Shown here in pieces: positions 1 to 59,312 of a stretch of DNA of 59,312 nt. Source of the stretch: an uncultured Woeseiaceae bacterium (GTDB lineage: Bacteria; Pseudomonadota; Gammaproteobacteria; Steroidobacterales; Woeseiaceae); assembly GCA_964611535.1 (NCBI GenBank), contig CAZTAE010000001.1:1-59312 (forward strand). Reading direction: 5' to 3'. Numbering within the stretch: the first letter of the stretch is position 1; each line of letters starts with the position of its first letter. Both the position numbers and the translations under genes were made by a program. Below the pieces are notes generated by a model. It was given only the letters and a program-made list of their open reading frames with translations. It did no database searches and had not been told where the DNA came from.

Positions 1-1660
1 CCTGCACGCGGTACTCGCTGTCCAGCCGCCACTCCAGCCGCTCGCTCATGCGCCAAGTGGCGGCGAGCGTAGCACGATGGCGGGCGTAATTCAGCGCGTA
101 GAAGCTGGCGTCGACGGTCGCGGCGCCGTAGTCGGCGTCCTTGTCCACGTAGGTATAGCCGGCGGCGAGCCCCAGGTCTGCCCATTCGCGGCGGATAAAC
201 GTCTCGAGGCCCAGAACGTCGTCATCCAGCGCATTCGCCTGCCGCGCGAACGGCGCGCCCCGTGCGTAGGTCCAGTCCACGAGGTCGTCGTCGCTGCGAT
301 AGAAGAGCGTGAGCCGCGCCTCCCAATCCGCAGCTTCCCTGCCGACGCTCGCCGTGAGCTGCCGCGCCTTTTCGCGGCCGAGTGCGGCGTTGCCGCCAAA
401 GAGTCCGGAAGGCGGCGATGCGAGTGCGGTGTAGCCCGGCACCTGCGAGGCCTGCGCGTATTCGAGCGCGACGAAGCTCGAGTGTCCTCCGTTCGTCCGG
501 CTGTACGTCAGGCCGAGCAGCGGCGAAACCGTCTCGCTGTCCCGATCCGAGCCGTCCAGTGTGGCGCCGAAGCGCAGCGTCACAACCGTGTCCGGCGAGA
601 GCGCGAAATCGATCGATGGCAGCAGGCCCAGCTTGAAATAGCGCCTGCGAGTGAACTCGCCTTGCGTGAGGTCGGTCGAGGCCACCAGCTCGTCGGCCGT
701 GAACTGCCCGGCGTAGCGCCAGTCGATCCGGCCGCCGCGATGCAGGCCGTGGAAGCCGAGCGCCTGGACCGCCGTCTCGTGCTCGAAAGCACCCGGCACG
801 CCGGCCTCCTCCGTGCTGCGGTCGAAGTCGTAGTCGTCCACCAGGCGGCGATGATATGCGCCGAGCTCGATCCAGCCACGGGAAAGTGCCTGCCGGTGAT
901 TCGCGAGCAGGAGCGTGGTCTTGCTGTGGTCGGTTTCGGCAAAGGTCGAGAAGCCCGTGTAGGCGCCGGGCCAGCCGTAGAACTTGTCCTGATAGGCGAG
1001 GATGAGGTCGCTCTGGCTGTCGTCGTCGCGGCGCTGCAGGTGCAGGTTGTAGCGCTGGAAGTCGTGGTCGCCGCCGGGCCGGCTGCCGTCGCCCCGGGAC
1101 GACGCAGCCGACACCGCCGCCGCCGTCGTGGCGCCCTCGCCGCCACGGACGGCCGTCGCCCGCAGCGAATGGACCTGCAGCGAGTCGCTGCCGGCGCCGA
1201 CGGCGACGGCGCCACCGTCCGTCACCGGCAGGATCGAGTAGCGGACTGTCCCGACCGCCGAATTGAAGCCGCCGATCGCGTTGTCGACGTCGGTCAGGCG
1301 TTCCGGCGCCGACAACGTCGCCGGGTCCACGGGCAGGCCCGCGGCGTAGTGGCCGGTCTGCGGGTCCATGACCGTGACGGCGCCGACACGAAAGCCCGTG
1401 TTTTCGAAGATGCCGCCGCGTACGGTGACGTCCGCCTGGCCTTCCGGCAGCCCGCGGGACTGCAGCTCCGTCAGCGGGTCGAAGCGCAACGCCGTTGCCA
1501 GGCTGGCGTAACTGCCGGCCGGGCGCTTGTTGGCGATACGCTCGGCCCGGACCGTGATCTCGGAGATCTCCGCATCAGCCGGTTCGTCGCCCAGGGCATC
1601 GGCGCTCAGCACAGCAGTTACGCATGCAACCTGCACCGCGCGTTCGCATAAGCGTCCCAT
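1..1660 (-). CDS. TonB-dependent receptor, partial (C-terminus runs off the left window edge)
   Basis: Absent from the ORF track because it has no stop inside the window. It lies in the antisense phase of shadow ORF 77..1651. From ATG at 1660..1658 the minus strand reads MGRLCERAVQVACVTAVLSADALGDEPADAEISEITVRAERIANKRPAGSYASLATALRFDPLTELQSRGLPEGQADVTVRGGIFENTGFRVGAVTVMDPQTGHY..., a signal peptide followed by a TonB plug domain. Near the left edge it reads ...DASFYALNYARH..., which is beta-barrel-like. I hand-translated only parts of the frame, not all of it. Confidence 0.75.
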   Translation of the reverse strand, partial: MGRLCERAVQVACVTAVLSADALGDEPADAEISEITVRAERIANKRPAGSYASLATALRFDPLTELQSRGLPEGQADVTVRGGIFENTGFRVGAVTVMDPQTGHYAAGLPVDPATLSAPERLTDVDNAIGGFNSAVGTVRYSILPVTDGGAVAVGAGSDSLQVHSLRATAVRGGEGATTAAAVSAASSRGDGSRPGGDHDFQRYNLHLQRRDDDSQSDLILAYQDKFYGWPGAYTGFSTFAETDHSKTTLLLANHRQALSRGWIELGAYHRRLVDDYDFDRSTEEAGVPGAFEHETAVQALGFHGLHRGGRIDWRYAGQFTADELVASTDLTQGEFTRRRYFKLGLLPSIDFALSPDTVVTLRFGATLDGSDRDSETVSPLLGLTYSRTNGGHSSFVALEYAQASQVPGYTALASPPSGLFGGNAALGREKARQLTASVGREAADWEARLTLFYRSDDDLVDWTYARGAPFARQANALDDDVLGLETFIRREWADLGLAAGYTYVDKDADYGAATVDASFYALNYARHRATLAATWRMSERLEWRLDSEYRVQ

Positions 1661-2027
1661 AACCCCCCGCAATTCCGGCACCGCTACCCGGACGGTCGTT
1701 CTTTGGCTTTGCCGCCGGAGACAAACGCCATCGGCGGGAACAAGAGGCTACTTTCTGTCGCCCCGGCGAGTCAACGCGGCAACTGCCGCTTCCGATCGCC
1801 TCCTCACCCTCCCCGTGCTGTCGGCTGGCCGGAAAAGGAGCCTCCGAACTCGTCGCAACTACAGCCTGGCCGCATCGCTCCTTCCGGCATTGCCGGGAAC
1901 CGCTGCACGCGATTCCGTGATGAAAAGTTGCGCCAAACGCAATGCAATAGGCCGCTATCGTCATTGATGCGATTCCCGGCATTACTTATCGTGCCGGACA
2001 CCGACCATGCCCTGACCGGAGGCGAGA

Positions 2028-4226
2028 ATGCTCGCTCATACCGCACGTAATCGAAAGGCGCTTCTCACCCTGATTGGACTGCTGGCTGCCGCCACAACTG
2101 CGTCCGCGGCGACCGATCGGCCGACGCTGACCCTCGACAGCATATTTTCCGGCGAGGATTTCCAGGACAAGACGGTCGAGAACGTGCAATGGAGCAGCGA
2201 CGGGTCGAGCTTCACGTTCACCGTTCCGAACCCCCGGACGAGACTGCCGGATGTCCACGAGCACGACGTTGCTACCGGGGATGAACGGCTGGTACTGGCG
2301 GCCGAGACGTTCACGCGCCGGGATGTACGGCCGAGCCGCTACGAATGGACCGAAGATCGTCGCTTTCTGCTGGTGACGGGACCGACGAGGCGGACCTGGG
2401 ACAGCGTCATCGAGGCACCGTACTGGATCTACGATACCAGGAGCAAGGAGCTGCGGGCGCTCGCCGAGGGCAGCGAGTCCCTGCGAAACGTACGCCTGTC
2501 CCCCGACGGAAGGCACGTCGGCTATGTAACGGGCAACGACCTCTACATCACGGAACTGGGTACGGGTGATACGCGAGCGGTGACCTCTGACGGAAGCCCG
2601 AACATCTTCAATGGCATTTTCGACTACGGCAGCACCATGTTCGGCTTTACGGAGGCCTGGCACTGGTCGCCGGACGGCCACAAGATCGCGTTCTGGCGCC
2701 TGGATGTCACCGACGTGAAGGTCTTTTATATCGTCGACGAGCTGGGCAAATATAACGAGATCCATAGACTCAAGTACCCGAACACGGGCGAACGCCACGC
2801 CGTCAACCAGATAGGGATATACGACCTGCAGAGCGGACGCACCGTCTGGATGGACATCGGCGACGATCCCGACGATTACATTCCGCTGATCGGGTGGGCG
2901 CCGTCTTCGGAACTGCTCGCCATACAGCGACTCACCCGCGACCACCAGCGCCTCGACCTGCTCATGGCCGATCCGGACTCGGGCGCAACGCGCCTGATTG
3001 TCACCGACCGTGATCCGGCCTGGATCGACATCACCGGGGATCTCATGTTTCTCGAGGCGGGGGACCGGTTCGTCTGGACCTCCGAAAAGAGCGGCTGGCG
3101 CCACGCCTACCTTTACGACTACGAGGGCAACGAGACGCAGCTGACCAGCGGCGACTGGGAAATCTCATCGCTCGTTGCCGTCGATGAAGCGGAAGGATGG
3201 CTGTGGTTCTACGCGAAGAAGGACTCTTTGATAGACCAGCACATCTATCGAGTGCGCCTGGAAGGCGGAGAGGTCGAGAAAGTGTCCGGACAAGCCGGCT
3301 GGTATGAATGGGAGTTCTCGCCGGACAGGCGCCATGTCGTCGAAAGATACTCGGACACCCGGACGCCGCCGGTGACCTCGCTGCGGCACGCTTCGGGCGA
3401 GCTGCTCAGGGTCCTGGAGGAGAATGAGCTCCCGGGGCTGGACAAGTACGTGGTACCCACCCTCGAATTCCTCGAGGTGGAAACGTCCGATGGCATCGTG
3501 CTCAACGCCTCGATGATAAAGCCGCCCGGCTTCGACGAAGACAGGAGGTATCCCGTCATCGGCTACGGCTACGGCAATGCCGGCTCGCAGGTCGTCGTCA
3601 ACCGCTGGGAAGGCCGGAGCGGCATACAGCGCGAGCTCTGGCACAAGTACATGGCCGGGCAAGGCTTCATCGTATTCAGCATCGATAACCGCACTACCGC
3701 GGGCCGGGGTAAAGCAGCCAGGAACCTGACCTACGGGCATTACGCAAAGTACGCCGTCCACGACCAGCTCGAAGGGGTGCAGTACCTGAAGTCGCTGCCC
3801 TACGTGGATGCGTCACGCATCGGCTTCTGGGGGTGGAGCGGCGGCGGCTACCTCGCGGCTGCACTGATGACCAAAGGCGCCCCTCATTACAAGGCCGGTG
3901 TCAGCGTCGCACCCGTTATCGACCTTTGGCGTTACCAGGCGGTCGGGGTTGAGCGCTGGATGGGCTTCTACGACGAAAACCGGGAAGGCTACAGGAAAGT
4001 GAATCTGATGAATGACGCGCACAAGCTGCAGGGGGACCTGTTACTGATCCACGGCACCGGCGACGAAAACGTCAAGTTCGGATTTACGCTGCAGTTCGCG
4101 GACGCGCTCATCAAGGAAGGCAAACAGTTCGACATGATGGTTTATCCGAACGAGCATCATGGCATCGAGGGCGCGCGGCTACACGTGTACACCAGGATCG
4201 CCGACTACTTCATGGAGAAGCTCTAA
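2028..4226 (+). CDS. Secreted dipeptidyl-peptidase IV / prolyl oligopeptidase family S9B serine peptidase
   Basis: 732-aa ORF with a signal peptide (LLTLIGLLAAATTASAA). The N-terminal region is DPP-IV beta-propeller-like. The C-terminal alpha/beta hydrolase carries the S9 nucleophile motif FWGWSGGGY, plus a later GTGDENV and an HHG histidine. Confidence 0.93.
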   Translation: MLAHTARNRKALLTLIGLLAAATTASAATDRPTLTLDSIFSGEDFQDKTVENVQWSSDGSSFTFTVPNPRTRLPDVHEHDVATGDERLVLAAETFTRRDVRPSRYEWTEDRRFLLVTGPTRRTWDSVIEAPYWIYDTRSKELRALAEGSESLRNVRLSPDGRHVGYVTGNDLYITELGTGDTRAVTSDGSPNIFNGIFDYGSTMFGFTEAWHWSPDGHKIAFWRLDVTDVKVFYIVDELGKYNEIHRLKYPNTGERHAVNQIGIYDLQSGRTVWMDIGDDPDDYIPLIGWAPSSELLAIQRLTRDHQRLDLLMADPDSGATRLIVTDRDPAWIDITGDLMFLEAGDRFVWTSEKSGWRHAYLYDYEGNETQLTSGDWEISSLVAVDEAEGWLWFYAKKDSLIDQHIYRVRLEGGEVEKVSGQAGWYEWEFSPDRRHVVERYSDTRTPPVTSLRHASGELLRVLEENELPGLDKYVVPTLEFLEVETSDGIVLNASMIKPPGFDEDRRYPVIGYGYGNAGSQVVVNRWEGRSGIQRELWHKYMAGQGFIVFSIDNRTTAGRGKAARNLTYGHYAKYAVHDQLEGVQYLKSLPYVDASRIGFWGWSGGGYLAAALMTKGAPHYKAGVSVAPVIDLWRYQAVGVERWMGFYDENREGYRKVNLMNDAHKLQGDLLLIHGTGDENVKFGFTLQFADALIKEGKQFDMMVYPNEHHGIEGARLHVYTRIADYFMEKL

Positions 4227-5545
4227 CGGCCGGAATTGCCATCCTGCTTGAGCTCGTTGCGGTACACGTAACCGCCCTTCATCACAAAGAGGATGTTGCG
4301 CAGCGCAGTGATGTCTTCCGTCGGATCGCGGTCGACTGCAACGATATCCGCATACTTGCCCTGCGCCAGGGAACCGGTCTCGTCGTCGGCATCCAGCATC
4401 CGGGCCGGTTCGATGGTGGCCGCCCGTAGAGCCTGCAGCGGCGACATACCGGCTTCCACGTAGTACTGCGCTTCTCTGGCTGTCGCCGTCGTGCCGTCGT
4501 TGGGCTCCGCCGGCAGCTGATCGGTTCCGAGGGCGATGTTGACGCCCTCGTCAATCGCCGTCTCCAGTGCCTTCCAGTGCTCCTTGCCGACGGAGTCGCG
4601 CCGCTTCAGATACCACTCCGGCGACCCGATCCGCTCGAAGAACGGCTGAGTCGCCGGCTGGCTGACGACTATTGTCGGCACGAGCCACGTTCCTTGCCGG
4701 CTCATTTTCCGCAAGACAGGCCGGTCCAGGAAATAGCCGTGCTCGATGCTGTCAACTCCCGCTTCGACGGCGATGTCCGTCGCGGCGGGCGAGCCGGAAT
4801 GCGCGGCGACCTTGGCTCCGAAACGGTGCGCAGCATCGACAACGGCGCGGATCTCCTCCGGCGTCATCAGGGCCTCGGCGATATCGCCACCGTCGGTCGC
4901 GATACCGCCGGAGATCAGGATCTTGACCCATGACGCGCCGGCACTGATCTCGCGCCGGGCCGCTTTCACGAGCTCGTAGGGACCGTCGCTGTAGGTGACG
5001 CCGGGCTCCGAACCGTGACCGCCGGTGATCACGAGCGATTCGCCCGAGCTGAATATCCTCGGCCCGTGTGCCTGCCCCTTGGCGATGGCGCTTTTCAGCG
5101 CCAGATCTCCATGTCGCTGTTCGCCTGGCAGACGTATGGTCGTAACACCTGCCTGCAGGCTCTCCCGGGCCGCCTCGGCCATTCGTAGCGTCAGTTCTCC
5201 TTCGGTTTCGTCTCCCAGCTCGGCGGCCATCTTCCCCGGCAGGACCAGCCCGAGGTGCACGTGCATGTTCATGAGGCCCGGGATGAGCCAGGCGTCCCCG
5301 AGCTCGATGACTTCCGCATCCTCCGGGACGTCGAGGGATCCAGCGGCTCCGATGGCCGATATCCTGTCGCCGTCGACCAGCACCACCGCGTCCCGCAGCG
5401 GTGTCCGGCCCTCGAGATCGACGACGGTTGCGCCGACCAGAGCCTTCATCGTCGGGTGCTCCTCAGCGTATGCCTGGACGCAAAGCAGCGCACAGCAGCT
5501 GCCCAGCAGAAAGGCACAAACGTGTCGGGTCAATTTCATCAGCAT
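4223..5545 (-). CDS. Secreted metal-dependent amidohydrolase (COG1228-type, dipeptidase/prolidase-like)
   Basis: 440-aa ORF with a signal peptide (FLLGSCCALLCVQAYA). It has the HxH metal motif PGLMNMHVHLG, a later AAHSGS and IEHG, and a C-terminal GTD...D. Its stop overlaps the DPP-IV stop on the opposite strand. Confidence 0.85.
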   Translation of the reverse strand: MLMKLTRHVCAFLLGSCCALLCVQAYAEEHPTMKALVGATVVDLEGRTPLRDAVVLVDGDRISAIGAAGSLDVPEDAEVIELGDAWLIPGLMNMHVHLGLVLPGKMAAELGDETEGELTLRMAEAARESLQAGVTTIRLPGEQRHGDLALKSAIAKGQAHGPRIFSSGESLVITGGHGSEPGVTYSDGPYELVKAARREISAGASWVKILISGGIATDGGDIAEALMTPEEIRAVVDAAHRFGAKVAAHSGSPAATDIAVEAGVDSIEHGYFLDRPVLRKMSRQGTWLVPTIVVSQPATQPFFERIGSPEWYLKRRDSVGKEHWKALETAIDEGVNIALGTDQLPAEPNDGTTATAREAQYYVEAGMSPLQALRAATIEPARMLDADDETGSLAQGKYADIVAVDRDPTEDITALRNILFVMKGGYVYRNELKQDGNSGR

Positions 5546-5625
5546 TACACCTGTCGGGTTTCCGTGCGACGCAGGCCCGCCGCCTCGCCCGCAGCGAGCG
5601 GCGCGCTATCTCTCAACGCGGTCCT

Positions 5626-7902
5626 TTATTCGCCGCCGAAGTCGTAGGTGAGCCGCAAGCCGTACGTCCGGTATGAGGGTTCGATGAACAGCCCGCCGGC
5701 GAATGCCTTCTGGTAGGCATTGGTGTAGTAGTTCTCATCGAACAGGTTTTCCGCGTATGCCACGACCGAAAGATCATCCCGTTCCAGACCCATGCGCAGA
5801 TTGAAGAAATCATAGCTGGGTACTTCCCAGGGAAAGCCGTCGTAAATCAACGAGGTAGTCGTCGGGCGGATCTCGTCGCGATACGTCCACTCGCCGCGGA
5901 CATAGCCCTCCCACTCGGGACCGATGTTGAAACCGTACTCCGCATCCGCTGCCAGCGTCCACTTCGGCGCATTCGGGATGGTCTGGCCGTCGAGGACGCG
6001 GTTCTGGCCGTCGATCAGCGCCGTAAACCTGTCGAACTTCGCGTCGAGATAGCCGGCGCTGAAATTCACCAGCAGGTTCTCGCCGAGCAATGCAGTCAGC
6101 GCCAGTTCTGCACCCTGCGAAGTTGCAGACTCCGCATTGTTCGTGCCCCCGAAGAGAACAAAATTTCCGTCTTCGTCGATCAGGTTTTCCTGGAAGGCCA
6201 CCTGCAGGTCCTCCCAGTCCATGTAGAACAACGCCGCATTGAGCCGCAACCTCTGGTCGAACAGCGCCGCCTTCACGCCGAGTTCGTAGTTCCACAGGGT
6301 TTCCGGATCGAATGACTCCCGGTCAGGGCTGGGCGCGATCTGCACGCCGCCCGATTTGAAGCCCTTGGATGCCGTCCCGAAGAACGTAAGACTTTCGTTT
6401 GCCTGCCATGTGAAAGCGAAACGAGGCGAGAAGTCATCGAAAGTCTCCTCGACGGACAGCACCGTAACCAGTACGCCGGAGAAGCCAGTGATGTCCGATC
6501 GCTTCGTCTCTTCGCTGTAGCGTCCACCGACGGAGACCGTCAGCCGGTCCGTCAGGTCGTAATCTGCCTGTCCGAATATGGCCCAGTAGTCGGCTTCACT
6601 GGTGGAATCTTCCCGATCGATCAGGAAGCCGTCGGGCAGTCCGAGCGGCTGCGCGGCACCGACGAAGGTGCGATTCCAGTCTTCGCCCTCGTCCTTCGCG
6701 TACAGCGCTCCGATGTTCCATTGCAGACGGCTGGCGTCGGTGTTCTGCAACCGGAACTCCTGGCTGATGCTTTGCCGCTCGAGATTCCGGAACTCGTTGA
6801 AGAAGTCGAGACTGCTACCGTCAATGTCGCCATTGAGGAAAAAGTCCGAGTTGATGTAGCCGCTGATGCTGGTCAGCAACAGATCGGACATCTCGTAGTC
6901 GACGCGGATGACGCCGTTTCTGAAAGACGTACCGACATCCTGCGGAGTATTGAAGTTGGTCCTGTTCCGGTTTTCGGGATAGAAACCGACGGTGTCGACG
7001 AACGGGTCTGACTCGCCGTCGCCGTCCCGGTCCGGGAAGCGGCCTGCGTAAAGCACGTCCCCTGCAAAGAGCGAGAACACGCCGGAGGGGACACCTTCGC
7101 GCATTCCCACGCTCTCGTCAGCCCATTGCCACGTCGTGTCGATGGTGAGGTTTTCGGTGGGGGTGTATCGGATCAGCGCCTTGGCGTACTGATACTCGGA
7201 GTCATTGCCGCCGCCGGTTGGATGAATGTTCTTGATATGCCCGTCCGATTCGCTGTGCTTCAGATTCAGGCGCGCGGCCAGCTTGTCGTCGACGAGCGGC
7301 ACGTTTACGACGCCCTCCAGGTCGATCGTATCGAAACGGGAGTAGTCGGCCATGATGGAACTGGAGAAGTCGTGCTCCGGTTTCCTGGAGGTAATACTGA
7401 CTCCACCACCCAACGCATTCCTGCCGAAGTATGTAGCCTGCGGCCCTCGGAGTATTTCGATGCGCTCGATATCCATGATCGGCGGGTTAATCGTGCTCGC
7501 AGCCACGCTGAAATCATCGACGTAAAAGCCCGTGGTCGAAGTTCCGACGAAACCGAGAAAGTTAGTGACGCCACGTATGCTGATCTGCCGTCGTGACCTC
7601 GCTCCATTGGTAATGAAACTGGCATTTGGAGTACGGGTTATGTAGTCGGCGACATCGGCGAACATGTTTTTTTCGATGGTGTCCGTCGTGAACGCCGAGA
7701 TACTGATGGGCACATCTTGAAGATTCTGTTCCCGCCGTTGCGCGGTGACCACGATCTCCTCGACGGTGTTCGATTGCTGCGCCGCCGCACTGCCGGGAAA
7801 TGCCGCCGCGACGACGATCGCAGGCAGCAACGCCACCGCGAGCCTTCCTCCGGAGGCGAAAACGGCATGATCGTTATGGTGTTCCTTCCCGATGGCCTTC
7901 AT
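5626..7902 (-). CDS. TonB-dependent receptor
   Basis: ORF 5626..8004. The likely start is the internal MKAIGKEHH at 7902. This is followed by a signal peptide (AAAFPGSAAAQQ) and the plug motif EEIVVTAQRREQNLQDVPISISAF...IEILRGPQATYFGRNALGG. A long beta-barrel follows. Confidence 0.9.
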   Translation of the reverse strand: MKAIGKEHHNDHAVFASGGRLAVALLPAIVVAAAFPGSAAAQQSNTVEEIVVTAQRREQNLQDVPISISAFTTDTIEKNMFADVADYITRTPNASFITNGARSRRQISIRGVTNFLGFVGTSTTGFYVDDFSVAASTINPPIMDIERIEILRGPQATYFGRNALGGGVSITSRKPEHDFSSSIMADYSRFDTIDLEGVVNVPLVDDKLAARLNLKHSESDGHIKNIHPTGGGNDSEYQYAKALIRYTPTENLTIDTTWQWADESVGMREGVPSGVFSLFAGDVLYAGRFPDRDGDGESDPFVDTVGFYPENRNRTNFNTPQDVGTSFRNGVIRVDYEMSDLLLTSISGYINSDFFLNGDIDGSSLDFFNEFRNLERQSISQEFRLQNTDASRLQWNIGALYAKDEGEDWNRTFVGAAQPLGLPDGFLIDREDSTSEADYWAIFGQADYDLTDRLTVSVGGRYSEETKRSDITGFSGVLVTVLSVEETFDDFSPRFAFTWQANESLTFFGTASKGFKSGGVQIAPSPDRESFDPETLWNYELGVKAALFDQRLRLNAALFYMDWEDLQVAFQENLIDEDGNFVLFGGTNNAESATSQGAELALTALLGENLLVNFSAGYLDAKFDRFTALIDGQNRVLDGQTIPNAPKWTLAADAEYGFNIGPEWEGYVRGEWTYRDEIRPTTTSLIYDGFPWEVPSYDFFNLRMGLERDDLSVVAYAENLFDENYYTNAYQKAFAGGLFIEPSYRTYGLRLTYDFGGE

Positions 7903-8491
7903 GATCTCCCCCTCGACCCTGGTTGGAAGTGCGCATGCGCACTCCTCTGCTGAAACCTGGATGCCACGATGCCCTGTCGGCAGCGAGCAGCTGCTTCGTG
8001 CCACCGTTGCGCCTCGCGAACAACGACGGCGAAAGCCGCAACAGTACCGACTGCAGTCCCAGTCAGTTGCAGTGCAAGAATATGCTTCGGTAGGGCGCGT
8101 TCAATACCAGCCGACGGGAAATTCTGTTGCACTAAGTGCAATCTCAGCGGCCGCCGGCAAGCGCCGGGAACGATGGGACACGTCGATTCGGGCAAGCAGC
8201 CTGCCGAATCGGCGCGGTACGCAGCACGTCGGTGCAAGGCCGGGGACGGGAACAGGGGCAACACGCGCAGCGATCCCCGGCTGGCCTGTGGGCATCGGCG
8301 ACCAGCACCGCCGCCTCCTTCACGCCCGGGAACCTTCCTGGCCCCGCTCAACGGCAGCGGAACCGTTGCAAACCCGGGACTGCATGCCACCCCTGTTGCG
8401 CCCCCCGCAACCTTTCAAGGCTGCAGCGCTATCACGGCCCGCCGGCAACGATAGTAGGCTTGCAGCAGGCAGCGAACGGAGTGGCCTCGGC

Positions 8492-9454
8492 ATGGTCCTG
8501 GAGTACGCGACGGTGATAAAGAACCTGCCTGCCGCATCGGTCGTTGCCGCCCTGCTCACTTCTGCTTTCGCGCTGGGGGCGGCAGAAACCGCATGCTCGC
8601 AGGACATGTCCACGTACTACACCGTAAAGCACCCGGAAAAGTTCGAAATCGACTGGACAGGGTTCTACAAAAGCGCCAACGCTGCGACGGCGGAGACCCG
8701 GGCGAAACTACCGCACCATCTGGACCGGAGATATGGCGAGGACCCGAAGCAGCAGCTCGATCTGTATTTGCCCATCGAACAGCCGGTCGATGCTCCCGTG
8801 TTCCTGTTCTTTCACGGAGGCGGCTTTCAGGAGGGTGACCGTGCCCACTACGGCTTCATCGCGCAGCCGTTTGCGGCCAGCGGCACGATTACGGCGATCG
8901 CGAGCTACCGTCTGGCAACCGCCGACTTCCACTATCCGGCGCAGACGAACGATGCCAGGACCGCGGTTCTGTGGATATACGAGCATATCAGCGACTTCGG
9001 CGGCGATCCGAACCGGATTTATGTCGGCGGGCATTCGGCGGGTGCAATTCTTGCCGCGGACCTGGGGCTTGATCGCTCCTGGCTGGAGGCGAGGGAAATA
9101 CCGCCGCAGGTTCTGCAGGGAATCGTACCGATCAGCGGCGTCTACGACCTGCGCAGCGCCGATCTCCCTGGATATGTCGACGCCTACGCACCGACCCCCG
9201 AGTCCCGGCGGCTGGCAAGCCCGCTCCTGAACATCGGCAATCCCGTGCCTTCCACGGTCGTCGCCGCAGGCTCACTGGAAGAGGGCGTCGTCGACGCATC
9301 CCGGTATCTGGCTGGCCGCCTTTCCGCGAGCGGCGTGGAGGCTCACATGGTGCTGCTTCCGGAGCACGATCACAGGGACACCGTGCTCGCGCTGGGCGAC
9401 GAGTCGAGCCCACTGTTCAAGGCGATACTCGACATGATGAATCGCCCGCTTTAA
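8492..9454 (+). CDS. Secreted alpha/beta hydrolase (esterase/lipase-type)
   Basis: C-terminal 321 aa of ORF 7892..9454, starting at in-frame ATG 8492 (MVLEYATVIKNLPAASVVAALLTSAFALGAA). It has the oxyanion motif FFHGGGFQEGDR and the nucleophile elbow GGHSAGA. The upstream 200 codons are Arg/Ala/Pro-rich and not protein-like. Confidence 0.8.
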   Translation: MVLEYATVIKNLPAASVVAALLTSAFALGAAETACSQDMSTYYTVKHPEKFEIDWTGFYKSANAATAETRAKLPHHLDRRYGEDPKQQLDLYLPIEQPVDAPVFLFFHGGGFQEGDRAHYGFIAQPFAASGTITAIASYRLATADFHYPAQTNDARTAVLWIYEHISDFGGDPNRIYVGGHSAGAILAADLGLDRSWLEAREIPPQVLQGIVPISGVYDLRSADLPGYVDAYAPTPESRRLASPLLNIGNPVPSTVVAAGSLEEGVVDASRYLAGRLSASGVEAHMVLLPEHDHRDTVLALGDESSPLFKAILDMMNRPL

Positions 9455-9503
9455 CCTGCTCGCGCGGGTGATTCGCCCGCACTGAAGACGGACGGACCGC
9501 GGC

Positions 9504-10709
9504 ATGGACCGGTATGACGTAGCGATTGCAGGGGGCGGCCTGGTTGGATGCGCTTCGGCTTACTACCTGTCCCGCAGCGGCGCAAAAGTCATCGTCCTCG
9601 AAGAGGGCGACCTGAACCTGCAGGCATCAGGGCGCAACGCAGGTTCCCTGCACTTTCAGCTCGAATATCGCCTGATCCGCTATGGCGACGAGCTCGCGGA
9701 GCAGTCCGCCCAGGTCATACCACTGACGCTGGCGGCCCTCGAAGACTGGCGCGAGCTGGAGGGTGAATTGCAGGCGGACCTGGAAGTCGAGATGCACGGC
9801 GGCCTGATCGTGGCGGAGAGCAGCGCCGATCTGGAATCGCTGGAGAAAAGGCAGACGATCCAGGAGCGCTGGGGACTGCCAACCACGCTGCTTTCGGCCG
9901 CCGAAGTCCGCAAAATGGCACCCTATCTGTCAGACGACATCATCGGCGCCGGGTATTGCGCGCACGAGGGTCACGCGAATCCCCGCCTGGTCACCCTCGG
10001 CTTCGCGAGGGCGGCCGCCGATCAGGGTGCGAAACTCCTTCCGGGAACGCGCGTCGTCGCCATCGCCCGATCCGGAACCGGGTGGGAGCTCTCGGCAACG
10101 AGCCGCAGTGATGGCCCTGTGAAGGAGGTCGCTGCCGGAAAGATACTGAACGCCGCCGGCGCGTGGGCTGGTGAGCTTGCGGCGCTCGCGCATCTGCATT
10201 TGCCGATCTACCCGGTGCCGCTCCTGATGAACGTCCTCGAACGCAGCGATCCGTTCGTTCCTCATCTGGTGCAACATGCCAGCCGACCGCTTACGGTGAA
10301 ACAGGTAGCGGACGGAAACGTGCTGGCCGGCGGCGGATGGCCCGGGAGGTTTCGGAGGGCGGCTTCGGGTTTCGATACCCGGCCGCGGCCGGACGTGGTG
10401 GTGCCGAACGCGCTCGAGAACGTGCGCCTCGCCGCGCGCCTGATTCCCGCCGTCCGGCGGCTGCATCTTATCCGGGCCTGGGCCGGGGCAACCGGGGTGA
10501 CGGCGGATCAGATGCCGCTGCTCGGGGAGATTCCGGAAGCACCGGGCTTCTACGTCGCCGCCGGAGGGGCGGCGTTCACCCACGGCCCGACCTACGCGCG
10601 ACTGATCAGCGAAATGGTGAGCGGACAGAAGCCGTCGTACTCCATCGACCTCTACAGCCCCTCGCGCTTCAGTCACGTGAACAACTTCATGGCGGCAGGA
10701 TCGGCATGA
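9504..10709 (+). CDS. FAD-dependent oxidoreductase (DAO family; HcnC / OoxB / LhpB-like beta subunit)
   Basis: 401 aa with the N-terminal Rossmann motif YDVAIAGGGLVGCASAYYLSRSGAKVIVLEE. The overall layout is D-amino-acid-oxidase-like. The stop overlaps the next start as ATGA. Confidence 0.85.
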   Translation: MDRYDVAIAGGGLVGCASAYYLSRSGAKVIVLEEGDLNLQASGRNAGSLHFQLEYRLIRYGDELAEQSAQVIPLTLAALEDWRELEGELQADLEVEMHGGLIVAESSADLESLEKRQTIQERWGLPTTLLSAAEVRKMAPYLSDDIIGAGYCAHEGHANPRLVTLGFARAAADQGAKLLPGTRVVAIARSGTGWELSATSRSDGPVKEVAAGKILNAAGAWAGELAALAHLHLPIYPVPLLMNVLERSDPFVPHLVQHASRPLTVKQVADGNVLAGGGWPGRFRRAASGFDTRPRPDVVVPNALENVRLAARLIPAVRRLHLIRAWAGATGVTADQMPLLGEIPEAPGFYVAAGGAAFTHGPTYARLISEMVSGQKPSYSIDLYSPSRFSHVNNFMAAGSA

Positions 10710-11029
10710 GCCGTCGTGTTACAGCGGGCGTCGAGCGTCCGGCAGCCGTGTCCATCGTCGTCAACGGCGTTGCTGTCCCTGCTTACGAGGGGGAGTCGAT
10801 CATGACTGCCGTGATGGCTTCGGGCAGGGTCGCCTTCACGCGCGGCCGCTTCGGGCACGCCCGCGGGCCTTTCTGCAACATGGGCATCTGCTTCGACTGC
10901 CTGGTCCTGGTGGAGGATCCGGCGCACCCGGGAGCCGTGCCGACCCGGGTCCGGTCGTGCCTGGCGACAGTTCGCGACGGGCTGCGCGTCACCGTCGCGG
11001 AAATACCGGTAGCCGCCGTTGACTCCTGA
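10706..11029 (+). CDS. (2Fe-2S)-binding small subunit (HcnA / LhpF-like)
   Basis: In-frame ATG at 10706 within ORF 10337..11029 gives 107 aa: MSRRVTAGVERPAAVSIVVNGVAVPAYEGESIMTAVMA...GPFCNMGICFDCLVLV. The Cys-rich CxxxxCxxC signature matches the small subunit of these dehydrogenases. Confidence 0.75.
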   Translation: MSRRVTAGVERPAAVSIVVNGVAVPAYEGESIMTAVMASGRVAFTRGRFGHARGPFCNMGICFDCLVLVEDPAHPGAVPTRVRSCLATVRDGLRVTVAEIPVAAVDS

Positions 11030-12464
11030 GCTCGGGCTGGCCGGGGACGACTCCTTCGACGTCGCCGTCATCGGTGCCGGGCCGGCCGGCCTGGCCGCAA
11101 CGGAGATTCTCCGACGTTACGGCTTGACGAGTATCGTCATAGACGAACAACCGCGGGCCGGCGGACAGATACTGCGCCAGCCCCCGGAAACGTTTCGCGT
11201 CGCAGGCTGGATGACGTCTCCTCTGTACAGGCTCAGCAAGCGCCTGCTGCGCGACGTAGCGGATCGGCCGGATTCTCCGTGGCTCTTCAGCACGACCGTT
11301 CTCGGCCTGGTGCGTGAGCAAAAGGGATCTTTTCAGCTCTGGCTGCAGAACGAACGGGGCTGTGGCTCCATCACCGCGGACGCCGTACTGGTCGCCTCCG
11401 GCTGCTATGAGCGGCCCCTGGCTTTCCCCGGCTGGACGCTGCCCGGCGTGATGGGAGCGGGCGCGATACAGGCCTTCGTCAAGAGCCAGCAGTTCGTGCC
11501 GGGCGACAGATTTCTTTTCGCGGGCAGCCATCCGCTGCAGCTCGTGGTGGCTGACCAGTTGCTCGCCGCCGGCGCCGACGTCGCGGCAGTGGTCTTCAGC
11601 CAGTCGCCCGCCGCCGTCATGGCGATGGCCGGGCAGCCCCTGGCAGCGGTTCAGGGCGCGCTCCAGCTGGGGGAAACGGCCAGAATGCTCCGGCGGCTGC
11701 GCCGCGCCGCGGTGCCGCTGCATTTCGGCAGCTCGGTCGTGAGCGCACACGGCTGCGGTGAGGTGACGGGGGCTACCATAGCACCGGTTGACGGAGCAGG
11801 CCGACCCGATCGCGACCGAAGCGAGACGATACCCTGTAACCGGGTGGGCGTCTGTTACGGATTCGCCGCTTCGTCCGAACTTGCGCGACAGGCGGGCGCG
11901 GAGGCGTTTTACCGTCCGCACGACGGCGGCTGGCTGATACGGCGCGATCGCTGGTTCGAATCCACCGTGCCCCGCCTGTTCGTCGCGGGCGAGGTCACCG
12001 GGCTCGCAGGCGCCGACGCGTCGCTCTACAAGGGGCGGATCGCGGGCGTCGGGCTGGCGAGAGCGCTGTCGAGAATCGGCGACCGCGAAGCCGCTCGTCT
12101 GGCTCGTCCGGCCCGGCGGGCTTTGAGACGGCACGAGCGGTTTGCCACGGCCCTGAACCGGCTGTCGCGTCCACCGGAAGGCCTGGCTGACGCAGTGATG
12201 ACGGACGAAACCTGCATCTGCCGCTGCGAATCCGTTTCGTGCGGGGCCCTGCGTCGGGTGCTTTCGGAGCACGACCATATCCGCACGGCGAATGCGGCGA
12301 AGCTCGCCACCCGCGCCGGCATGGGCATGTGCCAGGGCCGCCTGTGCGCGCACAACGTGATGCAGCTGGTATCGGACGCGCGGCGCATCGCCGCAACCGA
12401 CGTCGGCGCGTTCCAGATTCAGTTTCCGGTAAAGCCCCTGAACGTGTCCCTGCTGAGCGACTGA
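11019..12464 (+). CDS. NAD(P)/FAD-dependent oxidoreductase with BFD-like [2Fe-2S] domain (HcnB / OoxA / LhpE-like)
   Basis: 481 aa with the dinucleotide motif FDVAVIGAGPAGLAATE. Cysteine pairs CICRCESVSCG and GMGMCQGRLC are typical of a BFD-like domain. It overlaps the preceding gene by 11 nt. Confidence 0.8.
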   Translation: MTPELGLAGDDSFDVAVIGAGPAGLAATEILRRYGLTSIVIDEQPRAGGQILRQPPETFRVAGWMTSPLYRLSKRLLRDVADRPDSPWLFSTTVLGLVREQKGSFQLWLQNERGCGSITADAVLVASGCYERPLAFPGWTLPGVMGAGAIQAFVKSQQFVPGDRFLFAGSHPLQLVVADQLLAAGADVAAVVFSQSPAAVMAMAGQPLAAVQGALQLGETARMLRRLRRAAVPLHFGSSVVSAHGCGEVTGATIAPVDGAGRPDRDRSETIPCNRVGVCYGFAASSELARQAGAEAFYRPHDGGWLIRRDRWFESTVPRLFVAGEVTGLAGADASLYKGRIAGVGLARALSRIGDREAARLARPARRALRRHERFATALNRLSRPPEGLADAVMTDETCICRCESVSCGALRRVLSEHDHIRTANAAKLATRAGMGMCQGRLCAHNVMQLVSDARRIAATDVGAFQIQFPVKPLNVSLLSD

Positions 12465-12470
12465 CGCGCG

Positions 12471-13787
12471 TCAGCCAGAGAAGATCTCCACGTACTTCGG
12501 CAGGTTGATAACCGCGAGTGCGGCCGACAGCAGGAGCCCGGCACCGAGGATCGCATTACGCACCGGGCTGGCCGTGTGCGCGCCCATAACGTCCTTGCGG
12601 TTGGCAAGGATTATGAGTGCGACGAAAACCAGCGGAATCACGACCGTGTTGACGCTCATCAACAGCAGGTTCTTGAACAGCGCCGGAAATGTCCAGAGCG
12701 GCGCAAGCAGCGCCGGCAATGCGATCCCCACGATGAGGAGACGCTTGAAATGCCGGTTCGCCTTCGAGTAGTGCCACGGAAGGCGGAACATGTCGAGGCA
12801 GATGTAACTGATGATTTCCACGACGACCACGAACGTGGTCAGCGCCGCCATGAACAGTCCGGCTGAGAAGACGACGGGTCCGAGAAAGCCGAGTCCCTCC
12901 GGAAACGCCCGGACGAGGATCATGCTGGCCTCGTGAATCGAGTCGATCGCGGCATGGTTCACCAGTGGGAACAGCGCGAAGCCGCCGGCGATGATGACCA
13001 GCAGGGAGTAGCCGCCGTAGATGAACCCGAGATTGATCACGGACCTCCTGAGTTCTCCCTTGAGATCCGGGGGACCGCTGCTGTTGTCCGCGCTCATGTA
13101 GGGAATGCCCAGCAATGCACCCGGCGCAAGGACGCTGCCAATGATCGCAATGATCGAGATTCCGCTGTGGCGGACGGCGTCGCTGCCGGGGACAGGAACA
13201 TCGGGCGGTACGCCGGGCATGAAGCCCAGGGCGATGTCGCCGATCTCCTGGAAGCCTCGCAGGGCAACTGCCAGGATGCAGAAGAACATGAGAACCATGA
13301 AGCCGGTCATGATCCTCTGCATCCGGTGGTAACCCTCCGAGGTGAGCATCCATATGACGATGATGGCGAACAGTATCGCCAGGCCGAACTCCAGAGCCTG
13401 GTAGCCGCCTGTGCTCGCTTCCGCGGCTGGCGGATGGACCCCGAGGACGGCCAGGAAGGCCGACGTCATCACCGACATCTGGCCCATTGCGATGAACAGG
13501 TGAACCGGCACATTGACGAGCAGGATCAGCCAGGCGACCCCCGGGTGTATCTTCTCCCGGATCAGGGAAAGCATCCCGCGGTCCGGGTTCAGCAGCCCTA
13601 CCCGCGAAGCGGAATCCAGCGCGAGCACGAACAGGGGCAGGATGAGAACCGCAGCCCACAGTAGCTCGTAGCGAAACCATGCCCCGGCCAGTATCAGTGA
13701 CGAGGTCGCACCCGCCCCCATCGTTCCGGCCGCGATGACGGCGGCCGGGCCGATGATCTTCCTGAAGAAGGCGACCAGCGCGCCCAT
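12471..13787 (-). CDS. NRAMP-family (MntH-like fold) membrane transporter, atypical
   Basis: ORF 12471..13820, with the likely start MGALVAFF at 13787. It is polytopic and hydrophobic. The TM1 region GPAAVIAAGTMGAGATSSLILAGAWFRYELLW lines up with the MntH pattern [32 protein letters not shown], but the DPGN metal motif is missing. Confidence 0.75.
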   Translation of the reverse strand: MGALVAFFRKIIGPAAVIAAGTMGAGATSSLILAGAWFRYELLWAAVLILPLFVLALDSASRVGLLNPDRGMLSLIREKIHPGVAWLILLVNVPVHLFIAMGQMSVMTSAFLAVLGVHPPAAEASTGGYQALEFGLAILFAIIVIWMLTSEGYHRMQRIMTGFMVLMFFCILAVALRGFQEIGDIALGFMPGVPPDVPVPGSDAVRHSGISIIAIIGSVLAPGALLGIPYMSADNSSGPPDLKGELRRSVINLGFIYGGYSLLVIIAGGFALFPLVNHAAIDSIHEASMILVRAFPEGLGFLGPVVFSAGLFMAALTTFVVVVEIISYICLDMFRLPWHYSKANRHFKRLLIVGIALPALLAPLWTFPALFKNLLLMSVNTVVIPLVFVALIILANRKDVMGAHTASPVRNAILGAGLLLSAALAVINLPKYVEIFSG

Positions 13788-13880
13788 CACGCGTGCGAGC
13801 CGCCCGGCGCATCGGCGCACGCCGCCGCGAGTCGACTCGACGACGACGAAGGGCGTCGCAGAGCCGGGCTGTCGAAAGGG

Positions 13881-14606
13881 TCATTGCGCAACACGAAATT
13901 CCCGGCCGCTTGCCAGCGTCAGCGATGACCCGTCGAACGTCGCCTGCATCACCGTGTCCCGCAGATTCTGCGCCCCGGCGCGATCGCCTTCTGTCCAGCG
14001 TTCGATCTGCAGGGTGAGGTCGTCTCCGCTCCGCTCGAAGGTCCCGAAGCCGCTCACGCTGCTGCTTTCGCTGCCGTGAACCAGGATGAAATAACCGTCG
14101 GTCAGCGAGAAGGCGCCCTCCTCCAGCTCGTACACCTCCCCGTCTCCCGGCCCGAGCAGCTCGAATTCCTGTACCGTCCCGGTGCCGAAGACGAGCGTCA
14201 GTTCATCGCCCGATCGGCTGACGGACACGTCATGCTCGGTGTTGGCGCGGAAGGACAGAGGCGGATCGTCCTGGGGAGACACACTGATCGTTTGCTCCGC
14301 TACCAGCTGCACCGAACCAGCCGCAGCCGTATACGGCCCGGCGTGCGCCATCGCGCCCTGCTCTTCGTACGGCTCCCCGTCGAAAACCGCCTGTTGAAGA
14401 AACGTTCCCTCGTTGAACAGAAAGACGCCGGCCAGCGGCATGTCCTGTCCGCCGGAGGTCGTCAGGCCGGTATAACGCCAGAGCCCTTCCACCTGCTCAC
14501 CGGTGGAGGCCGGCTCAGAGCCGTCGCAGGCGGTGAGGCCCGCTCCCTGGAACAGGAAGGCAGTCAGCAGGACGGCCCGTACGGAAATCGACTGGTAATT
14601 CATCAC
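13881..14606 (-). CDS. Hypothetical lipoprotein
   Basis: 241 aa with a lipobox signal peptide (VLLTAFLFQGAGLTAC). The mature part is acidic and Gly/Ser/Thr-rich. I recognise no family motif. Confidence 0.6.
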   Translation of the reverse strand: MMNYQSISVRAVLLTAFLFQGAGLTACDGSEPASTGEQVEGLWRYTGLTTSGGQDMPLAGVFLFNEGTFLQQAVFDGEPYEEQGAMAHAGPYTAAAGSVQLVAEQTISVSPQDDPPLSFRANTEHDVSVSRSGDELTLVFGTGTVQEFELLGPGDGEVYELEEGAFSLTDGYFILVHGSESSSVSGFGTFERSGDDLTLQIERWTEGDRAGAQNLRDTVMQATFDGSSLTLASGREFRVAQ

Positions 14607-14691
14607 TGTCCCCCGATGTTGTGTTGGCTAATCCGATCGCGCTTTCAGCTTCATGTCCGAAAGTCACTAAGCTCCGAAGCCCCCCGCAGTG

Positions 14692-16575
14692 CTACCTGTC
14701 AGCCGATGCAAGGTCGCTGGCATCCTCACCGAACAAGGCTTCCCTTACCAGATCGGGTGGTAACGCGCCGACGCTCAGCAGCCTGTCGTACAACTCGCTG
14801 GGCGGCGACGGTTCCCCATATCGCTCGATGTAATCGTCGCGGATCTTCACGATCTCCTGCATCCCGATCAGGTAACCCAGGACATAGGTCGGCCTTTCCG
14901 TATACATGCCGACTTCGAGCTCAGCCGCGTAGCGTTCGAACCTCACCTTCCCGGCAAGGAAGTCCACCGCCTCATCGAAGCTCATCCGGTTCGTATGCAG
15001 GCTGACGTCCAGAATGACCCGCGCCGCGCGCCATAGCCGGTTCCTGAGCTGGGTCAGACGAACGTCGTCGCCCGTGAGGAAGCCCTGCTCGTACATCATC
15101 TCTTCGGTAAACAGGCCCCAGCCTTCCGAGAAGATTGGTTCCCGCACCACCTTGCGCAGGATGCGCGGATTCTCTCTCGTCTTGAGGGCATCCACGTGGT
15201 GTCCGGGATACGCTTCATGAACGGCAATGATGGGTATCCAGGCATAATGATGCGAACGAAGGCGCGCCGCCTGTTGCTCCGGCGACATCCAGTCCTCGAT
15301 CGGCGTCAAGACGAGACGGCCCTCGAGTCCCTCGTCGAACTGATCAACGGACTGAAACGTTCCGAAGGGCGAGGATCTGCGCATCGCCGGCGGCGTGTCC
15401 ACGGTTATGACGCGCTCGCCTTCCGGCAATGTCACGATGCTGTGTTCCTTCACGAACGCCTGCGCGGCGTCTATCTCCTTCTGGTAGGCCGCCTTGATCC
15501 CGTCGGCTGGCGGATGCTCGTCCTGCAGACGGTCATAGACCACGCTCCAGTGTTTGCCGGGCTCGATGCGTTCGGCTACTTCCTGAGCCAGCGCCTCGGT
15601 CTCCTCGAAGGCCTGCCGGCCGCGAGCCAGAATGTCGTCCGCATCCGCGTCGAGGAACCAGCGATGCTGCAGGATATAGTCGTAGTGTTCCTTGCCGATT
15701 GCCCAGTCGCCCGTGGACCGCTTCAGCAGATCGTCGCTGAGAAAGCTTTCATACTCTTCGAGCGCCCTGCTCGCCCGTTCCAGGGCAACCGTGAAGTTCT
15801 CAGCGTCAGTATCGGCCTCTTCCAGCAGGATCGGTGCGTCCTCCTGCAAGCTGTTCAGCGTGCCCCGAGTCTTGAAGACAGCCGCTTCGGTGTAGCGGCG
15901 AGGCGGATTCCCCAGGTTGCGCCGGCCTTCGGCAAGCCGGTCCGGGATGGTCTCCAGCAACGACTCGAGCGAGACCATCCGTTCCACGGCGGGCTCAGCC
16001 GCCATTGGCTCGATCAGGCGACCGATCTGATACGCCGGGACGTACAAGGAAGCATCGTTTTCCCAGAGTCGCCGCCGTTCCGCACTGTAAACCTCCGACT
16101 CCAGAATGCCGATCATCACACGACGATCGATCTGCTCAGCGAGCGACAGCTTCTCCGGATCGATGGCCGATATCTCCTCGAGCAGCTCGCGGTCGGCGGC
16201 GATGTCATTGAGAAAGGCATCCGCAGATACGTCGCGGAGCTCCATGCGGTCATCCCGAGCCCTGCGCGCTTCGACGAAGGTGTCAATCAGCGACTCCAGC
16301 TCCGCCGACGACTGCTGGCGCTCAAGTCCCCTGCCCTCCGCCTGCCCTGTCGGCTCGGCAACTGCCTGCCGCTCGGACGACTTCTCGCAAGCCGACACCG
16401 CCAGGGCCAGGGCAGCCAGGCCAGCCGGCAGCGTGCAGCGCGTCACGCGCCGTGTCGACGCATCCAATTTCGAAAGCACGGTTCCCCCTGTCTGCTTCGA
16501 CCCGGCAATTGCCGGTGCCGCCCGGCGCGTTTTGCAGGGAACAAGGCAGTACGCGCCCCGCGCGCGGCGCTTCAC
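14692..16575 (-). CDS. DUF885-family protein (putative lipoprotein)
   Basis: 627 aa with the lipobox-like LAALALAVSAC. The HEAYPGHH motif and the following FSEGWGLFTEEMM are characteristic of DUF885. The start overlaps the stop of the upstream DapA-like gene by 4 nt. Confidence 0.8.
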   Translation of the reverse strand: MKRRARGAYCLVPCKTRRAAPAIAGSKQTGGTVLSKLDASTRRVTRCTLPAGLAALALAVSACEKSSERQAVAEPTGQAEGRGLERQQSSAELESLIDTFVEARRARDDRMELRDVSADAFLNDIAADRELLEEISAIDPEKLSLAEQIDRRVMIGILESEVYSAERRRLWENDASLYVPAYQIGRLIEPMAAEPAVERMVSLESLLETIPDRLAEGRRNLGNPPRRYTEAAVFKTRGTLNSLQEDAPILLEEADTDAENFTVALERASRALEEYESFLSDDLLKRSTGDWAIGKEHYDYILQHRWFLDADADDILARGRQAFEETEALAQEVAERIEPGKHWSVVYDRLQDEHPPADGIKAAYQKEIDAAQAFVKEHSIVTLPEGERVITVDTPPAMRRSSPFGTFQSVDQFDEGLEGRLVLTPIEDWMSPEQQAARLRSHHYAWIPIIAVHEAYPGHHVDALKTRENPRILRKVVREPIFSEGWGLFTEEMMYEQGFLTGDDVRLTQLRNRLWRAARVILDVSLHTNRMSFDEAVDFLAGKVRFERYAAELEVGMYTERPTYVLGYLIGMQEIVKIRDDYIERYGEPSPPSELYDRLLSVGALPPDLVREALFGEDASDLASADR

Positions 16576-17588
16576 AACCGTCCCAGCTCTGCCAGTGTCT
16601 CTCTCACCAGGTCTACCTCGTGGTTCGAGAGCGGCAGGATCGGACGGCGCGGAAAACCTCCGGGTAGACCCTGCAGGTTCAATGCGGTCTTGAATATCGC
16701 CTGAGCCGAGCCGAACTTCGCCGTATAGTCGGACCTGAACCAGTCCCGCATGATGCGCTGGTCCTGACTCCCGAGCGCGAGCGCCCTGTCACGATCACCG
16801 TCCCACAGTGCATTGAAGAAATCCGCATGAGTTCGCCCCAATACAGCACCGGCACCCATCGTCCCGTCAGCCTCTCCGTTGCAGATAAAATCCGCTCCTG
16901 TCGCACTCATAGGCACGCCGAATATGCGGACGCTGTGGTTCAGGGAAGACATGACATCGAGAAAATGCTCCCGATCGGCCGTCGAATTCTTGATCGCCAC
17001 GACCATGTCCAGCTCGGCCAAATGCGCCAGTGTCGTCCGGTCCATATCGATGTTCGTGCCTGGCGGCCAGTTGTATACGCACACGGGCAGCGGCGTACCC
17101 TCGTTCACCTCCTCGTAGTAGGCGATGACCTCTCGCTCGCAAGGCCGGACGTAAGGCGGCGGTGTCAGCAGTATTCCGTCGAAGCCGCTTTTGGCCGCGG
17201 TGGCGGCGTTGCTTATCGCTTCGCTGGCAGTAAAAGCGTTGCAACCGGCTATCAGCGGCATTTTTCCCTTGAGGGCCTCCCCGACGGCGGCGAACAGCGT
17301 CGCCTTCTCCTGGCTGTTCATACTGAACCACTCACCGGTCGTTCCGGCGACGACGAGGCCGTGCATTCCCTCCTCCGCCAGCCAGTCCAGCAACTTGCGC
17401 AGGCGCGGCAGGTCCAGCTCGCCGTACTCGTCAAACGGAGTCGTTATCGCCGGGATGTAGCCGCGCCAGTCAACAGAATCACGATTCACTTTGGAGATAG
17501 CCCTGTTGCCGTTATTGGAACCGCAGACAAGCGCGCGTTCCGCGGCATGTCGGACAAGTAGCCTATGGGCGCTTGAATGATGTATCAA
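16572..17588 (-). CDS. Dihydrodipicolinate synthase/N-acetylneuraminate lyase family (DapA-like) class I aldolase/lyase
   Basis: Motifs: GYIPAITTPFDEYGELD, GLVVAGTTGEW, and VAIKNS with the Schiff-base lysine context. The first 33 codons or so have atypically low GC3, so the true start may be the GTG at 17489. Confidence 0.85.
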   Translation of the reverse strand: MIHHSSAHRLLVRHAAERALVCGSNNGNRAISKVNRDSVDWRGYIPAITTPFDEYGELDLPRLRKLLDWLAEEGMHGLVVAGTTGEWFSMNSQEKATLFAAVGEALKGKMPLIAGCNAFTASEAISNAATAAKSGFDGILLTPPPYVRPCEREVIAYYEEVNEGTPLPVCVYNWPPGTNIDMDRTTLAHLAELDMVVAIKNSTADREHFLDVMSSLNHSVRIFGVPMSATGADFICNGEADGTMGAGAVLGRTHADFFNALWDGDRDRALALGSQDQRIMRDWFRSDYTAKFGSAQAIFKTALNLQGLPGGFPRRPILPLSNHEVDLVRETLAELGRL

Positions 17589-17607
17589 TAACTGGATATA
17601 TTCGATT

Positions 17608-17628
17608 CTGTTGCGGCCACCGCAACAG
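17608..17628. promoter_or_regulatory. Perfect 9-bp inverted repeat in the lysR/dapA-like divergent region (candidate LTTR operator)
   Basis: CTGTTGCGG-cca-CCGCAACAG read directly. It lies between the divergent LysR regulator and the DapA-like operon. It contains a T-N11-A-compatible core (TTGCGG cca CCGCAA). Confidence 0.3.
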
Positions 17629-17675
17629 CTCGCCGGCTCCGCCGGCCGGGTGCTCCCTTACATAAGCCGGGATTA

Positions 17676-18587
17676 ATGCAGAAATTTCATGATCATCGGT
17701 TGCGTTACCTGGCCGAGGCCGTTCGGGGCGGCACGATGCGTGCCGCCAGCGAGAACCTGAACGTCGCTCCTTCCTCCATCAGCCGTCAGATCGCTCAGCT
17801 CGAAGAAGAACTCGGTGTACCGCTCATCGAACGGAGCCGGAGGCGGTTGAAGCTCACGGAAGCCGGCGAAATCGCGCTGAGCTACTACCGGGAGCTGACG
17901 ACGCAAGAGGAGGCGTTCGTCTCGCAACTGCGAGACCTGAAGGGCCTCAGGGGCGGAACCGTACGGCTCGCGGTCGGCGAGGCCCTCATCGGAGACCTGC
18001 TGCTGGGCGTGCTGCAGCGCTTCATGGAGGAGTATCCCGAAGTACGAATCGTGGTCCGCACGGCCGGGACCACCGATGTCGTCGCGATGATCATTGAGGA
18101 CGAAGCGCACATGGGAATGGTCTTCCAGGCAGCTCCTGACGCCAAGATCCGGGTAAGGGCCTCCTCGGATCAGCCCCTCAAGGTAATACTCCGGCCGGAC
18201 CACCCGCTGAGCGACCGGGCGTCGCTGAAGATGACCGACCTCGCCGGCGAACGGCTGGGCGTGCCGGAGAACTCCTTTCGCATCCGGCAGATTCTCGCCG
18301 CCGCGGAGTCCGAGGAACATGTATTCCTGAGCCCGGTCGTGGTCAGCAACTCGTTGCTCGTTCTCAAGGAATTCGCGCGGTTCGGATCCGGTATCACGGT
18401 GCTGCCCAGCATAGCCGCCCACAGCGAAATTGCGGCGGGCGTCCTCAAGGCCGTACCGATTGACCAGCCGGCGCTCATGCATACCAGCGCGGCCGTGATT
18501 ACCCGCCTCGGTCGACAGCTTCCCGTGGGCGCCGTCAGGTTGCTGCAGGAAATCGAAGCCCGGATGCCCTTTCTTCCCGCACCCTGA
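17676..18587 (+). CDS. LysR-family transcriptional regulator
   Basis: 303 aa with the N-terminal HTH LRYLAEAVRGGTMRAASENLNVAPSSISRQIAQLEEELGVPLIERSRR. A C-terminal substrate-binding domain follows. It is divergent from the DapA-like operon. Confidence 0.93.
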   Translation: MQKFHDHRLRYLAEAVRGGTMRAASENLNVAPSSISRQIAQLEEELGVPLIERSRRRLKLTEAGEIALSYYRELTTQEEAFVSQLRDLKGLRGGTVRLAVGEALIGDLLLGVLQRFMEEYPEVRIVVRTAGTTDVVAMIIEDEAHMGMVFQAAPDAKIRVRASSDQPLKVILRPDHPLSDRASLKMTDLAGERLGVPENSFRIRQILAAAESEEHVFLSPVVVSNSLLVLKEFARFGSGITVLPSIAAHSEIAAGVLKAVPIDQPALMHTSAAVITRLGRQLPVGAVRLLQEIEARMPFLPAP

Positions 18588-18823
18588 CGGCCGGGCCCGG
18601 CCGATCGGTGAGCGGACGGCGGCATGGGCGGTGCCGCCACCGCGGCACCGAATGATTGCATTCAGGACAATGAAAATGTGCATGAGATGTAATTGCCGCA
18701 CCGGAGGTTCTGTGGCAACGTGACGGTCAGCTCGACTCGAACGCCGTCTGCGTAAATGCCCGATGCCACGGCCAGCGTCCATGCCAGCCGCGGCCAGCGG
18801 AGCCCGCAGACCACCAGGCAGGA

Positions 18824-19381
18824 GTGGAAACCATGAGCAACAACGCCTCGCTACCCGGCTATCAGCACGTCGACCACCTCGGCATTACGGTACCGGACCT
18901 CGATGCAGCCGTTGATTTCTATAGCCGCATTCTCGGCGCTGACGTGGCGTACCGGCTCGGTCCATTCGACGCTTCGGAAATGCCGCTGCAACCCGATGGG
19001 CGAGACTGGATGCAGGCGCATGTTGACGTGAAAGGCGCCAGGCTTTCCATCGCCATGCTCAAGATCGGCCCGAACATGATGATGGAGCTGTTCCAGTACG
19101 ACAAGCCAGGTGACCGGCGTTCCGAACCCCCCCGCAACTGCGACGTTGGCGGGCATCACTTCGCGCTGAAAGTCGACAAACTGGAGCCGGCGCTGAAGCA
19201 TCTGGAGGAGAACGGATGCACCTTGATGGATGGACCCATCGAGCTGCCGGAAGGTCCGACGGTCGGGTGCCGGTGCCAGTACCTTCGGGATCCCTGGGGC
19301 AACTACATCGAGCTGATGGAGTACGAGCGTCAGGCGTACATGGACGAGACGGGGGTACATCCATACGGCGTCGGGAACTGA
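18824..19381 (+). CDS. VOC-family (glyoxalase/bleomycin resistance/dioxygenase) protein
   Basis: 185 aa with YQHVDHLGITVPDLDAAVDFYSRILG and a later GGHHFALKV and YLRDPWGNYIEL, typical VOC beta-alpha-beta-beta-beta modules. The start may be ATG 18833 rather than GTG 18824. Confidence 0.8.
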   Translation: METMSNNASLPGYQHVDHLGITVPDLDAAVDFYSRILGADVAYRLGPFDASEMPLQPDGRDWMQAHVDVKGARLSIAMLKIGPNMMMELFQYDKPGDRRSEPPRNCDVGGHHFALKVDKLEPALKHLEENGCTLMDGPIELPEGPTVGCRCQYLRDPWGNYIELMEYERQAYMDETGVHPYGVGN

Positions 19382-19414
19382 GAGAACGCTCGTCAAACTG
19401 ACAGGAGCCAGGCG

Positions 19415-19816
19415 ATGACACGTAAAGCCGTCAATCCGGAAAATATGTATAACGCCGTGCAGTTCGGCTTCTCTCACGCCGTCGAAAGCACAGGGGGACG
19501 CATTCTGCACCTTGCCGGACAAGTGGCCTGGGATGAGGCGGGCGAACTGGTTGGACCCGAGGACCTTGCCGCGCAATCCGCACAGGTATTCCGCAACCTC
19601 AAGGCAGTACTGAACGAATGTGGCATGACGCCGGCCGACGTGGTCCGGTTGCGGACGTACGTCGTCGACTACTCACCCGACAAGCTTTCGGTGATTGGTC
19701 CGGCAATCAATGATTTCTATGGCGACGTGACACCGGCAGCCAATACCCTGCTCGGCGTGGCGTCACTGGCGATGCCGGACTTTCTGATCGAAGTAGAGGC
19801 TACCGCAGTCAAGTAA
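19415..19816 (+). CDS. RidA/YjgF/endoribonuclease L-PSP family protein
   Basis: 133 aa with HLAGQVAWDEAGELVG...VRLRTYVVD...IEVEATAV, a typical RidA-family layout. Confidence 0.9.
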   Translation: MTRKAVNPENMYNAVQFGFSHAVESTGGRILHLAGQVAWDEAGELVGPEDLAAQSAQVFRNLKAVLNECGMTPADVVRLRTYVVDYSPDKLSVIGPAINDFYGDVTPAANTLLGVASLAMPDFLIEVEATAVK

Positions 19817-19827
19817 TCCGGCGACTG

Positions 19828-19857
19828 GGCGCCGTCGGCCGTCGCCGCGTCGGCGCC
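19828..19857. terminator. Candidate bidirectional hairpin between convergent RidA and malQ-treY genes
   Basis: GGCGCCG (19828-19834) pairs with CGGCGCC (19851-19857) across a 16-nt loop. It sits in the 47-bp convergent gap. There is no clear U-tract. Confidence 0.3.
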
Positions 19858-19863
19858 TGTCTG

Positions 19864-24992
<5,129 letters not shown>

Positions 24993-24996
<4 letters not shown>

Positions 24997-26804
24997 TGCG
25001 GCTCGAGGAACCAGAAGGCGGACCAGGGCGGCAGCCGGGCGCCCGGGTCGATGGCGGTGCCAACCGGCTCGGCGTGCAGGCACCGCCCCCGCGGAACGTC
25101 ACCGTCGATCCCGAGCGCTTGCTGCCCGAGATTCGCCAGCAGCGTGAGCCGCGCACCGTTCGCCAGCTGCCAGGTCACGAGCAGGCCGGCATCGCCGGGA
25201 AAGCGGACGGCCGTTACGGCCTCGGCGGGCAGCCCCGGCACGACGTGTTGGCGGCGGAGCGCCAGCAGGTCGCGGTAGAGCGCCAGCATTCCGGCGTGTT
25301 CCGGTTTTTCCGCGGCGTCCCAGTCGATGACGCTCTTCGCGAACGTCGCCGGCGCAATCGGGTCAGGCAGCTCGTCGCCGGCGAAGGTCGCGAAGCTGCC
25401 GAACTCGCGCTTGCGGCCGCTCCTGACCGCTTCGGCGAGCTCCCCTTCGAAGTCGGCGAAATAAAGGAAAGGCTGCGTGCAGCCGAACTCCTCCCCCATG
25501 AAAAGTCCGGGCACGGCGGGGCTCATGAGCAGGATGCTGGTGACCGCCCTCAGCGGGCGCGCCGGCGCGAGTGCCGCCAGGCGGTCGCCGAACGCGCGGT
25601 TGCCGACCTGGTCGTGGTTCTGCAGGAAGTCGATGAACGCCGTCGACGGCAGTTGGCCGCTCGGCTCGCCCCGCGGCGTGCCGCCGTGGAAGGGCGACGG
25701 CTCGCCCTGGTACGCGAAGCCCTCGGTCAGGCAGCGCGCCAGGTGCGCGAGCGGACGGTCCGCGTAATCGGCGTAGTAGCCGTCGGACTCGCCGGTGAGC
25801 AGCGTATGGCAGGCATGGTGGAAGTCGTCGTTCCACTGCGCCGCGTAGCGCCGCGGCCTGCGCTCGAGATAGCGGGCTTCATTGTCGTAGTTCTCGAGCA
25901 CCAGGTGTATCGGACGACTGCGGCCGGGACCGCCGTGCACCGCGTCGGCCAGCTCTTCCAGGATATCGGGTGCGGAGTCGTCGGCTATCGCGTGAACCGC
26001 ATCCAGGCGCAGGCCGTCCAGCCGATATTCCTCGAGCCAGTGGAGCGCGTTGTGGATGAAGAAGTCCCGCACGACGCGGCTGTCCCGGCCGTCGAAGTTG
26101 ATCGCGTCGCCCCAGGGCGTCTGGTGCCGATCCGTGAAGAACGCGCTCGCATACGCGTGCAGCCAGTTGCCCTCCGGGCCGAAGTGGTTGTAGACGACGT
26201 CGAGGAGGACCATGATGCCCTGCGCCTGCGCGGCATCGACGAACGAGCGGAAATCGTCCGGGCGCCCGTAGGCCGGATGCGGCGCGAACGGCAGCACCCC
26301 GTCGTAGCCCCAGTTGCGCGCGCCGGCGAAGGTCGCCACCGGCATGATCTCGACAGCCGTAACGCCCAGGTCGGCGAGGTAAGCGAGCCGCTCCTTCGCC
26401 GATGCGAAGGTTCCGCCCGCAGTGAAAGTCCCGATGTGCAACTCATAGACGACGGCCTCCTCCCACGGCCGGCCGGCCCAGGGGTGCTGCCAGCGATAGC
26501 CGGCGGGATCTATCACCTCGCTCGGGCCGTCGACGCCCTCCGGCTGGAAGCGGGAGGCCGGGTCCGGCACGTCGGTTTCGCCGTTTATCCGGTACCGGTA
26601 TCGCGTGCCGGGCGCGGCGTCCGCCGTCGTCAGTCCGAACCAGCCGTCCTCGCCGGGCGGCATCTCGAGCCTCCGTCCCGGGCCGCCATCGAGGATGCCG
26701 AGCTCGACCCGAGTCGCATCCGGCGCCCACAGCGCGAAGCGCAGGCGGCCGTCGGCGACCGTCTCGGCGCCGAATGACATGCTGTGCCTGAGCGCGGGCG
26801 TCAT
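24993..26804 (-). CDS. treZ: Malto-oligosyltrehalose trehalohydrolase (GH13)
   Basis: In-frame ATG at 26804 within ORF 24993..27320 gives MTPALRHSMSFGAETVADGRLRFALWAP. Further motifs are NWGYDGVLPFAPHPAYG, LDVVYNHFGPEGN and GLRLDAVHAI. The start overlaps the glgX stop as ATGA. The upstream part of the ORF overlaps glgX in another frame. Confidence 0.92.
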
Positions 26805-28945
26805 CGTCCGCTCGCGCGGTGGGGACTCGGCTGGCTCAATACGACCACGGACCGCCCCTCCAGCGGATACTCGTCGCCGGCGAGATGGCGGCCTTGGGCT
26901 TTCAGGCCGCCGTCGCGCGCCGTGTCGATGATGGCGAGCCAGCGCGTGCCGCTGGCAAGGGACGGCAGGGTGAACGGCACCTCCTCGTGGTGCGCGTTCA
27001 TCAGCACGAGAAAGCTGTCGTCGAGGATCCTGTTCCCCCGTGCGTCCAGCTCCTCGATGCCTTCGCCGGGCAGCAGCATGCCCAGCGTCTTGGCCACGTC
27101 GCTGTCCCACTGCGCTTCCGTCATCTCGGTGGCTTCCGGGTTGAGCCACAGGATGTCCTTTACGCTCGCGCCCTTGATCGCCTGTCCCTGGAAGAAGCGG
27201 CGGCGGCGAAAGATCGGGTGCTTTCTTCGCAGCTCGATGAGCCATTGCACGAACGCGAGCAGGGAGCGGTCCTCGTTCTCGAACTCCCAGTTCATCCAGC
27301 TGATCTCGTTGTCCTGGCAATAAGCGTTGTTGTTGCCTCCCTGGCTGCGGTTTACCTCGTCGCCTGAAAGCAGCATGGGCACGCCCTGCGACAGAAACAG
27401 TGTCGCGAGAAAATTGCGCTGCTGGCGCGCGCGCAGGGCCAGTATCTCCGGGTCGTCTGTTTCGCCCTCGACGCCGCAGTTCCAGCTGCGGTTGTGGGAC
27501 TCTCCGTCACGATTGTCTTCGAGATTCGCCTCGTTGTGCTTCTCGTTGTAGCTCACGAGGTCGCGCAGCGTGAAACCGTCGTGCGCGGTGATGAAGTTGA
27601 TGCTCGCCACGGGACGCCGGCCGTTGCGCGCGTAAAGGTCGCTCGAGCCGGTGAGGCGGTACCCGAGCTCCCCGACCAGGCCGCCCTCGCCGCGCCAGTA
27701 ATCGCGGATATGATCCCGGTAGCGTCCGTTCCATTCCGTCCATCCGGGCGGAAAATTGCCGACCTGGTAGCCGCCTTCGCCGATATCCCAGGGCTCGGCG
27801 ATCAGCTTGACCTGCGAGAGCACCGGATCCTGGTGGATCGTGTCCAGGAACGCCGTCAGGCGGCTCATGTCGTGGAGCTCGCGCGCGAGCGCAGCAGCCA
27901 GGTCGAAGCGAAAGCCGTCGACGTGCATCTCGAGCACCCAGTAGCGCAGGCTGTCCATGATGAGCTGCAGGGTTCGCGGGTGCCCCATGTTGAGCGTGTT
28001 GCCACAGCCGGTGTAGTCGGTGTAGTAGCGGCGCCGCCTGGCTTCCGTCCGGTAGTACGTCAGGTTGTCGATGCCCCGGAAGCACAGCGTCGGCCCGAGG
28101 TGGTTGCCCTCCGCCGTGTGGTTGTAGACGACGTCCAGGATGACCTCGATGCCGGCCGAGTGCAGCTTCTTGACCATCGACTTGAACTCGGACGCGGCAT
28201 CCAGGGACCGGCAATAGGGGTGCGGCGCAAAAAAGCCGATCGTGTTGTAGCCCCAGTAGTTGCTGAGGCCTTTCTCGACCAGGCTCCGCTCGCTCAGGGC
28301 CGCGTGAACCGGCATGAGCTCGACGGCCGTGACGCCGAGCTCCTGGAGATAGTCGATGACGGCGGGAGTCGCGAGTCCGGCATAGGTGCCGCGCAATTCC
28401 GGCGCCACGTCCGGATGGGTTGCCGTGAAGCCCTTGACGTGCAACTCGTAGATGACGGTGTCGTGCCACGCGGTGCGCGGCCTGCGATCGTCGCCCCAGG
28501 TGAACGCGGAGTCGATGACGCGGCACTTCGGCATGTGCGCGGCATTGTCGCGTTTGTCGAAAGACAGGTCCTCGCGCTTGTCGGCAACATCGTACCCGAA
28601 GTGCGTGTCGGACCACCCCGGCCAGTTTTCGATGCCTTTTGCGTACGGGTCGAGCAGCAGCTTGTGGGGGTTGAAGCGATGCCCCTTTGCGGGGTCGTAC
28701 GGCCCGAAGACCCGGTAGCCGTAGCGCTGACCGGGGCGCGCGTCCGGCAGGTAGCAGTGCCATACCTGGTCGGTCTTCTCCGGCATCGGCACCGCCTGTT
28801 CCTCGTTCTGGTCGCCGAAAAGGCAGAGCTCCACCTTCTCGGCGTGCTCCGTGAACAGGGCGAAGTTGACGCCCTCGCCGTCCCACGTTGCGCCGAGGGG
28901 ATAGGGTGCGCCGAGCCAGACTCGGGAAAATTCGGGATTCGACAC
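26801..28945 (-). CDS. glgX: Glycogen debranching enzyme (GH13)
   Basis: 714 aa with LGATWDGEGVNFALFTEHAEKVELCLF, YWGYNTIGFFAPH, ILDVVYNHTAEG, GFRFDLAAAL, IAEPWD and FITAHDGFTLRDL. Confidence 0.95.
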   Translation of the reverse strand: MSNPEFSRVWLGAPYPLGATWDGEGVNFALFTEHAEKVELCLFGDQNEEQAVPMPEKTDQVWHCYLPDARPGQRYGYRVFGPYDPAKGHRFNPHKLLLDPYAKGIENWPGWSDTHFGYDVADKREDLSFDKRDNAAHMPKCRVIDSAFTWGDDRRPRTAWHDTVIYELHVKGFTATHPDVAPELRGTYAGLATPAVIDYLQELGVTAVELMPVHAALSERSLVEKGLSNYWGYNTIGFFAPHPYCRSLDAASEFKSMVKKLHSAGIEVILDVVYNHTAEGNHLGPTLCFRGIDNLTYYRTEARRRRYYTDYTGCGNTLNMGHPRTLQLIMDSLRYWVLEMHVDGFRFDLAAALARELHDMSRLTAFLDTIHQDPVLSQVKLIAEPWDIGEGGYQVGNFPPGWTEWNGRYRDHIRDYWRGEGGLVGELGYRLTGSSDLYARNGRRPVASINFITAHDGFTLRDLVSYNEKHNEANLEDNRDGESHNRSWNCGVEGETDDPEILALRARQQRNFLATLFLSQGVPMLLSGDEVNRSQGGNNNAYCQDNEISWMNWEFENEDRSLLAFVQWLIELRRKHPIFRRRRFFQGQAIKGASVKDILWLNPEATEMTEAQWDSDVAKTLGMLLPGEGIEELDARGNRILDDSFLVLMNAHHEEVPFTLPSLASGTRWLAIIDTARDGGLKAQGRHLAGDEYPLEGRSVVVLSQPSPHRASGR

Positions 28946-29037
28946 TAGCCTCGTCCTGGTATACGTACGGTAATGAGATCGGTCGGGCGCGGAACGCGCC
29001 GGCTGCTGTGCTTACGGCCCGCCGGGCGAGCAAGACG

Positions 29038-32345
<3,308 letters not shown>

Positions 32346-32349
<4 letters not shown>

Positions 32350-34334
32350 ATGAACTGGTCGTAATCCTGCTCCGTGAGCACGCGCCGGCGAAGCCGGAAG
32401 ACGTGTGCCTGGGATCCCTGCGGATCGAGCTCCACGTAGTTCCTCGGACCGTGCCAGAGGTAGCGGGAGTCCGACAGCAGGTCGTGAAGCTGGTAAGGCT
32501 GCTCTGCGTCCATTCCCCACGCCCCGAGGGGAAGCTCGATGAACCCGCTCTGCCGGTAGTCCGGATCCAGATTGACGACCACCAGCACGATGTTCCGCAA
32601 GTCTTCCGTGGCTTTCGAGTAACAGACGAGCTGCTCGTTGCTTACCGGATGGAATTGCAGGCGCCAGTCCGAATGCAGGGCGGGATTCTCCCGGCGAATC
32701 CGGTTGAGCCGTGCGATGTAATGGAACAGGCCGTCGGGACGGTCGAGATCCCAATGGCGGACCTGGTACTTCTCCGAAGCCCGGTATTCTTCCGTCCCGG
32801 GCTCGCGAGGCGCGTGTTCCAGCAATTCGTAGGCGGGACCGTAAATGCCGTAGTTGGCTGCCAGCGTCGCTGCCAGCGTGATCCGGGTCACGAACGCCGG
32901 CCTCCCGCCGGTCTGCAGGTACTCGTGGAGGATGTCCGGCGTGTTCGGCCAGAAGTTCGGGCGAAAATACTCGCGCGACGGATGCTGTGACAGCTCCGTC
33001 AGGTATTCCACGATCTCCTGCCGGGTGTTGCGCCATGTGAAGTAGGTGTAGGACTGCGTAAAGCCCAGTTTTGCGAGGCGGTGCATCACCTTGGGTCGCG
33101 TAAAGGCCTCGGACAGGAAGATCACCTCGGGATGGGCGCGCTTGATCCGCTGGATGAGCCACTCCCAGAACGCGAACGGCTTGGTATGCGGATTGTCGAC
33201 GCGAAAGATGAGCACGCCCTGCCCGATCCAGAACTCGAAGACGCTGGCGAGCTCCGTCCAGAGCGCCTCCGCGTCTTCCGTCTCGAAGTCGAACGGGTAG
33301 ATGTCCTCGTATTTCTTGGGCGGGTTCTCGGCGTACTGGATGGTCCCGTCCGGCCGCTGCCTGAACCACTCGGGATGCTCGCGCACGTAAGGATGATCGG
33401 GCGAGCACTGAAAGGCGATGTCGAGAGCAACCGCGATGTCGCGTTCCGCGGCGGCGGCGCAGAGCTCGCGAAAGTCCTCGAGCGTGCCGAGCGCCGGGTT
33501 GATCGACTTGTGCCCGCCTTCGTCCGAGCCGATGGCCCAGGGCGAGCCGGGATCGCCCGGCCGCGCCTTCAGCGCGTTGTCCGGACCCTTGCGGTTCGTG
33601 CGGCCGATCGGGTGTATCGGCGGCAGGTACAGCACGTCGAAGCCCATCTCGGCGACGTAGTCCAGGCGCTCGATGCACTGCTTGAGTGTTCCGTGCCCGG
33701 TACCGTCGCCCGCCGTCGAACGCGGAAAGAGCTCGTACCAGCTCGAGTAACGCGCCCGCGGCGGGTCGACGACGACCTCCAGCTTGCGGCCCCAGACCGT
33801 CTCGCGGCTGCGGTCCGGATAGAGGCGCATGAGCGATGCCAGCTCGGCGCCCAGCGCGAGACGCCGACGCTGGTCGAGGGGATCGTCGTTCTCCAGCCCG
33901 TCGGCCAGCTCCTGCAATCGCCTGCGGTCGCCGCCCCGGGCGCGCTTCGCCGCCGCTCGTGCCAGACCCACGGCCACCGGCAACGCACCGGCGATATCCG
34001 CGACCTCTTCCCGGCGTTCGAACTCGTGGCGCCACGACAGGAAGCGATCGACCCACGCAGCCACGCCGTACTCGTAGCGGCCGAGCTCCTCCACCCCGAA
34101 CTCGGCGCGCCAGCGGTCGTTGCCGAGCGGTTCCATCTCCGTTTCCCGCCATCGGGACGCGCCGCCCTTCCGATAGTGCAGCCGGCAGACGACGCGGTCG
34201 TGGCCGTCCGTGAACGCATCGGCTTCGACCGTCACGCGTTCGCCGATGACCCGTTTGATCGGGAAGCGCCCGCAGTCGACCTCCGGCCGCACGGCCTCGA
34301 TGATGACCCTGCGGCGGTCCTCATCGACCCCCAT
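32346..34334 (-). CDS. glgE: Alpha-1,4-glucan:maltose-1-phosphate maltosyltransferase
   Basis: Motifs: [74 protein letters not shown]. The preferred start is ATG 34334, preceded by GGAGGA. The ORF could extend to 34358. Confidence 0.93.
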
Positions 34335-36405
34335 GCCGTCCTCCGGGCGGGGCGCCAAGGATCAGCACGCCGAGCGGCGGCAGGTTCAGCGACAGCGAGT
34401 GGTAACGGCCGTGCGCGGGCACCGGCGAGCTCTCGACGCCGCCCAGGTTTCCCTGTCCGCTGCCGCCGTAGGCGGGTGCATCGCTGTTCAGGAGTTCCTT
34501 CCAGTGTCCGGGGAACGGCACACCGATCCGGTAGTTGTTCCTCGGCACCGGCGTGAAGTTGATGACGACCACGACGGGACGTGCGTCCGCGGCGTCCTTG
34601 CGAACGTAGCTCAAGACGCTGTTCTCCGAATCGGTGCAGTCGATCCATTCGAAGCCCTCCCGCGCAAAGTCCTGTTGCCAGAGGGCGGGTTCCGAACGGT
34701 AGACCGCGTGCAGATCCGTAGCCCACCGTTGCACGCCCGCGTGCAGGGGATCGTCGGCGAGCTGCCACGCAAGCTGTCCTTCGTGACTCCACTCGTCCCA
34801 CTGGCCGAACTCACAGCCCATGAACAGAAGCTTCTTGCCCGGGTGCGTGTACATGTAGCCCAGCAAGGCGCGCAGGTTCGCGAAACGTTGCCATTCGTCG
34901 CCAGGCATCTTGCGCAAGAGGGACCCCTTACCGTAGACGACCTCGTCGTGGGACAGCGGCAGGAGGAAATTCTCGGTGAACGCGTAGAAGATGCTGAACG
35001 TCAGCTCGTTGTGGTGATACTTCCGGTACATCGGGTCGCGCGCAAAGTACGCGAGCGTGTCGTGCATCCAGCCCATGTTCCATTTCATGCCGAAGCCGAG
35101 CCCGCCGAGCTCGACCGGTCGGGACACCATCGGCCAGGCCGTCGACTCTTCAGCGATCGTCTGCACGTCCGGGTAATGTCGGTACAGCGTCTCGTTGAGC
35201 CGGCGCAGGAAGCCCATCGCCTCCAGGTTCTCGCGGCCGCCGTACCGGTTCGGAATCCATTCGCCTTCCTTGCGTGCGTAATCGAGGTACAGCATGGATG
35301 CGACGGCATCCACCCGCAGTGCGTCGATGTGGTACCTGTCCAGCCAGAATTCCGCACTGGAAAGCAGGAACGAGCGGACTTCGTCGCGCCCGTAGTTGAA
35401 CAGATAGCTGTGCCACTCGGGGTGATAACCCTGCTTCGGATCCCGGTGCTCGAAGAGATGGGTGCCGTCGAAGAACGCCAGCCCGTGCTCATCGCCGGGA
35501 AAATGCGACGGGACCCAGTCCATGATGACGCCAATACCGCGCTGGTGCAGGTAATCGATCAGGTACATCAGGTCCTGCGGCGTGCCGTAGCGCGCCGTCG
35601 GTGCGAAATAGCCGATGGTCTGGTAGCCCCAGGAACCGTAGAAGGGATGCTCGGTCAGCGGCAGGAACTCGACGTGCGTGAAGCCGACGCTCGATACGTA
35701 GTCGGCGAGCGGCTCCGCAATCTCCCGGAAGCCCAGGTAGCGTCCGCCGTCGTCATCCCGCCGTCGCCAGCTTCCAAGATGCACTTCGTAGATCGACCAC
35801 GGCGCGTCCAGGCTGTTGGCGCGGCCTCGCTCCGCCATCCACTTTGCGTCGCCCCAGTCGTAGTCGAGCTTCCAGACCCGGGAAGCGGTGCGCGGGGGCG
35901 CCTCCGCGGCGAAAGCGAAAGGATCCGCCTTGTCGACGCCGTAGCCACCCTCGCGCGACTCGATCCGGTACTTGTAGACGGCGCCCTGCTCGACGCCTTC
36001 GATGAAGCCCTGCCAGATACCGGACTCGTCCCAACGGGGCTGCAGCGGGTGAGCGTCGGGCTGCCAGCCGTTGAAATCGCCCAGCACGGACACCCGCTCG
36101 GCGTTGGGCGCCCAGACCGCGAAGTGGGTACCGGCCGGACTTCCCGACGTGCGCCGCCCTCGCGCCTGCGCCGGCACGGGATGGGCGCCCAGGACCTGGT
36201 ACAGGCGCGCGTGCGTGCCCTCCCGGAACAGGTAGACGTCGTCCTCCGTACCGGGAGGGCCGTGTTTCGATTTGTCCGTCGAGACTTGTCCTGGCACGTC
36301 AGCTGGTCTGATGAACGGCATTCCCTGCGGCGGCGGGCAGGCGGCTGCCGCGCCGGACCGCCGGGCGGGGAGCCACGACGGCTCCCCGTGCGACAGAGTG
36401 TACAT
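34321..36405 (-). CDS. glgB: 1,4-alpha-glucan branching enzyme (GH13)
   Basis: Motifs: [86 protein letters not shown]. The start is uncertain (36405 or ATG 36321). Confidence 0.93.
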
Positions 36406-36727
36406 GCAGCGCGGGAGATGCAGGAATCGTGCCGGTGGGGCGCTGTCACGCCCACCGGGAGCAGCGGTCTCATTGCCGCCCGGAAAACAGAACCGCCAGG
36501 GGCGATTTCAGCCGAAGATCACGATCCGCTCGCGGGGAATGCCGTCAGCACTTCGCGCAGCAGGTCCCAGCGATCGACGCGCTTTGGGGGTCTCGGCCGG
36601 CTGCCGCCGCTGAACGAGGCCGCCATCGGTTACGGCAGGCTGCGGGATCGCCTTCCGGCGGCGGCAGTCCGAGGTTCCGGAGTGTCAGCCCTGCGATCAA
36701 ACGCCCCTCCGGATGGTCTGTAGTTGA

Positions 36728-37864
36728 ATGAATTGCTCAATGAGCGCCGGAATGGTCTTCCTGTGGGCAGCCGCGTCGGTCGCGGGGCTGACCGCGTTGC
36801 CCGCTGCGGCTGCCGGCAGCGAGCCGGAGTCCCGCCAGTACACCTTCGCCTGGCCTTTTGCCGAGTCGAGCGAGATGCGTCCCCGCGGCGGCACGACCCG
36901 GGGGCCCGAGGTGACGCTCGATCGCGAGCCGGGAGACGCCTGGCGCTCGCTGCGGGAGCCGGAGCTCGCGGACGTCGAGCGCGACCGGCGGGCCATCCTG
37001 GCAATGGCCGGGCCGTACCGTACCACCTTCGACTTCATCGAGACCGCCGGCTTCGTGCCGGAGTTCGCGCCCTCGCGCCCGTACCAGTCCTGGGCTACCG
37101 AATACGTCCGCGTGATCGCCGACGAACCGGGCTTCATCAGCCTGCAGCACATCCTCGTGATGTACTTCGAGACCGAAGACGGAGAAACCCGGGGGCCGAT
37201 GGTGACCAAGCACTGGCGCCAGGACTGGCGCTACGAGGACCGCGACCTGCACGTCTACGCCGGCGACCACACCTGGGAGCGGCGACGGCTGTCGCAGGCC
37301 GAGGTGCGCGGCACCTGGTCCCAGGCCGTTTACCAGGTGGACGACTCGCCGCGGTACGAGGCGATCGGCCGCTGGGAACACCGCGGCAATCACTCGAGCT
37401 GGCTGAGCGGCAAGACCTGGCGGCCGCTGCCGCGGCGGGAGTCCAGTGTCCGCGACGACTATGACGTCCTCGCCGGCACGAATCGCCACACGATCACGCC
37501 GACCGGCTGGGTGCACGAGGAAGACAACCTGAAGCTGGTGCTGGAGCGGGGTCAGCCCCGCGAGACATTGCCGTACCTCGCGCGCGAGGCCGGGCTGAAC
37601 CGCTACGAGCGGACCGTCGGCCACGATTTCTCCGCCGGTGACGCCTACTGGGAGCGCACGAAAGCGTACTGGAGCGACGTGCGCGAAGCGTGGCGCGGGC
37701 TGAAGGCGGAGAGGGACCGTTTCAGAATCCGCCCGTCGGTCGACGGTGAGCGCCTGTTCGACGCGATGTTCGAATACGCGGAGGGCATAAAGACCGCCGA
37801 AGATTACGATCCGGCGGCGGGCAACGCCTGGATTCACGAGACGCTGTCACGATTCGTGGAATGA
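36728..37864 (+). CDS. Secreted hypothetical protein (Trp/Arg/Glu-rich)
   Basis: 378 aa with a signal peptide (MVFLWAAASVAGLTALPAAAAG). The composition is protein-like and GC3 is high. I recognise no catalytic motif. Conserved-looking strings are KHWRQDWRYED and GRWEHRGNHSSW. Confidence 0.6.
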   Translation: MNCSMSAGMVFLWAAASVAGLTALPAAAAGSEPESRQYTFAWPFAESSEMRPRGGTTRGPEVTLDREPGDAWRSLREPELADVERDRRAILAMAGPYRTTFDFIETAGFVPEFAPSRPYQSWATEYVRVIADEPGFISLQHILVMYFETEDGETRGPMVTKHWRQDWRYEDRDLHVYAGDHTWERRRLSQAEVRGTWSQAVYQVDDSPRYEAIGRWEHRGNHSSWLSGKTWRPLPRRESSVRDDYDVLAGTNRHTITPTGWVHEEDNLKLVLERGQPRETLPYLAREAGLNRYERTVGHDFSAGDAYWERTKAYWSDVREAWRGLKAERDRFRIRPSVDGERLFDAMFEYAEGIKTAEDYDPAAGNAWIHETLSRFVE

Positions 37865-37909
37865 AGCGAGTGCTCACCTGCGGTGCATCCCTCCGCGTCC
37901 GGCCGCCGC

Positions 37910-38890
37910 TCAGAGCGGCACACGGATTTCGCCTTCGACCTCGCTCCTGTAGAAGTCGGCGAGCTTCCGGTGCAGCGCGGCCGGGAGCGGCTCGAGGCCG
38001 CTCGCGCTCGCGTTCTGCGACACCTGCTCGGGCCGGCTCGCCCCGGCGATGATCGTGCTGACCGCGGGGTAGTCGAGTATCCAGCGCAGCGCCGTCTGCG
38101 CCATCGACATGCCCTCGGGCAGCCATCGTTTCATCCGCTCTACGAGATCGATCGCCGTTTCGAACGGGATGCCCGAAAACGTCTCGCCCTGGCTGAAGGC
38201 TTCGCCGCGCCGGTTGTAGTGGCGGTGGTCCGTTTCGGCGAACTGCCTGTCGCGCGTCATCTTGCCGCTCAGCACGCCGCTCGCGAGCGGCAGCCGCACG
38301 ATGATGCCGACGTTCTTCGCCTCGGCGAGCGGGAAAAGCTCGTCGATCGCATTCTGGCGGAAGACGTTGAAAATGATCTGCAGCGAGGTCAGCGCCGGGC
38401 TGTCCATCGCAATCTTCGCTTCCTCGATCGTTTCGACGCTGGCGCCGAAGGCCCTGATGAGCCCCGTCGCCTGGAACTCCTCCATCCAGGCCAGCAGGTC
38501 GCCGGTCTTCAGTATCTCCGGCGGCACGCAGTGCAGTTGCACGAGATCGAGCGTGTCGAGGCCGAGCCGCCGGGCCGATTCTTCGATGCCGGCGCGCACC
38601 TTTTCTTTCGTGTAGCCGTCCGGATACAGCGCGCCGTCGCGCCCGACCTTCGTCGCCACGACAGGCGCGGCGCCGCGGTCTTTCAGGTACTGCCCGATGC
38701 GGCGCTCGCTCAAGCCCCCGCCGTAGACGTCGGCCGTGTCCCAGAAGGTGACGCCCTCCTGCGTCGCGGCGTCGAGTATCTCCTCTGCGCGATCGTCCTC
38801 CACCGGACCGAAATCCCCGCCCAGCTGCCAGCAGCCCAGGCCGATTTCGGAAACGGGCATACCGCTCTTGCCGAGCGTTCGGGTTTTCAT
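37910..38890 (-). CDS. Aldo/keto reductase
   Basis: 326 aa with MKTRTLGKSGMPVSEIGLGCWQLGG, FWDTADVYGGG and LDLVQLHC, typical AKR motifs. The start overlaps the upstream methyltransferase stop by 4 nt. Confidence 0.92.
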   Translation of the reverse strand: MKTRTLGKSGMPVSEIGLGCWQLGGDFGPVEDDRAEEILDAATQEGVTFWDTADVYGGGLSERRIGQYLKDRGAAPVVATKVGRDGALYPDGYTKEKVRAGIEESARRLGLDTLDLVQLHCVPPEILKTGDLLAWMEEFQATGLIRAFGASVETIEEAKIAMDSPALTSLQIIFNVFRQNAIDELFPLAEAKNVGIIVRLPLASGVLSGKMTRDRQFAETDHRHYNRRGEAFSQGETFSGIPFETAIDLVERMKRWLPEGMSMAQTALRWILDYPAVSTIIAGASRPEQVSQNASASGLEPLPAALHRKLADFYRSEVEGEIRVPL

Positions 38891-39528
38891 CGTCCGGCAC
38901 CTCGTGAGTTGTCGTTACCGCTCGCGCCGTCGCCGGCCTGCAAGACCAGCTGCGCCAGCGCCGCGCGCCGGCCGTCCGGATCGGTCACGATCCCTTCGCG
39001 ATAGTAGAGCAGCCTGCCACCGTCGCCGGCCGCGGCCAGGATATCCCGCAACAGCTCGTTGGGCCGCAACCGGAAGGCCCGTGTCTTCGGCCCGATCACG
39101 TCCTCGTCGGATGCCAGATGCTGCTCGTACACGATTATCCCGCCGGGACGGAGCCGCCGCAGCAGGTGGGGATACAGCTTGCGATTCACGTACCGCACGA
39201 CCACGATCAGGTCGTACGGCCCCTCCGGCAGCGTCTCGTCGGGAGATTCGTCGAGGTCCGCCTCGATCCAGGAGACGCCCAGCCCCCTCGCTTCGGCGTC
39301 CTCACGCGCCCGCGCGAGACCGGCCGCCGAGATGTCCGCGCCATCGACGTCCCAACCGCCCGTCGCCAGATAAAGGCTGTTTCGGCCGGCGCCGCAGGCG
39401 ACGTCCAGCGCCCGACCGGCCGGCAGCTCCGGGGCCCACTGTTCGAGCAAGGGCGTCGGGTGCTTGCGGTCGGCATAGGCCCCGCTCGCGTACTTCTCGT
39501 TCCAGCGGACGCGCTCCTCGTCGCTCAT
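38887..39528 (-). CDS. Class I SAM-dependent methyltransferase
   Basis: 213 aa with the SAM motif I ALDVACGAGRNSLYLA, followed by VDGADIS and DLIVVVRY. The start overlaps the aminotransferase stop by 4 nt. Confidence 0.85.
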   Translation of the reverse strand: MSDEERVRWNEKYASGAYADRKHPTPLLEQWAPELPAGRALDVACGAGRNSLYLATGGWDVDGADISAAGLARAREDAEARGLGVSWIEADLDESPDETLPEGPYDLIVVVRYVNRKLYPHLLRRLRPGGIIVYEQHLASDEDVIGPKTRAFRLRPNELLRDILAAAGDGGRLLYYREGIVTDPDGRRAALAQLVLQAGDGASGNDNSRGAGR

Positions 39529-40721
39529 GCGGTCCGCTCCCGCTCCAGCAGCCGGCGGGTGTTGCGCACGGCCTGGCGGATCCGGTGCTCGTTCTCCACC
39601 AGCGAGAACCGCACATAGCCTTCCCCCGCTCTGCCGAAGCCGACGCCCGGCGATACCGCGACGCCGGCGCCCGTCAGGAGGCGCTTCGAGAATTCCAGCG
39701 AGCCCAGGTCACGGTGCGACTCCGGTATCTTCGCCCAGACGAACATCGTCGCCGCCGGCTTCCCGATCGGCCATTGGCCCGGACCCGGCTTCGACAGGCC
39801 CTCCACCAGCCGGTCGCGGCGGGCCTGGTAGATGGCGCAATGCTCGCCGACGCAGGCCTGCGGGCCGCGCAGCGCCTCGATCGCCCCGACCTGGATCGGC
39901 GTCGGTATGCCGTAGTCCAGGTAGCTCTTCATGCGCGCCAGCGCCTGGATCATCCCGGCATTGCCGCAGGCGAAGCCCACCCGCCACCCCGCCATCGAAT
40001 GGCTCTTCGACAGCGACGTGAACTCGATGCCGACGTCGGACGCCCCCGGCACCTGCAGCAGGCTGGGCGGCCGATAACCGTCGAACGCCAGTTCGGCGTA
40101 GGCGAAATCGTGCAGCACCATCACGCCGTACTCCCGGGCCAGCCGCACGATCCGCTCGAAGAACGCCGGCGATGCGCAGAGCGTCGTCGGGTTGTGCGGA
40201 AACGAAATGATCAACAGTTTCGGCCGCAACTGCGGCACCACCCGTTCGAGGTCCGCCAGAAAAGCCTCGCTGTCGATCAGCGGCAGCGTCTCGAGCCGGC
40301 CGCCCGCGATCGTCACCGAGTACTGGTGGATCGGATATCCCGGATCCGGGCACAGCACCGCGTCGCCCGGCCCCACCGTCATCAGCACGAAATGCGCGAG
40401 ACCCTCCTTGGAACCGATCAGCGCGATCGCCTCCTCGTCCGGATCGAGCCTGACCTCGTAATTGCGCGCATACCACTCCGAGATGGCGGCCCGCAGGTTC
40501 GGAATGCCGCGGGAGCTCGAATAGCGATGCGTGCGGGGGTTCCCCGCCACTTCACGGATCTTCGCGACGACGTGCTCCGGCGTCGCAAGATCCGGATTGC
40601 CCATGCCGAGGTCGACGACGTCCTCGCCCGCCCGGCGCGCCGCCTGCATCAGCTCGGTCACCTGGGCGAAGACGTAGGGCGGCAGCTTGTCGAAGCGGTG
40701 AAACTTGTGTGCGCTTGTCAT
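39525..40721 (-). CDS. Pyridoxal-phosphate-dependent aminotransferase, class I/II (AlaC/LL-DAP-aminotransferase-like)
   Basis: In-frame ATG at 40721 within ORF 39525..40808 gives MTSAHKFHRFDKLPPYVFAQVTELMQAARRAGEDVVDLGMGNPD. Further motifs are YSSSRGIPNLR, SFPHNPT and the PLP lysine context SLSKSHSMAGWR. Confidence 0.9.
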   Translation of the reverse strand: MTSAHKFHRFDKLPPYVFAQVTELMQAARRAGEDVVDLGMGNPDLATPEHVVAKIREVAGNPRTHRYSSSRGIPNLRAAISEWYARNYEVRLDPDEEAIALIGSKEGLAHFVLMTVGPGDAVLCPDPGYPIHQYSVTIAGGRLETLPLIDSEAFLADLERVVPQLRPKLLIISFPHNPTTLCASPAFFERIVRLAREYGVMVLHDFAYAELAFDGYRPPSLLQVPGASDVGIEFTSLSKSHSMAGWRVGFACGNAGMIQALARMKSYLDYGIPTPIQVGAIEALRGPQACVGEHCAIYQARRDRLVEGLSKPGPGQWPIGKPAATMFVWAKIPESHRDLGSLEFSKRLLTGAGVAVSPGVGFGRAGEGYVRFSLVENEHRIRQAVRNTRRLLERERTA

Positions 40722-40826
40722 TATTCCCGGCAGCAGCGATTTCCCGGTCGCTCGACGAATATCCGGGATGCGCGCGGCGCTTGCAAGTGGCCCGCGGCGG
40801 CAGCGCAAGCGCGCCGACCATTGCCT

Positions 40827-43058
40827 CTACGGTCTCAGCGTGCTCAGCACGTCGCTGTAGTCGTCCGTCCACAGGCGTTCCGTGTCGGTCGGCGGCAGCG
40901 GCGCGGCCACGACATGCTGCGGCGGCTCCGCACCGGGTATCCACTCTCCCTCGACGAGCAACATCCACTCGGATCTCGAGCTCACGCCCGTATCGACCAC
41001 AGTCGTCACCAGGAGCGCCCGCCTGTCGAAGAACGATGCCAGGTTGCCGATCACCGGTGACAGGTCGAGGTAGCTGTTCGTCACGTGAAATGCGAGGACG
41101 CCGCCGCGCTTGACGTGAGCAAGATACGTCCGCAGCGCCTCACGCGTCAGGAGATGCACCGGAATGGCGCCGCTGCTGAACGCGTCGATGACGAGCACGT
41201 CGTACTCCCGGCTGCCGATCCGCTCGAGCTCGCGTTCGAGCGAGATCCGCCCGTCCCCCGGCACGACGTCGGTCCTCGCGGCGGAATCGCGCAGGAACGA
41301 GAAGTGCGTCCGCGACAGCTCGACGACCGCTGGATTGAGCTCGTAGAACCGGAACAAGTCACCCGGCTCGCCCCACGCAGCGAGTGTGCCTGTGCCGAGG
41401 CCGACCACGCCGACGTGCAGGCCGGCGTCACCGCGGTCGATATGTTGCATGACCAGCCCGATGCCCGTTCTGCGGCCGTAGTAGCTGGTCGGCAGCATCC
41501 TGCGGCCCTCGTCCAGGAGCTGGAATCCGTGGATGGTGGTGCCGTCGATCAGGACCCGGCGCGGCGGATCGGCATCGTCCGTGATATCGCGCACCTTGAG
41601 CACGCCGTAGAAGTTGCGCGTGCTGGCGACGTTGTACTCCGGCCGCAACCCGTCGAGCACCGCGACGAGCGCCGGAAATGCGAGCAGCCCCGTTGCCCAA
41701 CCGGCTGCAAACAGGCGCCGGCTCCAGCGATCCACCATCGCCTGCCGCGCGGCGGGTCGGAGCCGATCGCCAGGGGCTTTCCCGCGCCCTTCGCGCAGGA
41801 CGAGCACGCCGAATGCAAGATAGAGGACGTACGCGGCTGCGAGGGCTTCCCAGTACCTGACGAAAACCGCCGGTGCGACCAGCGAGACCAGCGCGCCGCC
41901 CGCGGCGCCGCCGGCAGCGATCAGCAGATAGTACAGACTGAGCTGCCGCGGCTCCGGCCGCAGCCGGTAGAGCTCGCCGTGGCAGACCATGCAGAGACAG
42001 AAAAGCACGAGCAGCCACGCGATCACCGCGGGCACGATCGGAAAGGCGCTGCCGAAGAAATCCAGGATGATCAGCGTGCTGCCGCCGACGACCAGCAGCG
42101 AGCCCCAGACGGGTCTGTCGTACCAGCGCTCGCCGCTGAAGCAGACGATCCAGGTCAGGAGATAGATCACCAGCGGCAGAATCCAGAGGAACGGGACGGG
42201 CGCGAGGTTCTGCGTGATCTGGTTGGTGACCGCGAGCAGCAGCGCAACGCCACAGGCGGCGAGCGCGACGCCCGATGCTGCCGCCGTGCCTGACAGGCGC
42301 TCCCTCCGGTCCGTGATGCCCGGCGCCTCCGCCGTGCGGCTGGCCCGAGCGGCCGCGTCGTGGCGGAGCCGGAGCATCCGGCAGGCGGCCAGGGACGCAG
42401 CAAGGAATACGAGGTAAGCTGCCGACCAGGTCAGCGTCTGGGCACGCAGCGCCATGTTGGGCTCCACCAGGAACGGATAGGTGAGGAGCGCCGCCAGTGC
42501 GCCGGCGTTGGACAGCGCATACAGGCGCCAGGGCGGACGTGCCGGCCGGGTCAGCGTCGACCAGCGCTGGATCAGGGGCGCGGTGCTCGCGAGCATGACG
42601 AACGGCATGCCGATCGTCGCCAGCAGGATGAGCAGGATCAGCCCTCCCGGATGTGCGGCCGTCGTGTCGAAACCTTCGGCCGCCAGGGAGACCGGCAGGA
42701 ACAGCGCGGACAGCACCAGCAAGGCCGCGTGCACCAGCGCCTGTCGCCGCGGATGCAGCGCGTTGGTCAGCAGGTGCGTGTAGCCGTAGCCGGCAAGCAG
42801 CATGGCCTGGAAGAAGAACATGCAGGTGATCCAGACGGACGCGCCGCCGCCGAACGCCGGGAGCAGCAGCTTGCCGACGATGGGCTGGATCTGGAATACC
42901 AGGACGGCTCCCGCGAGAACGGCCACCGCATAGACCGCCGCGTCGCCCCGCGATATCGCCTTCCCGGTCACACGTTCGCTCCCTTCTCGCAGGTATTGGC
43001 CAGTCCGATGGTAACGGAGAAGCAGGGGGTGCAGCCGGCCTGCCGGACCGGTATGCAT
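40827..43058 (-). CDS. Polytopic membrane protein fused to a spermidine-synthase-like (class I methyltransferase-fold) domain
   Basis: 743-aa ORF. About 450 N-terminal residues form many hydrophobic helices. The C-terminal part reads RVLIDGTTIHG...VGVVGLGTGTLAAWGEPGDLFRFYELNPAVVELSR...DVLVIDAFSS, resembling polyamine aminopropyltransferases. The exact start is uncertain. Confidence 0.75.
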   Translation of the reverse strand: MHTGPAGRLHPLLLRYHRTGQYLREGSERVTGKAISRGDAAVYAVAVLAGAVLVFQIQPIVGKLLLPAFGGGASVWITCMFFFQAMLLAGYGYTHLLTNALHPRRQALVHAALLVLSALFLPVSLAAEGFDTTAAHPGGLILLILLATIGMPFVMLASTAPLIQRWSTLTRPARPPWRLYALSNAGALAALLTYPFLVEPNMALRAQTLTWSAAYLVFLAASLAACRMLRLRHDAAARASRTAEAPGITDRRERLSGTAAASGVALAACGVALLLAVTNQITQNLAPVPFLWILPLVIYLLTWIVCFSGERWYDRPVWGSLLVVGGSTLIILDFFGSAFPIVPAVIAWLLVLFCLCMVCHGELYRLRPEPRQLSLYYLLIAAGGAAGGALVSLVAPAVFVRYWEALAAAYVLYLAFGVLVLREGRGKAPGDRLRPAARQAMVDRWSRRLFAAGWATGLLAFPALVAVLDGLRPEYNVASTRNFYGVLKVRDITDDADPPRRVLIDGTTIHGFQLLDEGRRMLPTSYYGRRTGIGLVMQHIDRGDAGLHVGVVGLGTGTLAAWGEPGDLFRFYELNPAVVELSRTHFSFLRDSAARTDVVPGDGRISLERELERIGSREYDVLVIDAFSSGAIPVHLLTREALRTYLAHVKRGGVLAFHVTNSYLDLSPVIGNLASFFDRRALLVTTVVDTGVSSRSEWMLLVEGEWIPGAEPPQHVVAAPLPPTDTERLWTDDYSDVLSTLRP

Positions 43059-43163
43059 TGACAGGTCCGCCGCCTCTGCTACGGTAGCGCTACCAGTCCG
43101 CGGCGGGGGGCGTCAACCGGCCGCGGGCGGCACAACGGGCCGCGTCGGCCCCGGGAGCCCGCC

Positions 43164-44249
43164 ATGAAGCCTCTCTACCTGAGCCTGATCTGCTGCCTCG
43201 TGCTGCCCGGCTGTTCGGCGCCCCCGGACAGCGGCACGGAAGCGGTGGCGCCGGACAACCGCCCGGCGCTGAAGTCGCTGGTAGACTTCCCCATCGGCGT
43301 CGCGGTGCCGGCCGGACCCGCGGGCAACAGCCTGCTGGACAGCCCGGAACGCCAGTCGCTGGTGAACCGGCACTTCGACAGCCTCACGGCCGAAAACATC
43401 ATGAAGATGCGCTACCTGCAGCCGGAACCGGAAGCCTTCGTCCTGGAACACGCGGATGCACTGGCCGACTATGCGCAGGAACACGGCATGCTGCTCCACG
43501 GCCACGTGCTGGTCTGGCACACCCAGGCTCCGCGATGGATGAACGAGTTCGCCGGCACGCGCGAGCAGTTTCTCGCGGTGCTCGAGGACCATGTCCGCAC
43601 GGTGGCGGCACACTTCTCCGGCAGGGTCGCGAGCTGGGACGTCGTGAACGAGGCGTTCGACGATGAGGATCCCGCCGGCTACCGGCAAACCATCTGGTAC
43701 GAGAACATCGGGCCGGAGTACATCGAGCTCGCCTTTCGGCTGGCGCGCGATCAGGACCCGAAGGCCGATCTCTATTACAACGACTACGGCATCTCCGGCG
43801 GCGGGTCCAAGCTCGACCGCGTTCTCGAGATGATCGACGATTTCCGGGCGCGCGGAGTTCCGCTCGATGGCATCGGTTTCCAGATGCACATCGACACGGA
43901 AAGGCCGAGGCTCGAGGCCGTGCGCGAATCCTTCGCCCGTGCGGCCGAGCGCGGCATCAAGGTCCGGATCTCCGAGCTGGACGTTTCCGTCAATCTGGAG
44001 AGCGCCTGGTCCGAATTCACTCCGGAACTGGCCGAGCGGCAACGGCAGCGGTACGCGGACGTGGCGCGGGCGTACCGGGACAGCGTGCCTCCCGCGCTGC
44101 GGGGCGGCATTACCCTGTGGGGCATCACCGATGCGGACAGCTGGATCCCGGGGTTTCGGGATCGACCGGACTGGCCGCTGCTGTTCGACGCCGACTTCCG
44201 GGTCAAGCCCGCCTTCGACGGGCTGGCGGAGGGCCTGACCGGCCCCTGA
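43164..44249 (+). CDS. Endo-1,4-beta-xylanase, glycoside hydrolase family 10 (lipoprotein)
   Basis: 361 aa with the lipobox LVLPGCS. GH10 motifs are GHVLVWHTQAPRW, WDVVNEAF (acid/base Glu), YYNDY and ISELDV (nucleophile Glu). Confidence 0.92.
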   Translation: MKPLYLSLICCLVLPGCSAPPDSGTEAVAPDNRPALKSLVDFPIGVAVPAGPAGNSLLDSPERQSLVNRHFDSLTAENIMKMRYLQPEPEAFVLEHADALADYAQEHGMLLHGHVLVWHTQAPRWMNEFAGTREQFLAVLEDHVRTVAAHFSGRVASWDVVNEAFDDEDPAGYRQTIWYENIGPEYIELAFRLARDQDPKADLYYNDYGISGGGSKLDRVLEMIDDFRARGVPLDGIGFQMHIDTERPRLEAVRESFARAAERGIKVRISELDVSVNLESAWSEFTPELAERQRQRYADVARAYRDSVPPALRGGITLWGITDADSWIPGFRDRPDWPLLFDADFRVKPAFDGLAEGLTGP

Positions 44250-44263
44250 GGCCTGCGACGACC

Positions 44264-45331
44264 ATGGACCCCGCGCTGCCCCACGTCAGCATCGCCGAGC
44301 ACGTCACGCCGCGGACGTTTCGCGAGGAGATCGTCCCGGGCAACCGGCCGGTGCTCCTCAAGGGCGTGGTTGCGCACTGGCCGGCCGTGCGCGAGGGAAA
44401 CCGGTCACCGGAAGCGCTGGTCGCCTACGTCAGGCGCTTCGACCAGGGCAAGCCGGTGGAGACGATCCTGGGCTCACCGGACATCGACGGGAAGTTCTTC
44501 TACAACGAGCGGCTGGACGGCCTGAACTTCGAGCGCAGGCCGCAACCGGTCGGCGCTTCCGCCGAGCGCATCGTCGGGCTGCGCGGGCAGGAAAGGCCGC
44601 CGTCGATATACATCCAGTCGGCGTCCATTCCCGAATTCCTGCCGGGCTTCGCGACCGAAAACACACTGGACCTCGTCGACCCGGCGGTGGTGCCGCGCAT
44701 CTGGATCGGCAATCGTCTGACGGTACAGACGCACTTCGACCTGAGCGAAAACATCGCCTGCGTGGTAGCCGGACGCCGGCGCTTCACGCTCTTCCCGCCG
44801 GAGCAGACTCCGAACCTCTACCCGGGACCGTTCGAGCTGACGCTGGCGGGACCGCCGGTCAGCATGGTCCGGCTGGACGCGCCCGACCCGGCGGCCTACC
44901 CCCGCTTCGCCGCGGCGCTGGAGCACGCCCTGGTTGCCGAGGCGGAGCCCGGCGACGCGGTCTATATCCCCTACTTCTGGTGGCACCACGTCCGGACGCT
45001 CGATGACCTGAACGTCCTCGTCAATTTCTGGTGGAACGAGGCCGAGCCCGACCTGGGTTCGCCCTTCGATGCGCTGCTGCACGCGATACTCGCGATCCGC
45101 GACCTGCCGGAGCACCAGCGCGCCGCCTGGCGGACGATGTTCGAGCACTACGCCTTCGGCGTGAACGGCGACCCGGTGGAGCACCTGCCGCCGGCGGCGC
45201 GCGGCGCGCTGGGGGCGCACAATCCACCGATGCGGCAGAAGATCCGGATGATGCTGCTCAACGCGATCGGCCGGCAGGCCGGCCTGCGACCCGCCGGCAG
45301 GCCGCCGGCAGGCGGCCGCCGGAACGGCTGA
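44264..45331 (+). CDS. JmjC/cupin-like domain protein (putative Fe(II)/2-oxoglutarate oxygenase)
   Basis: In-frame ATG at 44264 within ORF 44117..45331, 14 nt after the GH10 stop. It has the cupin_8-like strings FREEIVPGNRPVLLKGVVAHWPA and TVQTHFDLSEN (HxD), plus the distal DAVYIPYFWWHHV (His). Confidence 0.8.
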   Translation: MDPALPHVSIAEHVTPRTFREEIVPGNRPVLLKGVVAHWPAVREGNRSPEALVAYVRRFDQGKPVETILGSPDIDGKFFYNERLDGLNFERRPQPVGASAERIVGLRGQERPPSIYIQSASIPEFLPGFATENTLDLVDPAVVPRIWIGNRLTVQTHFDLSENIACVVAGRRRFTLFPPEQTPNLYPGPFELTLAGPPVSMVRLDAPDPAAYPRFAAALEHALVAEAEPGDAVYIPYFWWHHVRTLDDLNVLVNFWWNEAEPDLGSPFDALLHAILAIRDLPEHQRAAWRTMFEHYAFGVNGDPVEHLPPAARGALGAHNPPMRQKIRMMLLNAIGRQAGLRPAGRPPAGGRRNG

Positions 45332-45394
45332 GACCGCCGGCCACGGAGACCGGCCGGTCCTCCTCCGCCTGGCAGGCGGCGCCGTCCCGCCGCG

Positions 45395-48300
45395 CTACTC
45401 GCCGAAGTAACCCCTCAGGATCAGGGTGTACCGCCGGTCGTTCATGAACCAGCTGCGCGGTGCCGTCTGCAGGTCATCGTTCAGGACCGCCGAGGTCCGG
45501 ATCGTCTCGTTGAGCAGATTCACGCCCTGCACACCCAGCTTCCACCGGTCGCTGAAGTTATAGAAGACCGACGCGTCCAGCTGCCCCGTCGCCTCGTGCA
45601 TGATCGGCTGGAACGGCACGATCACGTCGCGAATGGTCAGCAGGAACTCGTCGCGCCAGGACCAGGCCAGCCGCGCGGACCAGTTCTGGTGGTCGTAAAA
45701 CGGCGCGAGATTGACGGTGTGCCGGGACAGGCCCTCCAGCGGGAGCCTGCTGATGTCGACCACCGCCTGATTCCCGGCGGAGACGTCCGGATCCGTCTCG
45801 GACAGCGTACTTTGCGGGACGTTCTTCGAGTCGATGTAGGTGTAGTTCGCGGCCAGCCCCAGCCCGTCCAGCCATGCCGGCAGGAACTCGTAGGTCTGCT
45901 GGTACGACACCTCGAAACCCTGGATCTCGCCCTCCTCCTGCGAATTCACCGCCGTGGTGACGATGGCGTCGAACGTGGCGCCGTTGTTCGTGAACGTCTG
46001 CCGCTGCACGTCGTTCGTGCGTATGTTGGACAGGGTCTTGTGGAACAGCGCCAGGCTCAACTGTCCGACCTCCGAGAAATACCATTCGAAGGTCAGGTCG
46101 TAGTTGTCCGACTCGACCGGCTTGAGGAAGGGATTGCCCGCCTCGAAGCGGCCTATCGGCCTGCCGCCGCCGGCCACGATATCGTCGGCGTTCGTCTGCA
46201 GGTTGATGTTGTAGAAGGCGCGGGTCAGGCCGAAGTCCGGAGGCGCGACGCCCTTGAAGTACGCCGCGCGGAACTGCACGCCCTCGGCCACTTCGAGCTT
46301 CAGGTTGATGCTCGGCAGCCAGTAGTCGTAGTCGAGCTCGGCCGTGAACGGAACCATCGAGCCGTCGGCGAAGTTCCGTGCATCCTGGCGGACTTCGAAC
46401 GGCAGCCCGCAGAAGGGACTCACCTCCTGTCCCATCTCCGGGACGCAATCCTCCTCGGTAGCGAATTCCTGGAAATTGAAGACCTGGAAGCCGCTGGCCT
46501 CGCGGGTCGTCTCCGAGTAGCGGAGTCCGAGGTTGCCGGAGAGGTTCCAGCCGTTGTCGAGGATGCTGTCGAAGCTGACCATAAAGTAGGCCGCGTTGTT
46601 GGTCTCGAGCACCGGGTTGACCTCGCTCGGCAGGAACCAGCCGTCGGTCCCCGGCCGCTCGGCGAGCGGTACCCACGACGCGCTGTCGCCCCATTCCTCC
46701 GCGATGGCCATGGCATAGTCCGCGTACGCCTGGTAGTCGCCGGTGATGCTGTCGGCGTAAAAGAGCCGCCCGGAGCCTGCCAGCGGATTGGGCGTATCGC
46801 CGTCGAAGAAGTTGTCGAAGAAGAACGGCTCGAAATTCTGCACCGGCGCCTCGTCGAACCAGACGGGTCCGCCTGCGCCCCAGATCTCGCTCAGGCTGCC
46901 CCAGTTGTACGTCGAGAAGCGCGCGGTCTGATCGCGCTCGGCGTACCGGTAACCGAAGCGGATCGACTCGAGCCAGTCGCTGTCGTGCAGCAGGCGTTCG
47001 GCGTCGATGCGGATCGCATCGGAGGTCCCCTCGCTCTCCTCCACGTGGTCCATCGCCGCGCGATAGAAGGAGTTATAGGGATCGGTGAAGCTGTCGTTGC
47101 CGGCCTGGAAGTAGGTCGGGCACTGGTCCGACGGCGGGCCGTCGCAAAGTATCGGTGGCGTGAACTCGACGGTCGGCAGGTCGCTGCCGTCCATGTCGAT
47201 GCGGGCGTTCTGATAGGTCGAGCCCCAGAGCGTCACATCGAGGTTGTCGACGGTCGAGTCGACATGCTGGTAGTCGAAACTCAACGCCCAGTCCTCGCTG
47301 ACGTTCCAGATGAAGTTGAGGCCGAAGTCGTCGGTGACGAACTTCTGGTCGACTTCGCGATGGATGTTGTTGCTCTGCAGGCCGAAGATCGGCGTCCGCG
47401 GATCGGCGGTGAACTGGTCGTCCCGCCAGCCCGTGGGGCCGGTGATGAAGCCGCTGTCGAACAGCCCGCTGTCGTCGAACTCGAAGGTCGTGCCGGGCAC
47501 GGCCCGCGAATCGCCCTGGTCCGTAACGACGTCCGTGGCGATCTCGACCACCCGCTCCGTCCAGGCCTCGCGGGAGTCCGAACGCAGGAACTGGAAGGTC
47601 GCCTCCATGCGGTTGTCCGGACTGCGCCACTGCAGCGCCGCGGAATAGCCGTAACGCTCGCGATCGAACTCCTGGGTGCCCATGACGGCGCCGCGCGGGA
47701 AGATCACCGTATCGACGGGCGTCTCGCCGCCGCCGGTGTCGACGACGTCGCCGGACGAAAAGAGCGTGCGCTCGGCGAAGTTCGAGACCTGGAAACGGTC
47801 CGCCCGCGACAGCACCTGCGAGTAGACGAAACTGCCCAGCAGCCCGAACTCGCCGTAGTCGGTGTCCCACCGATAGCTACCGAGCGCGGAACCGGTGGGC
47901 GAGTAATCCTCGATGAAATCGCCGTAGTTGCCCTCCAGCGAGAAGGCGAACATCGGATCCTGGCTGTCGAACGGCTTGCGCGTCCGCAGGTTGACGGTGC
48001 CGGCGATGCCGCCCTCGATGCGGTCGGCGGAGAGGCTCTTGAAGACGTCGACGCCGACCAGGAGCTCCGGCGGGACGTCGGCGAAGCTCAGGCCCCGGCC
48101 GTTGTTGGCGGTGAAGGAATCGCGCCCGTTGACTTCGCTCCGGACGTAGGTGAGGCCGCGAACGACGACGCCGCTGCCCTCCACCGAGAAGTGATCGGGA
48201 TCGCGGCCGGCGGCGAAGCGGTTGATCGCCACGCCGGGAATCCGCTGCAGGGTTTCGGTGACGGAGCGGTCCGGGAGTGCACCGATGTCCTCGGCCGTGA

Positions 48301-48589
48301 CGGAATCCACGATGACCCCGGAGAAACGCTTGAGCGCCTGCGCCGACTCGAGGCTCCTGCGCACGCCGCGAACCACGACTTCCTCGAGCGGCTGGTCCTC
48401 GTCGGCGACCCGGAAACGGTCGTCGTCCCGGGACTCGCTGTCATCGGTGGGCGGGTCGGTATCGGTTTGCTGGGCAAACGCCGGTGTGTCGAAAGCGATG
48501 GCGCCGGCGGCCAATAACGGCAGGCTGGCGCGAATTGCGGTTGCGAGCCTGGTGCGACGCCAGGTGCGGTTGGTTACCTCGTCAGCCAT
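45395..48589 (-). CDS. TonB-dependent receptor (large, carbohydrate-locus type)
   Basis: 1064 aa with a signal peptide (LPLLAAGAIAFDTPAFAQQ). Plug motifs are LEEVVVRGVRRSLESAQ and VTETLQRIPGVAINR. A long beta-barrel ends in ...YTLILRGYFGE. Confidence 0.92.
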   Translation of the reverse strand: MADEVTNRTWRRTRLATAIRASLPLLAAGAIAFDTPAFAQQTDTDPPTDDSESRDDDRFRVADEDQPLEEVVVRGVRRSLESAQALKRFSGVIVDSVTAEDIGALPDRSVTETLQRIPGVAINRFAAGRDPDHFSVEGSGVVVRGLTYVRSEVNGRDSFTANNGRGLSFADVPPELLVGVDVFKSLSADRIEGGIAGTVNLRTRKPFDSQDPMFAFSLEGNYGDFIEDYSPTGSALGSYRWDTDYGEFGLLGSFVYSQVLSRADRFQVSNFAERTLFSSGDVVDTGGGETPVDTVIFPRGAVMGTQEFDRERYGYSAALQWRSPDNRMEATFQFLRSDSREAWTERVVEIATDVVTDQGDSRAVPGTTFEFDDSGLFDSGFITGPTGWRDDQFTADPRTPIFGLQSNNIHREVDQKFVTDDFGLNFIWNVSEDWALSFDYQHVDSTVDNLDVTLWGSTYQNARIDMDGSDLPTVEFTPPILCDGPPSDQCPTYFQAGNDSFTDPYNSFYRAAMDHVEESEGTSDAIRIDAERLLHDSDWLESIRFGYRYAERDQTARFSTYNWGSLSEIWGAGGPVWFDEAPVQNFEPFFFDNFFDGDTPNPLAGSGRLFYADSITGDYQAYADYAMAIAEEWGDSASWVPLAERPGTDGWFLPSEVNPVLETNNAAYFMVSFDSILDNGWNLSGNLGLRYSETTREASGFQVFNFQEFATEEDCVPEMGQEVSPFCGLPFEVRQDARNFADGSMVPFTAELDYDYWLPSINLKLEVAEGVQFRAAYFKGVAPPDFGLTRAFYNINLQTNADDIVAGGGRPIGRFEAGNPFLKPVESDNYDLTFEWYFSEVGQLSLALFHKTLSNIRTNDVQRQTFTNNGATFDAIVTTAVNSQEEGEIQGFEVSYQQTYEFLPAWLDGLGLAANYTYIDSKNVPQSTLSETDPDVSAGNQAVVDISRLPLEGLSRHTVNLAPFYDHQNWSARLAWSWRDEFLLTIRDVIVPFQPIMHEATGQLDASVFYNFSDRWKLGVQGVNLLNETIRTSAVLNDDLQTAPRSWFMNDRRYTLILRGYFGE

Positions 48590-48620
48590 GCCTCGTCCCC
48601 CACGAAAGCTGCTTCAAACG

Positions 48621-48697
48621 CGTTAACGTTACCGCTAACATACCCAATACTAGCTGCAGAACTTGCCATGTCAAGCGCCTCGTTGACAACGTTATCA
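48621..48697. promoter_or_regulatory. Two 14-bp near-palindromes with AACGTT core in the low-GC divergent promoter region (candidate LacI-family-type operators)
   Basis: CGTTAACGTTACCG (48621-48634) and TGACAACGTTATCA (48684-48697) are each palindromic except for one symmetric pair. They share the core AACGTTA. They lie in the locally AT-rich 230-bp gap between the receptor and the first halogenase-like gene. Confidence 0.3.
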
Positions 48698-48819
48698 TCG
48701 GGAGCCTCGCCGCAGCCGGGCCGCGCGGGTACGATGGGACCGAAACGACCGCCGGACGCGGCCTCAGGCCGGGCTCCGGCAAGCGCTGTCCGGCGTCGCG
48801 GACACCAGGGGGAAGCCGT

Positions 48820-50334
48820 TTGCCGCCTACCGACACATCATCCTTGCGCGTACTGATCGTCGGCGGCGGCACGGCGGGCTGGATGACGGCCGCCGCGCTG
48901 TCGCAGCTGCTGCCGCCCGGGCTGGCGGCGATCCGGCTGATCGAATCGGCGGCGATCGGCACGGTCGGCGTCGGGGAAGCCACGGTGCCGCACATCCGCT
49001 TCTTCAACGCCCGGCTCGGCTTCGACGAGGCCGATTTCATGGCGAAGACGCGCGCGACCTTCAAGCTCGGCATCGAATTTCGCGACTTCTCGCGCCGCGG
49101 CGACTCCTATATCCACCCGTTCGGCGCATTCGGCCGCGACCTTGCGGGCGTCCTGTTCCATCAGCACTGGGTCCGAGCGTGCCGCGCGGGCCAGGCCGGC
49201 GCGCTCGAGCAGTATTCCCTGCCGATACTCGCGGCACGCGGCGGCCGCTTCGCCCATCCCGCGGAGGATCCCGCCTCGCCGCTCTCCACGTACTCCTACG
49301 CCTACCAGTTCGACGCCGGGCTCTACGCCGCCTACCTGCGCGCCTATGCGGAGGCCCGCGGCGTCCACCGCACCGAAGGCAGGATCGTCGACGTCAGCGC
49401 GAGCGGCAACGGCTTCGTCGAGGCGGTGACGCTCGAGACCGGCGAGCGCATCGAAGCCGATCTCTTCATCGACTGCTCCGGTTTCCGGGGCCTCCTGATC
49501 GAGCAGACGCTGAAGGCAGGTTACGAGGACTGGACCCACTGGCTGCCCTGCGATCGCGCCTGGGCAGTGCCCTGCCCGACCCGCGGTCCGCTGACGCCCT
49601 GCACACGAGCGACGGCAAGCGACGCCGGCTGGATCTGGCGTATTCCGCTGCAGCACCGCGTCGGCAACGGGCACGTGTATTCCAGCCGCTACCTCGACGA
49701 CGACGAGGCATTGGCGGCGCTCCTCGGGCAGCTCGAGTCACCGCCCGGGGCGGAGCCGAAGCAGCTGCGCTTCACCCCCGGGAAACGCCGCAGGCAGTGG
49801 TCGGGCAACGTCGTGGCAATCGGACTGTCGGCCGGTTTCCTCGAGCCGCTCGAGTCGACCAGCATCCACCTCATACAGCTTGCCATCGGCTACCTCGTCG
49901 ACCTGTTTCCGGACCGGGAATTCGATCCCATGAACGAGACCGAATTCAATCGCGTCATGGCTCTCGAATACGAACGCATCCGCGACTTCCTCGTCCTGCA
50001 CTACCACGCCACCGAGCGCGACGACACGCCGTTCTGGCGCTACGTCAGGACCATGGACATTCCGGATTCCCTCGCCTGGCGCATCGAGCTTTTCCGCGGG
50101 CGCGGCGTGGTGCCGCATTACCGCGAGGGCATGTTCCTGGACGCAAGCTGGCTCGCGGTGCTGTTCGGCCAGCACGTGATGCCGCGGCACTACGATCCCT
50201 CCTCGGACCGGGTCTCCGGAGACGAGCTGGCCCGCCACCTGCAGGCGATCCGCGGCGAGTATCGGGAAGCGGTGGCCACGATGCCCGAACATCAGGCCTT
50301 CCTGCAGCGCATCGGCGCGGACCGGGCGGCATGA
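48820..50334 (+). CDS. Flavin-dependent tryptophan-halogenase-family protein, paralog 1
   Basis: ORF 48484..50334. The likely start is the in-frame TTG at 48820, preceded by GGGGGAAG (or TTG 48844). Motifs: [84 protein letters not shown]. No signal peptide. Confidence 0.85.
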   Translation: MPPTDTSSLRVLIVGGGTAGWMTAAALSQLLPPGLAAIRLIESAAIGTVGVGEATVPHIRFFNARLGFDEADFMAKTRATFKLGIEFRDFSRRGDSYIHPFGAFGRDLAGVLFHQHWVRACRAGQAGALEQYSLPILAARGGRFAHPAEDPASPLSTYSYAYQFDAGLYAAYLRAYAEARGVHRTEGRIVDVSASGNGFVEAVTLETGERIEADLFIDCSGFRGLLIEQTLKAGYEDWTHWLPCDRAWAVPCPTRGPLTPCTRATASDAGWIWRIPLQHRVGNGHVYSSRYLDDDEALAALLGQLESPPGAEPKQLRFTPGKRRRQWSGNVVAIGLSAGFLEPLESTSIHLIQLAIGYLVDLFPDREFDPMNETEFNRVMALEYERIRDFLVLHYHATERDDTPFWRYVRTMDIPDSLAWRIELFRGRGVVPHYREGMFLDASWLAVLFGQHVMPRHYDPSSDRVSGDELARHLQAIRGEYREAVATMPEHQAFLQRIGADRAA

Positions 50335-50344
50335 GGAGGTCTCG

Positions 50345-51880
50345 ATGAGCGAAGGCGAGAACGTCCGGCCCCTGCAGCGACGCATCGTGATCGTCGGCCA
50401 CGGGCTCGCCGCCTGGATGGCTGCCGACGCGCTCGCACGCGCGGTCAGGCGTGAGGACTGGTCCCTGCGCGTCGTCGCCGACCGTGCAACCGACGAGCCG
50501 GAGCCGTTCGAGATCGCCGACACCACGCTGCCGCTTGCCGACGGCATCCACTTCGCGCTCGAGACGGACGAGGATCGGCTGGTCGCCGGCACCGGCGGCT
50601 CGTTCACCGTCGGCATTGCGCTCGCCGGCTGGTCCGCGCCGGGCGCCGCCTGGTTCCATCCCTTCGGGTCGGCCGGCGCAAACCTGGGTCCGGTCGCCTT
50701 TCACCATGTCCTGATGCGGCTGCGCACCGAAGGCGCCGCGCTGCGGCTCGCGAACTTCTCCCTCGCCGCGCTCGCCGCGCAGGCGGGGCGCTTCTCGCGG
50801 CCGGCGGACGAGCCGCAGTCGGTGCTCTCGACACTCGCCTACGGCCTGCACCTCGACTGCCGCCGGCTGGCGGACGTGCATCGCGCCTCGGCGCTATCCG
50901 CGGGTGTTGCGCTGGAGGAGGCGGACCTGGCGCGCGTGGAGCGGCGTCGCGACGGATCGATCGCCGCCCTGGTCGGCACCGACGAGCGGCGCATCGAGGC
51001 CGACCTGTTCCTCGATTGCACGGGCAGCGCAGCGCGGCTCGACGGAAACGAAGGCGCCGATTGGGAAGACTGGTCGCCGTGGCTGCGCTGCGACCGGGCG
51101 ATCTCGATCGCGAAGGAGGACGCGCAGCCGCCCCCGCCCTACAGCCTTGCGGCGGCGAACGACTCCGGCTGGCTGCGGCACGTGCCGCTGCAGGGCAGGA
51201 GCGTACTGACGGCGACATGGTCGAGCGAGCACGCGAGCGATGACGAGATGCGCGCTCTTCTCGCGAACACAGCCGGCAACGAGGTCGCACAGCCGCCGCG
51301 GCGATTGCGCTTCGGCCGTCGGCGAAACCCGTGGCAGGGGAACGCCCTGGCGCTCGGTTCCGCCGCCGCGCTCATCGACCCCGTCGCCACGAGCAACCTG
51401 CAGCTTCTGCGCACCGGGATCGACCGCCTGCTGCGCCTCCTCCCCGGCAGCTCCGGGTTCGGCGTGGAAGCCGCGGAATACAACCGGCAGGCGGCGCTGC
51501 ATCTCGACAATGCCCGCGACTTCGCCGTCCTGCATTACCGGCTGAACGGCAGGAAGAACGAACCCTTCTGGGACGCCTGCCGCCACCGCGAGCTGCCTGC
51601 CTCGCTGGAGTACCGGATGCGCCTGTACGAGAGCCGCGGGCGCGTGGCCCTGTACGACGAGGAACCGCTCGAAGCGGAGAGCTGGATAGCGCTCTTCGAC
51701 GAATGCGGTGTCCGGCCGCGGCGCTACCACCCGATCGCGGACGGTTTCCCGAGAGCCCATCTGGAGGCGCACGTCGAGCGGGTGCGCGCCATCATGATCG
51801 AGGCGCTGGCGCGGATGCCGTCGCACGGCGACTACCTGTCGCGCCTGCAGCCGGCGAAGAAGGCGGCGCAAGGCGGATGA
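50345..51880 (+). CDS. Tryptophan-halogenase-family protein, paralog 2 (motif-degenerate)
   Basis: 511 aa, alignable along its length to the other three paralogs ([24 protein letters not shown]). The hallmark motifs are changed: [57 protein letters not shown]. Confidence 0.8.
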
Positions 51881-53409
51881 GCGAAGCAAGACGCACGGGG
51901 GACGCCGCCGGGGCGGCCCGCATCCGCAGCATCGTCATCGTCGGCGGCGGCACGGCCGGCTGGATGACGGCGGCCGCGCTCGCGCAGGTGCTGGGGCGCG
52001 ACTACGCCAGCATCAAGCTCATCGAATCGGACGCCATCGGCACGGTGGGCGTCGGCGAGGCCACGATCCCGCAGATCGGGATCTACAACCGCCTGCTGGG
52101 CATCGACGAGAACGACTTCGTGCGCCGCACGAAGGGCAGCTTCAAGCTCGGCATCGAGTTCGTGAACTGGCGGCGGCCCGGGCACCGCTACATCCACCCC
52201 TTCGGCAGCTACGGCGTCAACATGGAGGGCGTGTCCTTCCATGCCTTCTGGCAGCGCCTGAATCACGCGGGGCTCGCGGCCGACGCCGCGGATTATTCGC
52301 TGATGGCGACCGCGGCGAAGCGCAACCGCTTCATGCGCCCCTTCGACGCCGGGAACTCGCCGTTGTCCTCCATCGCCTACGCCTTCCATTTCGACGCGGG
52401 ACTCTATGCGCTCTTCCTGCGCGACCACGCCGAAGCGCGCGGCGTCATCCGCCGCGAGGGCAGGATCGTCGACGTGCACCAGCGAGGCGAGGACGGCTTC
52501 ATCCACTCCGTGCAGATGGAGGACGGCGAGCGCATCGAGGGCGACCTGTTCATCGACTGCTCCGGCTTCCGCGGCTTGCTGATCGAGCAGACGCTGCACG
52601 CCGGGTTCGTCGACTGGTCCGGCTGGCTGCCCTGCAACCGCGCGCTGGCCGTGCCCTGCGAGAGCGTGCCGGAGCTCACCCCCTACACGCGCTCGACCGC
52701 GCTCACGGCCGGCTGGCAGTGGCGCATCCCGCTGCAGCATCGCATCGGCAACGGCTACGTCTATTGCAGCGACTATCTGAGCGACGACGAGGCGGCCGCG
52801 ATGCTGCTCGCGAACCTGGACGGGCCGGCGCTGAAGGAGCCACGCCTCATCCGCTTCACCACCGGTCATCGGAGGAAGTACTGGGACAAGAACTGCGTCG
52901 CGATCGGCCTCGCCTCCGGCTTCATGGAGCCGCTGGAGTCGACGAGCATCTGGATGATCCAGAACGGCATCTCGCGCCTGCTGTCGAACTTCCCCGACCG
53001 CAGCTTCGCGCAGATCGACATCGATCGGTACAACCGGGTGCTCATCGAGGACACGGAGTACATCCGCGACTTCCTGATCCTGCACTACAAGGCGACCGAG
53101 CGCGACGACACGCCTTTCTGGAACTACTGCAGAAACATGCCCGTTCCGGAGCGCCTGGAGGAGAAGATCCGCGTATACAAAAACAGCGGCCGCACCTTCC
53201 GCGAGCACGAGGAACTCTTCAACGACACGAGCTGGTTTGCGGTCATGACGGGGCAGCTGGGCCGGCCGCGGACCTGGGATCCGGTCGCGGAGATCCTGAG
53301 CCTCGAGGAAACGCAGAAGCGGCTGGACCACATCCGGAGCGCCGTCTCGAACTCCGCCGACTACATGCCCGACCACCGCAAGTTCATCGAGGAAAACTGC
53401 GCGGCCTGA
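51877..53409 (+). CDS. Flavin-dependent tryptophan-halogenase-family protein, paralog 3
   Basis: In-frame ATG at 51877 within ORF 51331..53409, overlapping the paralog-2 stop as ATGA. Motifs: [87 protein letters not shown]. Confidence 0.9.
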
Positions 53410-53431
53410 CGCGCCGGACACGAGGATAGCC

Positions 53432-55285
53432 ATGAACCTTCCCCCGCGAATCCTTTGCTGCCTCCTGATCCCGGCCTGTACGACCTCGCCGACCGGGACG
53501 ACCGCGCCAACGGCGGACGCCGCTTGCGACGCCGGCATTCACCTGAACCAGGTCGGCTTCCTGCCGGGCGCCGCGAAGCGCGCGGTGATCGCGGCCCCGC
53601 AGGACGCAGCGCGGCGCTGGGAACTGGTCGATGCCGGGGGCAACGTGCTCGCCGAGGGCGCCTCGGCCGTCTATGGCGAGGATGCCGTCTCGGGCGAGCA
53701 TGTGCACCGCGTCGACTTCAGCGAAGTCGACGCGACGGGCGAAGATCTGCGCATCCGCTCGACCTGCGCCGAAAGCCACCCGTTCGACATCGGCGAGGAG
53801 GTCTTCGGGCGACTGAAGTACGACGCTCTGCGCTACTTCTATCACAACCGCAGCGGTGTTCCCGTCACGGCCGAGCATGCCGGGGGTGCGCGCTGGGCCC
53901 GGCCCGTCGCGCACGAAAAGGAAGTGGCCACCTGCCGCTCCGGTACCGACGGCGACGGCAACGACTGGCCGGGTTGCGACTACACGCTCGACGTCACCGG
54001 CGGCTGGTACGACGCGGGCGATCACGGCAAGTACGTCGTCAACGGCGGCATCAGCGTGTGGACGCTGATGAACCTGTTCGAACGGCAGCGCCTCATGGAG
54101 CGGAACGGGCTGGGTGACAGTGGAGCCCGCATTCCGGAGTCCGGCAACGGTATCGACGACGTGCTGGACGAGGCGCGCATCGAAATGGAGTTCCTGTTAC
54201 GGATGCAGGCGCCGCCGGAGGCGATCGCGCAGGTCCCGGTCGGCGTCAAGCGGAGCAGCGAAAAGCTCGAGTTCGCCTCGATCGACGCATCGGGCATGGC
54301 GCACCACAAGGTCGCCGACGAGAGCTGGACGCCGCTGCCCATGCCCCCGCACCTGAGCCGCGAGCGGCGTGTCCTGTACCCTGTCAGTACGGCGGCGACG
54401 CTCAACCTCGCGGCCACGGCGGCGCAATGCGCGCGCATCTGGCGTGGCCTGGACGACGCCTTTGCCGAGCGCTGCCTGTCCGCTGCGGAACGCGCGTATG
54501 CTGCTGCCCGGCGCAACCCGGAGGTCTATTTCGTAGCCAATTTCAGCGGCAGCGGCGCGTACGGCGACGGCGACGTTTCCGACGAGTTCTTCTGGGCAGC
54601 CGCCGAGCTGTTCGCGACGACGGGCGAGGAGCGTTACCGGCAGGCGCTCATGAGATCGGAGCACTTCCAGGGGCCGCTCGCCCGGCAGCCGGGCTGGCCG
54701 CGCGTGGCGCCGCTCGGCGTCATCACGCTGGCGCTGGTACCGAGCGACCTGCCGCCGCCCGAGGTCGAGCGGCAGCGCGAGCGGCTGATCGCCGCCGCCG
54801 AGGGGTTCAACGCCGAGCGCGAGGAGACGGGCTACTACATCCCCTACGCCACCGACCGCTATCCCTGGGGCTCGAACAGCAGCATCCTGAACCGGGCCAT
54901 CGTGCTCGCGCTCGCTTACGACTTCACCGGTGACGCGCGCTACCGTGACGGTGTCGTGGACGCGATGGACTACCTGCTCGGCAGGAATCCCCTCGACCGT
55001 TCGTACGTGAGCGGCTACGGCGAGCGTCCGTTCGAAAACCCGCATCACCGCTATTGGGCGCAGTCGCTGGACGCCGCACTCCCCCCGCCGCCCCCGGGCG
55101 CCCTCTCCGGCGGCCCCAACTCGACGGCTCCGGCCGACGAGGTCGCGCAGGAGATCGCGGGATCCTGCGCGCCGCAGACCTGCTGGCGCGACGACGTGCG
55201 CGCCTACGCGCTGAACGAGGTCGCCATCAACTGGAACGCACCGCTGGTCTGGGTGGCGGCCTTCCTGGACGAAGGCGCGCGGTGA
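53432..55285 (+). CDS. Glycoside hydrolase family 9 endoglucanase (lipoprotein, with N-terminal Ig-like domain)
   Basis: 617 aa with the lipobox-like LLIPACT. The N-terminal region is CelD_N-like (IHLNQVGFLPGAAKRAVI). GH9 signatures are GGWYDAGDHGKYVVNGG, SYVSGYGERPFENPHHRYW and GALSGGPN. Confidence 0.9.
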   Translation: MNLPPRILCCLLIPACTTSPTGTTAPTADAACDAGIHLNQVGFLPGAAKRAVIAAPQDAARRWELVDAGGNVLAEGASAVYGEDAVSGEHVHRVDFSEVDATGEDLRIRSTCAESHPFDIGEEVFGRLKYDALRYFYHNRSGVPVTAEHAGGARWARPVAHEKEVATCRSGTDGDGNDWPGCDYTLDVTGGWYDAGDHGKYVVNGGISVWTLMNLFERQRLMERNGLGDSGARIPESGNGIDDVLDEARIEMEFLLRMQAPPEAIAQVPVGVKRSSEKLEFASIDASGMAHHKVADESWTPLPMPPHLSRERRVLYPVSTAATLNLAATAAQCARIWRGLDDAFAERCLSAAERAYAAARRNPEVYFVANFSGSGAYGDGDVSDEFFWAAAELFATTGEERYRQALMRSEHFQGPLARQPGWPRVAPLGVITLALVPSDLPPPEVERQRERLIAAAEGFNAEREETGYYIPYATDRYPWGSNSSILNRAIVLALAYDFTGDARYRDGVVDAMDYLLGRNPLDRSYVSGYGERPFENPHHRYWAQSLDAALPPPPPGALSGGPNSTAPADEVAQEIAGSCAPQTCWRDDVRAYALNEVAINWNAPLVWVAAFLDEGAR

Positions 55286-56790
55286 CGGACGACCGCATCG
55301 AGCACGTCGTCATCGTCGGCGGCGGGACGGCCGGCTGGATGGCCGCCGCGGCACTGTCGCGCTTCCTGAGGAACGGCTACACGAAGATCACACTCGTCGA
55401 ATCGGAAGACATCGGCACCGTCGGTGTGGGCGAGGCGACGATTCCGCCTATCCGCCAGTTCCTGGAGATGCTGCGCATCGACGAGAACGACTTCGTCCGG
55501 CATACCCGGGCGTCTTTCAAGCTCGGCATCGAGTTCGTGGACTGGACGCGGCCGGGGCATCATTACCTGCACCCCTTCGGCCAGTTCGGCGCGGACATCG
55601 AGGGCGTGCCTTTCCACCAGTTCTTCCTCAAAGGGCACGCGCTGGGGCAGGCGCCCTCCATCGAACCGTTCGCCCTGACGGCGGCGGCAGCGCGCAGGGG
55701 CCGCTTCGACGCCGCGCAGGGCACCGCGTTTCCGCGCAATCACTGGGCCTACGCGTATCACTTCGACGCGGCGCTCGTGGCGCGCTACCTGCGGCGGTAC
55801 GCCGAGAAACTCGGCGTCCGCCGCCGCGAGGGCAGGATCGTCGACGCGGTGCTGCGGGGGACCGACGGGCTGATCGAGGCAGTCGTGCTCGAGCACGGCG
55901 GGCGTATCGAGGGCGATCTCTTCATCGACTGTTCCGGCTTTCGCGGCCTGCTCATCGGCGAGGCCCTCGGCGTCGGCTACGAGGACTGGACCCGCTGGCT
56001 CCCCTGCGACCGCGCGGTCGCCGTGCCGTCGGCGAACGTCGACCTGCACGAGCCGTATACGCGCTCGACCGCCCGCCCCGCCGGCTGGCAGTGGCATATC
56101 CCCTTGCAGCACCGCACCGGCAACGGCTACGTGTACTCGAGCCAGGCGATCGGCGATGACGAGGCCGCCGCAACGCTTCTCGACAACCTCGGCGGCGAGG
56201 CGCTCGCCGAACCGCGGCGCCTCTCGTTCACCACCGGCCGGCGTGACCGGTTCTGGTCGGGCAACTGCGTGGCGCTCGGGCTCGCCGCAGGCTTCCTCGA
56301 GCCGCTGGAATCGACAGCGATCCACCTGGTCCAGTCGGGCATCTCGAAGCTCCTCGCCCTCTTCCCCGGCAAGACGCCCAGCCCGGCCGAGATCGAGGAG
56401 TACAACCGCCTGGTCGGGGCGACCTACGAGCAGGTGCGCGATTTTCTCGTACTGCACTACAAGGCCACCGAGCGCGACGACTCGCCGTTCTGGGACTACT
56501 GCCGCACGATGGACGTGCCCGAGTCGCTGGTGCACAAGATGTCCCTGTTCGCCGGCCGCGGCCGGTGCTTTCGCTACGAGGACGAGCTGTTCTCCGTCAC
56601 GAGCTGGGTGGCGGTGCTGCTCGGCCAGAACGTGTGGCCCGCCGGCTACGACGCCATCGTCGACTCGATGACCGACGCGGAGCTGCTCGACGTGCTGGCG
56701 AAGATGCAGGCGAAGATCGAACAGACCGCCGAGGCCCTGCCGACGCAGCAGGCGTACATCGGCCGCCACTGCGCCGCGCCGAGCGCATGA
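55282..56790 (+). CDS. Flavin-dependent tryptophan-halogenase-family protein, paralog 4
   Basis: In-frame GTG at 55282 within ORF 55054..56790, overlapping the GH9 stop as GTGA. Motifs: [87 protein letters not shown]. Confidence 0.9.
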   Translation: MTDDRIEHVVIVGGGTAGWMAAAALSRFLRNGYTKITLVESEDIGTVGVGEATIPPIRQFLEMLRIDENDFVRHTRASFKLGIEFVDWTRPGHHYLHPFGQFGADIEGVPFHQFFLKGHALGQAPSIEPFALTAAAARRGRFDAAQGTAFPRNHWAYAYHFDAALVARYLRRYAEKLGVRRREGRIVDAVLRGTDGLIEAVVLEHGGRIEGDLFIDCSGFRGLLIGEALGVGYEDWTRWLPCDRAVAVPSANVDLHEPYTRSTARPAGWQWHIPLQHRTGNGYVYSSQAIGDDEAAATLLDNLGGEALAEPRRLSFTTGRRDRFWSGNCVALGLAAGFLEPLESTAIHLVQSGISKLLALFPGKTPSPAEIEEYNRLVGATYEQVRDFLVLHYKATERDDSPFWDYCRTMDVPESLVHKMSLFAGRGRCFRYEDELFSVTSWVAVLLGQNVWPAGYDAIVDSMTDAELLDVLAKMQAKIEQTAEALPTQQAYIGRHCAAPSA

Positions 56791-56803
56791 GGTCGACGTA
56801 CCG

Positions 56804-58624
56804 GTGACGCCCGTGCCCGGAATCGCTCTGCTCGCCGCGCTCCTGCTGGCGGCGGCCGCGGTCGCCGCCACCGAGGCGCCCGAAGCCGACCTGATCCAGC
56901 ACCCGCAGGCTCGCGAGCACCTGAACCTCGACGGCGACTGGCACGTCATCCCGGATCCTTACGAAAACGGCTACTACAACCACCGCTACGAGCCGCGCAC
57001 GGACGGCTACTTCGAGGCCCGCCGTCACAGCGATCCCACCGAGCTCATCGAGTACGACTTCCGGCGCTCTCCGACGCTCACCGTGCCCGGCGACTGGAAC
57101 TCGCAGGACGAGCGCTGGCTCTTCTACGAGGGAACGATGTGGTACTTCCGCACCTTCGACGCAGAGCCGGAACCCGGCCGGCAATACCTGCTGCATTTCG
57201 GCGCCGTCAACTACCTCGCGCACGTCTGGATCAACGGCGAATACCTCGGCCGCCACGAAGGCGGCTTCACGCCGTTCCAGTTCGACGCCACGGCCGCGCT
57301 CGAGGCGGGGGAGAACTTCGTCGTCGTCAAGGCTGACAACCGCCGCGAAGCCGACCGCGTGCCGGCGCTCAACACCGACTGGTGGAACTACGGCGGCATT
57401 ACCCGCGCGGTACGGCTCATCGACCTGCCGGAGCATCACGTAGCCGACTGGCGCATGGGTCTGGACCAGGACGGCGCCGTAGCAGGCTGGGTGCGCGTCG
57501 CCGGCGCGCCGGACCGCGGCCCGGTCACGGTCGACATTCCAGCGCTTGGCTTGAGGCAGGAGCTCGCCGTCGATGCGGACGGCTATGCCCGCTTTGTCTT
57601 CGATCTGGAGCCGGAACGCTGGAGTCCCGGCGATCCCGTTCTGTACGACGTGCGCCTCTCCTACGCCGGCGACGCTGTCCGTGACCGAATCGGCTTTCGC
57701 AGCCTTGCCGTGGAGGGCGAGGACATCCTGCTGAACGGCGAGCCGGTGTTCCTGCGCGGCATCAGCATCCACGAGGAGGCGCTGTTGCACCCGGGGCGGG
57801 CGTGGAGCACCGAGGATGCCCGCGCGCTGCTCGAGCAGGCGCTCGCGCTCGGCTGCAACTTCGTGCGTCTCGCACACTACCCGCACAACGAGAACATGCT
57901 GCGCGTCGCGGACGAGATGGGTCTCCTGGTGTGGGCGGAGATTCCCGTCTACTGGACGATCGACTTCGAATCGCCCGCCGTGCTCGCGAAGGCGCGCCAG
58001 CAGCTCGACGAGATGATCGCCCGCGACGCGAACCGCGCCTCCGTGGTCCTGTGGTCGCTGGCGAACGAGACGCCGGTCGGCACGGCGCGGCTGGCTTTCA
58101 TTGAAGAACTCGCCGCGCACGTACGCCGCCTCGACCCGAGCCGGCTCGTCACCGCCGCCCTCGACACCCAGACCGCAGAGGACTTCCGGCGCATCATCGA
58201 GGACCCGCTGGCCGACACCATCGACGTCATCGGCATCAACAGCTACTGCGGCTGGTACGGCGACAGGCCACCAGACTGCGCCCGCTTCCGGTGGGTCTCC
58301 GACTACGGCAAGCCGATCATCATGAGCGAATTCGGCGCCGGCGCTCTCGCGGGACAGCATGGCGACCCGACGCATCGCTGGACGGAGGAATACCAGGCCG
58401 CGGTTTACGAGCACAACCTGCGCATGATCGATGAAATCGAGGCGCTTCGCGGACTGTCGCCGTGGATCCTCAAGGACTTCCGCTCGCCCCGCCGGCCGCT
58501 GCCGGGCATCCAGGACTTCTGGAACCGCAAGGGGCTGCTGTCCGAGACCGGCGTGCGCAAGAAGGCGTGGTACGTGCTGCGCGACTACTACCGCGCCAGG
58601 GAAGGCCGGCGACGCGAGCAATAG
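56804..58624 (+). CDS. Glycoside hydrolase family 2 enzyme (beta-glucuronidase/beta-galactosidase-like), secreted
   Basis: 606 aa with a signal peptide (IALLAALLLAAAAVAA). GH2 sugar-binding strings are WYFRTFD, VNYLAHVWINGEYLGRHEGGFTPFQFD and VVKADN. The TIM barrel carries WSLANETP (acid/base Glu) and IIMSEFGAGA (nucleophile Glu). Confidence 0.88.
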   Translation: MTPVPGIALLAALLLAAAAVAATEAPEADLIQHPQAREHLNLDGDWHVIPDPYENGYYNHRYEPRTDGYFEARRHSDPTELIEYDFRRSPTLTVPGDWNSQDERWLFYEGTMWYFRTFDAEPEPGRQYLLHFGAVNYLAHVWINGEYLGRHEGGFTPFQFDATAALEAGENFVVVKADNRREADRVPALNTDWWNYGGITRAVRLIDLPEHHVADWRMGLDQDGAVAGWVRVAGAPDRGPVTVDIPALGLRQELAVDADGYARFVFDLEPERWSPGDPVLYDVRLSYAGDAVRDRIGFRSLAVEGEDILLNGEPVFLRGISIHEEALLHPGRAWSTEDARALLEQALALGCNFVRLAHYPHNENMLRVADEMGLLVWAEIPVYWTIDFESPAVLAKARQQLDEMIARDANRASVVLWSLANETPVGTARLAFIEELAAHVRRLDPSRLVTAALDTQTAEDFRRIIEDPLADTIDVIGINSYCGWYGDRPPDCARFRWVSDYGKPIIMSEFGAGALAGQHGDPTHRWTEEYQAAVYEHNLRMIDEIEALRGLSPWILKDFRSPRRPLPGIQDFWNRKGLLSETGVRKKAWYVLRDYYRAREGRRREQ

Positions 58625-58768
58625 ACGAGCGACTGGACCCGCAGGGCCAGCGCTGACGGCTTCCCGGGTCAGCGGCGCCACATTGAGCAGAGTTTTGCTG
58701 ATCGTGATCCATGAATGCGCGACGGCCGTGCCCGCGCGGCCGGGGCGGGGACCCATTCGCTGTCGTTG

Positions 58769-59312
58769 CTACTGAAACAGGTGCCCGACCGCGAGTGACC
58801 AGTCGATCTGCTCACCTGCCCATCGGGTAACGCAGGTTTCAGAGTCAATGTCGAGGTCGGCCAGGTACTGCTCGAACCAGTCGACCTCATCGGTCGTTTC
58901 GATCGCCGTCTCGGGCACGTGGCTGTCGGCAATTACCCGGCCGTACGGATCGCGGAACACGATCTTGCCGCCGGTCTGCCGCTCACAGCTGAAGCCGCCC
59001 TCGTGCAGCAGCCGGTGATGGTGCCGGCAGAGCTGCAGCAGATTGTCGAGACTGGTCTCGCCGCCATTGGCCCAGTGCTTGATGTGGTGGCCGTCCAGGC
59101 GGTAGCAGTTAATGCAGCCCGGGAAGCGACAGCCCTGGTCCCGGGCGCGTAGCGCACGCCGTATCGCCGGCGGAATGCTGCGGGATTTGCGGCCGATCGA
59201 GAGGGGTTCGCCGTCGCTGCTCTCCAGGAGCGGCACGACTGCACTGTCACAGGCGACGCGGCGGGACGTCTCCGCGGGGACGCGGGGGCCGCGCTCGAGG
59301 TGAGAGCGATCG
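58769..59312 (-). CDS. HNH endonuclease, DUF222-type, partial (N-terminus beyond the right window edge)
   Basis: The track ORF 58769..59236 starts at an internal codon. The frame stays open upstream to the window end (hand translation ...DRSHLERGPRVPAETSRRVACDSAVVPLLESSDGEPLSIGRKSRSIPPAIRRALRARDQGCRFPGC...GHHIKHWANGGETSLDNLLQLCRHHHRLLHEG). This is the classic DUF222 C-terminal HNH module. Confidence 0.8.
   Translation of the reverse strand, partial: DRSHLERGPRVPAETSRRVACDSAVVPLLESSDGEPLSIGRKSRSIPPAIRRALRARDQGCRFPGCINCYRLDGHHIKHWANGGETSLDNLLQLCRHHHRLLHEGGFSCERQTGGKIVFRDPYGRVIADSHVPETAIETTDEVDWFEQYLADLDIDSETCVTRWAGEQIDWSLAVGHLFQ

Follow-up and report, generated by a model that had tools for sequence, protein, structure and literature searches.

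The window analyzed here, a 59,312-nucleotide stretch of DNA, carries a locus for carbohydrate utilisation of the xylose/xylan type, from a Woeseiaceae-like gammaproteobacterium, that is centred on an outer-membrane transporter of the TonB-Xanth-Caul class. Pfam searches identified the following genes, at positions that agree with those of a preliminary description of this DNA.

43164-44249, plus strand: GH10 xylanase (Pfam Glyco_hydro_10, 9.2e-97)
44264-45331, plus strand: likely gene for a Cupin_8/JmjC-type cupin, within an open reading frame at 44117-45331 (Pfam Cupin_8, 6e-66)
45395-48589, minus strand: TonB-dependent receptor (TBDR) of 1064 aa (Pfam Plug and TonB_dep_Rec_b-barrel)
48820-50334, plus strand: H1, Trp_halogenase (PF04820; Pfam 2.8e-192)
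50345-51880, plus strand: H2, Trp_halogenase (PF04820; Pfam 8e-106)
51877-53409, plus strand: H3, Trp_halogenase (PF04820; Pfam 9.9e-194)
53432-55285, plus strand: GH9 glucanase with an N-terminal Ig-like CelD_N domain (Pfam)
55282-56790, plus strand: H4, Trp_halogenase (PF04820; Pfam 6.3e-190)
56804-58624, plus strand: GH2 glycosidase, beta-glucuronidase/galactosidase-like (Pfam GH2 N, central and C domains)

These matches confirm that four paralogs of about 500 aa lie among GH9 and GH2 genes, after a GH10 gene and a JmjC-type cupin gene and beside a 1064-aa TBDR. They also uphold the assignment of the paralogs to the halogenase family. The GH9 protein matches a CelK-like NCBIfam model under that model's cut-off, and the GH2 protein matches an NCBIfam beta-glucuronidase model at 239.7 bits, under the 544-bit cut-off. 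As judged by eye and not by a predictor, the N-termini of the GH10, GH9 and GH2 proteins are hydrophobic and signal-like or lipoprotein-like; that of GH10, MKPLYLSLICCLVLPGC, is lipoprotein-like.

The plus-strand run begins with the TTG start codon of H1, which is preceded by GGGGGAAG. From H1 to GH2, the genes are separated by gaps of 10, 22 and 13 nt or share 4-nt overlaps at H2/H3 (ATGA) and GH9/H4 (GTGA), the GTG start of H4 overlapping the GH9 stop. No terminator-like sites were found between the genes of this run. The run is likely an operon that includes GH9 and GH2, as had been proposed. The likely start of the cupin gene is the ATG at 44264, 14 nt past the GH10 stop, and these two genes are probably co-transcribed as well. 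Only 10-21 residues precede the GxGxxG motif in the four halogenase proteins, which leaves no room for a signal peptide. Their cytoplasmic location, also put forward earlier, is probable. Consistent with the preliminary description, no NRPS, PKS, carrier protein, flavin reductase or tryptophan-pathway genes were found among the ~40 window open reading frames scanned.

The TBDR scores 702.8 bits with NCBIfam model TIGR01782 (cut-off 310) and 25.9 bits with the siderophore model TIGR01783 (cut-off 223.5), which by sequence comparison assigns it to the TonB-Xanth-Caul class rather than to the siderophore class. The nearest solved relatives of the cupin are the protein hydroxylases JMJD5, FIH and JMJD7 (1e-19 to 1e-15). 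Its sequence shows an HxD motif and a distal His, and the protein is predicted to be an Fe/2-oxoglutarate hydroxylase.

Operator-like palindromes of the xylose type flank the locus, and a promoter-like sequence faces the TBDR gene.

43083-43094, no strand assigned: perfect 12-bp palindrome GGTAGCGCTACC, the sole zero-mismatch match in the window
48622-48639, no strand assigned: two degenerate palindromes, GTTAACGTTACC and GTTACCGCTAAC, that overlap each other between the divergent TBDR and H1 genes, a candidate operator
48647-48674, minus strand: sigma-70-like promoter facing the TBDR gene (TTGACA, 16 nt, TAGTAT), a consensus match only, at 10 of 12 positions

The palindrome GGTAGCGCTACC, ~70 bp upstream of the GH10 gene, is a candidate xylose-regulon (XylR-type) operator, and we take its sequence to be that of the Caulobacter/Xanthomonas xylose operator. 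The same box is found again, exact or with one mismatch, in related TBDR/halogenase loci. The element at 48622-48639 is a three-mismatch match to the consensus that alone is not significant in this window. A single base separates GTTACCGCTAAC from GTTAGCGCTAAC, its positional counterpart in the Woeseiaceae locus L001, and of 16 related loci that were checked, 11 have boxes with at most two mismatches in or close to the intergenic region between divergent TBDR and halogenase genes. A conserved palindrome is known to precede xylose-induced TBDR genes, and xylose, xylan and arabinose induce XCC2828, a Xanthomonas TBDR with a halogenase gene located three genes downstream of it (PMC1790865). From one perfect and one degenerate box in the window, we infer that the locus may be under xylose control.

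Three of the four paralogs have an intact catalytic scaffold. H1, H3 and H4 share VGGGTAGW, followed by GVGEATIP (H3, H4) or GVGEATVP (H1) and by SFKLGIEF (H3, H4) or TFKLGIEF (H1). The WxWxIP motif reads GWIWRIP in H1, GWQWRIP only in H3 and GWQWHIP in H4, and the conserved Glu lies within FLEPLEST (H1, H4) or FMEPLEST (H3). The earlier statement that all hallmarks are kept in these paralogs is correct, but the strings it quoted are a composite of the three proteins' variants. For comparison with the group C signature motifs given in PMC8269204, the window halogenases carry ATVPHI, ATIPQI and ATIPPI, and HPFGA, HPFGS and HPFGQ.

H2 departs from this pattern. Its Lys is replaced by Thr, WxWxIP by WLRHVP (GWLRHVP) and Glu by Asp (LIDPVATS). 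None of 60 H2 homologues has Lys at the Lys position; 51 carry Arg in place of the second Trp and 52 carry Asp in place of the Glu, and GxGxxA and DLFxDC(T/S)G are kept. These alignments indicate that H2 is a member of a conserved Lys-less subfamily and more than a weakened copy. An AF2 model of H2 (pLDDT 92) gives TM-scores of 0.89-0.93 to BrvH, 9luq and Xcc4156, and H2 keeps both the fold and the dinucleotide-binding motifs. Since H2 has none of these three residues (Lys, second Trp and Glu), it is predicted to be unable to halogenate by the established mechanism. Most likely H2 is a partner of H1, H3 and H4 that is non-catalytic or differently catalytic, its place as a partner subunit being our conjecture. 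Alternatively, it might be a monooxygenase.

The gene order HAL, HAL*, HAL, HAL is found again in 12 loci. For 44 of 48 cassette genes, the closest counterpart in another locus occupies the same cassette position, and a neighbor-joining tree resolves the cassette genes into distinct groups, with H1 clustering with the position-1 genes of other loci and H2 representing the position-2 orthogroup. Both results led us to reject recent duplication as the origin of H1-H4. On these sequence relationships, the paralogs are four old orthologous groups, one of them a conserved Lys-less member.

To examine the genomic context more broadly, 78 related loci from alpha-, beta- and gammaproteobacteria were compared. 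TBDR genes make up 26.5% of the genes adjoining a halogenase gene versus 0.7% at a distance of at least 5 genes. Of the 78 loci, 57 have a TBDR and 6 have the carboxypeptidase-regulatory-domain TBDR type (these sets may overlap), and in 35 of 45 adjacent TBDR-halogenase pairs the TBDR lies upstream on the same strand. The other neighbors, by number of loci, are GH13 (28), LacI (25), MFS (20), GH3 (11), glucokinase (10), GH31 (9), GH10 (8), GH15-like (8), and GH9, GH43, GH67 and GH97 (5 each). Glycan genes of starch, beta-glucan, xylan and cellulose types thus all occur near halogenases. The four-gene cassette is concentrated in xylan/cellulose loci, with GH9 at or near it in L001, L003, L004, L006 and L014. 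A cupin homologue occurs in only 14 of the 78 loci, and a joint halogenase-cupin pathway is therefore not universal. No NRPS or siderophore genes were seen among the neighbors in these loci, nor was a conserved candidate substrate gene, the largest small-ORF family outside known genes spanning 3 loci. With biosynthetic genes missing from both the window and the recurrent neighbors, a natural-product pathway was rejected.

The cassette travels with the TonB-Xanth-Caul receptor class across the three proteobacterial classes, and the halogenase-TBDR pairing is an old, widespread arrangement. The preliminary description was right to link the family to TonB receptors, and the link is general. However, it is more than something annotators had noticed, having been in print since 2007 (Blanvillain 2007, Table S3; PMC1790865) and 2010 (Iyer et al. 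2010; PMC2938197). Most TBDRs of this class, about 70 of 72 in Xanthomonas campestris for instance, are without a halogenase, so the enzyme is not generally required by the receptor.

What the halogenases act on can be approached from these neighborhoods. Flavin-dependent halogenases accept phenols well, and the cytoplasmic targets could be aromatic decorations of imported plant cell-wall glycans, such as feruloyl or coumaroyl xylo-oligosaccharides or lignin-derived phenolics. With their GH10, GH67, GH43 and GH9 genes, the window locus and roughly twelve relatives count as xylan/cellulose loci, where the four-gene cassettes are concentrated, and xylose-type operator boxes are present. Yet single halogenase genes of the same family lie directly 3' of TBDRs in starch/maltodextrin loci (GH13, GH31, glucokinase) and in beta-glucan loci, whose substrates have no aromatic groups. 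Furthermore, no esterase or aromatic-catabolism gene is conserved alongside the cassette, and it is hard to see a catabolic reason for halogenating a nutrient. We consider this explanation unlikely. Because the same TBDR-halogenase pair sits in such different loci, the flavoenzyme step on imported glycan or lignocellulose-derived material suggested earlier is unlikely to be the general role. Iyer et al. (2010) proposed from the same conserved neighborhood that halogenases, JmjC enzyme and TonB receptor make and re-import a halogenated, amino-acid-derived siderophore-like metabolite (PMC2938197). The related Xanthomonas receptor, however, is xylose-induced and not among the reported Fur-regulated receptors (PMC1790865). 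The TBDR has 702.8 bits for its own class against 25.9 bits (cut-off 223.5) for the siderophore class, the neighboring genes encode glycoside hydrolases, sugar transporters and regulators of the LacI or GntR type, and no NRPS, PKS, carrier, exporter or iron-regulated gene turned up in either the window or the recurrent neighbors. Although clusters of a receptor plus tailoring enzymes are typical of siderophore systems, this context largely refutes the proposal, and we give it hardly any credence.

Another target could be a protein or peptide belonging to the uptake system, such as the receptor precursor or a TonB-like protein, or some other cellular protein, modified through Trp halogenation and JmjC-type hydroxylation by a complex that includes H2. 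The open active site of relatives for which peptides have been proposed as substrates (PMC7336383) fits this idea, as do the kinship of the cupin with protein hydroxylases, the tight gene coupling to the TBDR, the XCC3963-3967 cluster, in which a halogenase gene is followed by a TonB-like gene, and the four conserved, non-redundant orthologous groups. It is nevertheless improbable: The cassette is missing beside most receptors of the class, the halogenases score far under the cut-offs for QhpG and LodB, flavoproteins that modify Trp in proteins, and we know of no halogenated bacterial envelope protein. A slim chance also exists that the proteins perform no halogen chemistry in vivo and are regulatory, sensing or structural, or plain flavin monooxygenases, with the weak bromination of relatives being vestigial. 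BrvH has a very low turnover (2.5 mU/mg; PMC5945002), bromination is all that the Xanthomonas enzymes carry out even though their habitat offers little bromide (PMC7336383), and conservation of the Lys-less H2 paralog indicates that the fold can persist without the halogenase residues. Against this stand the Lys, Glu, WxWxIP and FAD motifs, each kept in at least 90% of a sample of 135 intact members of the family from three classes of proteobacteria, which argues for selection on halogenase chemistry.

The reading we favor, to which we assign about an even chance, joins these observations: In a xylan-type receptor locus, the halogenase cassette would be an accessory of the receptor and not of one glycan, acting on a bulky aromatic or peptidyl substrate shared with the cupin. 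By analogy with characterized enzymes, we infer that H1, H3 and H4 would work in the cytoplasm with FADH2 supplied by a reductase encoded elsewhere and form hypohalous acid from O2 and a halide, which the conserved Lys would steer to an electron-rich aromatic ring. Glycans are poor substrates for this chemistry, and what the cassette and the neighboring JmjC-type hydroxylase probably modify together is not a carbohydrate but an aromatic or peptidyl compound. No functional study, substrate or in vivo role for these halogenases was found in a full-text literature search, in line with the earlier remark that neither a substrate nor a role in glycan use has been established.

Comparison with solved enzymes bears on this substrate. 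The BrvH/Xcc4156-type relatives show weak in vitro bromination of indoles and do not accept free tryptophan; their Lys is exposed to solvent, their active site is open, and peptides have been proposed as their substrates (PMC5945002, PMC7336383). Because the active site is open, the substrate may be bulkier than free tryptophan, and the solved relatives indicate a bulky aromatic or peptidyl compound (PMC7336383, PMC5945002). Their in vitro activities are very low and were obtained on surrogate substrates, a point against the joint reading. In phmmer searches of the PDB, 9luq, BrvH and Xcc4156 match the paralogs at 1e-148 to 1e-159 (for H3, 1.8e-159, 7e-149 and 3e-148, respectively), whereas PrnA, RebH, PyrH and Thal match at 1e-76 to 1e-90. 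Alignments to PrnA, RebH, Thal and BorH end near residue 436 of 510, and substrate-loop regions 1 and 2 are of BrvH-like short length in all four paralogs. A PrnA/RebH-type identity was rejected on these weaker matches and loops, and the paralogs fall outside the tryptophan 5/6/7-halogenase clades, whereas a place inside them would have counted against the earlier interpretation. H1-H4 differ from PrnA, RebH, PyrH and Thal in lacking the Trp-binding loops of those enzymes, and all four belong to the BrvH/Xcc4156 clade.

An ORF list combined with a Pfam scan of the window yields the genes below, and it reproduces the gene set and gene order of the preliminary description.

Genes of the receptor–halogenase locus (coordinates, strand, assignment)
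43164-44249, + strand, GH10 (ORF list and Pfam)
44117-45331, + strand, ORF of the Cupin_8/JmjC gene, with a probable start at ATG 44264, 14 nt past the GH10 stop
45395-48589, - strand, TonB-dependent receptor (TBDR) of 1064 aa (ORF list and Pfam)
48820-50334, + strand, H1, Trp_halogenase (Pfam, 640 bits)
50345-51880, + strand, H2, Trp_halogenase (Pfam, 355 bits)
51877-53409, + strand, H3, Trp_halogenase (Pfam, 645 bits)
53432-55285, + strand, GH9 (ORF list and Pfam)
55282-56790, + strand, H4, Trp_halogenase (Pfam, 632 bits)
56804-58624, + strand, GH2 (ORF list and Pfam)

The gathering threshold of the Trp_halogenase profile (PF04820) is 21 bits, and each of the four paralogs spans approximately positions 1-457 of its 458 positions. 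The + strand genes from H1 to GH2 are separated by gaps of 10, 22 and 13 nt or joined by 4-nt start/stop overlaps (two cases), and no terminator-like site was found between them. Because of this spacing and the absence of intergenic terminator-like sites, the run is likely a single operon, with the qualification that the terminator and promoter scans of the window performed at chance level, such that operon boundaries cannot be derived from them. As first described, ORF and profile scans of the window found no gene for an NRPS, a PKS, a carrier protein, a flavin reductase or the tryptophan pathway.

The remainder of the window holds a glycogen/trehalose cluster, a hydroxyproline-type catabolic cluster, a second TBDR and peptidases. 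The glycogen/trehalose cluster, which extends to ∼36405, is headed by a 1739-aa ORF (19864-25083, - strand) with a GH77 4-alpha-glucanotransferase (MalQ-like) domain and an alpha-amylase-family domain; it also includes a GH13 protein with CBM48 and DUF3459, a GlgX-like protein, a TreS-maltokinase fusion, GlgE and GlgB. The cluster at 9504-17588 resembles those for D-hydroxyproline or opine catabolism and encodes a DAO oxidoreductase, a small 2Fe-2S protein, a Pyr_redox_2/BFD protein, an Nramp-like transporter, DUF885, a DHDPS-family enzyme and a LysR regulator. Adjoining it are the second, shorter TBDR (5626-8004), a DPP-IV and an amidohydrolase. Directly upstream of GH10 and divergent from it lies a 743-aa ORF (40827-43058, - strand) with a strong coding signal, no Pfam match and, in NCBIfam, only a weak resemblance to fused MFS/spermidine-synthase proteins. 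At the window edge, GH2 is directly followed by a small ORF (58769-59236, - strand) that contains an HNH endonuclease domain.

H1, H3 and H4 carry all of the residues expected of a flavin-dependent halogenase: GxGxxG, GVGEAT, the catalytic lysine (equivalent to K79 of PrnA) in (S/T)FKLGIEF, WxWxIP, and the glutamate (equivalent to E346) in F(L/M)EPLEST. The claim that these three paralogs retain every hallmark therefore stands, although the exact motif strings first quoted proved to be a composite of the three intact proteins. Among 135 intact relatives, each of these motif residues is kept in at least 90%.

When H3 was compared with all PDB sequences, the best three matches were 9luq (1.8e-159), BrvH (7e-149) and Xcc4156 (3e-148), the first of which was named by fold search as a halogenase of Pseudoalteromonas sp. 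L11. The values for PrnA, RebH, PyrH, Thal and BorH range from 1e-76 to 1e-90 (best tryptophan halogenase, 2.9e-90), and the alignment to most of these ends near residue 436 of 510, short of the substrate-specific part. In all four paralogs, substrate-loop regions 1 and 2 comprise 26-27 and 23 residues. These loops are as short as in BrvH, which points to an open active site. Judged by loop lengths and motifs, all four paralogs lack the tryptophan-binding loops and motifs that close over free tryptophan. The short motifs of H1, H3 and H4 (ATVPHI, ATIPQI and ATIPPI; HPFGA, HPFGS and HPFGQ) fit group C, which contains BrvH and the Xcc enzymes, and not the tryptophan-halogenase entries of the published motif table (PMC8269204). 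On these sequence grounds we assign H1, H3 and H4 to the BrvH/Xcc4156 group C clade of indole halogenases. The preliminary description had allowed that the paralogs might instead fall inside the tryptophan 5/6/7-halogenase clades; PDB matches, loops and motifs all place them elsewhere. Among the matches listed, the closest H3 homologs (80-88% identical) belong to Woeseiaceae metagenome bins. Similarity to QhpG, LodB and CmlS was also considered, but the scores are far below the cut-offs and provide a weak lead only.

Members of the BrvH/Xcc4156 clade have already been crystallized and assayed. BrvH brominates indole weakly, at 2.5 mU/mg (PMC5945002), and the Xanthomonas group C enzymes carry out bromination only, on model substrates (PMC7336383). 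Enzymes of this clade refuse free tryptophan and have a solvent-exposed catalytic lysine, and peptides have been proposed as their native substrates (PMC5945002, PMC7336383).

H2 differs from its neighbors. It carries GxGxxA, WLRHVP and LIDPVATS, with the lysine replaced by threonine and the glutamate by aspartate, so that it is a family member by fold and profile without being a competent halogenase by motif criteria. A database search with H2 returned 234 homologs at E ≤ 1e-10, and in the 60 that were aligned (40-91% identity to H2) the lysine position is occupied by Thr (31), Ser (23), Gly (3), Ala (2) or Val (1), and never by Lys. The second tryptophan of WxWxIP is arginine in 51 of these 60 and the catalytic glutamate is aspartate in 52, while GxGxxA and DLFxDC(T/S)G are kept. 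The subfamily also has conserved motifs of its own, including EYNR and RGRVxLYDEE. A confident AlphaFold2 model of H2 (pLDDT 92.1, pTM 0.91) superimposes on BrvH, 9luq and Xcc4156 with TM-scores of 0.89-0.93, at identities of only 29-35%. H2 is thus a maintained protein with a complete fold and has probably kept the ability to bind a dinucleotide. Given the accepted mechanism, a protein with these substitutions is predicted to be unable to halogenate, and it may instead act as a partner subunit, a flavin carrier or a monooxygenase.

A single scan of species-representative genomes provided 80 loci, of which 78 have a halogenase gene. The sources are Woeseiaceae, Sphingomonas, Caulobacter, Asticcacaulis, Lysobacterales, Cellvibrionaceae relatives, Alteromonadales and many Burkholderiales. 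ORFs were called and clustered, antisense shadow ORFs were removed, and recurrent families were named by Pfam. A TBDR like that of the window is present in 57 of the 78 loci, and a second type with a carboxypeptidase-regulatory domain in 6, which may overlap with the 57. Receptors account for 26.5% of the genes adjacent to a halogenase gene, 8.9% of those two genes away and 0.7% (3/439) of those at least five away. Among 45 adjacent pairs, the receptor lies upstream on the same strand in 35 and is divergent, as in the window, in 8.

The recurrent neighbors are largely those of sugar metabolism (loci of 78): GH13 (28), LacI (25), MFS (20), DUF6445 (17), ABC sugar permeases (15), Cupin_8 (14), GH3 (11), glucokinase (10), GH31 (9), esterase (9), GH10 (8) and GH15-like (8), followed by GH9, GH43, GH67 and GH97 (5 each) and GH2 (4). 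NRPS and PKS families do not appear among them, and the top 25 Pfam families of the 111 unlabelled neighbor ORFs in the 80 loci include no flavin-reductase family. The nearest solved relatives of the Cupin_8/JmjC partner are the protein hydroxylases JMJD5, FIH and JMJD7.

Two layouts recur. In one, a single intact halogenase gene directly follows the TBDR, in starch/maltodextrin and beta-glucan loci. In the other, three or four halogenase genes lie beside the TBDR, often with Cupin_8 and DUF6445, and these loci are mostly of the xylan/cellulose type (GH10, GH67, GH43, GH9 and GH3). The window follows the second layout, and a Woeseiaceae locus (L001) has the identical gene order, with GH9 likewise placed between halogenase genes three and four. 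The receptor linkage is independent of the glycan type.

Several less familiar families accompany these loci. DUF6445 (∼265 aa) ranks second in frequency among the non-glycan partners of the receptor–halogenase pair and often lies beside Cupin_8; it is not in the window and has no PDB sequence match (e.g., L013:11506-12303 (-)). A Pfam-less family of ∼488 aa sits between the TBDR and the first halogenase gene in 8 loci, mainly from Sphingomonas (e.g., L010:8293-9759 (+)), and another of ∼421 aa is found in 7 loci, mostly just upstream of the TBDR in starch loci (e.g., L034:4917-6182 (+)). These two may be further uncharacterized components or high-GC gene-calling artifacts. The Paraglaciecola aquimarina locus (L024) is an extreme expansion of the cassette, with eight halogenase-family genes in two opposed runs around one TBDR; five of the eight were flagged as lacking the Lys/WxWxIP motifs, although at least one of these five resembles a truncated ORF.

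The multi-gene form consists of four old lineages that have been conserved, among them a Lys-less one. In the 12 loci with four co-directional halogenase genes, the best match elsewhere occupies the same position for 44 of 48 genes, an agreement due in part to closely related locus pairs. Mean identities between these loci are 58, 33, 56 and 57% for positions 1 to 4. The lysine and WxWxIP are missing in ∼23 of 158 family members across the loci; in the related loci, Lys-less members never occur alone and are usually second in the run. A neighbor-joining tree, which carries no support values, contains a position-1 group and two more intact groups, with the degenerate copies on long basal branches. 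Since this tree groups H3 with the position-4 genes of Sphingomonas and H4 with the position-3 genes, the last two cassette genes seem to have exchanged places in Woeseiaceae. In agreement with such a swap, H3 is 68-72% identical to its matched genes in five related loci (L003-L007), where the match is the last or sole halogenase gene.

The perfect 12-bp palindrome GGTAGCGCTACC (43083-43094), ∼70 bp upstream of GH10, has no other exact copy in the 59 kb, and we take it to be the core of the Caulobacter/Xanthomonas xylose-regulon operator. A related box, GTTACCGCTAAC (48628-48639), lies between the divergent TBDR and H1 genes, immediately downstream of a promoter-like site that faces the TBDR, and differs by one base from the box at the equivalent place in L001; this degenerate box is not statistically significant within the window alone. 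Boxes with no more than two mismatches occur at or near the divergent TBDR–halogenase intergenic region in 11 of 16 related loci checked. The window yielded no gene for a LacI/XylR-type regulator. In both Caulobacter and Xanthomonas, xylose-induced TBDR genes have a conserved palindrome upstream (PMC1790865), and the Xanthomonas receptor XCC2828 is induced by xylose, xylan and arabinose (Blanvillain et al. 2007, PMC1790865). The conserved partial CUT locus of XCC2828 includes XCC2825, a "tryptophan halogenase," and a second cluster, XCC3963-3967, encodes a TBDR, SapC-related, Pass1-related, halogenase and TonB-like proteins (Table S3, PMC1790865).

The general reading that we prefer, and to which we assign about an even chance, is that the cassette halogenates a bulky aromatic substrate in the service of receptor uptake rather than of one glycan. 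The halogenase proteins are predicted to be cytoplasmic because none of the four has a signal peptide. With FADH2, O2 and a halide, H1, H3 and H4 would halogenate an electron-rich aromatic ring of a substrate that is presumably bulkier than tryptophan, and the cassette would support a receptor-based uptake system, not the breakdown of a particular glycan. A version close to that of the preliminary description, in which the halogenases act on aromatic decorations of imported plant glycans, is weakened by the halogenase pairs in starch and beta-glucan loci and now appears unlikely. It is an attractive alternative that the cassette modifies a protein of the uptake system, even if we consider this just as improbable. 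A non-halogenating role of the paralogs would have to be reconciled with the strong conservation of halogenase residues in the 135 intact relatives, and we judge it quite unlikely.

Iyer et al. (2010) proposed a halogenated siderophore-like compound as the product of such genes. The window TBDR scores 702.8 bits with the TonB-Xanth-Caul model TIGR01782 (cut-off 310) and only 25.9 bits with the siderophore receptor model TIGR01783 (cut-off 223.5). The receptor class and the glycan-degrading neighbors contradict the siderophore proposal and make it highly improbable; together with the absence of NRPS, PKS and carrier genes from the window, they speak against a siderophore or natural-product cluster. 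A RiPP-like reading with a local precursor peptide was rejected as well, because no small ORF is conserved with the cassette: after masking of the halogenase and TBDR genes, the largest small-ORF family spans only 3 loci.

A bolder form of the preferred reading envisions a receptor-dedicated machine in which three halogenases, a Lys-less flavin-binding partner and often a JmjC hydroxylase would halogenate and hydroxylate a protein or peptide tied to TonB-dependent glycan uptake. We consider this a long shot; the four paralogs would be its subunits or sequential components, and the target would belong to the uptake system or be under its control. If it were true, halogenation would be part of nutrient acquisition in common environmental proteobacteria, and not of secondary metabolism.

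The co-location of halogenases with carbohydrate-type TonB receptors was published in 2007 (PMC1790865 supplement) and 2010 (PMC2938197), and full-text literature searches found no functional study of the receptor–halogenase link or its role in vivo. Our analysis adds to these publications by showing in numbers that the setting is one of glycan uptake of diverse types; it also gives evidence that four conserved lineages make up the multi-gene cassette and that one of them is a conserved Lys-less protein. Thousands of environmental and plant-associated proteobacterial "tryptophan halogenase" genes are routinely counted as potential for halogenated natural products; one database search alone gave at least 8000 proteins at E ≤ 1e-20. 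The comparative picture indicates that many such genes are accessories of sugar-uptake receptors, which annotation and halogen-cycle surveys should treat differently. What enzymes of the BrvH/Xcc4156 clade act on natively is an acknowledged question in halogenase enzymology, and the tight receptor linkage, the xylose-type control and the four-group cassette with its Lys-less member offer experimental handles. The window alone is one more example, from an uncultured marine-sediment lineage, and its locus is not exceptional; the question of the cassette's role is real and is now easier to test.

Like a CUT locus, the TBDR-containing carbohydrate utilization locus of Blanvillain et al. (2007), the region combines a TBDR (TonB-Xanth-Caul) with carbohydrate-degrading enzymes (GH10, GH9 and GH2). 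The stretch from 43 kb to the end of the window (59.3 kb), which lies ∼700 bp past GH2, yielded no sugar transporter or LacI/GntR regulator gene. With no inner-membrane transporter or regulator, and operator-like palindromes only, the locus is best called a "partial CUT locus." The Xanthomonas campestris loci XCC2828-XCC2825 and XCC3963-3967 likewise cluster a carbohydrate-type TBDR, a halogenase and a Pass1/JmjC-type cupin, and the Xanthomonas partial CUT loci show xylose-type regulation and are conserved in Caulobacter and marine gammaproteobacteria. However, the Xanthomonas loci have one halogenase gene each, whereas the window has four, with GH9 and GH2 interleaved in the halogenase operon and without SapC, which is also missing from the top 25 Pfam families of 111 neighbor ORFs in the 80 loci. 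Iyer, Abhiman, de Souza and Aravind (2010) described "one to three" halogenases with JmjC and a TonB-class receptor, in a neighborhood that also features SapC, in alpha- and gammaproteobacteria (PMC2938197). The window has this combination of JmjC/Cupin_8, halogenases and TonB-class receptor, which recurs in related loci, but that work did not describe the Lys-less paralog or the four orthologous groups.

PrnA, RebH, PyrH and Thal have the same fold, Pfam family and FAD-binding box as the window proteins, and the catalytic lysine and glutamate in common with them, yet they are far more distant (1e-76 to 1e-90) than the BrvH group. Their tryptophan-binding loops and motifs are missing in the window proteins, and no biosynthetic cluster surrounds the window genes. 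MibH, a lanthipeptide tryptophan halogenase of the same superfamily that acts on peptide-bound tryptophan and not on the free amino acid, is cited as a model by the authors of the Xcc4156 study, although the two are only 26% identical (PMC7336383). MibH resides in a RiPP cluster with a precursor peptide, whereas the cassette lacks a conserved small ORF. The closest relatives in the PDB are BrvH (Brevundimonas sp. BAL3, 6frl), Xcc4156 (Xanthomonas campestris, 6y1w) and 9luq (Pseudoalteromonas sp. L11), which match H3 at 1e-148 to 1e-159; in 9luq, ∼60% of residues are identical to H3 in the printed alignment. All three share the FAD, Lys, WxWxIP and Glu motifs with the window and have equally short substrate loops, and BrvH has a second halogenase gene directly upstream (PMC5945002), a further likeness. 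BrvH, Xcc4156 and 9luq have been studied as isolated biocatalysts outside their genomic setting, whereas the window proteins belong to a complete four-gene cassette that includes a Lys-less member.
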